Shown: in pieces, positions 1 through 64,000 of the stretch | Layout: the number at the start of each line of letters is the position of its first letter | Numbering within the stretch: the first letter of the stretch is position 1 | Assembly (NCBI GenBank): GCA_030141605.1 | Contig: JAQGDQ010000060.1 | Coordinates: 310,001-374,000 of the forward strand | Origin: Tubiluchus corallicola | Taxonomy: Eukaryota; Animalia; Priapulida | Direction: 5' to 3' | DNA: 64,000 nucleotides | The notes under the pieces: model-generated | What the model was told of the DNA's origin: nothing | Databases searched by the model: none | What the model saw: only the letters and a program-made list of their open reading frames with translations | Position numbers and translations under genes: made by a program

Positions 1-3000
1 GTATCCACGGAAGCCGTTGCTAGCACATTTGTTTAACCTTTCCGAAGTTTCACGAACAAAATGTTTTCGGAAAAAGTGCAACTTCGGCTCCCGATTTCAT
101 TAGGAAGGAAGCCATGAAATTTAGTAAAATTACTGTCAAATTTTCACTTACAGTTAGATATTTTAATTAAACAAAACTTGTTTTTACGTTAAATTTGACC
201 TTTAAGTCTAATACAAATTCTCATTTAATGTTATAATTATCTTATCTACCTGCAGTGTTTGTTTTATGATAATCAATAACCCTCTTCTTATAACTGTCCT
301 TCTTTGCCACATTACAAACCATTAAGTTTTTAATACTGAGTTCTTTCTGTTCTTTTCTTGCTGGTATTATGTATGCCTATTACCTAACAAAACATTTCTA
401 AATTTCTCTTCTGTTGCTGCTTGATGCTGTGTCTTACTATCTCATGTTCGTTTTATTTGTAATATCTAACATCGCTAATCAGTTTTCATCATAACGCACC
501 TGGGTACCAACTACACCTGGTGTTTTTATTAGATTTACGACACCAGGTGAACCACGTACACCGTAAGAAATCTTAACTGAGTTGCGTAATTTATGGCAGT
601 AGTGATTAAAGATGCTATGATTAATCTCATATGTAATACAATAATTAGAGGTGTCATTTAATTACGCTATTTTTTAATTATGGCTTATAACTTACTAATG
701 TGGTAGTTTAACTGCTGTAGTACCCGCTTGCTGAAATAAATAACCTGTACTGCTACTAAACATTTTTTATTAGTTTCCGGTAAGACAAAAAGCAGAAATA
801 AGGTACGTAGAGTTACTTTTTGTTTGGTTTTTGCAGATACCTGTGGGTAAGTGAATTGCGTCGCCGGGATACCATGGATAGAGGCTGGCATTTGACCAGA
901 GAATTTGATGGATGGTTTTGTGAACTGCTTAGCTCTCTGATGGCTCTGATGGCTGTATTTATTCCACTTTGGTATGTGGACTGATCGCTGTGGAGAATTG
1001 GACTTAATAGTACTAGGTTTTGGTGTGGCGGTTGTAACACGTGACCACAATTTAAATGACAAACTTATATTGTATTCTGCAATAGAACTGACTTTTTTAG
1101 TAGCCCATTGAAAAGTTTCATTATCGTGAAACTGTACAAGCAAATTTAACATTGTAAATATTATAATTAAATTTCTATTTGTTTGCTAAATAATAAAATT
1201 GTAATTATTTAGGTACGATACTACAGTTCACTGTAATTTGCTAATCCTTGCCAGCTTGTTGTTGATGTGTTAAGAATCGTCCAGCGACATTTTGGTTTTC
1301 GCATAATAAATTAGCATAAAATTGTAGAAATGTTGACTTTTGTAGAAGCTGTGTAAGTGAACATGTACTCTTGTTTTGTTAAATTGGACCTCAAACTAAC
1401 GAAGACTATTTTTCATACATGGCTGAAAGTTACATGTACTTAGTTTCGAACTAAGTATTTCCGAAGTGTTTTTTTTATTTTGCAAATTCTTGTGTGTAAC
1501 ATTCCTGCTTTGGCAAAAACAGTTTGCCTGATATCTATTTGCTCAATTTGATGACAGTTTTTTACTTTTTGCCTCACTAGGTGGAGCAAGTGTTTTGATA
1601 GATGTTAATAATCGTGTATTGGTGAGGTAATTTTTGTATAATAACTGAATATGTCAGTTGAACTGTTTTTTGTAATACATGTGTAGAATGGCTGTTCCCA
1701 GCCGTATAGTGAACATTTGTGCCTGTGATTTTTTCTATAAGTACGCAATTTTGACATGTCTCCCACGCTGCTGCTTCAATTTTTAAAGCCCATTGTGCAG
1801 CATATTCGTTGAGTATAATGTCCAATATGTTTGCGTACTGCAGGATGATGTTCGTGTCGCCATCTGCAGTACGATACTTGTGCCGCCATCTACAGAAATA
1901 TTATTGCACTAATAGTGACAAGTGTAGTTACACTGCTCACATACATTTTGACAGCTATTTAATGACATAATCATTTAACTATAAATAGATGATTTAATTA
2001 AAAAATACTTTACTAATATATTTTTACTTCGATGATACCTTGCTTGTTTGTTCTAATTAATTATTGTAGGTTGTTATTAATTCGTCTCTATTGTTGTTTT
2101 TCATGAAAACTCTGCTTAATACGGTTCGTTATAAGAGCTAGTATTTAACGTTTAGCGGACGTTCATGACGGATTGGAAGCTGTTGTTAACAGGAATAAAA
2201 ATGTTAAAAAGTAAATTTAGTGTAGATTTTTTTATTTATTTGTATGACAAATAGTTTTAGTGGCTTCTATTTCGGACCATTGAATAGTCCCAGCTTTTTA
2301 ACCAAGCATCGTCTATCCCTATCCCAAGCATGTGCCCTATCCGAGATGCCTAACATGCAAATACTGTGTGCCACGTGCTACAATTTTCGACCTTTTCGGT
2401 GTTATGACTGGAACTGACTGTGTGTGTGTGCGTGAGTGCGTGCGTGTGTATATCCTATGGTGACCTTGACCCTTTGACCGATACACATCTTTTTGTTTAG
2501 ATTGTACTTTTTTCTGTGGTGATTTTTTTAAGTAAATTTTAATGTATCTTATGAAGTTTAAATGTATTTTATTCTTCAGCGTCCTGAGATTTTAAATAAT
2601 ATAGTGCAGTAAGCACTATGCAAATAAACTTTACAGCTAAATAAAAGAAAGCTGCTGTCTGCTGCATAATAACCGTCCACACGGTCGTTCAAAATACTGT
2701 CATTCACGAGTCATATGGACGCCTAGAATGGCAGTGAAATTTAAATACCCAAGCTTCTAGTTTTTGAAGCAAAGGTGACGCGTAATGGACGTGCGGTTTG
2801 ATCGTGTGATCTTTAGCAGGTGGTACATGTGTCTGTGTGTGTGTGGGGGGGGGGGGGGTCACATGCAGGTGAACAGAGTGTTCAACAATGTGTGCTTACG
2901 TGGAACCACTCACCGAAGTAAGTAATACCTTTCATTTGTGAAAAATAAGCCACATTTCAGATTAAGATGTTCATACACCATCCATGAATGAACAAATTTA

Positions 3001-3291
3001 CAGAAATGATTTAGAAACGAAATGAGTTACCAGGGTGAGCCCTGAAGGCTAGTTTTGATCCCTACTTCCGTCACCGATCTAAGCACTGACCAGTAACTGG
3101 TCAACCTAAACTTTATCAGCGCCGGCTTTACCAGTAGGCAAACTTGGCAGTTTCTATTCTTACAGAATGGGCGCTTCCGTTTAAAAAATCTTACAATAAC
3201 GCTTATTTAACTATGGCAGATGAAACCTATAAGAATCGAAGTCTTCAGGGCGGAATACAGGAAACGAAAGGTAAAAAAACTAGGATGTTAT

Positions 3292-3705
3292 CAGTGGCGG
3301 ATTTAGGGGGTGGACCCAAGGGACCTGGGCCCTCCCTTGCAGTAACTGTTACAACACGCCAAATTAATATTTTCTCTGAATTATAAGCATTAGAACGATT
3401 TGCTAAATGCTAAAGGTGCCTTATATCTGTAAAAATCATATCACAAGAAAACAGATGAAAGTTACGTACATCATACATGCTGTATAGTGTCTATCAAGAT
3501 ATTGGTATGTATTTTTGAGTCGAAGGTGAGGTGACACCTGTCCTAAACTAGTGAGCTTCCTAGAGATGGTTTCTAGAAAGCAGGAAAGTGGTCTAAAATG
3601 CTTTGTTGTTCGGGTGGACCTCGCAGGGGAGCTTACACCACCCCATAACCTCTAACTGCTTTTCTGTTGGGCCCACCGTTGTTCTAAAACCTGTATCCGC
3701 CCTTG
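3292..3705. mobile_element. Non-autonomous hAT-like MITE
   Basis: Imperfect terminal inverted repeats: cagtggcggattta (3292) and cctgtatccgcccttg (ends 3705), with G/C-rich subtermini. No clean TSD. Confidence 0.5.
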
Positions 3706-4502
3706 GTTATATAGAATACAATGAGGTCATAAATTCAATTTCAAAAATTAATTCAATAAGAACAAACTGTAGATAGGTAATTGACTACACTTAATTAGTA
3801 TACTATTCATGCACAAGCCTAATACACAGGTACCATTACAGTTCATTATAATATTATACAAGAAACATTCAATGTTGGGGCCATGGGGGTGGGGACCGCG
3901 AGGGAAGAGGTTGACAGTTGAGGAGGGGCGCTAAAATTACTTTTGTCTAGAGCGTCAAACTTCTTAGGAGCCGGCTCTGCTCGAAGCGTATTTTTTTCGA
4001 AGCCCTGAAAGAGCCAACATGTCAAAGTTTCATTTTTCTTACCATTGGATGGCGCTACATGCTTTCCATAGGACAGTTCAAACGGTTTACAGCCGTTGTA
4101 TCATGTATCATTTCTCGCACTGTGGTTTTAGGGTTGTCGTGGATCTTTAGTAGGCCAATAATAAAATATCCAACATGGCAAATAACGTTTCTAAATTTGT
4201 AAAAACTAAAAAGTACATTTAGCAGTAGTGCCATGAAATGTCCAACATTCTGATTTCTGATCCGCATCAACCTCATTGCTACTGTGTTCTTCCGCTATAT
4301 AGTTCTGTTATGAATTTATTTTAGAATGTTAAATCATTCATTAGGAAATGAAATTGAAATCAATTAATGAATAATTGCAGTCGTGTATTTTGGATTAACG
4401 ATTGTAAACGCAACACGCGTAGATCTATTTGAATATTGTTATTGTCAAACAGTCTAATTATAAAAATTTAGTATATAATTACGTAATATCATGTAATGTG
4501 TA

Positions 4503-5030
4503 TCAATCATCCAGCGACATTACACTTTCTACCTTGTACCGCCAAATGGTACGTTCTTTTGCCACTCTCCATGATGAAGTATCTTTCAAAACTGAAAATG
4601 TTCCGTAACTTTCACTGAGGTCTTTTTGCGTAAAATCTATCCATGTGAACAATCTGCCTCCCCTTGGCGTTTTATATGGTTGAGTTGATTCGTGGAAAGC
4701 TTTAATAAGTTGCCTGTTTGCTGGTAATCTCAGAGCAAAACCACTAAGTCTTCTGCATTTCGTCTTCTGGTCCATTTTTCTTCCTTGACTTTGTCGTACA
4801 AATAATTGTTACTTAGAATATTTGGCCATTTTATCTCACACACGGCTCACGCATCATTGATTCCATTTCTGAAGTCGCACACTCTCTGACATGACTTTGT
4901 AATCATTTTAGATCATGTTGCCCTGTCACCCGCAACTTCCCATGTCTTTGCATAGACACTCACACTTCTTCTTTCTTCTTCAAAATCTCATTCCACCTGT
5001 TCTAGGCATTGAGGTATCAACATTTATCAG
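4503..5030 (-). mobile_element. Degenerate LINE (RTE-like) ORF2 3' relics
   Basis: Minus strand reads IKWPNILSNNYLY...RRLS.FALRLP...PRGGRLFTW...KDL...AKERTIWR, typical of the post-RT C-terminus of RTE-type LINEs, with frameshifts. A second tail (TWEVAGDRAT) lies at about 4915-4950. Confidence 0.6.
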
Positions 5031-5115
5031 AGTATTCCACCCTCTTCCATCTGCAGCTATCAGCGTGAGTGACAGTAATAGACACTCACACGCGACTGCT
5101 CATTTCAAAACATTT

Positions 5116-5153
5116 GTTTCTAGAGACGCAAATGCCATTTGTCTCCTAGAAAC
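5116..5153. promoter_or_regulatory. Two RFX X-box-like motifs upstream of the WD40 gene
   Basis: GTTTCTAGAGAC (5116-5127) and GTCTCCTAGAAAC (5141-5153) resemble GTNRCC(N0-3)RGYAAC and lie 150-190 bp upstream of the ATG. Confidence 0.4.
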
Positions 5154-5304
5154 AAGCCTGTTCAACTATTATGATGCGCATGTCGATGATGTCATCAACA
5201 AATGTTCTTGTTGAAGTGCCTATGTATAAAATATTGAAATAAAGGGGTGAGCTTTTATAATAGACATTTGACTACAAGACCATTGCGTTGATTAACTTCA
5301 CATC

Positions 5305-8300
5305 ATGGAACCCGTAAGGTCTTCTAGAACCAGTAGGAAATTTAGTAAATTCAAGCGTGGCAGCCTTATACGTAAGCGCAGCAGCAGGGGCCATCAGGAA
5401 ACCTACGCTGTGAGAATTAGTTATGGATTTCATACTCAGCGATGCTTCACTACCAATGGTGACATTCCATGCGCGACAGTAATAGACGCAAACGAACTAT
5501 ATGCCTACCTGGTGCCAAACTTGATTGACTCAGGTCCTGCTATAACTAGGTGTGTCTTCCGCAAACATGAAAAAGAGATGCTTGCATGTGACCATTATCA
5601 GGTGGAAAGTCCAGCCAGTAAAATGATATATATAGATAAACTGAAGTCTTTGGTTTGCTACTGCAGCGACTTGTCCCTGCGGGCTTACAAACTTGATGCG
5701 GAAAGCCAACTTGTAGATGTTGCAAAAGTTAGCTGTTTCAATGTCATTACGTGCTTAGCTTTTAACGAGAAAACGAACGAAATCCTAACTGGTGGCATTG
5801 GATGCGTTCTGTTGTGGCAGCTGCCTATGCTGATTCCAGCACCTGACTTGGAAGTACCCTTAGAAGAGAGCGACTGTGTTTGTCACTTGGAAATTGACCC
5901 CCCGTCTCATCGAGTTTATGTTCTATGTGATGTTACATTGTACATTGTCAGTTATAAACAAAAAGGGATAACCACTCGTGTACCTCTGAATTGCAAGGTT
6001 TCCCTGACATGTGCTGCTTTTCATTTGATAAATCAAGTTTTTGTAGGTGGTTTCAAGGATGGCATTATCAGAATGTGGAGCTCTGCAAAGTTTAACTTAA
6101 TGCAGACTTTCACGGGACACACAGACAAAATAACAGCCCTGCAGATAGTTTCATGTGGACAGCAGTTATTATTATATTCTTCCTCAATGGATGGTTCCAT
6201 TCGGGCTTGGAAGTTTGACACATTTCAGTGCACACAGAGCTTCAGCATTGGCAAGGAAATAGTTGGACTAGGTGTTCTGAAAAACAGTGACATATACTGC
6301 TGGTTTGATAATAATCTCACAGAAATGCGGTTTACGAGTCTACATAACGTTCTGTGTACTATGAAATCGAAAATTCTGATACTCAGATGTGTTAGATCAC
6401 GCCATGGACCACTGATTATTCTAGTGACAAGCGACCGGGTAGTGAGGGTAATCTCGCCAAAAACTGGTTTGTTAAAAACTGCAATTTATCCAACTTGTAA
6501 ACTGCTGGTTGCTTCACAAATTGAGTACTTTGCCAAAGAAGACACCATCTATGCTGTCGAGGAGAAATCCGGCAAAGTTTCAGTTTTTGCCACTAACAGT
6601 AATCCGTGTAAGTTGAGTCACTGCTTAAAGCCTGAAACTCGTGGTACAGAAATTCTTTGTATAGCACTGGCAGATCTATCTTTTATCCAAGATGAAAAGC
6701 CAATGACAGAATCTTTGTTATTAGCTGGACACTCCAATGGTCAAATTTCGGTTATCAAATCAATAGCCATAAATCCAAACATCATTCAAGCCCACAACAG
6801 TCAAATACTACAAATTAAAGTGGCAATATCAGAATCTGCATCGATGGACACTTTGCCAATGGCAGCATCTTTTGCTGTTGACCAGACGCTCAAAATATGG
6901 TCCCTAAAAGTGTCCAATGAAGACTTTGCCCTCGAAATGACTTGTATCCGAAACATTAACTTAAACTATCCTCCACAAAATATGAGTTTTTTGAGTGATA
7001 CTGTATGTGTGATCACACACCAGAAGAACCGTGACCTTACAGAAATGCACCATTTCACACAACTTGACCAGAAAGCCAAAAGCCTTTCAAAAGTCCACAA
7101 ATGGTTTGCTGCCGACCTAGAAGTACAGCACGTTGGAAAAATTACTGGTTTGTCAGCTTCTGGTGTGCTTAAGCTGTTTGCAACGACTGGTACTGATGGT
7201 TTACTAAAAGTATGGGCTAACACTGGTAATCTGATAAGAGAAATATGTTTTGACCCCAGCTTGCGAGGCATTTGCTTTTTTAGTCCCCATGGTGACATTC
7301 TCGTAGGATTTCAACAACAAGTTTGTCACATACCTCCTGAAAACTATTTACCACCGTCCTACATGAATAAAGTATTTAGCACTCGTGGATCATTAGAGTC
7401 ATTGAGTGGCGCACAGACTTCTGGCATTGTGCCACTGTGGACCAACATCGTCCAAAAATCACGACCTGATCTTGATATCAGCGACAGTAAAACGAAATGC
7501 AAAAAGTATAGCCAGCTTGGTCTAATACGTGACGACGGCAAAAGTGATATTTCTGGAGCTGACAGAAGTCAAATTGTAGAGAGACAGGCTACCAAATTTG
7601 TAGATGCTGTCACCAGAGAATGCGATGACAATAACGAATTAAAAAAATCACGCCGCTTGGCACAAATGAAGCATCGCAACACAAGAATTATACAAAACTT
7701 TGAAGTACGAACTGATAACCTGATACGCACGGAAAGTGTGGTTATAAAGTTGGCATACTATCCCTTATATAAAGCTAACTACATCATTATTATACCGTTT
7801 TTTGGTTACATACCAAACTCGATTGTGCGAGACCTGATGAACATTCGCTACAAATTTGTAACTCCATTTTGCTCCACACCGCAAGTTCGACCACAGGACA
7901 CTGAAGCAGCAGCAACAATAAAGAAACACAGCTGCACTTGTTATGGAACACCGTTTCCATTACGCAACTGGCAAGGGGAAAAAACCGATGAAATAAAACA
8001 GGTAGCATCAGAGGCAAAGCATAGTGTTGATCTTGGCGTGCGTGAAGCCATGGCAAAGCATTTTCTACCAAAGCAACATGTTTCTGCTCAGCGTAAGTTG
8101 CAGAAGACAGACGGTTTGGAGAAGTTTGGACAAAAGTCATCGAGAAGAACTTCAAGAGCAAAGAGGCGTTTATCAACAAAAAAGCAAGTGAGAGGAAGGC
8201 CATCTCACGATCTGGATGCAAGTAAATTTCTTATATCTCTAGATAAAGCAAAGGAGCTCATGCCTAGCAGAGTCACAGCAAAGGAAAAACGCGAAAAAAG

Positions 8301-11025
8301 TGAAGACAAACAGGAAAAAGTACATCCAATCATTGCACAAATTTTAAAAGAACGCTGGTTTCCTGGCCTCAGGCGAGCCAATGTGGAAAATGTCATAAAG
8401 ACTTTCTTAACAATTATGGACTTTTGTGATGAAAAACAGTTAAGAACTATGTTTGGATATATTGTAAAATTGCATGACGAACTATCGTTTGATCCAGTGC
8501 TTTCTGAATCTCTGGTTGAAAAACTTTTTTTATTTTTGGAACACAAGCGCACTACGGTAAGGCAATTAACGGCAGCTACTCTGGAATCTCTTGGCATCAA
8601 AAGACCAGATTTCAGAAAGACTAAAAGCTATGAAGGCACTAACACCCGAGAAACTCTGGAGTTACTTCAACAAGAACCATGGTTTGGTGGAGTAGAAGAA
8701 ATAACCATTGAGGAAGCAGCAAAAAGACTTCTGACACTTCTAGATGGTTGCAAAACTACAACGCACACAAAAATATGTGAATACATTATTCAGCTGCGTA
8801 AAGAATTTATTGCTGCTTCAGATTTGGGTAACATGCTTCAAAAGAAATTAATTAACGACATTCAGAATCTGGGTAAACGGAAAATGGCATCATCTGCGCT
8901 CCAGGCACTTGGCTTTGTAACTCATCAGTTCCATGGTGCCTCGTTTGTACGAAAAGGATCTGATAGACTACCATATCTTTTCAAAGAAATTTCAAAGCAA
9001 AAATGGTTTCCCGACAAAAAAGATTTAACAACAGATGTAGTTGTGAAGGCGATTCTTGATGTCATTGACAACTCTGATGATGTCGCACATACTGGCATCT
9101 ACAACTACCTTGCGAGGCTGCATACAGAAGTTGGCATTAGCCCTACACTTCTTAATGAAGTGATTGACAAATTAATTCAACAGCTAAGCCACGAAGATCA
9201 GGTTATAAAATGGACAGCTGCTGCTACATTGGAGACGCTTGCATGCAAAGACAACGAAACTGTGATCAGAAGTTTGCTTCCTCTAACCATCGATGATAAT
9301 ACGGCTATTCGAGATTGTGCAACAGATGTGCTAAAAAAGCTAGGAAAGATTGAGGATAAGTTAGCACTGCGCAATCTTTTAGAGTCTATGGGTTTGATAG
9401 TGGCCGATGATTCAACAGATGAGAAAAATCTAGAAGACTTACGAGAAAGACATGCTAAACCACTCGCAAAACCAACAAAGCAAGATTCAACAGATGAGAA
9501 AAATCTAGAAGACTTACGAGAAAGACATGCAAAACCACTCGCAAAACCAACAAAGCAAGATTCATTCACGAGCTCTGATACTCGACGGATCGTTAAAACA
9601 GAATTAGTATCTGAACCTAAAAAAGACTTTGCAGGAATAGTCCCATCAACTCCCGAACTTCCACCCGAGCTTAAAGCTAGCAAAGGCACAGAATATGAAC
9701 CCATAGATCGGGTATATGAGCAACGTATCACTCCGCCAAGCAAACCCACTGATCTGGCATACGAACAAAGCATCTGTCAACCAAGTAAAGAACTTCAAGG
9801 AGAACCTTTTGTTCGTTCTAGTGCTGTGCAAATTGATGACATTCCTCTAACAAAAAGTCCGCATATTCTAGAAGAGAGCGATACTTTCCTATCTGATGAA
9901 ACTGCGCAAATCTTGCCGTCACCTGCTTCTGTTCCCTACAAAACCACAAAAGGTTTCACTACGGCAGCTGGTGAACTCCTGTCTCCTTCTGGTTCAATGG
10001 TCAAAATGCTGCCAGATTCTGAAACTATATCTTTACCAGACATAATGCCTAAACAACTGTTAGTTGCCAGTCCCAGTCTTTTGTCAGATGCTGATCAAAC
10101 CCTAGATTTCCTCATGCAGCCAGAGGATCTTAAGGTAGAGGATAAGACAGAAAAACATCAAAAGAAGGCGTTAGAATTGCCAACTATAAGTAGACGGTTA
10201 TATGGATTCCATGGAAAACAAAGATGTCACTTGGGACAAAAACCTGCGGAACCTGCACAGCTGTTGTTTGGTGCAATTTCAACCGCAGGCGATGCACCAT
10301 GGTCACAAGACAATGTTGAGTTTGAAAGCAAAATTTCTGAGCCCTTAGAGGAATTATCCCCAAAGATATCGCATAGAGTTTCATTAGAGAAGCCCTCCTT
10401 GAAAAAATCAAGTAGAATTTCACGTGAACGATATTTGTTGAAGGAATCACGTGTCGCTTCAGAAAAATTTTCCCAAAAGAAACTCAGGCAAGGTTTAGCA
10501 AAGGTACCTTTCACGGAAAAAAGGAGTTTTGTAATTGAATCACCAAGCAACGAGAAGAGAAAAGAAGATATACAAAAAAGGGAAACCCAAAAAGAAGTGC
10601 TCAAAAGACCCTCTCCAGACACTAGTAGTATGGATGGTGAGGCGAAAAATTTCTTTGAGCTACCAGAAATCCGAGAAAATGTCAGACTTCGAGTGGCATA
10701 TAAAAGAAAAAAGCGAGCTGCCCTATTGGGCAATGAAAAGAAATATGAGAAGGGCCCGAAATCTATACAATGCACGTACAAATACAGCAGTACGACACCG
10801 TATGCCAGTGAACCAGGCCTAAGAATTCTTCAGTCAGTAACTTGCAATAAAGCAAAAGATATAATAGGCCAAAAGGAAGAGAAGGAATCTATATTTGTTA
10901 CACCTCTCCCGAGCCAATGCAATATCAATACTCCAAATGTGCATACAGGATTATATAAATGTGGTACTTTTGATATGAAATGGGTAACTTTATTAGTCGG
11001 TTCAGAAGACAACGGCAATTGTTAA
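5305..11025 (+). CDS. WDR87: WD repeat-containing protein, WDR87/WDR97-like (N-terminal WD40 propellers, HEAT-like helical repeats, low-complexity C-terminus); single exon
   Basis: Uninterrupted 1906-codon ORF. It has several WD40 repeats (GHTDKITAL...SSSMDGSIRAWKF; HVGKITGL...TTGTDGLLKVW), a GICFFSPHGDILVGF...NYLP segment and a GYIPNSIVR motif that I recall from the WDR87 family, and HEAT-like helices at about 8340-9370. The CDS itself is secure; the orthology is from motif recall only. Confidence 0.85.
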   Translation: MEPVRSSRTSRKFSKFKRGSLIRKRSSRGHQETYAVRISYGFHTQRCFTTNGDIPCATVIDANELYAYLVPNLIDSGPAITRCVFRKHEKEMLACDHYQVESPASKMIYIDKLKSLVCYCSDLSLRAYKLDAESQLVDVAKVSCFNVITCLAFNEKTNEILTGGIGCVLLWQLPMLIPAPDLEVPLEESDCVCHLEIDPPSHRVYVLCDVTLYIVSYKQKGITTRVPLNCKVSLTCAAFHLINQVFVGGFKDGIIRMWSSAKFNLMQTFTGHTDKITALQIVSCGQQLLLYSSSMDGSIRAWKFDTFQCTQSFSIGKEIVGLGVLKNSDIYCWFDNNLTEMRFTSLHNVLCTMKSKILILRCVRSRHGPLIILVTSDRVVRVISPKTGLLKTAIYPTCKLLVASQIEYFAKEDTIYAVEEKSGKVSVFATNSNPCKLSHCLKPETRGTEILCIALADLSFIQDEKPMTESLLLAGHSNGQISVIKSIAINPNIIQAHNSQILQIKVAISESASMDTLPMAASFAVDQTLKIWSLKVSNEDFALEMTCIRNINLNYPPQNMSFLSDTVCVITHQKNRDLTEMHHFTQLDQKAKSLSKVHKWFAADLEVQHVGKITGLSASGVLKLFATTGTDGLLKVWANTGNLIREICFDPSLRGICFFSPHGDILVGFQQQVCHIPPENYLPPSYMNKVFSTRGSLESLSGAQTSGIVPLWTNIVQKSRPDLDISDSKTKCKKYSQLGLIRDDGKSDISGADRSQIVERQATKFVDAVTRECDDNNELKKSRRLAQMKHRNTRIIQNFEVRTDNLIRTESVVIKLAYYPLYKANYIIIIPFFGYIPNSIVRDLMNIRYKFVTPFCSTPQVRPQDTEAAATIKKHSCTCYGTPFPLRNWQGEKTDEIKQVASEAKHSVDLGVREAMAKHFLPKQHVSAQRKLQKTDGLEKFGQKSSRRTSRAKRRLSTKKQVRGRPSHDLDASKFLISLDKAKELMPSRVTAKEKREKSEDKQEKVHPIIAQILKERWFPGLRRANVENVIKTFLTIMDFCDEKQLRTMFGYIVKLHDELSFDPVLSESLVEKLFLFLEHKRTTVRQLTAATLESLGIKRPDFRKTKSYEGTNTRETLELLQQEPWFGGVEEITIEEAAKRLLTLLDGCKTTTHTKICEYIIQLRKEFIAASDLGNMLQKKLINDIQNLGKRKMASSALQALGFVTHQFHGASFVRKGSDRLPYLFKEISKQKWFPDKKDLTTDVVVKAILDVIDNSDDVAHTGIYNYLARLHTEVGISPTLLNEVIDKLIQQLSHEDQVIKWTAAATLETLACKDNETVIRSLLPLTIDDNTAIRDCATDVLKKLGKIEDKLALRNLLESMGLIVADDSTDEKNLEDLRERHAKPLAKPTKQDSTDEKNLEDLRERHAKPLAKPTKQDSFTSSDTRRIVKTELVSEPKKDFAGIVPSTPELPPELKASKGTEYEPIDRVYEQRITPPSKPTDLAYEQSICQPSKELQGEPFVRSSAVQIDDIPLTKSPHILEESDTFLSDETAQILPSPASVPYKTTKGFTTAAGELLSPSGSMVKMLPDSETISLPDIMPKQLLVASPSLLSDADQTLDFLMQPEDLKVEDKTEKHQKKALELPTISRRLYGFHGKQRCHLGQKPAEPAQLLFGAISTAGDAPWSQDNVEFESKISEPLEELSPKISHRVSLEKPSLKKSSRISRERYLLKESRVASEKFSQKKLRQGLAKVPFTEKRSFVIESPSNEKRKEDIQKRETQKEVLKRPSPDTSSMDGEAKNFFELPEIRENVRLRVAYKRKKRAALLGNEKKYEKGPKSIQCTYKYSSTTPYASEPGLRILQSVTCNKAKDIIGQKEEKESIFVTPLPSQCNINTPNVHTGLYKCGTFDMKWVTLLVGSEDNGNC
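9409..9564 (+). repeat. In-frame 75-bp tandem duplication inside the WD40 CDS
   Basis: DSTDEKNLEDLRERHAKPLAKPTKQ x2; the copies differ by one synonymous base (gct/gca). Confidence 0.95.
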
Positions 11026-11379
11026 ATTCGAAATAATAATTGTGTAATGATCTTGCTCACAAAATAACATGTTGATGAAATGTTTCTCGGTCTGTTGAGG
11101 TCCGACATGTTTGAAACAGATCCAAGTCTGTCAGATGAGCCTTGTTGCAAATCATCCCAGTTCACACACTTTCTAAGTTAACTAGAATATTTTGAGTTAA
11201 TTAGAAAAGCGTCTAGTTATCTGAAACTGTTCATTTAAATCCTAATCGCGCACGGCAAGAATGTATTCTGTCACTGTCAGCAGTAAACCATCTCAGACAA
11301 AATTTGAGGAAATTAACTGCAACTTCTACATGAACCAATTTCTTGGGTAATCTCAAAAAAACGTTTACTAGTTGACACG

Positions 11380-11963
11380 ATACTTAAAGCAAAACAAGAC
11401 CCAACGTTAAACTGTAGGCCACAGCAATCTACTCTTTAAAATATTGAAAGGAAGCACTATTTTTTAAAAAATGCCTTACGTAAAAGAATTATTACCACAC
11501 ACACAATTTCACGTTTGCACCACTAGTTCTTCGCTGTTACATGCATTTCGTAAGTTAAACGTTTGTTAGTTAAACGGGCACTAGAGCTTGCATTTCGGAA
11601 ATGCATTGCGCAAAAACAGGTGCTGTACCTCTCAATTCAGATGCGTTAGTTTTGACGAACTACTCACGTTCGACTGCTCATAGCGGCAAATTAAAACTTG
11701 CCCAGTTTTAGTACACCATATACTGTGAATATATCACAGTAGCACTGTACTTCAATTTTCGCTTTCGCAAACAGGTGCAACATGCTCGTGGACTATTTTT
11801 GCTGTAGAAAATTATATTAGTTTGTGATGTCATCAATAGTTGGGCTCGCCCGCCGTTAATTAAGTTTTCAATCTATCATTTAATTATCAGAAGCGCTTTT
11901 GCAGTATTAATTCTGTTAAAATGTATACTATTATGGGACTTGAAATATCCTGTCTTCCTTTAA
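11380..11963. mobile_element. Partial copy (right half) of the TTAA-flanked non-autonomous DNA element family
   Basis: Colinear with about 55570-56070 (tgtacctctca.ttcagatg; agtagcactgtacttcaattttcgctttc; tttgtgatgtcatcaatagttgggct). Ends in atcctgtcttcctttaa. Confidence 0.7.
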
Positions 11964-12541
11964 CGATTGCTTTTTGCTCGTCTGATCTGTCAGATGCAAA
12001 TTGTTTGACCAGACCAATTAAGACTACACCAGATTAGACCAATTAAAGCAATCGTTCATTTTTACGTTATCTAATAATTATACTTTTTCATTAATAATTT
12101 TACAGCGGTTCACTGTAAGACAGCTTGTTTCATAAAAGCAACCGTGTGCAGGCAAATTTGTTTCATAAAAGCAACCGTATGCGGGCAAATTTTGTCTGAG
12201 ACAGATTCCGTCAGACAGTTTATTGCAGATAGTTTTTTTACTGTGCGTGACTAGATTACAAACATGAAGGTGGAAAGTTTGCTCTCCTACGAGTCGCGGC
12301 TTCATATGACTTTTATTACTTGTGTCAGCTGTTCGAAAATCCGGGTCGGCTGTTTGCCGTCATGATGCCGATTTACGACGTTGAGGGCGTGATAATTACG
12401 TTTAAGGGTACTTGTAAGAGGAGTTCTACCATCCGTTGACTTTTAGCTAAGGAAGATTTTTTCCAAAGGAGGGACAGAAACTTCGTTTCTTCAGCAACTA
12501 ATTTATACTGCTTTAATAGAATTAAAAAAATGCAAAGCGTC

Positions 12542-12619
12542 CGAGAGAAAGAAATAGGGATAGAGAGAAAGAGAGAGAAAGAGAGAGAAGAGAGAGAGAG
12601 AGAGATAGAAGAGAGAGAT

Positions 12620-12674
<55 letters not shown>

Positions 12675-12766
12675 TGGACAGAGAGGCAGAGAGAGTGGGA
12701 GAGAGACAGATGGACAGAGAGGCAGAGAGAGTGGGAGAGAAAGAAAGCGGGAGAGATAGAAGAGAG

Positions 12767-12827
<61 letters not shown>

Positions 12828-13029
12828 AGAGAGAGAGAGACAGATGGACAGAGAGGCAGAGAGAGTGGGAGAGAGACAGATGGACAGAGAGGCAGAGAGA
12901 GTGGGAGAGAAAGAAAGCGGGAGAGATAGAAGAGAGAGAGATAGGAGAGAGAGACAGAGAGGGGGGAGAGGGGGAGAGAGGGGGGCAGAAAGGGTAAAAC
13001 AAAATAGAGTGCATGAACGAAAAAAAGAC

Positions 13030-13075
<46 letters not shown>

Positions 13076-13155
13076 CGACAAAAAGAAAGAGCGTGAGAAT
13101 TAAAAACGGAGAAAATGAGGAAGATACGAAAGTAAAAGAGAGAGAGGAGGAGGAA
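12542..13155. repeat. Compound (GA)n purine-rich block with an internal duplication of 170-bp period
   Basis: Long GA runs; the atggacagagaggcagagagagtggg... block recurs at 12674 and 12844. Confidence 0.95.
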
Positions 13156-13665
13156 AGAGTGACCCAAAAACACTTCACCCACTGACTGCAGACAGCATGC
13201 AGACTTGAAGCTGTGTAGTTGCAAGTGCAATGCGGCTTCATTTGCTAAAGGCTGCTGCCTGCAGAGATGTTCAGCTTAACAGGGCTTCAAGTGTGCATAC
13301 TGAAACGTGTAGCCTACTAAACTGATACTTTTCAGTTTTAATCTGTATCAGGAATCTAGCAACCATGGACGTACCTTGTCTTCAGAAAAACCTTTTACAC
13401 GCGGACGTCAGACGTACGAATAGCCGTGAACCGCGTTGATACGAGGCTACAGGCCATTTGTTCGCCAATGGACCTGAAGCCAATGGACAATGTCTCATCA
13501 GTCAGATGACAATTGATGCAAAGTTACAAAATATCTACTCTATCTAAAGTTATAAAGTGTCTACTGTTGCTTCACTGTAAGAGCCCAAGAGCAAAACGTT
13601 GAAACTTCTAGTCAAATGCGGACACTTACACCTAACAGAAGCGAAATGCTGAAGTCAAAATTTGT

Positions 13666-14559
13666 ATGGAGATAAATGTGCATAACAGTATAAACCAAGT
13701 TGAGACATTTGAAGAAAGGCGAAAAGTACCCAATATGGATTCACTAAATGATCAAAATAAAATCGAAGTGGCTGATGATCCGTTTTCCTTGGAGTGGAAA
13801 ATCATTCTTGCCATGTCAATGGTCGTGTTTATATTAATGGCCGTTTTTGGAAATGTGATGGTCATACTCACGGTGTTACGACACAAGGGAATGCGGACTC
13901 GAACCAACCTGTTTATCGTCAATCTAGCAGTCGCAGATGCTTTAGTGGCCATTCTGGACATGCCCTTCAGTTTGACCGTAGTGATTCAAGGCAGATGGTA
14001 TCCAATGTCTGATGCCCTGTGCTCTTTTAATGCATTTACCATGGCGCTGTTTTTGATAGCTTCAATACATACGATGATGTACATAGCAATACACAAATAC
14101 ATTTCAATAAAACGACCGTTTAGTCATTTCATGACGCCCAAACGGATTCTTTTAATGATATTCGCCGTTTGGACATGGGCCGGTTTTATTGCTGCTTCGT
14201 TATTCTTTTGGACAGAAGCGAGATACAAACCGGGTGCGACCCAGTGTGGTCCAGTGATTCCAGTGACAAAGCGGTCAAGAGTCCATTCTTACATGGTCAC
14301 AGCTACGTGTTTCGTCGTTCCGCTGGTCATCATGACTTTTTGTTATTGGGGAATTTTTCTTGAGATTGGACGACATTCGGAACGGTTGAAAATACATTCT
14401 ATGTTCGATTCGGAACATGTCCTGGATCAGCAGACACGGATTACAAAAACTCTGGTTTTGGTGCTGGTGTGCTTTGTGTTGTGTTACATGCCATATTTCA
14501 TTTATTCAAACTATCTGAGTGTGGGACAGCATACTTTAATTCCACTGTGGGGAGCACTG
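13666..14559 (+). CDS. Class A GPCR, variable exon A (N-terminus, TM1-TM6, ECL3)
   Basis: GN (TM1), NLAVAD (TM2), Cys in TM3 and ECL2, HKY at the DRY position, W in TM4, P in TM5, FVLCYMP (TM6). Ends CTG|GTAAGT (phase 0). The Met shared with exon B is at 13735. Confidence 0.9.
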
Positions 14560-16442
14560 GTAAGTTATCACTATTTTAAAAATGGAAAATATGCAAAACC
14601 GTGAAAATGTCAGCAGAACAGCTAAACTGTACATGATACCTGCAATAAACACGATTCGATAGAAACAGTTGCGCATACTAGCAACAGAACTAACATTTTT
14701 GATTGATAGTCAAATTACTAATTGGGTAAAGATAGCTGAGTGGGTAGGGTGTGTCCTTAGCAACCAACATTAAATAACGCAAGCGTTGGTCAGGAAATAA
14801 AATCGTGATTGCCAAAAAAAAAAACTTCTGGATAGTTTCTTCTGGCAAACTTCTACCTACTTGGGCATTTGCACCAGTGAGAGAGACTGAAGCCAGTTTA
14901 TTTTGATCCGCAGATTGGTTAGTTGACAACACGTCACTTCTTTTATTTGAATCTGTTCATACCTTGCCTTGTTCACTCTGTGTTTCTTCCACAAACTGTA
15001 CCTTTGTTTTTCCACTGCTGACCTCCTCAAATGTACCCCACTGATTTATTGCTAAATGTATTTCCTGCGCGCCCTTACAATTACTATCAACAAGCTATTC
15101 TTTGTCTAGTAGGAAAGTCACTGCTTTATAATAACTGGATGTGGTTAAACCATATCAATGTGTAGATCCAGTGAATATCCAGTGGTGAGAAGCAGAGACA
15201 CGTTACTATCTACCCCACCCCCTTTTTCAATGGATCCACCAATTTCATCTGAATGTGCACCTGTATCAACTGTTAAGTTCACATAGCATGCATGTGAAAT
15301 ACCCAGATTGCTGTGAGTTTATGACACGTTGTCGAAAAGGTGTTACTTTCCCATCACATTTCGATGAGATGTTAGACAAAATTTCGAATCTTATTTATTG
15401 TTCGGCTGAGACTTAATAACTGTCCTAAGTAGAAACAAAAAAAAACTATCTAAGCGCTTTTGATGATGTTTCATCAGCCAAAGAATTTTACAACAAACCA
15501 GCCCACTGAACGTAGCAAAAGTAAGGGGTTGGCAAATATCTCTGACACTTTCTTCGCTAGAAGTACATATTCTTTTGGGCCAAATGACAATAGTAAAATG
15601 TGTAAATTTGTCTTATGCCCAGTAGTTGCTGCAAAATCTTCTAATGGAACCAAGAACCTTCTGGAAAGAACTAACCAGCTGTATGGAATAGCTCGATTAT
15701 GAAGTTAAGCAATGCAACAGCGTACTGGTAAATGGATAGAACACTCAAACGTCTTGCTAAAATCATCAATTCTTGAATAAATTAAGAAATGTTTCACAAA
15801 AAGTAGCAATTTTCACCAGAAAACCATTTCTTTACAAAGAGATCTTTGAAGGTGGTTCTTAATTTAAACATAGTGTAATAAGGACAGAGTTTGTCGGCTT
15901 TGTTGAAGAACCATGCAAACACCTACTGTTTTCCTAAAAGAGCAAACAGAACAATACATGCAGAAGTGATCGAGTCTACTTATCAAATGGATATATGGTT
16001 GTAGTCTGCGCCGACAAATTAAAGTTATCAGTTTCTGAGTGGGGTCGAGGCTAATAATTTTCCACATAAGCTTACCAGGAATATTAGTGCCTGTTGGCTC
16101 ATTGTTAAACAGTCGAATATCATCCGTGGAAGATTTCATAGGTTTAAAATCTAAGAGCTAAAGAGTTCTCTGCAAACCTGTTAACTTTGTATTTACAGGA
16201 AATAGGAAATAAACCCATTAAACCAGGAAACAAACTGATTCCAGTTATTGTCAATTGGCAGGTGAGACGGAGGTTTAAAGTTAGGAAACAGTGAACTTTG
16301 GTTTTACGTTCTTTCAATAATTCTTAGCGTTTAAATCGACTAAAGCAACTGAATAGTTATGTATGTTATCAAGATTACTAGTAATAGCAGCATTAGTCGT
16401 ACAATGAGTTTACATAATTTAACGCCGTAAGACTAACGCCGT

Positions 16443-17279
16443 ATGAAATTTACTAGTATGGATCCATCAAATAACCAAAGCAAAATTAAGGAGGCTGACG
16501 ATCCATTCTCCTTGGAGTGGAAAGTCATTCTTGCTACGTTAATGGTCGTGTTTATATTAATGGCCTTTTTTGGAAATGTGATGGTTATACTGACAGTGTT
16601 AAGGCACAAGGGAATGCGGACTCGAACTAATATGTTCGTGGTCAACCTGGCAATCACTGATGCCCTCGTGGCCATTCTGGACATGCCCTTCAGTTTGACC
16701 GTAGTGATTCAAGGCAGATGGTATCCAATGTCTGATGCCCTGTGCTCTTTTAATGCATTTACCATGGCGCTGTTTTTGATAGCTTCAATACATACGATGA
16801 TGTACATAGCAATACACAGGTACATTTCAATAACACGGCCATTTAGTCGTTTCATGACGCCCAAACGTATTCTTGCAATGATATTCGCTGCTTGGACGTG
16901 GGCAGGTTTCATTGCTGCTTCTTTATTCTTTTGGACGGAAGCTGGTTACAAGCCGGGTTCGACCCAGTGTGGGCCTGTGATTCCGCGAACAAAACGATCA
17001 AAAATTCATTCTTACACAGTGACAGTTACTTGCTTCGTTATTCCATTAGTGATCATGACGTTTTGCTACTGCAGCATCTTTCACAAGATCCGGCGGAATT
17101 CCAGACGAATGAAAACGAGTACGAGAACGGATCCGAATCGTACGTTAGATCAACAGACACGTGTTACCATAACCCTGGTCTTAGTGCTACTGTGTTTTGT
17201 TATATGCTACTTGCCATATTTTATTTACGCAAACTATTTGGGCATAGGAGGTACATTGATTCCATTGTGGGGTGCATTA
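16443..17279 (+). CDS. Class A GPCR, variable exon B (paralogous to exon A)
   Basis: Colinear with exon A; NLAITD, HRY, FVICYLP. Ends TTA|GTAAGT (phase 0) at the same protein position (IPLWGAL). The shared Met is at 16458. Confidence 0.92.
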
Positions 17280-17477
17280 GTAAGTACTGTTTTATATTTC
17301 TTTTAGCTGATATCTTGGCAGGATAATTTCCTTTTATTAAAGGGCTTAAAGCATGAAGACAGATTTTAACCACAGTATCAAGATTTAATAAACCGAAATA
17401 GCAATAATTGTATTAAGTGAATGTGTAAAATGGATTCTATAATAGTTATGCGATGGTCAACAATTTCGGTCTGACTC

Positions 17478-17692
17478 AGGGCTTATTTCAGCCTAGGCGA
17501 GGCCCGGGGAAGTGGGCGTGTGAGGCCCCATCAGGGGGGGGGGCGCTACCATGGTTGCGCCCAGAAAAATTTTGAACTGTTAGAACGCCGGAGGAGCTTT
17601 TTCGAAGCAAAAAAATGTTACTTTGGCGCGAGGCCCCCTGGAGGGTGAGGCCCCGGGGAAGTATCCCCACTTCCCCCCTTGAAATAGGCAGT
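17478..17692. mobile_element. Short GC-rich hAT-like MITE in the GPCR intron
   Basis: Imperfect TIRs cagggcttatttca / tgaaataggcagtg; cggtctg occurs on both flanks (possible degraded TSD). Confidence 0.45.
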
Positions 17693-18720
17693 GCGGTCTG
17701 TACATCCATCTTGGTCGAGGAGCACCTATGTTAGAAATCAAAGCTGTAGTAACCTCTGCCTCTGTAGTAACCGCTTTTATACCGACATTCCAGGTCAACT
17801 GGCTTCTCACACTATGTGTAGGTCCAAACAAGATGTCCTGTTAACCTGGAAATAGGGGGCACTATGTCTGACCTGACAACAGGTGCTTCCGTAACAGTAT
17901 TTTCTGTTGCTCAAGACTTACGCATTCATGAGGGTTTCTTCGATACATTTATATTCAGTAATTACCTGTCATTTTTAGAAAGAAAGTGTCGAATAGCACA
18001 GCAGTGTATTCGTTTTTTGTGTCTGTTCTGCACTTTAGAGTTGTGCAAAGCAGAAATCCGCCAGACGGCAGTAAGTTATAATTTAGCATTTTAGCTTAAA
18101 GAGAAAGAAAAAGGAAATTTTAAGTATCTCCAAAGAGCTTTTCGTGAAAGTTACATTATGCTTATACTTACGTATTTGAAACTGAAAGATACACGTAATC
18201 GGGGAAAAGAACATTCTTAATAATTTAAATGTGCGCGCCATCTGGTCAAACAAATTTCATCGTCGTCCCAGTATGCACCACTGATTCACCAAAAACATAT
18301 TATTGATCTTATTGGCAATATGATGTAATTTAAACTTACGAATGCTTTCGTTATTTTTTTCATACTTGCCTAATGTTATCTAAACTTGTTCCAAATGACG
18401 TGACTGCGCCCAACGTTCATCGCGGGAGTGTTAAATTTACAAGGTTTATACAACATGACTTAATAACTGCAGCGTTGCTGCAAACTCAAGCTCTGTATGC
18501 AATAAGACAACATATAAACAGCATAAAGTTTCAAACTTTATTTACGAAGAGTGTTTTCTTGTGCTTTAAGTTTTTTCCTTTATTTCAAATCCTCTTCCAA
18601 GTTGTGAAAGAGAATCCTCTATGAATAACACAGAAGATATGTCTCTGCCACGTTTGGTTGCTTATACATCCTTTCCTAAACCAGAGAAAAGCTGGGGCTG
18701 CATAACATATACGCCGGAAC

Positions 18721-18817
18721 GAAGCCAACAATCTTGTGGCCACCCATCCACTTACTAAGCAGGCACAGTGCTCGTTGACTTACTGAGCGCTAAGTACACA
18801 CCGTCACCACTCAGCTA
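18721..18817 (-). mobile_element. 5S rRNA-derived repeat fragment (SINE3-like)
   Basis: ggccacccatccacttactaagcaggcacagtgctcgttgactt resembles the reverse complement of the 5S internal control region (GGTCTCCCATCCAAGTACTAACCAGGCCCGACCCTGCTTAGCTT). The adjoining motif gtacacaccgtcaccactcagctat recurs at about 46066-46090. Confidence 0.55.
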
Positions 18818-18867
18818 TGTTCCTGTATAGTACGCTCCTGTATAATTACCTAATATTGTTTGAACAG

Positions 18868-18994
18868 GCTTACTGGTGTGGTTATGCTAACTCTGTCTGT
18901 AATCCACTTATCTACGCGTGGAGGAGTCCCTCATTTCGTCAGGGATACCTGGAGATTCTCTGTCGACGGAAGTATACACACAGCGTAAGAGATG
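18868..18994 (+). CDS. Class A GPCR constant exon: TM7 (NPLIY) and helix 8
   Basis: Acceptor tttgaacag|GCT in phase 0; encodes AYWCGYANSVCNPLIYAWRSPSFRQGYLEILCRRKYTHSVRD; ends G|GTAAGT (phase 1). Confidence 0.92.
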
Positions 18995-19154
18995 GTAAGT
19001 ATGTGGGCGTAATGTACATCTTATCTCCTACGCTAAGTAGCACAGTTCCTGTTGCGAATAGGTTCCAATATTGTAAGGCAGTTAACTAATATTATTTTCC
19101 TTGGGTGAATGTAGTTGACAGCTCCTACAGGATGTGCAGTTGCCTTCCAAATGA

Positions 19155-19376
19155 TTTTGAACATTCTGCTCTCATACTTCAATTTATTTTAAACATTCTG
19201 TTCTGATACTTCAATTTATTTTGAACATTCTGCTCTCATAGTTCAATTTATTTTAAACATTCTGTTCTGATACTTCAAATTATTTTGAACATTCTGCTCT
19301 CATACTTCAATTTATTTTGAACATTCTGCTCTCATACTTCAATTTATTTTGAACATTCTGGTCTGATACTATAATT
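19155..19376. repeat. 32-bp minisatellite, about 7 copies
   Basis: Unit ttttgaacattctgctctcatacttcaattta. Confidence 0.9.
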
Positions 19377-22105
19377 TGTACCGGAGTTATGGCCACCTAA
19401 GTGTTTAATTAAAATCTGGAGGTGTTTAAGCCATTTTCTTATAATCGGCCTGCTACATTTACAACACTGTTTTCTAGTTCTGTTAACAGGAATTCAGGAA
19501 GTACCGTATTGTTGGTTTCCCAAGACTTCCTTGTAGTGATTATGGACTAATAATGTTGTGGCACATAAAGTATGTTTACATAGACATGGTATGATCAGTC
19601 CTGAGGGATATTGCTCTACCGTTGCATCATAAACTGCAAATAAGTGCTATAAAGCTTGATTATAAAAGTGACGGCATTTGCCATAAAATTTGTTATTAGA
19701 ATGTAATACCACTTAAACCTAGTTTGCATGTTCGTCCGTCTAGCTACTTGTGGATATATCGAGCATGTACATCTTGTTAGGTATTCATGTTTCTGTTTGC
19801 TTGTTTGTTTGTCTGTCTATGTGTTTGCTTGTTTCTTTGTTTTTATGTGTCTGTATGGTTGTTTGTTTATTTTCCTACACAGGCGTGACGTGTGTGTACT
19901 TCAAGGCGTACGTAGCCCTAATGTGCTTAGCCAGGAAGCGTGGGATGGGGGATAGGGTAAATAGTGTACGTAGAAAACAGTGCAATAAGATATTAAGTAC
20001 AAAGCATTTGAAGCAACAAATTTAATGAGTTATTCAATGGACACAGGACAAGAGAGGGACATGACCAAAATTGACCGACTCGGCTGCGTTTAGCGGAGAT
20101 TAAATGTGTTTTGACAGAGGAGTAATGATCAAGTCTCAAGTGAGTCAAAAGATTATTAGGTTGACTGGATCCATTAGACAATAATCAGTGAGCAAGTAGA
20201 ACAAACAGAACAGATTAATAGTCTAAAAGAACTTAATTCCAGAATTATAACAAGCACGAACACCTATGATATTAAGGTAAATAGGAAAAGCGAAGTTACT
20301 TATGCACGTCATGTATTATTCACTCATTTTAGTGTGTGCCTGGACACCTAAAGTCCTTTTCTTTTCATAATAGCTTTCCTGTGTCAACAGGTCTAATGCA
20401 GTTTACAGGCTTGTGTCCACACTAAAGAGCTTGACAGCAAAACAGCATATGAGTAAGCCAGTTATCAGGTCTGTGGTCGCGAAGAACCTGTTCCTTACCG
20501 GTGACATAGTTATACCAAGGCTTCTTGGCCATTAAGATGACTGTAGTTTCTGATGGTTCAATAGATTGCGTTTCCAGCGCTGAAGTAATTCACCCAGACT
20601 GTCAGTCACAATTTTTTCAACTTTTTAACTCCAAATTAGTTTAAGTTTCTGAAAGTATTTATCCAATTAAGTTGAAATTCGGTGGGATCAAACAGGGACG
20701 TGGTTTTCGCTCAAGGCTAAAAATTTGTTAGAAATCCTTAATAAGTTAATTAACTAGAGCTGTTTAATTGGTGAATTTTAAATTTCAATTTCCAATTTCA
20801 AATGTCTTTATCTAATTGAGTCGAAATTTCTTATGAGGATTAGCTAAGATGTCTTTGGTTCAAAACAAGAAATTTGTAGCAATCTGTTAAATTAGTTAAA
20901 TAATTAAAGCTGCTTAAACCTGTTTAATTAATTAATTAATTAATATTAAATTGGTTGAAATCCCATGTTCCCACAATTCAATTGAGCTGAGATTTGTGTT
21001 CAGATCTCGTTAAGCTGATTCTATTATTTATTCAATGTGTTTGTATCTCTCCCTGTGACATCGATATTATAGGAGCGCTTGTTTCTATTTAAATATTCAG
21101 TAGCGCCTAAATGCATCCGTAATCAATAGATGTAGTTTTTTCTTGTAATTATGTAGGTGCAGGCCTGTGTAATATGTAGTGACAGGATCTTCTTAACGTA
21201 GGTGCTTGTGGCAGGGCCGGAATCTATCTAATTAGATAGGTTAATCCTTTGAACCGCAGAGGTATTACGTTCAGTTATATTCGGATGAGTAAACGTCCTC
21301 CCTCTAATGCTGGAAAGCAGTATTGCAGAAGAAACTGTTGATTGTGGCGTGTTTCTACACGCTTGGGTGTTCAATTGGGTTCAAACATGCACCGCAGTGC
21401 AGTGTAGCGATATGTAAGTGGGGTAAATGGCTTCATATGCGTTTCGTCGTGCATTCCTTTACGCGCTGACTGCAGTTTAAGTTTCACGCCCTGCAGTATG
21501 CTGTCGGTGTTTGTTAATGAGCTGTGTAATGTATCCGTTTCTCTGTTAATGACCTGATAAGATTCGTCACTTCTGTTCGCCTGTGTTAGATCTATTTGAT
21601 CTGTGAGATCTTTACCTTTTAAGCTACGACTCCATGTGCAGCTAAAGCATAATGCGTGATCTGTGATCCGTAATGCGTGATGCGTATTGACTGTTTCCAT
21701 TTGTCCGTAAACGCTATGCGTATTAGTAAAGCTCACGGCGCTCTTTCCGTCATTTTTGGCCGCTTTTCGTGAAAATTACAAGCAATTTTTGGAAAATTTG
21801 TCCCTGTCGAAATTTAAGCATGATAATTACAGCTGCGCCATTAGCTTATTATTGTACTATTACATGGAAAAGAAAGTACAGGTTTTGTGTGAGCAAAATT
21901 TTATAAGGGAGAGAACAATACGACAGGCATCATCATTTAGTGAAAGAACTGAAGTTAGGTGCACAACTACATGCTTCTTCCACCTTTCAAAAATTCGAAT
22001 AGAAAAAATATTATACGTCCTAAAGTGACAAAAACTCACATAAGTAGAATTTGCAGAAGTAGCGTTTGTACAAGTTTGGTTTATAGGTGTGGGTTGGGTG
22101 TTGTA

Positions 22106-23170
<1,065 letters not shown>

Positions 23171-25187
23171 TGTCTTGGCACTAGTCACGTGATGACGTTG
23201 ATTTGCCCTTTGCGTGCAATAAGCTGCGTTGTTCGCGCAATTTAACTAAAAACGTCCGATAAATTTTCTTTCCATTTTCGTTTTCTTTTCGCTGGTCGGT
23301 CTAAAGCTATAAGATTAGATTGCAGTATGGCGTGAACGAATGATGTAACACTGAGCTCTAGGGATTGCTTGCACGGCGGCACGCTGATATTTAAGGACTT
23401 ACTTCGAACTATTCATGTCTGTGTCAAACCAATGTGACGCTTTTTCTGTGTTTCGTGAGCTCCTGTGTTTGTTAATACTGCAAATCTAATAAAATTAAAT
23501 TACAGTATGGCGTGAACGGATGACAATAATGCAGAACTGTTGGAATTATTTGCATGATGGCACTGATAATTAAAGGGGAAGAAAGGGCAATGTTAAAGTA
23601 TGGCCCAAAAAACTTTCCATACCAAGTTATATTACTTAGCATTACGCTTAACCTGTTTGAAAGACTTGTGCAACTAGAAAAGAAAATTTTTTCAATTTGG
23701 AATGTTTTCACTAACTGGTAAAATGTCGTTGACTCGCGTTCCCAGTGAACACCAAAAAGGCATCTTTAATCTTATCGACAAGATTAAAGTTTGCTTAATG
23801 AGTGAAGAGTGCGCTACGAATGCTCTGATTATTTTTTCAAACTACCCAATGTTTTAAAACTTCTTTTAAATAACTTATTGTCAAAATGGCTGCACCTAAC
23901 GGCCGTCGAGGGAGTTTAAATTTACAAGTTTTATGTTCGTTACTGCCAACGCAAGTCCTGTATACAATAAGATAACATGTAAGTGGTACAAAATTTCAAG
24001 ACGAATGTTTAAGCTTTATGTAAGTGAAGGATTTTCTTGTGCTGTAAGAGCTTACTTCAGCCTGTTCATGACTAGGTCAAACAAAGTTGGGGCTATTTCT
24101 GTATATTGAGCTAACACGTCTGTTAATTACAGTAAATCCAATGCTCGCATTGAAGAATATTAACTCTTTACCCTCTGTGTCTAATAGTTCATGTATAAAA
24201 TTGTGCAAAAATACCCGAATGATCTGCTAGTTGTGGTTTGGTAGGTTGTGTGTTTTAACTTCCTGTTCTGCATTGCAGGAACAAATCAGCTTGCGGTACT
24301 AACTGGCTCTGCTGTAATTCAATACGCAACCGCCGTTTAACTCTTTACTCTATCTTTACTAACACATGCTAGTTCCTAATTACAGGTGAGATGTGTGTTA
24401 GTGGTGTGATGCCACTGTCTTTGTGTTGCACATGTCACGTGATATGTTTCCACACCTCGAGTTTTGTGCATTGTCACGCTGAAGCATGATATTAATGCTG
24501 AAACAGTGACACGGTTTACTAAACTGGTAGTGTGTCATTTTTCTAGTCTGTATTATAAAGAGTACTATATGGTGATCTACCTGAACACGAATTCTATTGT
24601 GTTGTGCAGTATGTAAAGTAGAAAGTTCTATTTTATTCCCCACTGTCATTAATTTTTTTCCGTTATTATGATGACCTCATCAAATGAACAGGAGTTTTCC
24701 AAAACGTCCGAAGTACTTACATTTGTGTAGTTCAGTAAACGGTTCCCAGAGGCGCTGCATCCTAGAAAATTATATTAACAACCTAAGACTAATACCAACC
24801 ATTCGCCTGAGCACAGATTCTAGGAGAATAGTTCTTACCCTCTGTTATCCCTGACACCATATATAATCACTGACAAGAAAGGGTACCCAATGACATAAGG
24901 GGAAAAAACTTTTATGTTTAAAAGAGATATGTAAATCATTTGTAACGATTTCATTGCAAGAGTACTGCCCAAACTAGTGTCATGCCCCAGTAGTAGTAAT
25001 AACATATTCATAAGCCCTAAGCTTCATCAAAACATGTCTACGCTCTACCAGTCCAACTTTGCAAATCACTGTTTTAGGATGAAAAATGCTGCTGTTAAAA
25101 TGCATTTTTACCGTGTTATTTTTATAAGAATTGGAAAGTACGCACGCTGCCAAAGCTTGATAGCGATAGCGGGCTACATTAAACGGT

Positions 25188-26075
25188 TTTAAACCATGGA
25201 TGTAAAGTTTAAACAATGGCTGTAAAGTTTAAACCATGGATGTAAAGTTTAAACCATGGATGTAAAGTTTGAACCATGGATGTAAAGTTTAAACCATGCA
25301 TGTAAAACTTAAACCATGGATGTAAAGTTTAAACCATGGATGTAAAGTTTAAACCATGAATGTAAAGTTTGAACCATGGATGTAAAGTTTAAACCATGGA
25401 TGTAAAGTTTAAACCATGGATGTAAAGTTTAAACCATGGATGTAAAGTGTGGACCATGGATGTAAAACTTAAACCATGGATGTAAAGTTTAAACCATGGA
25501 TGTAAAGTTCAAACCATAGATGTAAAGTTTAAACCATGGATGTAAAGTTTAAACCATGAATGTAAAGTTTGAACCATGGATGTAAAGTTTAAACCATGGA
25601 TGTAAAGTTTAAACCATGGATATAAAGTTTAAACTATGGATGTAAAACTTAAACCATGGATGTAAAGTTTAAACCATGGATGTAAAGTTTAAACCATGGG
25701 TGTAAAGTTTAAACCATGGATGTAAAGCTTAAACCATGGATGTAAAGTTTAAACCATGGATGTAAAATTTAACCATGGATGTAAAGTTTAAACCATGGAT
25801 GTAAAGTTTAAACCATGGATGTAAAGCTTAAACCATGGATGTAAAGTTTAAACCATGGATGTAAAGTTTAAACCATGGATATAAAGTTTAAACCATGGAT
25901 GTAAAACTTAAACCATGGATGTAAAGTTTAAACCATGGATATAAAGTTTAAACCATGGCTGTAAAGTTTAAACCATGGATGTAAAGTTTAAACCATGGAT
26001 GTAAAGTTTAAACCATGGATGTAAAGTTTAAACCATGGATGTAAAGTTTAAACGATGAATGTAAAACTTAAACCA
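25188..26075. repeat. 20-bp minisatellite, about 44 copies
   Basis: Unit aaaccatggatgtaaagttt, head to tail with no spacers. Confidence 0.95.
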
Positions 26076-26149
26076 ATCATTTGTATGTATTCCTATACTC
26101 CATCTTCTTTAATAATCCAGTAAAAGAGAATAACTTCATAACACCATAA

Positions 26150-26320
26150 GGCATTATAATGAATACTGCGCGGCTTATTGTAGAACGGATGTGGCAAAAC
26201 AAGTCAAGTATACTGACCCAAATCTTTGGAATAAAATTCCCACAGAAATTAGACAAGCCAAGTTTCTTAACAGTTCCAGAAAAGAAATACTAAAAATTAT
26301 TTATTTTCACATTACTGATG
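26150..26320 (+). mobile_element. L2/CR1-group LINE 3' relic
   Basis: RTDVAKQVKYTDPNLWNKIPTEIRQAKFLNSSRKEILK matches the RT..K..KY.GP.LWN.IP.EI....L..FK..LK terminal motif. Confidence 0.6.
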
Positions 26321-26739
26321 ACAAACAATATCTTATAAAGTATTTTGCTACGAGGCTACAGAGTGTCAACATTCCAACGAAACAAAATTGCATAAAAAGC
26401 TTATCAGCAAAAAATTATCATAATTATCATGATTTAATTTACTTTTGTATACCGTTAGTTTTAGTTCTACTAATCCATCCTCCCCTTCAGGTTTCCTCTA
26501 ACCACTGTCTGGTGAGACGTAAATCTGGTCTTTAGTGTCCCTAACCCGTTTGCACTTCTCTGTCAGGATGACAAGGTCCTCTTTAATTCTGGCAGTACAA
26601 ACGAAATATTATTTATTTTGAGTCTGTTGTGCAGAAATTGAATGTTTTTTGGATAAATTTTGTGATTGTATTTTGTTTGTTGTGGAATATAAATATTACA
26701 GTATTACATGATCTACGAAAGTGCAATTGCCAATGTTAA

Positions 26740-27075
26740 ACATTTAGATTTAGATTTAACATTTTATTTCAAACTTTACAAACTTCATATACAGATCACA
26801 AATTAATACAAATAATACAATAAATCATGACACACAACAATAACACAAATAACAATTAACGATATAACAAACTACGCCAATGACGTCTCTATTACATAAG
26901 AAAAGTTTACATCACTGTTTAAAATGTTCTTGCATATAAAATTTCCACTCTTATTCAGCCTGACGTATAAACTGTATGCACATTTTCTGTGAATCACATC
27001 AAAATAAATACATGTAATATTAAGTCTAGTAGAAATATATCTAGCGCTCGTATCATATGACAAGTTAAACAGCTT
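26740..27075 (-). mobile_element. LINE 3' end relic with simple-repeat tail
   Basis: Minus-strand peptide LFNLSYDTSAR...RKCAYSLYVRLNKSGNFICKNILNSD, followed by AATAAA and an (AAATCT)n-like tail. Confidence 0.45.
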
Positions 27076-27487
27076 CCGTGTTACTCTGCCTTTCTTACAT
27101 TCTACTGTTCTTTTCTACAGCATACGTTCTAGATGCTCCCATCATGGCCATCAAGCGCATAGCATCGTCTGCTTCTCTTCCTGCTATCATCAAATCTATG
27201 GATCATGATGTCACGCGGCGGGTTGGGGTGAGAAATAAATCTATGACGCTTTCACAGAAGCAGCTCATAAGCGTTCTGGAGCAGCTACCGAGAGAGATGT
27301 TTCGAGACAGTAAGATTAGCTGCATGCTTCAATAATTAAAGCAGTACTGCATGCAACAACTGCATAGCCTCGTACCATGCATGATCTGCTGTTTGCTTTC
27401 CTGTCACATCCTGAATACATTTATCATATTTTATCATTTCTTGTATTAGAAAATAATGTACACATAATAGCTATAGTAGTACTTTAA

Positions 27488-27600
27488 CCGGGTGGTGTGA
27501 CTCAACGGTAGCACGCTCGGGAGATCACGAGTTCAACTCGCGACCAAGTAATGCTAAAGACTTAAAATGATACCACTGATTTTTCGACCAAACACGCAGG
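27488..27600 (+). mobile_element. tRNA-derived SINE fragment
   Basis: Box A-like tgactcaacggta and box B-like gagttcaactc, followed by a ctaaagacttaaaatgatacc core-like motif. No full cloverleaf. Confidence 0.55.
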
Positions 27601-27844
27601 ATCGGGTAATAATAATCGGGACCACCTTGGAAATAAGTATTGAGTTACTTATCCCTGGACTATGCCGTAAAGAAAATTTAAATAATTATTATAATAGCAG
27701 CAGTGAAGAAGGCAAGAGGGCATTGAAGAACAATTGTGATTGTGGATCCAACATTGACAGTATATTAATTCATTTGTGCTAGTGTTCTTTCTTGAAACGG
27801 AAGTTGCCACAGAAAGATGGTGCAGATCCAGAAGAATAATAATG

Positions 27845-30838
27845 TTACCATAGATGAGTGTAAAAAATGGCACAGAGACAAAGAAACCATAGTAACAATA
27901 CTACAAAGAAAACTGTCACAGAGACAAAGAAACCATAGTAACAATGCCACAAAGAAAACTGGCATAGAGACAAAAAAACCATAGTAACAATGCTACAAAG
28001 AAAACTGGCATAGAGACAAAGAAACCATAGTAACAAAGCTACAAAGAAAACTGGCATAGAGACAAAAAAACCATAGTAACAAAGCTACAAAGAAAACTGG
28101 CATAGAGACAAAGAAACCATAGTAACAATGCTACAAAGAAAACTGGCATAGAGACAAAGAAACCATAGTAACAATACTACAAAGAAAACTGGCACAGAGA
28201 CAAAGAAACATAGTAACAATGTTACAAAAAAACTGGCATAGAGACAAAAAAACCATAGTAACAAAGCTACAAAGAAAACTGGCATAGAGACAAAGAAACC
28301 ATAGTAACAAAGCTACAAAGAAAACTGGCATAGAGACAAAAAAAACATAGTAACAATGCTACAAAGAAAACTGGCATAGAGACAAAGAAACCATAGTAAC
28401 AATGCTACAAAGAAAACTGGCATAGAGACAAAGAAACCATAGTAACAATGCTACAAAGAAAAACCATAGAACAAACAAAAACTGGCAAACAAAAAACCAA
28501 AACAACACAAAACCAAAACAAAAAACCAAAACTGGCATAGAGACAAAAAACCATAGAACAAACTACAAAGAAAACTGGCAAACAAAAACAAAACAATACA
28601 AAGAAAACTGGCTAGAGACAAAGAAACCATAGTAACAAAGCTACAAAGAAAACTGGCTAGAGACAAAAAACCATAGTAACAAAGCTACAAAGAAAACTGG
28701 CATAGAGACAAAGAAACCATAGTAACAAAGCTACAAAGAAAACTGGCATAGAGACAAAAAAACCATAGTAACAAAGCTACAAAGAAAACTGGCATAGAGA
28801 CAAAGAAACCATAGTAACAAAGCTACAAAGAAAACTGGCATAGAGACAAAAAAACCATAGTAACAATGCTACAAAGAAAACTGGCGTAGAGACAAAGAAA
28901 CCATAGTAACAAAGCTACAAAGAAAACTGGCATAGAGACAAAGAAACCATAGTAACAAACAAAAAAACCAAAACAAAAAACAATACAAAGAAAACTGGCA
29001 TAGAGACAAAGAAACCATAGTAACAAAGCTACAAAGAAAACTGGCATAGAGACAAAGAAACCATAGTAACAATACTACAAAGAAAACTGGCATAGAGACA
29101 AAGAAACCATAGTAACAATGCTACAAAGAAAACTGGCATAGAGACAAAGAAACCATAGTAACAAAGCTACAAAGAAAACTGGCGTAGAGACAAAGAAACC
29201 ATAGTAACAAAGCTACAAAGAAAACTGGCATAGAGACAAAGAAACCATAGTAACAAAGCTACAAAGAAAACTGGCATAGAGACAAAGAAACCATAGCAAC
29301 AAAGCTACAAAGAAAACTGGCATAGAGACAAAGAAACCATAGTAACAAAGCTACAAAGAAAACTGGCGTAGAGACTAAGAAACCATAGTAACAATAATAC
29401 AAAGAAAACTGGCGTAGAGACAAAGAAACCATAGTAACAAAGCTACAAAGAAAACTCTCATAGAGACAAAGAAACCATAGTAACAAAGCTACAAAGAAAA
29501 CTGGCATAGAGACAAAGAAACCATAGTAACAAAGCTACAAAGAAAACTGGCATAGAGACAAAGAAACCATAGTAACAAAGCTACAAAGAAAACTGGCATA
29601 GAGACAAAGAAACCATAGTAACAATACTACAAAGAAAACTGGCATAGAGACAAAGAAACCATAGTAACAAAGCTACAAAGAAAACTCTCATAGAGACAAA
29701 GAAACCATAGTAACAAAGCTACAAAGAAAACTGGCATAGAGACAAAGAAACCATAGTAACAAAGCTACAAAGAAAACTGACATAGAGACAAAGAAACCAT
29801 AGTAACAAAGCTACAAAGAAAACTGGCATAGAGACAAAGAAACCATAGTAACAAAGCTACAAAAAAACCATAGAGACAAAGAAACCATAGTAACAAAGCA
29901 AAAAAACCATAGAGACAAAGAAACCATAGTAACAAAGCTACAAAGAAAACTGGCATAGAGACAAAGAAACCATAGTAACAAAGCTACAAAGAAAACTGGC
30001 ACAGAGACAAAGAAACCATAGTAACAATATTACAAAGAAAACTGGCATAGAGACAAAAAAACCATAGTAACAAAGCTACAAAGAAAACTGGCATAGAGAC
30101 AAAGAAACCATAGTAACAAAGCTACAAAGAAAACTGGCATAGAGACAAAAAACCATAGTAACAATGCTACAAAGAAAACTGGCGTAGAGACAAAGAAACC
30201 ATAGTAACAAAGCTACAAAGAAAACTGGCATAGAGACAAAGAAACCATAGTAACAATAATACAAAGAAAACTGGCATAGAGACAAAGAAACCATAGTAAC
30301 AAAGCTACAAAGAAAACTGGCATAGAGACAAAGAAACCATAGTAACAAAGCTACAAAGAAAACTGGCATAGAGACAAAGAAACCATAGTAACAAAGCTAC
30401 AAAGAAAACTGGCATAGAGACAAAGAAACCATAGTAACAAAGCTACAAAGAAAACTGGCGTAGAGACAAAGAAACCATAGTAACAAAGCTACAAAGAAAA
30501 CTGGCGTAGAGACAAAGAAACCATAGTAACAAAGCTACAAAGAAAACTGGCATAGAGACAAAGAAACCATAGTAACAAAGCTACAAAGAAAACTGGCATA
30601 GAGACAAAGAAACCATAGTAACAAAGCTACAAAGAAAACTGGCATAGAGACAAAAAACCATAGTAACAAAGCTACAAAGAAAACTGGCATAGAGACAAAG
30701 AAACCATAGTAACAATAATACAAAGAAAACTGGCGTAGAGACAAAGAAACCATAGTAACAAAGCTACAAAGAAAACTCTCATAGAGACAAAGAAACCATA
30801 GTAACAAGGCTACAAAGAAAACTGGCGTAGAGACAAAG
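27845..30838. repeat. 46-bp satellite, about 65 copies
   Basis: Unit gctacaaagaaaactggcatagagacaaagaaaccatagtaacaaa. Confidence 0.97.
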
Positions 30839-31804
30839 TGAGAGTTTGCATACTACTGTTCTAGTTGTCATGCTACACAGAAAAGTGGCAATGAAACGAA
30901 GTAGAAGTACTAATGCTACAGTTGTCGTGTTACGCAGAAAAGTGGCATGGAGAGGAAGCAAAAGTTCTACTGCCATAATCATCATTGCTAAAGAGAAAGA
31001 TGGCATAGAAAAAAGTAGAAGTACTACTGCCATGGTTATCATGTTACACAAAAAATGCGTACCATAGTGATTGAATCCTTCAGAAAAGCATATGTATCAG
31101 AAAAGCAATTTGGAGAAATGAGACACTGGTATTACAATGATAAACAAAAAAGTAACACAGATACGAAGAAACATAACAGTTAGAAGCGTAATTGTGCTCA
31201 GTAGCAGATAGCAGCCAACGCCAACTCTGGTCAGCGAATGGACAGGTTAACTGCTCAGGAAACTATTTCCATACAGTTTCATTGCCATACTGGCTACCGG
31301 TAATTCACCTCAATGAGGAAGGACGTTTGTAGTTCTTTTTAGCACACATCTGGTTGCGGCTAATATGACTTCCTAATTTAACGTAACAGTATAGGGTTTC
31401 GAAAACATACTTTCAAGGATTAAGGCAAAATCGTTTATATGGCTTCAGATACATGTAAGTAAGAATGTTGTTTGCATGCATAAAAAATGGACAAGAATCA
31501 AGGCCATTGAAGCAAGACAATGGAGGGTGGGGAGATTGATGACAATTTACTAACTGTTCAAGCAATAACATGGTATGTGCTAGGCATAGCAGAATTTTTG
31601 TTGCATAGTAAATCTTGTGAAGTTGCATTGTACGGTGAGGTTGTGGTGCATTGTGCTCACAACAACAACGATGACGACGATGACGACAGGACACCCCGCT
31701 TGGGCCCTAATTAGGCCTATAATGTTTTGGCAATACCTGTTAATTATTACCTTAGACTGTGACTAAGGCCAAACGTACTCGACTACATTATGACTTTTTA
31801 CAAT

Positions 31805-32000
31805 ATATATATATATACACCATCCTCCTGGTAGATTTTCATCTGTCAGCCGGCGAACACTTGATAACGTCTCTCCAGGTGTCTCTGTCTTCATACGTCT
31901 TCTCCTCCTCCAGTTGTGTTCGCCATGAGTTACTTGAGCAAAAAGTACTTCAGTGACTTGCTAGGTCTATCCTGAAGGATTTGGTCCACAGCTCCTTATT
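31805..32000 (-). mobile_element. RTE-like LINE 3' tail relic
   Basis: Minus strand reads ...EDRDTWRDVIK... followed by a (TA)n tail. Confidence 0.4.
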
Positions 32001-33163
32001 TGAATATTCGGAGCACCCTGGCTCGTGAGCCAGGGGTCCCCCATCCGCCACCCGGGGGATGCGCCCGGTAGGGGTTTACTCCCCCCCAGGACTTTTTACA
32101 ATGTCAGGCAATATTGTGAAATTGGGTATTTTACAGAATGCCAACCCCTTTGTGGAGTGTCAAAACAAACTAGGTAAAGTATCTAAAATAGTCACTTCTA
32201 CAATTTTCTTAGATATAATTACACATTATGCAAAAAATTGCTTAGGCAAAATGCGTAATTCTTAGATTACGAATATACCTTTACTAGGCATTTTATAGAA
32301 TGCTGAATAAATTGATGATGAAGAGACCATTTATTTATTAAAACAAATGTATCCACTTTACCCGAAATGTGTAGGTATTAATACGAAAAGCCTAGGATTT
32401 TTAGAAAATGTCTAAATTTTACACATTGCCTGTCAATTTTACATATTGCATGTGTTATTTAAATAGCAGCAGCTTATTATAGACAGTTCTGAAATAAATG
32501 TTGTAATTTCACTGATTTGCCTCAGTGCACTTAATCCATTAGTTGAGTAACATGTGTCTAAACCCAGACATTACAATGAGGCTTCGATACGACATTTCGT
32601 GTCAGCTTCATATCTGTCTCACTTTACAGACCTAACAGACCTAATTTCCTTTCACATAAGGGTATTGACGTACTTTATTAATCACGTAATGTAGACAGTG
32701 CAATATAGTTACCAAGGAGATCTCTCAGACTTGATAGACTTAACATCAGTCCATGTTCACAGTAAGATTCACTCGCAATTTCAATCGACAGTAATGAAAT
32801 CTAGAATCAGGCCAACTGGATTTCCCGCCAACTAATGAAAAGTTGAGCATTCTATAAAAAAAGTATTAATACGGAGCTGCAGCTAAATGCCCCGAAAAGC
32901 CGGCGCTAAATAAGCTCTGCAGGGGTGTGAAAGGGCATATCATCATCTTGCATGCTGATTGGGCAGCCAACGAGAATGACCGACGTTGTGCTTGATGTCC
33001 ATTTTATTGCAGACTAACTAAATGCCCGAAGTTTTTCCGGCCAGAAAACTGAGAATAATTATAGTGATGTGGCATTGGATGGTACTGTTCCACCACATCC
33101 ATCAAATTGCTGTTGCAGATTTGGTGATAATCTTTAGTTTAGCCCTGCCCGGCCACTCTCTAC

Positions 33164-33560
33164 TAGGGGTGAGAATTCTCTACCAGAAAGCGAATTCGAG
33201 TCGAACCGAATTTGTGACTTTCGAATTCGAATCGAACCGAACTTCAGTGTTTCGAATTCGAACCGAATTCGAATTGAGACTGAATGATTTTCGAACAAGT
33301 TTTCGAACCACCAGTAAAAATTAGTCTTACAAAGATCATGCATATCACTAGATTTTGTTCTGCAATAAAACGACTAGTAATTTGTTTAAAGTTGTGCGCA
33401 GAAATCACAGCTAAATTATGCTAATTGTATGATGTTTCAATCGTTTTAATGATCAGGAACATATGTGATTGAAGTGCTGAATTATTCGAATCTATAGTGT
33501 TGGATTCGAATCGAGTTCGAAGTAAAAAAGCTCGTTCGAATCGAATTCTCTCTTCTCTCA
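33164..33560. mobile_element. Non-autonomous DNA element with TTCGAA/GAATTC-rich subtermini
   Basis: Starts taggggtgagaattc and ends gaattctctcttctct; dense ttcgaa palindromes at both ends. Confidence 0.5.
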
Positions 33561-33952
33561 CATTTTAAATATGTAATTATAACTTTTATTTTTGTTCAAT
33601 AACACTCCACCCTGCGTCATTGAGTATGCCCCTTAAAACCTGCCCTTATTTATAATACGTTACCCGAGTTGCAGATTGGAGTCTGGCAGTTTGAGAGAAC
33701 ATGATAATGATGGATGATGTAAACATGTCACACCCATTTTGTCAAACAGATTCACAAGTTAACACCAAAGCAAATGTGTTGCTTTTCTTTTTTTCGAATT
33801 GACAAAATAAACCACTCAAGCAAATTACAATGTCGAGTATGAGAAAGCGAAAGAGAAATTTGTTGAGTTGGCAGAGAATTCTACCAGACGTCTCACATAT
33901 TTGGAGTTTACCTTGGCCTTAGCCTTGCATCCCGTTTACATGATCAGTGTAC

Positions 33953-34423
33953 TAATGATGGGCGATTAACAGGTTAATCAAATTAATCCGGAATGCAATC
34001 ATGTATAAATCGATATAATTATCGATTGAACAGTAACTCAATTAATCAAGAGAAAAATATACGTGTTACACACTGACAAAAAGGCAGTGTTTTAGCACAG
34101 ATAAACGGAATCCTTGCACTTTTTCTTCGTTTTTCTTGTCTTAACAATGCGCACGATTGCAAACTATTGCGTAGTGATGTGGTAAATACCGTAGTTAATG
34201 AGTTAATGAATGTGCGTGTCTATAAAAATAGTTTGCGAGTAGGAAAAGTGCAGATAACAAGGAAAGCCATGAAAAAGTTTATAGGCTGTATTTTTCAGTA
34301 CTGCAAGATTTGAAAAATATGGCTAAGATACTAAAGAATTGCCACAAAAGATTAACCGCCACATTGAATTACAAGAACAAGATTATGATCGAATTACAAT
34401 ATTTCAAAATTAATCCATCACTA
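33953..34423. mobile_element. hAT-like MITE
   Basis: Termini taatgatgggcgattaa and ttaatccatcacta are near-inverted. No TSD seen. Confidence 0.45.
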
Positions 34424-36821
34424 CCTGAATTTCAGAGAACTGCATTTACCAAGTCATATGTACTTTTCATTAGATTTTCATAAAGATTTTCATAAAACTA
34501 TAATAATAAAAAGCTTTATCGATTAAACAATGAATTTGGTAGATGGTCAAAAACTCCAGCAGGAAATAAACTTCGTTCATGTGGCCAAATACAAGACGAG
34601 GAGCAAGTTTTGCTAAAATGTCATAGAGTGAGTTAGTTTGAGATCTGAGTTTTGTCTTAATAATGAATATGAATAATGAATAATGAATAATATACGAATT
34701 AATGAATATGGGAGATGATAAAAAGTTGCGTGCATTTGCTTACTGTGCATTAAAAGAATACCAAGAGATATGAGATGTAATTTTGTTTGTAATGCACGAT
34801 AACCACCTAATCGTTTTCGTGTGACTAGCTTTCTTGTTATTTGCGTTTTTGATGTTGTAATATTTATTTTTCCTTGGTTTTGGAACAGCTGTTACTTTAG
34901 GGATGAGTAGCTTTTATAAACTATTTGTTTCACCCCAAATTCGTAACTTTAATGCACTTGTGGCATGGTCGACGGTAATATATTTACTTGAAGTCTTGAA
35001 TAATATACTTCTAAAGATCTTGACATACTAGAAGTTTGGGGTGCACATGGTTAGTATACACTCTGCAACTCGCTAACTGGTGATAATATTAGAGATTATG
35101 AAAGGAGGTGAAACAAGCAAAACAAACATGGTGGGTGCGGGCTAAAAACACAGATTTACAGATAGGTTAGGTGAGATGGCACCCTCATGGTACAAACAGC
35201 AGAGGGTGCTACTGCTCGTAAGTTATCTCTAGAACTAGAAATGATTTCTCTGATATAAGTTATGGTTACAGTTGACAAATGTCATGATTGACAAAAGGTC
35301 ATGATTACGGTTGACAAATGTCAATAAATATCTAATCTAATGTAATCTACGAGAGGTTCCCTTGTTTCCAATGTAATCTAAATTGCACGGTTATTTACCT
35401 AAACTATCTAAGGTCTGGAGATCTTCACATAGTAATAACAAATCTCCCATACGACAATGGTAATCTGGTGAATCAGTGGTGGCAAGTTGGCAACTCATTT
35501 AGTTGTATGTAGATTAATACATGTATAATATGAGAACGCCAACAAGTTTTAATGCCAGGGTTATCAATCTAACAATAATTATTTCTATATGAGGTGACAG
35601 ATTGAACGAGCGAATGAGTGCTTAGTTTTCCTAGAAACGTGCTGCCTTGTGGCGACATCTGTCGCAGAAATTACTATCTGTTTTTGGCATGCATTTGCCG
35701 AAGTTCCCGTTCTGTGACGTTGCGTGTAAATTCCATAGTAAATCCATGTATTGTGGCGGCCTCTTCTGTTCACAAACAAAACTACATTCCTTGCCTCTGT
35801 TCACAAACAAAACTACATGCCTTACCTGGGCAAAAAGTCTTTAACTAACTAGTTACATTTAATAATATCTAAACACGTTAGTATGATACTGTTTGACCTG
35901 AACAGCAGTCTTTTAAATCGACTCTTAAATTCCTTGTTTAGTTTTAAGGCTAACATCATGTTTTAGTGAGTTAATTACTAAGATTTATATACAAAAGAGG
36001 AAAGGTATCCAGTGGGTGTTATCGCTGCAAAGTTAAGCAACGCTAGCTTTAGTTAGTAAATAGATGAGTGAGTACCAGGGAAACTGCTCCTACATGGCTT
36101 AAGCTAGTCCTGGGCTACTTCACTTATTGACGAAGGGTGTATATGCATGCAAACATAGCAAAGTCGCCTCTGCAATTTCAGCCTCATCTTAGCTTTTCTC
36201 AGCCTAGGTCCCCTCAAGTTTTGTTAACATTTGGTAAAAAAGCTTATTTTTTCACTACGGTTGTGTTGAAATGAGCTAATTCGGTTTGCAATAAATAACA
36301 AAATAGAGATATTTTTTAGAAAATATACAAGCAAAGATAGCTAGTCTAGTTTATATAAAGAACTTGCAGTAAGTATACTTCAAGGTATGTAAATGTTGCT
36401 GTAATATATCACGAGTAAAAATATTCAAGACGGGTGCGGGCCAGTTAGATAGTGGCTCCATCTGAAGGACTCCATTATTTCATTAGCCTAGAGACCCCAA
36501 ATGGTCATAATCCGGCCGTGCCCCCGTATTTTTGCATGTTTTTCTTTTTTACTGAAAGGCAGCATAATGATTTTCTTACAATTGAAATTTTTGTTACTTT
36601 TCGCATTTGTTTCTGTTTGAATTGGTTAGTTATATGCTTTCATATTTGGTATATCATCATTGCATATTTTTCATTTTATCATAATGCTTCGTTTTCAAGT
36701 TTAATTTCTTCCCATATAGATTTACGTTAACCATTGATTTTCTTATCTTACTTCATAATTATATTACATGTTATAATTAGCAGCGCTACAATTTTTTATC
36801 ATTTACACTAACCCTATAAGG

Positions 36822-36990
36822 GTGTCTGACTTGATGACCAATTGGTTTTTCACTACCCTTTCTCCTGCACCCCCTAACTCTTTCCTTTATGCATAATTTA
36901 TTCTGATTAATTAATAATTACAGCAATAATAGTCTATTTGTATTCTGGTGTAAATGAGGAAATAAATAAAAATGTCTATGTCTATGTCTT
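36822..36990 (+). mobile_element. Retroposon 3' UTR fragment with (ATGTCT)n tail; inverted second copy at about 57047-57213
   Basis: Both copies share tgatgaccaattggt...cctgcaccccctaactctttcc...gtattctggtgtaaatgagg...aaataaaaatgtctatgtctatg. Confidence 0.7.
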
Positions 36991-37196
36991 TGTGATCATC
37001 TTTGAATCTTTTTACCACACATATAGTATAACTAAATAAATAATTAAATATATTAAATAATAAACGGATAATTAATTAAAAATATTTTATCCTGTAAATG
37101 CACAATTCTGTTTTTATTATTAATGTCAACATGGAGAAATTTTTAGTGCAACCTGAATGCTGGCTGTCTTACAAAAATTGTTTTTCAAATTTTCAG

Positions 37197-37903
37197 AATC
37201 AACCATTCCCAGTTCAATTAGAAAGCTCACCCGACGATTAACACGACGCACACACGGGAGCCACACATCGAATACCAATGCAAAACGTCGCATACATCAA
37301 AGCGAGCGACGACGTAGCAGCACGTCACCACATCTGCACGTGGAGAAGATCCGCACAAGCTCCATGCCAGAATTATGGAGGAATGAGGATGAACTTTCCA
37401 CCAGTCAGCTTCCTGCAAACAAAAACTATTCTTCAGCAAAAAATACCTTTGACACGCAAACAAGCGAGGAGCTTCAACAGTCAACAAATAGAAGCCCAGA
37501 GGTAGGAAATGGCAGCACATATAATGAAAATGTTAAACAATATGTAAAAGAGTCTGAGCATGAAACAGGGCAATGTCCAAAAGTTGCTCCTCTTGCTGCC
37601 AGAACACAGGAAATGCATGTAGCATCAAAGCAGGATTCTCCTTCAAAATATGCTTCTCCTCTTCATAGTGAAAAACTCGACACCAAACAAATTACTCCTC
37701 TTACCAAAGAACAAGCTGGCAAACAATCAAAATCTTCTGTGCAAGTTTCACCAATCCATCGCCAGATGGCGCACATCACCACGATGGATGCTCAACTTTT
37801 GAATGTTCGCGTTCTCCCGCTTACAAAATCAGACATCAAGCAAAATTCCAGAGAAGATATCAGCTGTGGCAAGCACGAGCAAGCGGCAAACAAAATTAGT
37901 TAG
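37197..37903 (+). CDS. Probable terminal exon of the GPCR: about 235-aa Ser/Thr/basic-rich cytoplasmic tail
   Basis: Strong acceptor tttttcaaattttcag|AA completes the phase-1 codon from 18994 (G|AA = Glu). Non-repetitive open frame to TAG; AATAAA signals follow at about 37956-38143. Joined products would be 575 aa (A) and 556 aa (B). Undetected small exons in the 18-kb intron cannot be excluded. Confidence 0.72.
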
Positions 37904-38225
37904 CGATAAGATCTGTCACGTCTTGTCTTCTAAATCAAGGCTAATTGGTGCTTTAAATAAAACAAAAATGGAATAGAGTAAAGTGAAAGGAGATTTAAAA
38001 CGAATTACGCTACTTACTTGGAGCTTTAAATGCAGGTTATAGGCAACAAGAAGAGACCAGGATATTAATTAAGGCAAAACTCAGCTGCAAAAGCATAAAT
38101 AAATGGCTGGTTGTTGTAATCGTAAAATTATTTTGTGAATAAAAATGTCTGTTATTAAAATACTGTTAATCAGCGATGTAGTTTACTTCTAAAGAATTGT
38201 TATTGCATATACTATTCAATATATG

Positions 38226-38510
38226 TATAGGTCGTCTCAAAAGTCACTATACACTTTGATTTTTATTTTTCGCCCACTCAGCAACCTCTTTCATGAATCA
38301 AGAGGGGTCTTTGGCAATTATTTTTACTTTTTTTTGACTGGAACATTATTGCTGCAGCAAAGACTGTAACATTAGAAATGACATGCAAAATCAGCCTAGG
38401 AAAAACATGAGGTTCTTTGATCAGCAAATGATGTTCAGAGCACCATGTTGATGGCACTATTCTCTCATGAAACCAGTAAACCAGGAGACAATGATGAAGG
38501 GTTGGCATTT
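38226..38510 (-). mobile_element. Partial second copy of the Tc1/mariner-derived element at 45236-45793
   Basis: gtataggtcgtctcaaaagtcac is the inverse of that element's right end; aggctgattttgcat...gttccagtcaaaaa is shared. Confidence 0.65.
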
Positions 38511-38537
38511 AATGTGAACAGCAACTACCAACACCAA

Positions 38538-39858
38538 CAAAACAATCTCCTTTATCCAACAATGTCGTTTGTGTAAATGAATGTGAGACAATAGTGATAA
38601 AACAATCTCCTTTATCAAAACAATGTCGTTTGTGTAAATGAATGCGAGACAATAGTGATAAAACAACCTCCATTATTCAACAATGTCGTTTGTGTAAATG
38701 AATGTGAGACAATAGTGATAAAACAATCTCCATTATCCAACAATGTCGTTTGTGTAAATGAATGTGAGACAATAGTGATAAAACAATCTCCATTATCCAA
38801 CAATGTAGTTTGTGTAAATGAATGCGAGACAATAGTGATAAAACAATCTCCTTTATCCAACAATGTCATTAATGTCGTTTGTGTAAATGAATGCGAGACA
38901 ATAGTGATAAAACAATCTCCATTATCCAACAATGTCGTTTGTGTAAATGAATGCGAAACAATAGTGATAGAACAATCTCCTTTATCCAACAATGTCATTT
39001 GTGTAAATGAATGCGAGACAATAGTTATAAAACAATCTCCATTATCCAACAATGTCGTTTGTGTAAATGAATGCGAGACAATAGTGATAAAACAATCTCC
39101 TTTATCCAACAATGTCATTTGTGTAAATGAATGCGAGACAATAGTTATAAAACAATCTCCATTATTCAACAATGTCGTTTGTGTAAATGAATGCGAGACA
39201 ATAGTGATAAAACAATCTCCATTATCCAACAATGTCGTTTGTGTAAATGAATGCGAGACAATAGTGATAAAACAATCTCCATTATTCAACAATGTCATTT
39301 GTGTAAATGAATGTGAGACAATAGTGATAAAACAATCTCCATTATTCAACAATGTCATTTGTGTAAATGAATGCGAGATAATAGTGATAAAACAATCTCC
39401 ATCATTCAACAATGTCATTTGCATAAATGAATGCGAGACAATAGTGATAAAACAATCTCCATTATCCAACAATGTCGTTTGTGTAAATGAATGCGAGATA
39501 ATAGTGATAAAACAATCTCCATTATCCAACAATGTCATTTGTGTAAATGAATGTGAGACAATAGTGATAAAACAATCTCCATCATTCAACAATGTCATTT
39601 GCATAAATGAATGCGAGACAATAGTGATAAAACAATCTCCATTATCCAACAATGTCGTTTGTGTAAATGAATGCGAGACAATAGTGATAAAACAATCTCC
39701 ATTATCCAACAATGTCATTTGTGTAAATGAATGTGAGACAATAGTGATAAAACAATCTCCATTATCCAACGTCATTTGTGTTAATGAATGCGAGACAATA
39801 GTAATAAAACAATCTCCATTATCCAACAATGTCATTTGTGTAAATGAATGCACGACAA
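38538..39858. repeat. 60-bp satellite, about 22 copies
   Basis: Unit aacaatgtcgtttgtgtaaatgaatgcgagacaatagtgataaaacaatctccattatcc. Confidence 0.97.
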
Positions 39859-40404
39859 TAGATGATAATTTCTCTAACTTTTGGTACTAATGTCATTGGC
39901 ACGACACGATGTGAACGAGGTCAAAGTTCAGAGTTTGTTTCCGGTGCAAGGTCAAAATTCTAACTCACCTGAAACTTTGCTCACCCAACAAAAAACCAGG
40001 TTGAGTCAAAGGATCAGGCTGGCCAGAATAATGAAAGAACTTGTAATATTTCACTCATAGATGGCTCTGTTGTTTGAATACTCTCTTGCTGACAGAGCTG
40101 GTTGTTATTTTGGACACATCTGAAAAGCTCATATAAGATTTTCTAAACAAAAAATCCTTCTGTACAATGTACAGTGTTGAGATCCTTATCAGCTACATTA
40201 ATACTTGCTTTTTTATTATTTATGGATAATTGTAGGTTGGCTGGTAACCAAAAATTACAACAAACTACAATAATTTATAATACCCAAAGTAGCTCCCGTA
40301 CATAATGCAGCATATCATACAGTACAATAATGTAAGTGTAAACATTAGTACTGAACTTTACGTACTTATGACAATAATAATTAATGGGAAGTACAAAATT
40401 ATAA

Positions 40405-40550
40405 AAAAAAACATTACAAGTTTTTATTACTCGACATGCAAAACTGTACAGACGCACAACATTGAGTCGAACTTGTGGCTTTGAAAGCCTTAAATTATGT
40501 CCACGAAGTCTTGTATCATTAGACAACACAAAAAGACGTCTGTAGTCATA
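40405..40550 (-). mobile_element. CR1-group LINE 3' relic
   Basis: TRLRGHNLRLSKPQVRLNVVRLYSFACRVIKTCN matches the RGH..KL.K...RL..R..SF..RV...WN terminal motif. Confidence 0.7.
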
Positions 40551-41529
40551 ATAAGGCCATGGTATAAGCAACTGGTTGGAGAAATCTAACGACACTGGTT
40601 CAAAACCCGTCCGCGTTCAACAGAATAATACGGAAAAACACAAAATAAATTAAAAAAGACGTGATGCTCTTAGTTGCTAAATAGTTGCATTAAAATATTT
40701 TTACTAGTCAAATCATGAATTATGCAGTAAAATCATCCTTTGCTCATCCTTATTAACAGAGATTGATCCATTGACGAATGTTTTGGGAACATTACATATT
40801 CACTGACAGTCAACTAAACAAAAAAGAAAAAGAAACAGAAAAAGCAACGGAAATTTAATATAATGACTTACTCATACAGATTTAAAGCAAAATGTTGCAC
40901 TTTACACAGTTTTGAACAGTGTGCAATAATTTTAATGACTTAGCCAAACAAGGCACAAACGTAAGAAATTCACAAACTTGTCTCGTTATACGGCAAAAGA
41001 AAAGCCTATATTTAGGCAAATTTGTTTTGCATTTTTCATTTCCGAGATGCAAATCTTCTCTTACTTGCACAAACAAGAAGCGAGTAATCTAGCTAAGTAG
41101 AAAGATTGCTCACAGCGGGAGAAAAAACCGATCCCAACGTCTGTATAAAGCACGCTGCTGGACTTTTATAAGACGACATTTTGAAGGTACAGAACAAACA
41201 CCACTTGCACTATGGCAGGAATGTCAGTTAATCTGTAAAAAAAAATAGAAATACTGTACAGCAGCAGTATATGCTGTATTAGATTAGATTGGCAAATTAT
41301 TTTTCTCCATAAATTTACATTTAACAATAAAATATACAAATGGACATGAGAGAAAGGGTGGCAAAAAACCAAAGGCTAGCGAGACAAAAACATCATCACG
41401 CATAATGGTAGCAATTATTATGATCTCCATTTTAAAAATATCAATTAAAAAAACAATAAACTTACTTATTAAATTTCGAAAAGAAACTTGGACTGGCAGA
41501 AAAATGTGAAAAAAGGCCAGTATCAACAC

Positions 41530-41582
41530 TGTATTTGAACCCGCGAACTTTGGGTTACAAGCTTCACGTTTTGACCACTTAT
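41530..41582 (-). mobile_element. tRNA-derived SINE head fragment
   Basis: Minus strand agtggtcaaaacgtgaagcttgtaacccaaagttcgcgggttcaaat contains box A- and box B-like motifs. Confidence 0.45.
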
Positions 41583-41958
41583 AATCCGATAGAGATCTTA
41601 TTTCTTCTCTTTAGCTCATGAAAACCTCTCAAAGTTCCAAGGATCAGTTAAATCACGCTAGAATATTTCATCATTAATTATATTAATCTTACGCATTATA
41701 CCAAGCTTAGAACAGTCGACAAATAACTAACTAAACATTAAAAATTTACAATTAATCAAAGGTGGATAGTTCAAATCAGATCAAAGCTTTATTATGCATC
41801 TTTTATTTCTCTCAACAAAAGTTTGAATTTCAAAATTTCATAATTTTGGGTCCTTCTGACGTAGTGACAATAATACTGATGATGATGAAGTGATTATAAA
41901 TATATATATATATATATACAGTGTTGCTAATGTATAGTATAGTATTAAAGGATAGAAA

Positions 41959-42460
41959 AAGTCACTTAGCACTTTGGGTTTACTTAAACTTACAAAAATA
42001 CAACAAAGAAATTTTCAAAAACTGTTTATAAAGTATAAAGTCAATTTTTATGTTTCTGCTTTATTGAAATTTTCAGACGTGGTACAACCGCCGTTCACTT
42101 GGAAATCATGACGTAACTGGTGGACTTTGTTACCTTTTGTAAGCGCATGGTGGCTTTCTGGGTGGCCTTTGTTACTTTTTGTAAGCACATGGCGGCTTTC
42201 TGTGAGCGCACTGCTTAAACTATATCAAGCCTCTGCGGCTTACTTAACGTTTATGGAAAAATATCACAAAATTAGCACAAACTACTTTTTTTGCAAAAAC
42301 TTATTATATTTTTGAAACAAATAGACGGTGCTTTTGTTCAGTCAACAGATGTCATTGGTGGGCAGGAGCATTCAAAATGGGAACACCCAAGTGTGAGATG
42401 ATCGCGACTTTAAAGTGATTCTACTAGTTACATGAAGCACTTATCACACTTTTATTACGA
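41959..42460. repeat. Unclassified dispersed repeat; second copy at about 48930-49535
   Basis: Shared aagtcacttagca...aactggtggactt...cattggtgg...ttcaaaatggga...cccaagtgtga...ttatcacacttttattac. The second copy starts with a tandem duplication of about 72 bp. Confidence 0.7.
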
Positions 42461-42884
42461 CATCTTTTTAACATTTTATCCGAAATTGAAATAACCCACA
42501 TATAACATTAACTGCCACATGCCAGGGAATACAACTCATTTAACACAACTTATGATATAATTTAATACACTGCACGATCGTTATGTTTTCAAAGACTGTT
42601 AGATGGGCACAGACTCCTTTTCAGTGCTGCCTCGTTCATGGGCTATCGTGTTACCGACACCCAATCTAAAAACAACATTCATCCATCTCTGTGATAAATT
42701 AAAAACATGAATTTTTAATAACGCCAATGTTTGCACAGGCTTGCCAAATATGGACAGAATTTAACTGGCTTGCCTAATGTCAACATCAATTTATTTCAAC
42801 AATGCTTTTACTGCGCCACGATTTAGGGGTGGTACGATTTGATGGGCTTCATATTTCAGTCCTGAAAGAGAACCAGTCTATAAA

Positions 42885-43190
42885 TAAACAAATCAATTAG
42901 TTTAATCACTCGAACTACTAGCAACCAACCTACTCACTTGCTGACCAACCAACAAATTAATTAGTTTAATCACCCTAACAGCTAAGCAGCTTGCTAGAAC
43001 CAACCTACTCACTCGGTGACCAACCAACAAATTAATTAGATTAATCATTCTAACAGCTAAGCAGCTTGCTAGCAACCAACCTATTCACTCGTTGACCAAC
43101 CAACAAATTAATTAGATTAATCATTCTAACAGCTAAGCAGCTTGCTAGCAACCAACCTATTCACTCGTTGATCAACCAACAAATTAATTA
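42885..43190. repeat. Tandem repeat of about 76 bp, 4 copies
   Basis: ccaaccta[c/t]tcact recurs at 42925, 43000, 43076 and 43152. Confidence 0.85.
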
Positions 43191-44050
43191 CGTTGCGGTG
43201 GCTAACTGGGCGCTTAGATGGAAATTTTAACACTGCCACGCCTGGTTAGTAAATGGATAGTTGATTGCAAAGAAAGCTGTTTCTGAAAATTTTATATACC
43301 ACAATGCCTTACAGTCCAAGACCCTATGACGAAATAACCTCTTAAATCAGGAACATGATTTTCGGCCATCGCATGATATCATAGGTATGACACTTCATCA
43401 CTGCCTCTTGGACCATTATGCGATTTACTTCATTAAGAGAGGGTGCACACTAGAAACTTATTCAAAACATAATTTCATGGCAGCTTAATAATTTTACTTT
43501 AATAAACTTCAGTCAGTATTTAAGTCATTTGATGAGCACACTAGTGTTTAAAAATATCATATGTGGAGTAATAATAATAATAATATTGGTCTTTTATTTA
43601 AGATTAATGTCTATAGTCACAGACATTTTACAAGAGAAACATCAAATACGCCCTGCTAAGACTAAAAAATAATGTCGATAAAACAACTATTAAGACAGCC
43701 AGGCTATTGCTTTGCGTTAGAACGAAGATTATTTGTTATTGACAGATTAAGAAAATCTTAAACTTTATGTTAAAAAGCAGCTAACAATGTGGTAAGATAA
43801 TGTCATGACTGAAATATCAAGAAATTAAAAAAAAATTAAATCAGTTTTTGAAAACATATCTATGAACAAAACACGGCATTGCTCCCTCGGTTTTCAGCTA
43901 TGGTCTAGAATATATACATTTCCTAACTTTTAGGTTTTTAGTTTTTCTCATACAAGGAAGAAGTTTAAACAAACGTTATGCAGTAGATTGGAATTTTGTA
44001 ATCATTTTATCACCTAATAATGTTTTAACGTAAGGTACTGGTTTCTTGAT

Positions 44051-44455
44051 GCCGCACTTTTCCGCACGCGGACCCAGGTGTTTTGAACTGCCGCACTTCT
44101 CCGCACGCGGACCCAGGTGTTTTGAACTGCCGCACTCCCCACACCCCAAACCCCACCCCCACCGGACCCAGGTGTTTTGAACTGCCGCACTTCTCCGCAC
44201 ACGGTCCCAGGTGTTTTGAACTGCCGCACTTCTCCGCACGGGACCCAGGTGTTTTGAACTGCCGCACTTCTCCGCACGCGGACCCAGGTGTTTTGAACTG
44301 CCGCACTTCTCCGCACACGGTCCCAGGTGTTTTGAACTGCCGCACTTCTCCGCACACGGTCCCAGGTGTTTTGAACTGCCGCACTTCTCCGCACACGGTC
44401 CCAGGTGTTTTGAACTGCCGCACTTCTCCGCACACGGTCCCAGGTGTTTTGAACT
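44051..44455. repeat. 39-bp GC-rich minisatellite, about 10 copies
   Basis: Unit ccgcacttctccgcacacggtcccaggtgttttgaactg. Confidence 0.95.
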
Positions 44456-45235
44456 AACCTGTAGTTTTCACCTGTGGCACAGTTCCACACCTGACTAATG
44501 TAGAAGTCACTTTAATACCAACAAACAGAACCTTACCATGCCATAAACTATTTTCAAATCCAAATTCATTTTATTTCACCAGCAAACAAGTAAACTACGA
44601 TAATACAACTTATACATTGTACAACTTTTTTTTTGTATAATTGAAAAACGAACAAAAAATTTTTTGACTCCTTAAACATGCTATATTAAAATGTTGAAGT
44701 TTGCTGCATGGTTGCTTATTCAAAGAAACGTAGCAGTTAGAGGCAAAATTATAATAGAATAAAATTCACTTTTGCTCACTACTAACAATGTTCAAAACAA
44801 ATTTGCTACAATTGTAACAGACAACGTTAATAGTTATCGTTTAACCCTTTTCTCCAATAAAATACAGAACCGTTACTCCACGTCTAATGCAAAGACTGAC
44901 GGGGTGGCAGTTTGGGACTGACGAAGTAACAACGGCAACCGCAACGCATGACGAACACGGCCGCAATTATCTCTAATGCATAGCTGAATAGTGGGCACTC
45001 ATGCGTATCATAACACTAAGAGATTAGTAATTCATACACACCAGCAAGTGAATATAATGAGCTTTTAGGGTGAAACCCATAAACACTGCCAGAAGCAATT
45101 ACGTAATCGTGAATGGCGATAAAAGCCGAAACAATAACAAAGGTAATCACCGAGCCAACAATGGTACAGCAGGCATGGGGTAATTGAAAAAGAAGAAACA
45201 AAATGTGCGAACATGTCGATATTAATGCACAAATA

Positions 45236-45793
45236 CGGGGTGTCTCAAAAGTTGATACACGCCTTAGATTTTACATATTTTTATAACAAATAAAGCAAAA
45301 TGTTTGAAAAATGGTACAGATGAACAGAAACCTTTGGCAATCCTTTTAGTTAAATGAGACAAAAATCTGAAAAGAACTACTGCACTAGCAGGATTTGCTG
45401 TTTTCGCTGCCTTCTTCTGTACCACAAGACCTTAAGACGTCAATCCAATGACAAATCGATCGTCTGGCATTGAGAAAGTCTCCCATGGCCCTTGAGTAGT
45501 GCTGCACTTTGTTCAAAAACACAATACGGAACTGAGAGAATAGTGTGGTATGTGTGGCGCTGTGAATTTTTGCTGAAGTTCAATTGGTGATCGAAAAACA
45601 TCGTGCCAGGCTGATTTTGCATCTCATGTCTAACATTAATGTCATCGTCATAGCAACGGGGTTCCAGTCAAAAACAAATAAAAACAAATTGTCAAAGGCG
45701 CCTTTTGATTCCTGTAAAAACTTTCCGAGATTGGAGAAAAATCTAAAAAGAAAATTAGAAATCAAAGTGCGTTGTGACTTTTGAGACACCCTA
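45236..45793 (+). mobile_element. Internally deleted Tc1/mariner element with TA target duplication
   Basis: TA-cggggtgtctcaaaag ... cttttgagacacccta-TA; the interior retains a decayed SPDLNP-like region and transposase C-terminal remnants. Confidence 0.75.
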
Positions 45794-46422
45794 TACATAA
45801 AATAGCAGAAGCAACTGTGTTATTTACCGGCTATTGTGTACTCAATAAAAACTGAAAAAAAAACAAACGAAATACTGTAATGATTTCACTTATGCAGTTG
45901 GCATTTTGCACTCTGGTAAACAGCAGCATAGCTTCTACACTCAATGGTTATGACAGGACCGGAACAGAGTTCACTATAAAGATAATCTTTTACAGTGAAT
46001 GGCAAGCGTCTCAGCCATGTTCAGTATTCAACAAGAAAAATAGCTTAAGTATGTGTTGGTGACAAGTACATACCGTGACCACTCAGCTATTCATCATAAT
46101 TAGCATAAATCACAAACACGTAACTTTACAAAAAACAGACTATACATGTACAATTAACAGTGGAGAACAAATGTTTTTAAAAATGTAGAAATACAGTCTC
46201 TTCACACTGAACCAGAATTTCTCACACGTACAAGCTACACTTACAAACCTTTAATGCGAAAAACGGTTACCACTTTAGATTTGAAGGATAATATCTTCTG
46301 TTTTCACCTCACCTACAAAAAATGTAAAAATCTTAGTTCTCAGTTCATGCAAATGGCTTATGATCAGCAACCTATTAACACCTCATGTGGCAAATCCTAC
46401 TTATTCTGTATGGTGACAATTA

Positions 46423-46819
46423 CCGTATATACTCGCATATAAGCTGAATTTAGAACTATAAAATACAATACTGAAATCAGGGGGTCGACTTATATGCGCA
46501 TGAAACAAAATGAACACAAGGACAGACACTAATGCCAATTTTCCAGCCACACATTTTCATCGCTATCTGACTCTTTATTTGGTTGTGTGTCACCAGTGGT
46601 GTATTGGAGGGGGATCGTGGGGGATCGCCGCCCACCCACTTTTTTTTTAGAAAAAATTCACATTTCAATAAGGGATCAATTTTGTTGATTGGGTATGGAG
46701 TAAAATTAGACAAGTTGATGGTCGGCTTATATACGGGTTTTTGCAAAAACTGGCCATTTTAAAGCAGTTTTAGGGGGTCGGCTTATATGCGATGTAGGCT
46801 TATATGCGAGTATATACGG
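46423..46819. mobile_element. Tc1/mariner-pogo-type MITE
   Basis: Perfect 22-bp TIR ccgtatatactcgcatataagc / gcttatatgcgagtatatacgg, flanked by TA on both sides. Confidence 0.9.
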
Positions 46820-47074
46820 TAATATGAAATTTACAGGGGTGTAGTTACTAATAGACTAACTAGCTATATCCTAGGGTGTCAAATTTTGAGGCGTGTCAGA
46901 TATTAGGGACCCAGTGTTAAAATTTTTTATTTTCCTCGGAAAATGTATGCCCTTTTTACGTTCACATAAAATTATATATTTTATAAGACACCACAAGCAG
47001 ATATGCAGTATGCTTAGATATAAGTACTGAGCAAATACGTGTATTAACAATAAATATGTAGGTAATACATAGTA

Positions 47075-47543
47075 CAGTCAACTTCGGGTATAAAGTATTC
47101 GCTTATAACGGACCACCAACATTGGTCCCGATTTTTCGTAACGTTTCCTATGTGATATTTCCTATGTAGAAATCTTCGTATATAAGGTATTCGGATATAT
47201 GGGACGATATCTTCAGGTCCCGCGTAATAGAAACCCAGGTAAATTACCTCACACATAAGGGACACTATGATCAAAGCAAAATTGATCGATTTTTAACTTC
47301 AATTTTCCACAAACTCGGCCTTCGAACAGCTCAGTTTCCGCGGTCACATACATCTCGCATCACTGAAGGAGCTTCCTACATACTTAATATGTAGCAATAA
47401 TCCATAAAAATATGGGTAAAAGTACAGAAAAATACAGGTCTAGATACACCATTGGTCTGCTTCAACTTCAGCTATAAGGGACATCGGATATAAGGGATGG
47501 TTTTTTCCGTTCCGAAGGTGTCCCTTATATCCGAGGTTGATTG
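47075..47543. mobile_element. Tigger/pogo-like MITE
   Basis: TA-cagtcaacttcgggtataa ... ttatatccgaggttgattg-TA (16/19 inverted match); internal repeats of ggatataaggg. Confidence 0.8.
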
Positions 47544-48014
47544 TAGTTAAACTAATACACTGAAGGTAAGGGGTTTCATAATAACAAAGTAAGGCATGAT
47601 TGAATTATCAGCTTCGGGTGTCTTCAAGATTTCATGCTATGCTGGTAATATAATACGTAATGTAATTACCATAAAATGCACCTAGACAGTTTGCAAGTAA
47701 TATTACGTTATAATGAAGAAATTTTCCAAAGTAACTGGCAGTGTCAAAACTATTAAAAGTAAACTAACCATAAATTTATCATGCTAATACAAAATATGAC
47801 AGGTAGGCAGGTTTCAGATGAAATGACTACAACTGTTCAACAAAATTTTAAACTGGACGACTCCAATCGGAAACTTGGGTAAAAATGTGAATGAAGGTAA
47901 ATGAGAAGCTTAGAAACACTGTTTTTACAATGCAAGAGAAAAACTAAGATTTTATTTGAAGAAAGAAGATATAAAAGAAACAAGACACAAAACAGAAATC
48001 TTTGAAGGTTTTAA

Positions 48015-48425
48015 CAGTGGCGTAACTAACAGGGGAGGAAAGGGGAGCAACTACTGCCCCGAACACGTTTCAAAATTAGCGCCTTTTCAACAATGTAGTC
48101 ATTACTTTATTTTGACCAATCCGTTTCCCGTGTTTTTGAAATGAGCGTGCATTTACACAACTCATTTGTGAAGGTTGACTGATTGAACCAAGGATCAAAT
48201 TGCCCCGAATCTAATTACTATAATATATTCTTGTCACACGATTGTCTAATAGTAGGCCTTTGAAATACCAAATAACAATGATAGTTTCTTAAAAACAGTA
48301 TGTTCCCCACGTTTTGATTTCAAAGACAAAATTAAAATGCATAATCAATGCGTTAAAAATCCTTAGCTATGTGTCACAGTGGCTTTTCTATGTGCTTGCT
48401 CCCCCTGAACCTGACTACGCCCCTG
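48015..48425. mobile_element. hAT-like MITE
   Basis: Imperfect TIRs cagtggcgtaact / gactacgcccctg. No TSD seen. Confidence 0.45.
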
Positions 48426-49642
48426 AACTTTACACACATTACAGGTATCCTTACACATTCAGGATAAGCATAAAATTATAATTTATTCAGATGTAGGATA
48501 AGTTGTTAATGCATCGCTTTTACCTAAAACTTGATTCATCTGTCATAATAACCAATGAAAATATTATGACAAGTTGAACAATAAAAGCAGCCAGTGTTTG
48601 AACGGCCTCGTCCCTGCGCTGTCGTCATGGCGACGAGATGACGTGGGCAAACACATCCCGCACCGTGTTTAGTTTGGCATTTAATTTGCAGACACGATTC
48701 GATTGATATGTGGAAAAATATTTATCCTGCTTGAATCGCGCAACGAGCGCACGTTAGCAATGGAAATTAGAAACGCGACATTAACTCCAAGATTTTGCTC
48801 GCAGTTACACAATGTGGAATAAATCTGTCCTAAACTGCACAGGCTGATATCAAATAACTTGCAGACACGTAATGTTGCAATATCAACTTCAACTCCACTC
48901 AGGTGTCGTAATTACGTTAAAGAAAAGAATAAGCCACTTAGCATGTTAGGTTGATTTTATTGTTATCATTTAAACTGTTTGTGGTGTGCTAAAGGAAAAG
49001 ACAAGTCACTTAGCATGTTAGGTTGATTTTATTGTTATCATTTAAACTGTTTGTGGTGTGCTAAAAGAAAAGACAAGTCACTTAGCATGTTGGGTTTATT
49101 TTACTGTTATCACTTAAACTCAGAAAAGAAATTTGCAAAAGAAATGCATGAAGCATAAAGTTAATTTATACTACCCGCTGTACAGAAATTTTTGAGAGCG
49201 GTGGCAGCCGCCATTCACTTGAAAATTAGATGCAACTGGTGGACTTCGTGGCCTTGCGCTTAAGAGTGATATCTGATTTTCCGTAAGCGCCGGGTAAAAT
49301 AATTCAAACTTCTGCATAGTAATCAGGCAGAACCCTCACAAAATTAGCGGTCTAGTTACTTTTTTTAAAAATTAACACAAATTGACAGACAGTGTGCCGT
49401 TTTTCTTCAGTCTACGAATGACGTCATTGGTGGAAAGATGGCGTTCAAAATGGGAGTGCCCAAGTGTGACATGACTGTGACTTTAAGGTGATTTACTAAT
49501 CACACGAGGCAATTATCACACTTTTATTACTAAATTCTAAAATCGAAATAAGCCTAACTTTCCAGAAAGCTTGGCTTTTCTTTTAACATAGAGAAAATCA
49601 TCAGATTTCCATTAAAAATCATTTTCATGAAAAATTGTAGGA

Positions 49643-49817
49643 CACCAATGACACCGGTTCACTTGAACGGCACCAATGACACCGGTTCACTTGAACGGCA
49701 CCAATGACACCGGTTCACTTGAACGGCACCAATGACACCGGTTCACTTGAACGGCACCAATGACACCGATTCACTTGAACGGCACCAATGACACCGATTC
49801 ACTTGAATGGCACCAAC
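49643..49817. repeat. 28-bp minisatellite, about 6 copies
   Basis: Unit caccaatgacaccggttcacttgaacgg. Confidence 0.92.
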
Positions 49818-50619
49818 GGCCAAATTCGAAACAATCATGAAATGGTTGCAACAACTTCTACAGGCGACTTAGAACGGAATACATGCCATAAATTGTAATG
49901 ATTAAATTTCGTTGCACCAGTTAATGTCACATGATATATCTACAGTTTTATTTTAATAATTTGTGGTTTAAAAAGGCAACATCCACAGCTACATTTGCAT
50001 TAAAAAAACAAAAATCAGACATAAATCCATATCATTTATAAATTCTGCAATTTCTTTGACAATACTTCACAAAACCAATGCTCAAAAACTCTTTGACAAG
50101 CTTACGTTAAATTGTCTAACTGATTCTTGCCTTTCATCGCTTCAACTGTATCTCCAATTCTTCTCCGTAGATTCGGAACACGTCAAGATTACCACAATGG
50201 CTGCAATAAAAGCTCTATAAAAGAACAGTTCACAGGGAAATTATCTTTTCTTTGTGACTTGTTGTCCTGTACATGTCCACAGGCAATCTGCCTAATTTTG
50301 CCACAAATAAAGGTACTATCGATTCTTATTGAGATGACCATTAGAGGAAGTGCAGCAATGATAGTTTCCTAGAGCTTATGGAGCAGTGACAGTTCTAAGA
50401 AGTGAGCAGTCAAATAAGAAAATTGTTAGTGAGGCCGCCTAACCTACAAAAGTTGAAGATTGATCTTTTTGCTTCGTGTAGTAATGCCAGTCTCAGCCAA
50501 AAAGCATTGAGGGCTTGCAGCTCCACCATTAGGTAAGATGATATACAAAAAAGTCCACATGAAATATTTAATATTCTGTTGCAAGTCAATTACTGACATA
50601 CTATTTGTGCATAGACCTT

Positions 50620-50810
50620 CTAAAAACAAGACTTTTTTAGCTTTTTTATCCAAGAAGTCTTTCAAAATTATTTCAAAGTCAATGGTTTTTGTAATGTCAT
50701 TTTCTATAGATATCATCGCCGCATTGTTTAGTCTCTCTTATGAAACTGTTGACTGTAGGTACATTTTTAGTCAGCTTTCAAAAACTTCTGTCACTGATGA
50801 GACTGACGCG
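50620..50810 (-). mobile_element. hAT transposase C-terminal dimerisation-domain relic
   Basis: DRSF*KL / MYLQSTVS*ERLNNAAMISIENDITKTIDFEIILKDFLDKKAKK matches ERSFSKL..IK.YLRSTM.QERL..LA..SIE....IDF..II..F...K.RK, with stops and a frameshift. Confidence 0.8.
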
Positions 50811-52394
50811 GGATCCCTTGGCGTGACGCCCAATTTGAACAAATCTGTCTAACTGGCCAGGAATACAGGCTTGGATAGATATTCGATTGTGTCGAACGTT
50901 ACAAAAACTTAAATAAACATTTGAGAACTTGAAACAACGCAAAACAGAAATGAGTTTTGCGAAAAACTGAAATTAGCAACGCCGATTTAATTTTTAAACA
51001 AACTGAAAGGAAAATTTAATAAGACAAGATGGTATTCCAGTGCTGTTACACGGTTGGCAGGCTAACATAACAAGTGACCTGATATCAAAGGTCAAAAAAC
51101 AGTTTTTTAGCTATTTATTTACACTCACTACTGAAGAACAACTGAGGGCCTAAAAGCGCCAGTATGTCGTTAATTAAAACTATGCTACATATACTTCTAT
51201 AACGTTGCACATTATTTTTCCTACGAATTTGTTTTGTGCAAAAATTGAAGATAGTATTCCTGCATTTCGTTTTATTTTACAAATGTTTAACTCATACTAA
51301 ATGTGAGTCCTTTCTATGGCAGATTTGTTGTATTTTCTCAGTTCAATGAATAAAACTACTCATTTTATTCAAAGCTAACCAACTTTTCTATTTGTTATAT
51401 TTTTACATTTCCTCATAGTTTTCAAATGATCTAATTACGGAAAATGTTTTTTGTATTGTAAATTCAGTCTGAGTTTTTAAATTACGAAGCACAATTATAT
51501 TATACTACTTATTTTACACTTCACATGCGTCTTTCAAGTTTTCTATTCGATCCACAGCACAATTCTCTTTTCATGTCTCCTCGCTAATACAATTTAACCT
51601 TACACTTTTATTCAAAGTCCTTCGAACGACATTTCTTCGCTTATCTATGCTTTTAAACGTCGGACAAAGTATAATGCATTGCCACTGTACAGCACTCCAG
51701 GGACTATTCGCAACACTTACCATTTACGAAGCCGCCTTCTTGACAAATTTCTGCTGTAACGTCTACAGGCTTCTCAGTTGCCATGCTTGAATCTGCTTAC
51801 AGACAAAGGGAGAGTTAGAACATTGTCCTTTTAAGAACAAACAATGTGAGAAACAATGTAAACAAAAGAACATTGTCCTTTTAAGAACAAACAATGCGAG
51901 AAACAATGTAAAAAGGAGGGGTAGTAAAAAGAAAACGGATTTTATTTTTAAGATATAACAATAAGGACACAGCATTGTCTAACCGTAATGAAATAAAAAA
52001 GAAGTATTAAATAATGGACTTGCATATGTACCAAAAATGACTGCACTAAATATATTGATTAATATCGTTTCATTGCTGTCATTTTCTTTACAGGGCGTCA
52101 ATTTCTGTCAAATGAAGCTCGTTTAACAGTTATTAAAAAGTGGGTGGTTGAGATAGAGTTGAACATATAATGCCATTCTTACTATAAGTAAGTTTCTTTC
52201 TTTTTTTAGAAAGAGATTCTTTGTTTTAAAGGAAAACTGGACCAGTCTTAAAAAGTCAAAACAACGTAGCAAATAAAGTATTGAATATGAACATACATTA
52301 CCACGGCAAAGTGATTTTGCGTGACCTTGGTTTGTTCTTCGCTGTTGCATGCTTTTCGCCATTCGCTAGTTAGATGGGCTCTAGCATCTGGATC

Positions 52395-52825
52395 TTGGAA
52401 ACACGTTGCACAAAAAACAGGAACTGTACCGCTCAGTTCAGAGGTGTTCGTTTGTGACATAGTACAGATGTTTAAGAGCTCATGCGTGCATACAACAGCA
52501 AACCCGAAATCCGAATTTTGAACTTAAAATTTGCCCGTTTCTGAATATCATACTAAATGTTGTACAGTACCACTGTACTTCAATTTTTTAATTTTCGCAA
52601 ACACGTGCAACACACTCGTGGAATATTTGTGCTGTTAAACATTATGCTCACTTGTCATGTAATCACTTGGGCTACCCTGCCATTAATTAAGTTTTTAACC
52701 TATTATCCAATTACCAGAAACACTTTGGCATTAATTTCTTATAGTGTTAAAATGTATACTGTATACTTTTTACCATACCTCAAAATGGGGTAGGATATAA
52801 AAAAACATCCAGTTTTCCTTCCATT
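52395..52825. mobile_element. Partial copy of the TTAA-flanked element family
   Basis: Colinear with about 55655-56070. Confidence 0.65.
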
Positions 52826-52846
52826 AGGACAAAGAAAGGCCAGAAC

Positions 52847-53742
52847 CAGTAGCGGCTCATGTATGAGTAATGTGAAACTGCAGCACAACTATATTCACTC
52901 AATATTATGAATAATATTCAATATAATGAGTCTTTCTCTTTCATTCTTTCTTTATACTTGTACGGAACCAGAGCATGTGATGGAACTGTGCGTTCCACAG
53001 GTCCAGCACTGTGCATCCTCATATGTCCAGCAACATACTGTTTGGTTGTTATGCGCATGCGGCCATGTCTGAGATAAGATGCTGCACTTAGGTAGAAAGA
53101 GTACTGTCGCTCACGCAGTGTGTGCTGTCAGTTGTCACGTGTTTAAAAGCCGTATACCGGCATATTTTTGAATTGCGTCAATTTAAGCTAATCGTAAGAA
53201 AACAATATTTTGTATGTATATGTATAAATTAGTTTGTTTGTTTAAAATTACAATTATTATGCTAATGTATATTATGGTCCAAGACATTTGTTCCTCTTGA
53301 GACTTTTCCTTTTCCATTAACTTCCTGCTTTATGACGACAAAGCCAGTCCTTCCTGGCAGTAGGATGATGCTGAATGGGTCTTGATGGTCCTCTTCGCGG
53401 TTCTTTACTCTCTGCAATACCAACCTCAACTTGCACCCCAAACACAATGAAAAGAGAGAAATCAGGCACTCGACAGCAGCCGCTGAAAGAGCAATGACCA
53501 GTAGGTTACCCTTGTCCTCCTTGATGTAGATTTGTCCATTGTGTCCAGCGTCAATTTAGGCTATTTGTAAGCAAAAAATATTTTTTTTGTTTAGGATTTT
53601 ATTAAATTTGATGCATAAATTCTCGTTCGTTTAAAAATTACAGCATTAAAATTACATGTTTGTTTCGTTTTACATATTACTACGATGGCTAAAAATTTTC
53701 TGAAGCAGCACCCCCACTAATTTTAGCTACGACCCGCCACTG
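52847..53742. mobile_element. Non-autonomous hAT element with 8-bp TSD
   Basis: TIRs cagtagcggctcat / acgacccgccactg; flanks gccagaac and accagaac (7/8). Confidence 0.75.
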
Positions 53743-54186
53743 ACCAGAACAGAAAATGTATCCCTCCGCTATGGCATGAACTCAAAAACACTGAGTATGA
53801 AAGCAACAAACTCTATAATATCTTAATTACTAATCTATATCAAGTAGTTACTCGATTTATTAACTAAACCAATTTAATCATGAACCCGTAACTCTAACAA
53901 ACCCTAAAAACCCTCAGGTTTCTTCAAGACGCAGTTCAGTTCATCAAATGGTAATGTTATCACATTACAAGCCAGCTCTGTGTGTGTAAAATTGCAGAAA
54001 GAGAGAAGTTACTATGTCTATTTATAAATTATAGCCAAAGGTAACATCTTACAGAATGAAATATTGTGCCATCAGAGTAATTTTGAGCATTTCATTTAGC
54101 AGAGTGTTTTTCACATATTTGATACACTCCCACGTAGCGGTTATATAAAATCGTCATATTTCACGCCAGGTTGCTGAACTTTTATC

Positions 54187-54657
54187 TGTTGTTGTGGTTG
54201 TTGCTGCTGTTGCTGTTGTTTTTGCTGTTATTAATATTGTGTTGTTGTTGTTGTTGTTGCTGCCACTATTATTGTTGTTGCTGCTGCTACTGTTGCTGTT
54301 GTTTTTGCTGTTGTTGTTGTTATTGCTATTGCTGCTGCTGTTGTTGTTGTTGTTGTTGTTGCTGTTTCTGCTGTTGTTATTGCTACTGCTGCTGTTGTTG
54401 TCGTTGTTGCTACTGTTGCTGTTGTTGTCGTTGTTGCTGCTGCTGTTGCGTTGTTGCTGCCGCTGTTGTCGTTGTTGCTGCTGTTGCTGGTGCTATTGCT
54501 GCTGTTGTTGTCGTTGTTGCTGCTGTTGCTGGTGCCATTGCTGCTGTTGTTGTCGTTGTTGCTGCTGCTGCTGTTGTTTCTGTTGCTGCTGCCGCTGTTG
54601 TCGTTGTTGCTGGTGCCATTGCTGCTGTTGTTGTTGATGATGGTTGTTGTTGTTGTT
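54187..54657. repeat. Compound (TGT/TGC)n trinucleotide repeat
   Basis: About 470 bp of gtt/gct triplets; explains the poly-C/L/T/Q ORFs here. Confidence 0.95.
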
Positions 54658-55194
54658 AATGTCACTGACAATACTAGTGCTTAGGATACAGATTGTTATT
54701 ATTGTTGTCATTACCACTTCACACAAACAAACACTGTCCTTTCTTAATTTAATATGAAACTAGAAAAAAATTATAGCAATTAAGCTAGCAACACATTTTG
54801 ACTTACTTGGCAATTTTCTAATCTTAACAATTTAGCACTTTTCTTTGCAAATTTCTACTCACCTATAAAAATACGTAGCAGCTGAGATTTTACAGATGCG
54901 CAGGGTCCCGTCCTCCATCTGTCAACTACGGTGTAAACTTGTCACACTCACGTGTACTGCCTGTAAAAAGGACAAAAACGTCAGCGTCAAATCACTGATG
55001 GTGAAAGTCATTGTAAATCGATACGAAGCGGCAATAAACATTGGATTTACAGCCTCACATTTTCTGCTCAAGATGTCATAAAGGTGCAAATGTGTCTGAC
55101 ATGAATCACTCGTCCTAGAGGCGCTCGAAATGACGGAGAAAATGAATTACTAGTGCACATAAAGATGATAATTTCTAGGAAATGTCTAAGTTAA

Positions 55195-56067
55195 AGGAGA
55201 ACAGGATGATTTTTCATATCCTAAGCCATTTTGAAGTACGGTAAAAGGCATACATTTTAAGACCTATAATAATGTTAAACCGTTTCTAGTAATTAAATAA
55301 TAGGTTAAAAACTTAATTAATGGTAGGCGAGCCAAACTAGATTTGGCATTGCTGAACATGGGCTGCTATACACTGTGACTTCTCAGCTATACTCCTTGCC
55401 CAGAGTATTGATTTTGCAAATTGCATACGAATAAGCCTTTTCACAGTTTCGTTGTTTGCAAAGGTCAAAGGTTAAGTCGACCACAGCAACTACAACCGTC
55501 ACATGACATGCGGGTAAAGCAAGCCATCTGTCGCTCAGTTCAGTAACGTCAGTTGTTTTACATGAACTTTACTTAAAGCAAAACCGGACCCAATCTTAAA
55601 CTGTAGGTTAAAACAATCTGCCCTTAAGAAATATTGAAAGAGAACCTGCATTTCGGAAACGCATTACACAAAACAGGTACTGTACCTCTCAGTTCAGATG
55701 TGTTAGTTTCTGACGAACCACACACGTTTGACAGCGCATGCGTGAGCACAGCGATAAACTTGAAATTTGAATTTTTATCTTAAAACTTGCCTAGTTTTTA
55801 GTACAACACACTGAATATCTTACAGTAGCACTGTACTTCAATTTTCGCTTTCACTAACACGTGCAACACGCCCGTAGAATATTTTTGCTGCTGAAAATAA
55901 TGTTAGTTTGTGATGTCATCAATAGTTGGGCTTGCCTGACATCAATTAAATTTTTAATCTAATATTTAATTATCAGAAACGCCTTTGCAGTATTAATTGT
56001 GTTAAAATGTATACTCTTTATCGGGCTTAAAAATGGGGTAGTATGTGAAAAATCATCTTGTCTTCTT
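55195..56067. mobile_element. Complete TTAA-flanked non-autonomous DNA transposon (Kolobok-like termini) with long imperfect TIRs
   Basis: TTAA-aggagaacaggatgatttttcatatcc ... gtatgtgaaaaatcatcttgtcttctt-TTAA; the inverted similarity extends about 150 bp inward. Confidence 0.75.
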
Positions 56068-57704
56068 TTAATTATGCATTAATCTGTGCGTAGAGTGATT
56101 TATTAACAATATCTTGCTTGGGAACAAGAAAAATGAACTAGTCAAGATTCTAGGTAGCTGTTAAAACTGTTGCTATTAAAACAGTATGGGCTGAGAGGCA
56201 TTGTCAAGTGTACACAAATGCGTTGTCTGGTACACTTAACCCTTTGACGTTTCAGGATCATCATCAATCGCTGAAATTGTAAAAATGCTTATTCACAACC
56301 AACACCAAATATCTTCACCCCCCCCAAGATCTGAAGTTGTGAAAGTCCAACCAAGAAGTAATTAATAAGGAATTCAATACATCATTACAGGCTTACAGAA
56401 TGCAAACAGATGAACAATAGCGTGTGTTTTTAATTTCGCTTTCAATGATTTTCCATTGCCCGCACAAAACCTTGTCAACCCGACGACACGAACTCGATGC
56501 ATTTTCCAAAAGAAGTCTGATAACACGAGGCGCACCAACTGGAACAAATCCCATCAAACTGCGAGAATTCGTAAAAATAATCGATTGCGTTTCTCCGTCA
56601 TTTGGCCAGCAAGCTTTTCGCGTGCGTAAAACAAGTTTTATTATTGCAAGGCACTGCATGTCTGCAATAGGGGCAGAATTAGGGGGTGGAAAGAACGTCT
56701 ATAACATACACCATGATCTGATTTAAAACAACAAAGGCGGAAATCATGGTGATTTCCCCTGAGATCATTTTATCAGTCAAAACTTTTACACAAACTACTA
56801 GTTCTTGCAGATGCTAGAAGTACATCCCTGGTTTTAATCTGCCACCCCTTTTAAACTTAGATATGCCCTTTAGTCTAATCGCTGCAGTGGAAAAATCCAG
56901 AAACAAAAACTTAAGTAAAAAAAACGATGTCGCATCATTGTGCATTGTCCAGATATGGGTTAGCAGAGTATGTTCAAAAATCTCTCTTACTATAACAAAT
57001 ATGGTCTGTTTGTCTGTCTGTCTATTCATCTAGCCTAGATTTCCCTTCATAGACATAGACATTTTTATTTATCTCCTCATTTACACCAGAATACAAGTAG
57101 AATATTATTGTTATAGTTACTAATTAAAAAGGATAAATTATGCATAACGGAAAGAGTTAGGGGGTGCAGGAAAAGGGTAGCGAAAGACCAATTGGTCATC
57201 AAATCAGCTACCGTTAAACTTCACTTCTACCTAACCCTTCACTTCTACAATTACCTGTTTGAGCCAAGGGCCCATCCCATTACCATATAAATGAGCCAAG
57301 CAGTTATACAAACACTTACCCCGTAAAAACAGGAATCCCAGAATAATGTTGAATCATCATCACACGACGCCCGAACGTAAGAATTTAAAAACAAATTTTA
57401 AAGCAATAATTTCCACACCGAACTTTCTTATTTTTCCCAATTAAATTTTAAATAGATCTCGTAGTGTTTTATACAGAATTTTGCCAACAATGTTTCAGTT
57501 GTGTATGCAGCTGTAAATGCAAAGCCAGCAGCACGCAATGCACTGAATGCAATCCCTACACTCAATCTCAGCAGCTACAATGAGCTCATAAACATCAATA
57601 TTCATAGTAGCTGACTAACGTCAGGCCACGCATTGTGCTGCGGTAATTGCGCCATATCGATATCATGCCAATGCTGTGTTGCAAGGGAACGACTAATCAT
57701 TGTG

Positions 57705-58060
57705 AACAAAGCGTTCACACAGCGATCACATGTCTAGCTAGGTGACAACGGCAACGGCTATATTATTTAGCAAAGCGTTCGCCGGGATCACATGTCTTGC
57801 TAGGTGGCAACGGCAACGACTATACTATTTAGCAAAGCGTTCACACAGCGATCACATGTCTAGCTAGGTGGCAACGGCAACGACTATACTATTTAGCAAA
57901 GCGTTCGCTGGGATCACATGTCTAGCTAGGTGGCAACGGCAATGATTATGCCATTTAACAAAGCAGTCATAGCAATCACACGTCTAACTAGGTGGCAATG
58001 GCAACGATTATACAATTTAATAAAGCGTTCAGATGTCCGGTTAGGTGACAACGGCAACCT
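57705..58060. repeat. Tandem repeat of about 63 bp, 6 degenerate copies
   Basis: aaagcgttc...gatcacatgtctagctaggtggcaacggcaac at 62-64-bp spacing, with alternating variants. Confidence 0.85.
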
Positions 58061-58451
58061 CAAACAAAAAAGTACACTTCTAAACTCATATTCATGTTAC
58101 GCATTGTTAGCAATAAAACGAAGATGTCCACTATTGCAATGAAACCATCTTTATCATGTCTTCCACATAAAATTTCTCCCAAATAGAATGTACCTTCTTG
58201 CCGTCAGAAACAAAAGCATCTTACCATAAACGTTAAAAACTCTTTTCCTCAAAATGCTTAAAATACGAGCAGTAAAGCGAAGATTTCAGCTATTGCAATC
58301 AACTCATGTTCACATTAAGGTACTTAACGTAAAACTGAGGCAATCAGCACTTCCCATATATAACAGTTAATGGTCGAGTAACGAGCATTCTTGTCAATAT
58401 TGTCTGCCACTTTAACGGTTAACTGCCTCGTTTTATGCTTATTTCCATATT

Positions 58452-58481
58452 CGGAAGTTTCTAACTCGTTGCCATGACAAC
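58452..58481. promoter_or_regulatory. Near-consensus RFX X-box with an adjacent ETS-like site
   Basis: GTTGCCATGACAAC (58468-58481) is 13/14 to the palindrome GTTGCCATGGCAAC; CGGAAGT at 58452-58458. Confidence 0.55.
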
Positions 58482-58764
58482 GCAGACAAAACTAATGTAT
58501 ACCAAGGGCAAATCAAACATGATGAGTTGCAGCTAGGGCACCTTCTCATAAAGTATGCATTTTAAAGGTCTGTACAAGACAAATGATGCTACATGCACAA
58601 GTACATTGACTTTTTATGGATGGCTGCATACATATAATAACACATCAACCAGGTGAAGTGTGCTGATTCATGCGGTGGTTTACAACACCTTCATTATGTT
58701 TCACTTTGCAGCAAACGTTTCATGGATGTAAAATGCAAAGTAATGTTTAGAAATGCATTGTGTG

Positions 58765-59100
58765 GTATCGTATTGTACTGTAGAGTATTGTGTTGTATTA
58801 TATTGTATTGTATTGTATTGCACTGCATTGCACTGTACTGTACTGTAGAGTATTGTGTTGTATTGTATTGCATTGCATTGTATTGTGTTGTGTTGTACTG
58901 TAGTGCATTGTGTTATATTGTATTGTATTGTATTGTATTGTATTGTATTGTATTGTATTGTATTGTACTGTACTGTACTGTACTGTACTGTACTGTATTG
59001 TATTGTATTGTATTGTATTGTATTGTATTGTATTGTATTGTATTGTATTGTATTGTATTGTATTGTATTGTATTGTATTGTATTGTACTGTATTGTATTA
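58765..59100. repeat. (TATTG/TACTG)n pentanucleotide microsatellite
   Basis: Seen directly in the sequence. Confidence 0.95.
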
Positions 59101-61024
59101 TAATGTATAATACTACCATATTTAATAAACTGAAAATATAAAGAGACAATGAATTAAGGTGCCTTACTGATTCATACTGCCTGTATGAGTTTTAGTTTAA
59201 CAAAGGTAACAACTGAAAGAATGATCAGTCATTATTTGTGATCAGTGCCATCTGTTGTACAAATCTTAGATTACATGTCGGAAATGCAACAGATCCTCAG
59301 CCAACATCACCAAGAATAAAATTTATTAAAAGACATTTGCTAATCTCTCCGCATCGCATGTTTCAAGGCTGAAATGTATAGCTAAAACAACATATCAAAT
59401 AGTAAATAAACAGGAACGACATGACCTATACAATCTACTTGGAGAAGATCCTTGTGCTAAGATCAAGGAATAATCTTTTAACTTCATGTTTCAGAACAGT
59501 AGCCTTTGGAAAAGAAAGGCTGTCCACAACTATGGAACAGAACAGCTTACCAGAAGCAAGTACTTTCAAAGAATTTTTTGAAAAGGCTAAGTAAATGGGA
59601 TGGCGGAACATGTTTATGTAAATACTGTAGGCGCTAATCAAGTATCTATATATTAATTTCCGTGGTACGGGATATATTTATGTATATATGAGATTCGAAG
59701 CTACAGCTCCGACTACGGCACCATTTTTGGCAATCCACATGCCAAACGAAAGGTGTCGATCTAGTGTCATCTCAGTGGGGGTTTATTTTCGAATCGGGCC
59801 GACCGGGAGGAATGGGGCGGCACATGTTTTATTATTCTATGTGAAACCAGTGTTAATGTTTTATTAAAAATTTCAACATGAAATCAGCTTTTAGCCTATT
59901 ACTACTGTCTAGTCTGAGTAGTTTTAAATGCAGCTGTATTTTTGTTTGTATTTAACCATATATTTATGTAGAGAGGGAGATTTTTAACTTAATCATAGTG
60001 GATAAATTATAGTTCAGCTCGTGTTTTCATGCAAATAATCGACTGAAAATAAATTTTTACATACTTCAGAAGTGCAAGTCATTCACTTTCGCATGCCAAT
60101 CCCATTTTGATCGTATCTAAATATTGAAAATTATGCACATATTATTCTTATCAATAACTTTCGCCCATTTTCTCATTTTTGTGTTTTTGTAATTATTTCT
60201 TTCTTTAAATCATGTTTTTTCTGTGTTCATTTCTGTCATTTATTAAGTTAACATGGCACAAGCTTTCTCATAGTGTTGACTTGACGTGTCTTCATCTGGT
60301 GATGATTTATAACCTTTGTATGTTACATATTGTTCTGTATGTACATGAACACATTGACTTTGTATATAATAAACCTGATAATATAAAAAATTGCAGTAAA
60401 AAGCAAGCAAGCGGCATTTTGTTCGTTCTCACATTCAGCCAGTATCGTTCCCACAAATCAAACGAGTCTTGCACGACTAACAAGAAAATATCCACGACTG
60501 TCAAAGGCGGGTTTTTTATTACAAAAAGCGGCTAGATTTCACAGGTTAGTATTCCAAGAAGACGAAATGACACTACGCTGTGCGAATAATCAGAATTTGA
60601 TCATCGCTTCTGAACACTATGCTCATATATCACAATGATGCTTAACCAGATCCGACGAGAAAAATAGTAAAAGAGCTACGATCAGTTGGCGCTGTCTCGC
60701 AAAGAGATTATGACAAGGACAGTGAGAATAATTTGTCTTCTTCAAAGATGCAGGCTAACGTGTAATGGGGAGGAAAAATTCTCACAATAAACCCAAGATA
60801 ATTACTACATGAAGGAGATTAATGAGAAAAAGCTAATTACATTTGATGTGAGAGAACAGATTTAGGAGGTTTCATTAAAAAGAGATAAGAAAACAGATTA
60901 AGGGGAGATGATACAGAAGAAAATAGTATAACAACTACTGCTGGCACTGTTGGTGAGAATAATTTCTCTAAATCTGTATGTAAATATATATAGGTAAATA
61001 AATACTGTTTTGGCTGTTGTGGTA

Positions 61025-61480
61025 GCACTGCACCTTGCATCACATTGTCTTGTACTGCACTGTTGCCTTTTATTGTATTAAATTGTAGTTAAGTGTGTTG
61101 AAATGTTGTGTACTGTACTGCATTGTTCAGTATTGTACTGCACTGTACTGTACTGTGTATTGCACTGTACTCTATTGTACTATACTGTACTGCACTGTAT
61201 TGTACTGTATTGCACTGAACTGTACTGTACTGCACTGTTGCCTTTTATTGTATTAAATTGTAGTTAAGTGTATTGAAATGTTGTGTACTGTACTGCATTG
61301 AACAGTATTGTACTGCTCTGTAAGGGTATTTTACTGCACTGTACTGTACTGTATTGCACTGCATTCTATTGTACTATACTGTACTGCACTGTATTGTACT
61401 GCACTGCACTGCACTCTATTGTACTGTACTGTATTGCATTGTATTGTACTGCACTAAACTGTATTGTACTGAATTGTGCT
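61025..61480. repeat. Degenerate (TGTAC/TGCAC)n pentanucleotide array with an internal block duplication
   Basis: Seen directly; ctgttgccttttattgtattaaattgtagttaagtgt occurs twice. Confidence 0.9.
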
Positions 61481-62253
61481 GCATGATATGTAGCCCACTA
61501 TGATAAAGGTAGACAAGACTGGATGAATTGAGATCCAAATCCGCGAGGGTAACGCCATTATCGAAGATGTATCTGGCTATAACTGGTCGAGTGTGGTTAA
61601 CTCATGTCAACACTTGCAAGATTATTATGCTGAAACTTGACTAACCGGTGTGCACGATGCTTGTGATTAATTTGGAATTTCGTGACTGTTGTGTAGTACT
61701 GGAGTCATTTAATAACATTGTGACTTGAGGCAAAAAGGTGTTTGTACTAATTTTCACATTCTGGTTTCAGTTTCTTTTTTAAGCACTCTACTGTCCAAGG
61801 TGCTACCCTAGCTGCCTTCCGTACAAGTTTCGTGACTATAGTTACTACGAGTTACTGAGTGTTATACATTTTAGACCTAACGTCTAGACTTAGACATTTT
61901 GGGTCCTATCTCGGGCCCTGAAATAATCCCAGCTTTTTTGGGGTCGTGCTGTGGAAGTTTTGTAACTCTATCCGTCTGCACTTGCGAGCTAAAAGTGTAA
62001 AATTGGATGCCTAACATAGCTTGATGAAATACTGAACAAACAGAATCACAAGTTCTCTTACATCCATACGCTCTAGGCGCTGGGCAGATGAATTGCACGA
62101 CCAAATCAACTAAATCAGGTTTGACTGAATCAGAAATTCTGCAACGTGAGCCATACCAAGCAGAAGCTCAATACAATTTCAACAAATTTTATCACTTATT
62201 GCATTGTTTTCCGAGCCGAGAAACATTGCTAGAATGTTCAGCAATCTAATAAC

Positions 62254-62368
62254 AGATGAAGATGGTGATGATGGCGATTGCAACGATGACAACGACGATG
62301 ATGGTGATGACGATGATGATGGTGATGATGATGATGATAATGATGATGAGGATGAAGAGGAAGAGGAC
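62254..62368. repeat. (GAT)n trinucleotide repeat
   Basis: Seen directly in the sequence. Confidence 0.9.
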
Positions 62369-64000
62369 GTGGGAACAGGACGCTCTTCGTAAATAAAGCT
62401 TAATAAATTCTTGAAATTTTATATCATTTGCACCAGTTTGCGTGCTATCTTATTGTATACAGGGCTTACGTTAACAGCAACTATACATAAAACTTGTACT
62501 AAAATTTCGGTCCCGTGATGACCGTTAGGCACAGCCATTTTAACGGACAGTCGCTTGAAACAAGTTCAAATAGTACTGTGTAAAGTTTGAAAAAAATGAT
62601 CAGAGCACTCCTAGCACAAAGTTCACTAGCTAAGCAAATGTATAAATTACTGTATCTTGTTAAAAAGTTTAGCGTTCTTGGTGAGCCAGCGGTGTACACT
62701 GGGAAGGTGAATTAGTGACATCTTACCAGGTGGTGCGAACATTTTAAATGACTATAACTTTTCTTTTCTAGTTACGTAAGACTTTCAAGGAGGCAAGCCT
62801 AATGCTACGTAATATAACTTCGTGCGGAAAGCTTTTTGACGCATACTTTCAAATAACCCTTTCCTCACCTTTAAAATACAGTCAAGAGCTTCAGTAAACT
62901 TAAGAGTTTCAGTTTAGCAAACTAACAGCATTGAGCATGTCTTTTCAAAAACCCTCTCTCGACTAGAAACTAAACTCATTCCGAGGGAACAATGTTCACA
63001 AGAGACCGCAGGTTAATAACATGTGCGTCGTGTAGCAATCATGAAGATGCTGCTGCAACTGCATCCCCCTGGCCGCTGCATCAGCATCTAAATTAGGCTG
63101 TCAAATGAAGTTGATGCTATCTTATGTCAGTCTTTGAGCAACAGAACTAAAGGCCAATTAGTGCTATTGAATGCTGGCATTGTCCTGCGGTCTGAACGCT
63201 CTTACTAATGGTAAAACAGATAGAAGCTAGAACCTTTACAACCATCCCAGAAACACACGCAAAAAGCTCGCCAATGCTATAGAGTATTCATGGTCGAAAA
63301 ACTCAATTATAATGGCACATTTTATAAAATACGATCAGACTATAGAAAAGTGTAATTTAATTGAAAAAACACAATTTTATCAGGAAAGAAAAGTACATTA
63401 GTATGAAAAATGATATCAATAATAAACAATTACTTAATTATGTCTGCAAAAATAAGTATGTAGAAAAAGTGAAACTAACAAACGTTTTTCAGGATAAACT
63501 TGAAGCCAATTTTTACTGAAGAGAGAATAATTATCCCATAAAGTGCAAATGTTAGCAGAATATAATATTAGCAGAATCCCATATAATATAAATTGTTGCT
63601 ATGTTTTTTTATTTTTTTACTCTGCTTTAGCAAATTAATAAACCTTTTTTCTTTTACTATGAACAGCTCGAACTAATTTATATCATAATTCTTATCATGC
63701 GTTCTTTTTTTGTATTTTCTGTACCGTATAAGAGTATGAATAAGTGGTATAAATAAATGTTAGTTTAATTAAAATTGGAAACTATTAATTATTAGACTAT
63801 GTGAATTTTAAAATTATATTATGCGATTCGTTAACATACAAACGAAATTCACTGTATGAGAGATAAAAACAAAATAACTTACCATGAAATCAAAACATGA
63901 ACACTTTTAGCACTGTATGTAACAATAGTACAAGGGTAGCAAAGCATTACAGCAACGGGAGGACGTGACCTAACCATGGCACCACATCACCACATTCAGC

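Follow-up and report, generated by a model that had tools for sequence, protein, structure and literature searches.

In a 64-kb window of the genome of the priapulid Tubiluchus corallicola (the whole stretch analysed, 64,000 nucleotides), two tandem paralogous exons of a class A G protein-coupled receptor (GPCR), A and B, lie upstream of one exon for the seventh transmembrane helix (TM7) and are probably spliced to it as alternatives (probability about 0.7). The locus thus likely makes two receptors, predicted to bind similar signals and to relay them differently.

Exon A (894 nt, 298 aa) and exon B (837 nt, 279 aa) are both stop-free, and each ends at the same residue, after IPLWGAL, with a phase-0 GTAAGT donor (Table 1). 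Coordinates, frames and splice signals were all as described in the initial annotation, which assigned TM1 to TM6 and ECL3 to each exon; the span was right, and the first turn of TM7 is also encoded there. The constant TM7 exon is in frame with the terminal coding exon, as had been proposed, and the predicted products of the exons then listed are indeed 575 aa (A) and 556 aa (B). The map was incomplete, since a 189-nt exon after helix 8 had been overlooked; its inclusion would give products of 638 and 619 aa. A candidate 63-nt exon upstream of B may represent the 5' UTR of B, or else a chance match.

Table 1. Features of the receptor locus, numbered from the first letter of the window.
Feature	Position	Strand	Remarks
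Variable exon A: N-terminus, TM1-TM6, ECL3, first turn of TM7	13666..14559	+	Second in-frame ATG at 13735; phase-0 GTAAGT donor
Variable exon B: same span as A	16443..17279	+	Second ATG at 16458; Arg at 3.50; phase-0 GTAAGT donor
Identical tract in A, 151 nt (residues 94-144, TM2-TM3)	13945..14095	+	Likely gene conversion, by codon permutations
Partner of identical tract in B, 151 nt	16668..16818	+	Equals 13945..14095
Single constant exon: TM7 from 7.38, NPxxY, helix 8	18868..18994	+	CAG acceptor; 127 nt; starts in phase 0, ends in phase 1
Symmetric (phase 1-1) coding exon after helix 8, 189 nt	27121..27309	+	Loose end of X2 contig; AG/GT ends, open frame; possibly a cassette
Terminal coding exon: Ser/Thr-rich C-tail	37197..37903	+	Phase-1 acceptor, TAG stop; AATAAA at 37956
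Candidate 63-nt exon upstream of B	16199..16261	+	AG acceptor, donor CAG/GTGAGA; consensus scoring; predicted only
TATAAA, possible promoter element	13551..13556	+	115 nt upstream of first ATG of exon A; weak

Motif, tblastn and profile searches agreed on a single TM7 exon across the 64 kb, which bears out the earlier claim of only one NPxxY exon in the window. A profile made from 55 distinct TM7 segments of the family matched this exon with 71 bits, compared with 2.5 bits for the runner-up and a maximum of 9.0 in shuffles (n = 15; six frames of the window). Two other TM7-like matches, both weak, were rejected: the one at 35726 had a score within those of the shuffles, and the one at 44684 (7.4 bits; best of 15 shuffles, 7.0) contained in-frame stops. 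The family profile detected no third TM1-6 copy in the window. Used by itself as a protein query, the TM7 exon gave one candidate, which was not a close relative.

Alternatively, exon A might be part of an independent copy of the whole gene. The TM7 and tail exons of that copy would then be missing from the assembly, or would sit beyond the window and be joined to A by long-range or trans-splicing. The TM7 search covered the 64-kb window, beyond which a second TM7 exon may lie, ticks and horseshoe crabs have copies that include TM7, and contigs of sequencing run X1 (apparently DNA of another individual, with 0.27 of the words) leave parts of the A-B interval unspanned. However, the window contains no N, and a collapse would require near-identical copies, whereas 44% of synonymous sites differ between A and B, and the sequences flanking them can no longer be aligned. 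The X1 contigs also track the window over 14178-14762 and 15336-15805, and no A-B joint was among the X1 joints listed. We regard a separate gene as quite improbable.

Both A and B are under purifying selection. Over 261 codons, dN was 0.111 and dS 0.654 (1.3 to 2.1 in the 3' third), for a dN/dS of 0.17; the initial annotation had set down a value near 1 for exon A, together with a lack of 14559>18868 junction reads, as counting against its proposal. Family-conserved columns are kept at 53 of 61 positions in A and 54 of 61 in B. Among the 48 columns at which A and B differ, A matches the Priapulus homologue at 16 and B at 15, and the terminal branches of 0.14 and 0.13 indicate equal rates. When neutral decay of A was simulated, 0.25% of 2000 copies had acquired neither a stop nor a frameshift after 0.1 substitutions per site; after 0.2, none of 2000 was still intact. 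Against run X1, 4 of 536 exon A bases differed (three synonymous, one Val to Ile) compared with 11 of 203 bases in the next intron (Fisher P = 0.00025), and within one X1 contig the counts were 3 of 382 and 11 of 203 (P = 0.0009). On these covered bases, the adjoining intron is about sevenfold more variable than exon A. The probability of at least three synonymous differences out of four is only 0.05, and this was counted against the two-receptor reading. No X1 difference was listed at the exon A donor, and an X1 contig that covers the TM7 exon showed no substitution over 18736-19015. Upstream of A, 1 of 526 covered bases in 13100-13665 differed; this near-identity may reflect constraint or a shared haplotype.

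An intact, selected exon A and one TM7 exon in the window make alternative splicing of A and B likely and indirectly support the initial claim of one locus and two receptors, which was drawn on the incomplete exon map. The low variability of exon A relative to its intron, the kept donor, the equal branch rates and an ICL3 that is more ancestral in A (21 of 35 matches to Priapulus, versus 16 of 35 in B) make it unlikely that A is a dead-end partial duplicate, once selected and no longer spliced, with B alone making a receptor. Such a loss would agree with the position of A, the distal copy, which has to skip B, and with the lack of transcript evidence for A; conversion from B would renew part of A, and a very recent loss would leave no trace, because 52% of simulated copies were still intact at 0.01 neutral substitutions per site. 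Acceptors were predicted upstream of B at 16199, 16328 and 16457, and they could trap an A transcript.

Truncated GPCR isoforms exist, and the reading frame of exon A could continue past its donor as far as the stop at 14604, with polyadenylation within the intron; the resulting six-helix protein would be a chaperone of B or a dominant-negative partner. The frame is open for 14 codons past the donor, and an AATAAA lies at 14644; however, such hexamers are common at 37% GC (seven between A and B). The read-through codons differ from X1 at 4 of 45 bases, three of them nonsynonymous, as in an intron, and the homologous residue is still followed by the strong donor. In addition, A and B have an identical first turn of TM7, which would be expected of two exons that are both joined to TM7. 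We consider the six-helix product quite improbable.

The search for RNA runs listed none for this locus; X1 behaved as DNA, and a second run, X2, was only guessed to be RNA. The sole transcript-like contig, from X2, goes from the TM7 exon to 27121 and not to 37197: its loose end past 18992 matches 27121-27140 with 2 mismatches, a match seen in 0 of 100 shuffles. Optional inserts at or just after the position of this exon occur in seven isoform pairs of homologues, and no Pfam family was found for its 62-aa product. A further X2 contig lies on 37887-37962, with 7 of 76 letters different, and the start of the tail exon resembles, by eye, the place where the tail begins in molluscs and brachiopods of the family. 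At 85% likeness no X2 contig fell on A or B, and at 80% likeness none fell on the 37197 acceptor, blanks that are not evidence. No reads or contigs joining A or B to the TM7 exon were found in DNA-like X1 or in X2.

The encoded receptor belongs to class A. Pfam 7tm_1 scored 153 bits for A and 160 bits for B (curated cut-off, 30.5). The model of the exon A product (pTM 0.77) has six long helices and a short helix at residues 293-297, the start of the seventh, and resembles opsins and adrenoceptors with TM-scores of about 0.7 to 0.8; the model of a full-length homologue (P0003) has seven helices and helix 8. The ESM Atlas gave generic class A names only. An aminergic (octopamine or adrenergic) receptor, which features Asp at 3.32, was rejected because Met126 aligns with Asp3.32 of the beta-1 adrenoceptor. 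An opsin, which features Lys at 7.43, was rejected because the translated constant exon has Tyr there, counted back from the NPxxY proline.

The receptor falls in a family of unnamed orphan class A GPCRs with the motifs MRTRTN and HKY, for which we found no ligand; the names given in databases (octopamine, melatonin, melanopsin-like) were assigned automatically and do not agree with one another. The best match was Priapulus caudatus XP_014672688.1 (64% identity over the core), and other members are from chelicerates, myriapods, molluscs and brachiopods. When B was the protein query, at near and at longer lengths, and when A was compared with the 50% representatives, one Priapulus protein came up, a model without TM7, and nothing closer. 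A and B are sisters in the tree (100/99), also for residues 200-298 alone (100/98), with Priapulus next. One related locus (L002) has one TM1-6 exon with the same end residue and a GTAAGA donor, and its TM7 lies on an exon of its own; the gene calls of many homologues end at, or read through, the TM7 intron position. The TM7 intron is thus ancestral in the family, and only the large exon was duplicated. Two TM1-6 copies were found in none of 31 related loci, most of them short, and no isoform pair of homologues has exactly this layout. The annotated Lingula isoforms XP_013405596/597 carry two TM7 segments (13 of 31 residues identical), and the Amblyomma americanum isoforms XP_077513533/534 two TM1-TM7 parts on one tail. 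R. microplus isoforms were rejected as a parallel, since TM1-6 is common and they differ only further downstream; pairs of near-identical copies in Ixodes, Dermacentor and Uloborus were left uncounted as possible haplotype artefacts.

The two exons differ mainly on the cytoplasmic side. Pocket positions are identical at 24 of 25, whereas ICL3 (residues 228-262) is identical at 16 of 35 and its flanks at 84 of 100. All 35 family pairs with 70 to 90% flank identity are more alike in ICL3 (49 to 94%) than A and B. At position 3.50, A has Lys, as in the family. No codon permutation among 20,000 reached the 151 nt of A/B identity (largest, 76), and the TM2-TM3 tract is likely a product of gene conversion; ICL3 sits in the least homogenised stretch of the variable exon. 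Because 10 of the 25 pocket positions fall in the converted tract, their identity need not reflect selection. Taken together, the pocket, ICL3 and Arg3.50 in B indicate that exchanging A for B probably changes coupling or expression to a greater extent than the ligand. A swap of six helices, as initially described, was thus an overstatement, given a near-identical pocket, 100% identity over 151 nt and divergence on the cytoplasmic face.

We propose that the large first coding exon alone was copied when about 2.8 kb were duplicated in tandem, and that A and B likely serve as alternative front ends of one TM7/helix-8 exon and a common tail, to which each is predicted to be spliced. Each copy would have its own promoter (60:40, by our estimate, over mutually exclusive splicing from a common 5' UTR exon), so that B would be an intron to an A transcript. 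The ligands of the two receptors would be identical or similar, and what sets the receptors apart would be their coupling to G proteins or arrestin, or the site of expression. A broader and doubtful extension is that promoter choice puts either six-helix body on the one TM7 and tail, and that conversion maintains the likeness of the ligand side as ICL3 and position 3.50 drift apart, with the result that one ligand would drive different G proteins in different cells; a three-module plan (TM1-6, TM7-helix 8, tail) would be reused elsewhere, as in the alternative TM7 of Lingula and the TM1-7 of the tick, making the family natural helix-swap chimeras.

Of the precedents initially named (protocadherins, UGT1A and sDscam), UGT1A and the protocadherins are comparable, and the closest, insect Gr, ETHR and OAMB, were missed. 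Insect taste receptors (Gr) are ion channels and not GPCRs, which differs from this receptor. Their loci (Drosophila Gr39a; beetle DponGr38a-d and TcasGr214) have, as here, long tandem alternative N-terminal exons, which are spliced to common C-terminal exons of a seven-helix receptor and are born and lost (PMC3011837, PMC6720082). As at this locus, the splicing is partly hypothesised from genomes in these sources; Gr arrays reach 30 variants, whereas two are present here. In UGT1A and the clustered protocadherins, variable first exons have their own promoters, share one constant set and undergo inter-exon conversion (PMC3325998). Those exons are many and set substrate or adhesion specificity, whereas the variable part here differs mainly on the effector side and promoters are only predicted. 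As in loci of the UGT1A, protocadherin and Gr39a type, the 64-kb window holds tandem paralogous coding exons with same-phase donors and one downstream set, and each variable exon is under purifying selection. In the class A GPCR genes ETHR (ETHR-A/B) and Drosophila OAMB (K3/AS), alternative exons swap several helices, and OAMB isoforms diverge from ICL3 onward and in Ca2+ versus cAMP signalling (PMC8175484, PMC2650798). These are a mirror image, with a common N-terminal part and alternative 3' exons (in ETHR, from the end of TM4 to the C-terminus). At this locus the variation lies in the 5' part, upstream of a common TM7 and tail, so promoter choice could select the isoform. The orphan family itself has the same TM7 intron and an optional exon after helix 8, but no member was seen with two TM1-6 exons on one TM7 exon.

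A literature search on priapulid GPCR splicing returned nothing on this receptor by title or abstract start, and no class A GPCR with a variable front and a constant end was found among the open-access papers listed. If the proposal is true, this design, so far that of insect taste receptors, UGT1A and protocadherins, would extend to a class A GPCR, in two copies and one lineage. The pair would be a natural experiment with common TM7, helix 8 and tail, a near-identical pocket, and differences in ICL3 and Lys/Arg3.50. For annotation, gene callers would label exon A as a truncated gene or pseudogene.

Exon A, exon B and the TM7 exon were found where the initial annotation had placed them, and both variable exons were, as described there, free of stops and ended in the shared residues IPLWGAL, followed by a phase-0 GTAAGT donor. 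Both far exceeded the Pfam 7tm_1 cut-off. Five [ND]PxxY matches occurred in the six frames of the window, and the one in the TM7 exon alone lay in a receptor context. A profile made from 55 distinct TM7 segments of the family (orphan class A GPCRs homologous to A and B) scored this exon at 71 bits and the runner-up site at 2.5, with shuffled controls (n = 15) reaching up to 9.0. Motif count and profile agreed on the single NPxxY exon proposed initially, within the 64-kb window, which contains no N; that a second TM7 exon exists but is missing is quite improbable. No third TM1-6 copy was found within the same 64 kb. The model of exon A contained six long helices, followed by a short one (residues 293-297). 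In P0003, a full-length homologue, the start of TM7 lies four residues ahead of the intron place. The exons first described as TM1-TM6 exons therefore also encode the first turn of TM7, whose residues are the same in A and B.

Exons and candidate exons of the receptor locus
Feature	Position	Strand	Description
Exon A	13666-14559	+	298 codons, no stop
Candidate 63-nt exon	16199-16261	+	Predicted by simple scoring
Exon B	16443-17279	+	279 codons, no stop
TM7 exon	18868-18994	+	Phase-0 start behind CAG; encodes NPxxY and helix 8
Additional coding exon	27121-27309	+	Open, 189 nt, AG/GT ends, phase 1 to phase 1
Second predicted exon	32090-32173	+	84 nt, open frame, phase 1-1 (simple scoring); between 27309 and 37197
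Terminal coding exon	37197-37903		Tail

The closest match of A and B was a Priapulus caudatus protein (59% locally, 64% over the core), followed at ~40-55% by chelicerate, myriapod, brachiopod and mollusc proteins. A tree of 42 rows (A, B and 40 out of 100 homologue proteins) joined A and B in a clade (100/99) whose sister was Priapulus (100/100), and residues 200-298 alone (14 rows) grouped likewise. We infer that A and B duplicated after their lineage had parted from that of P. caudatus; through conversion, the copies could appear younger than their true age. Asp3.32 is the criterion for aminergic receptors and Lys7.43 that for opsins. Because both are absent, automatic database names are misleading and orphan is the best label. 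At L002, the locus of a relative, one TM1-6 exon ended at the same residue before GTAAGA, with a separate TM7 exon 2.4 kb further, and many family gene calls stopped or read through at the TM7-intron residue. The intron inside TM7 is thus ancestral to the family; other related loci had additional introns inside TM1-6. Two TM1-6 copies were present in none of the 31 related loci, most of which were only a few kb in length. The model of P0001, a P. caudatus protein, was without TM7 and, beginning at the intron position of the family, ran into unrelated sequence; the model is probably incomplete, or else this may be an A-like exon.

The dN/dS comparison of A with B suggested by the initial annotation gave a pairwise dN of 0.111, well under the dS of 0.654 (261 codons). 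In the 3' third, dS reached 1.3-2.1, and flanking DNA was past alignment. A neutral frame of 894 nt would seldom have lasted over such divergence: in neutral-decay simulations (2000 runs, assumed indel rate 5% of substitutions), it was still intact in 0.25% at 0.1 substitutions per site, in none at 0.2 and in 52% at 0.01. Relative to Priapulus, 16 changes fell to A and 15 to B among 48 differing columns, and 53/61 and 54/61 conserved columns were kept, respectively. Sequencing run X1 behaves as genomic DNA from another individual; of exon B, its listed pieces reached just the final 17 bases, and the comparison with X1 concerns exon A. Only 4 of 536 covered exon A bases differed from X1 (three synonymous, one Val to Ile), against 11 of 203 in the adjoining intron (p = 0.00025), and the contrast was present inside one X1 contig (p = 0.0009). 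The 45 read-through bases past the A donor carried four X1 differences, three of them non-synonymous, and it is very improbable that exon A yields a six-helix product. Taken together, dN/dS, simulations, branch rates and X1 differences favor current selection on A as a predicted spliced exon.

A and B are both predicted to be spliced to the TM7 exon, with a probability of roughly 0.7; that exon A died recently is unlikely. A duplication of ~2.8 kb (the ATG-to-ATG distance) would probably have spanned upstream region, exon and donor. If each copy served as a first exon, the A transcript would skip over B and take the next acceptor, 18868, as in UGT1A. By an alternative route, A or B would be chosen mutually exclusively behind a common non-coding exon; simple scoring found acceptors upstream of both. 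The initial proposal that one locus makes two receptors from A or B is partly supported: the layout is real and selection on A is favored, and the splicing is a prediction.

The locus would represent a known gene design in a less usual direction, in two copies, on an orphan class A GPCR. sDscam reportedly has the same variable-exon design. The cited sections of earlier papers describe a variable front and shared end in insect Gr genes (PMC3011837; PMC6720082) and variable first exons in UGT1 and protocadherins (PMC3325998), alternative exons replacing the TM4 end to the C-terminus in ETHR (PMC8175484), alternative sequence from ICL3 onward with different second messengers in OAMB (PMC2650798), and 236 human tandem-exon events, 40 of them N-terminal (PMC9741552). 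The main text of the last does not contain "GPCR," and a receptor may stand in its supplements. Among the literature matches listed, judged by title or abstract start and covering few subscription papers, none described a GPCR with variable 5' helices. Within the family, 24 pairs among 101 proteins with TM7 shared 60 or more identical C-terminal residues, and none had the window's exact layout. In annotation records alone, Lingula anatina isoform X3 shares TM1-6 and tail with isoforms X1, X2 and X4 and differs in its TM7 segment (13/31 identical), a mirror of the present layout; the two different TM7/helix-8 segments separate P0063 from P0094, P0102 and P0103, and all four lie on one scaffold. 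Amblyomma americanum RefSeq isoforms X1 and X2 (P0043 and P0011), likewise known from annotation records, differ at 16/258 positions in TM1-6 and 2/34 in TM7, with the last 119 residues in common. This pair could be haplotypic; a second assembly also has an isoform X2-like copy.

A and B were identical over 151 nt at residues 94-144 (TM2-TM3), which was not reached in 20000 permutations and is read as probable gene conversion. Of the 25 standard pocket positions (numbering from alignments, ten inside the converted tract), a single one differed between them, Ser or Ala at 6.55. In contrast, residues 228-262 (TM5 end, ICL3, TM6 start) matched at 16/35 against 84/100 in the flanks (p = 0.00003); among 741 non-independent family pairs, all 35 with 70-90% flank identity exceeded A/B in loop likeness (49-94%). 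The B loop has 9 K/R and 2 D/E, that of A 5 and 5, and B is also richer in Ser/Thr. Position 3.50 is Arg in B and Lys in 40/40 aligned homologues (Lys in 148, Arg in 3 and not scorable in 14 of 165 family-motif proteins). The ICL3 region and 3.50 contact the G protein in class A receptors. Because the divergent parts make this contact, the two receptors may bind a similar ligand and couple differently, or the difference may lie just in their expression.

Downstream of helix 8, run X2, which is guessed to be RNA and is about 90-95% alike, supplied a contig that covered 18919-18992 and continued with 130 intron-unlike letters, 20 of which matched 27121-27140 with 2 mismatches (0/100 in shuffles). 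It leads to the additional 189-nt exon instead of 37197, to which the TM7 exon had been joined directly; inclusion gives products of 638 and 619 aa. Seven homologue isoform pairs, chosen among those with a common C-terminus, differ by an insert located at the helix-8 exon end or shortly past it, so the direct join, with the 189-nt exon skipped, may also occur. No X2 contig joined 27309 to 37197, and no X2 support was found for the second predicted exon. Long minisatellites (22236-23175, 25188-26075, 27863-30838 and 38539-39868; units of 26, 20, 46 and 60 nt) sit in introns 3' of the TM7 exon and beyond the gene end. The B-TM7 intron holds dispersed repeats at 17342-17947 and 18150-18755, marked by very high X1 depth. 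An uninterrupted forward-strand frame of 1909 codons (5296-11025) with WD40 and HEAT-like matches stops 2.6 kb upstream of exon A; it would be either an intronless gene or a single exon of unusual length.
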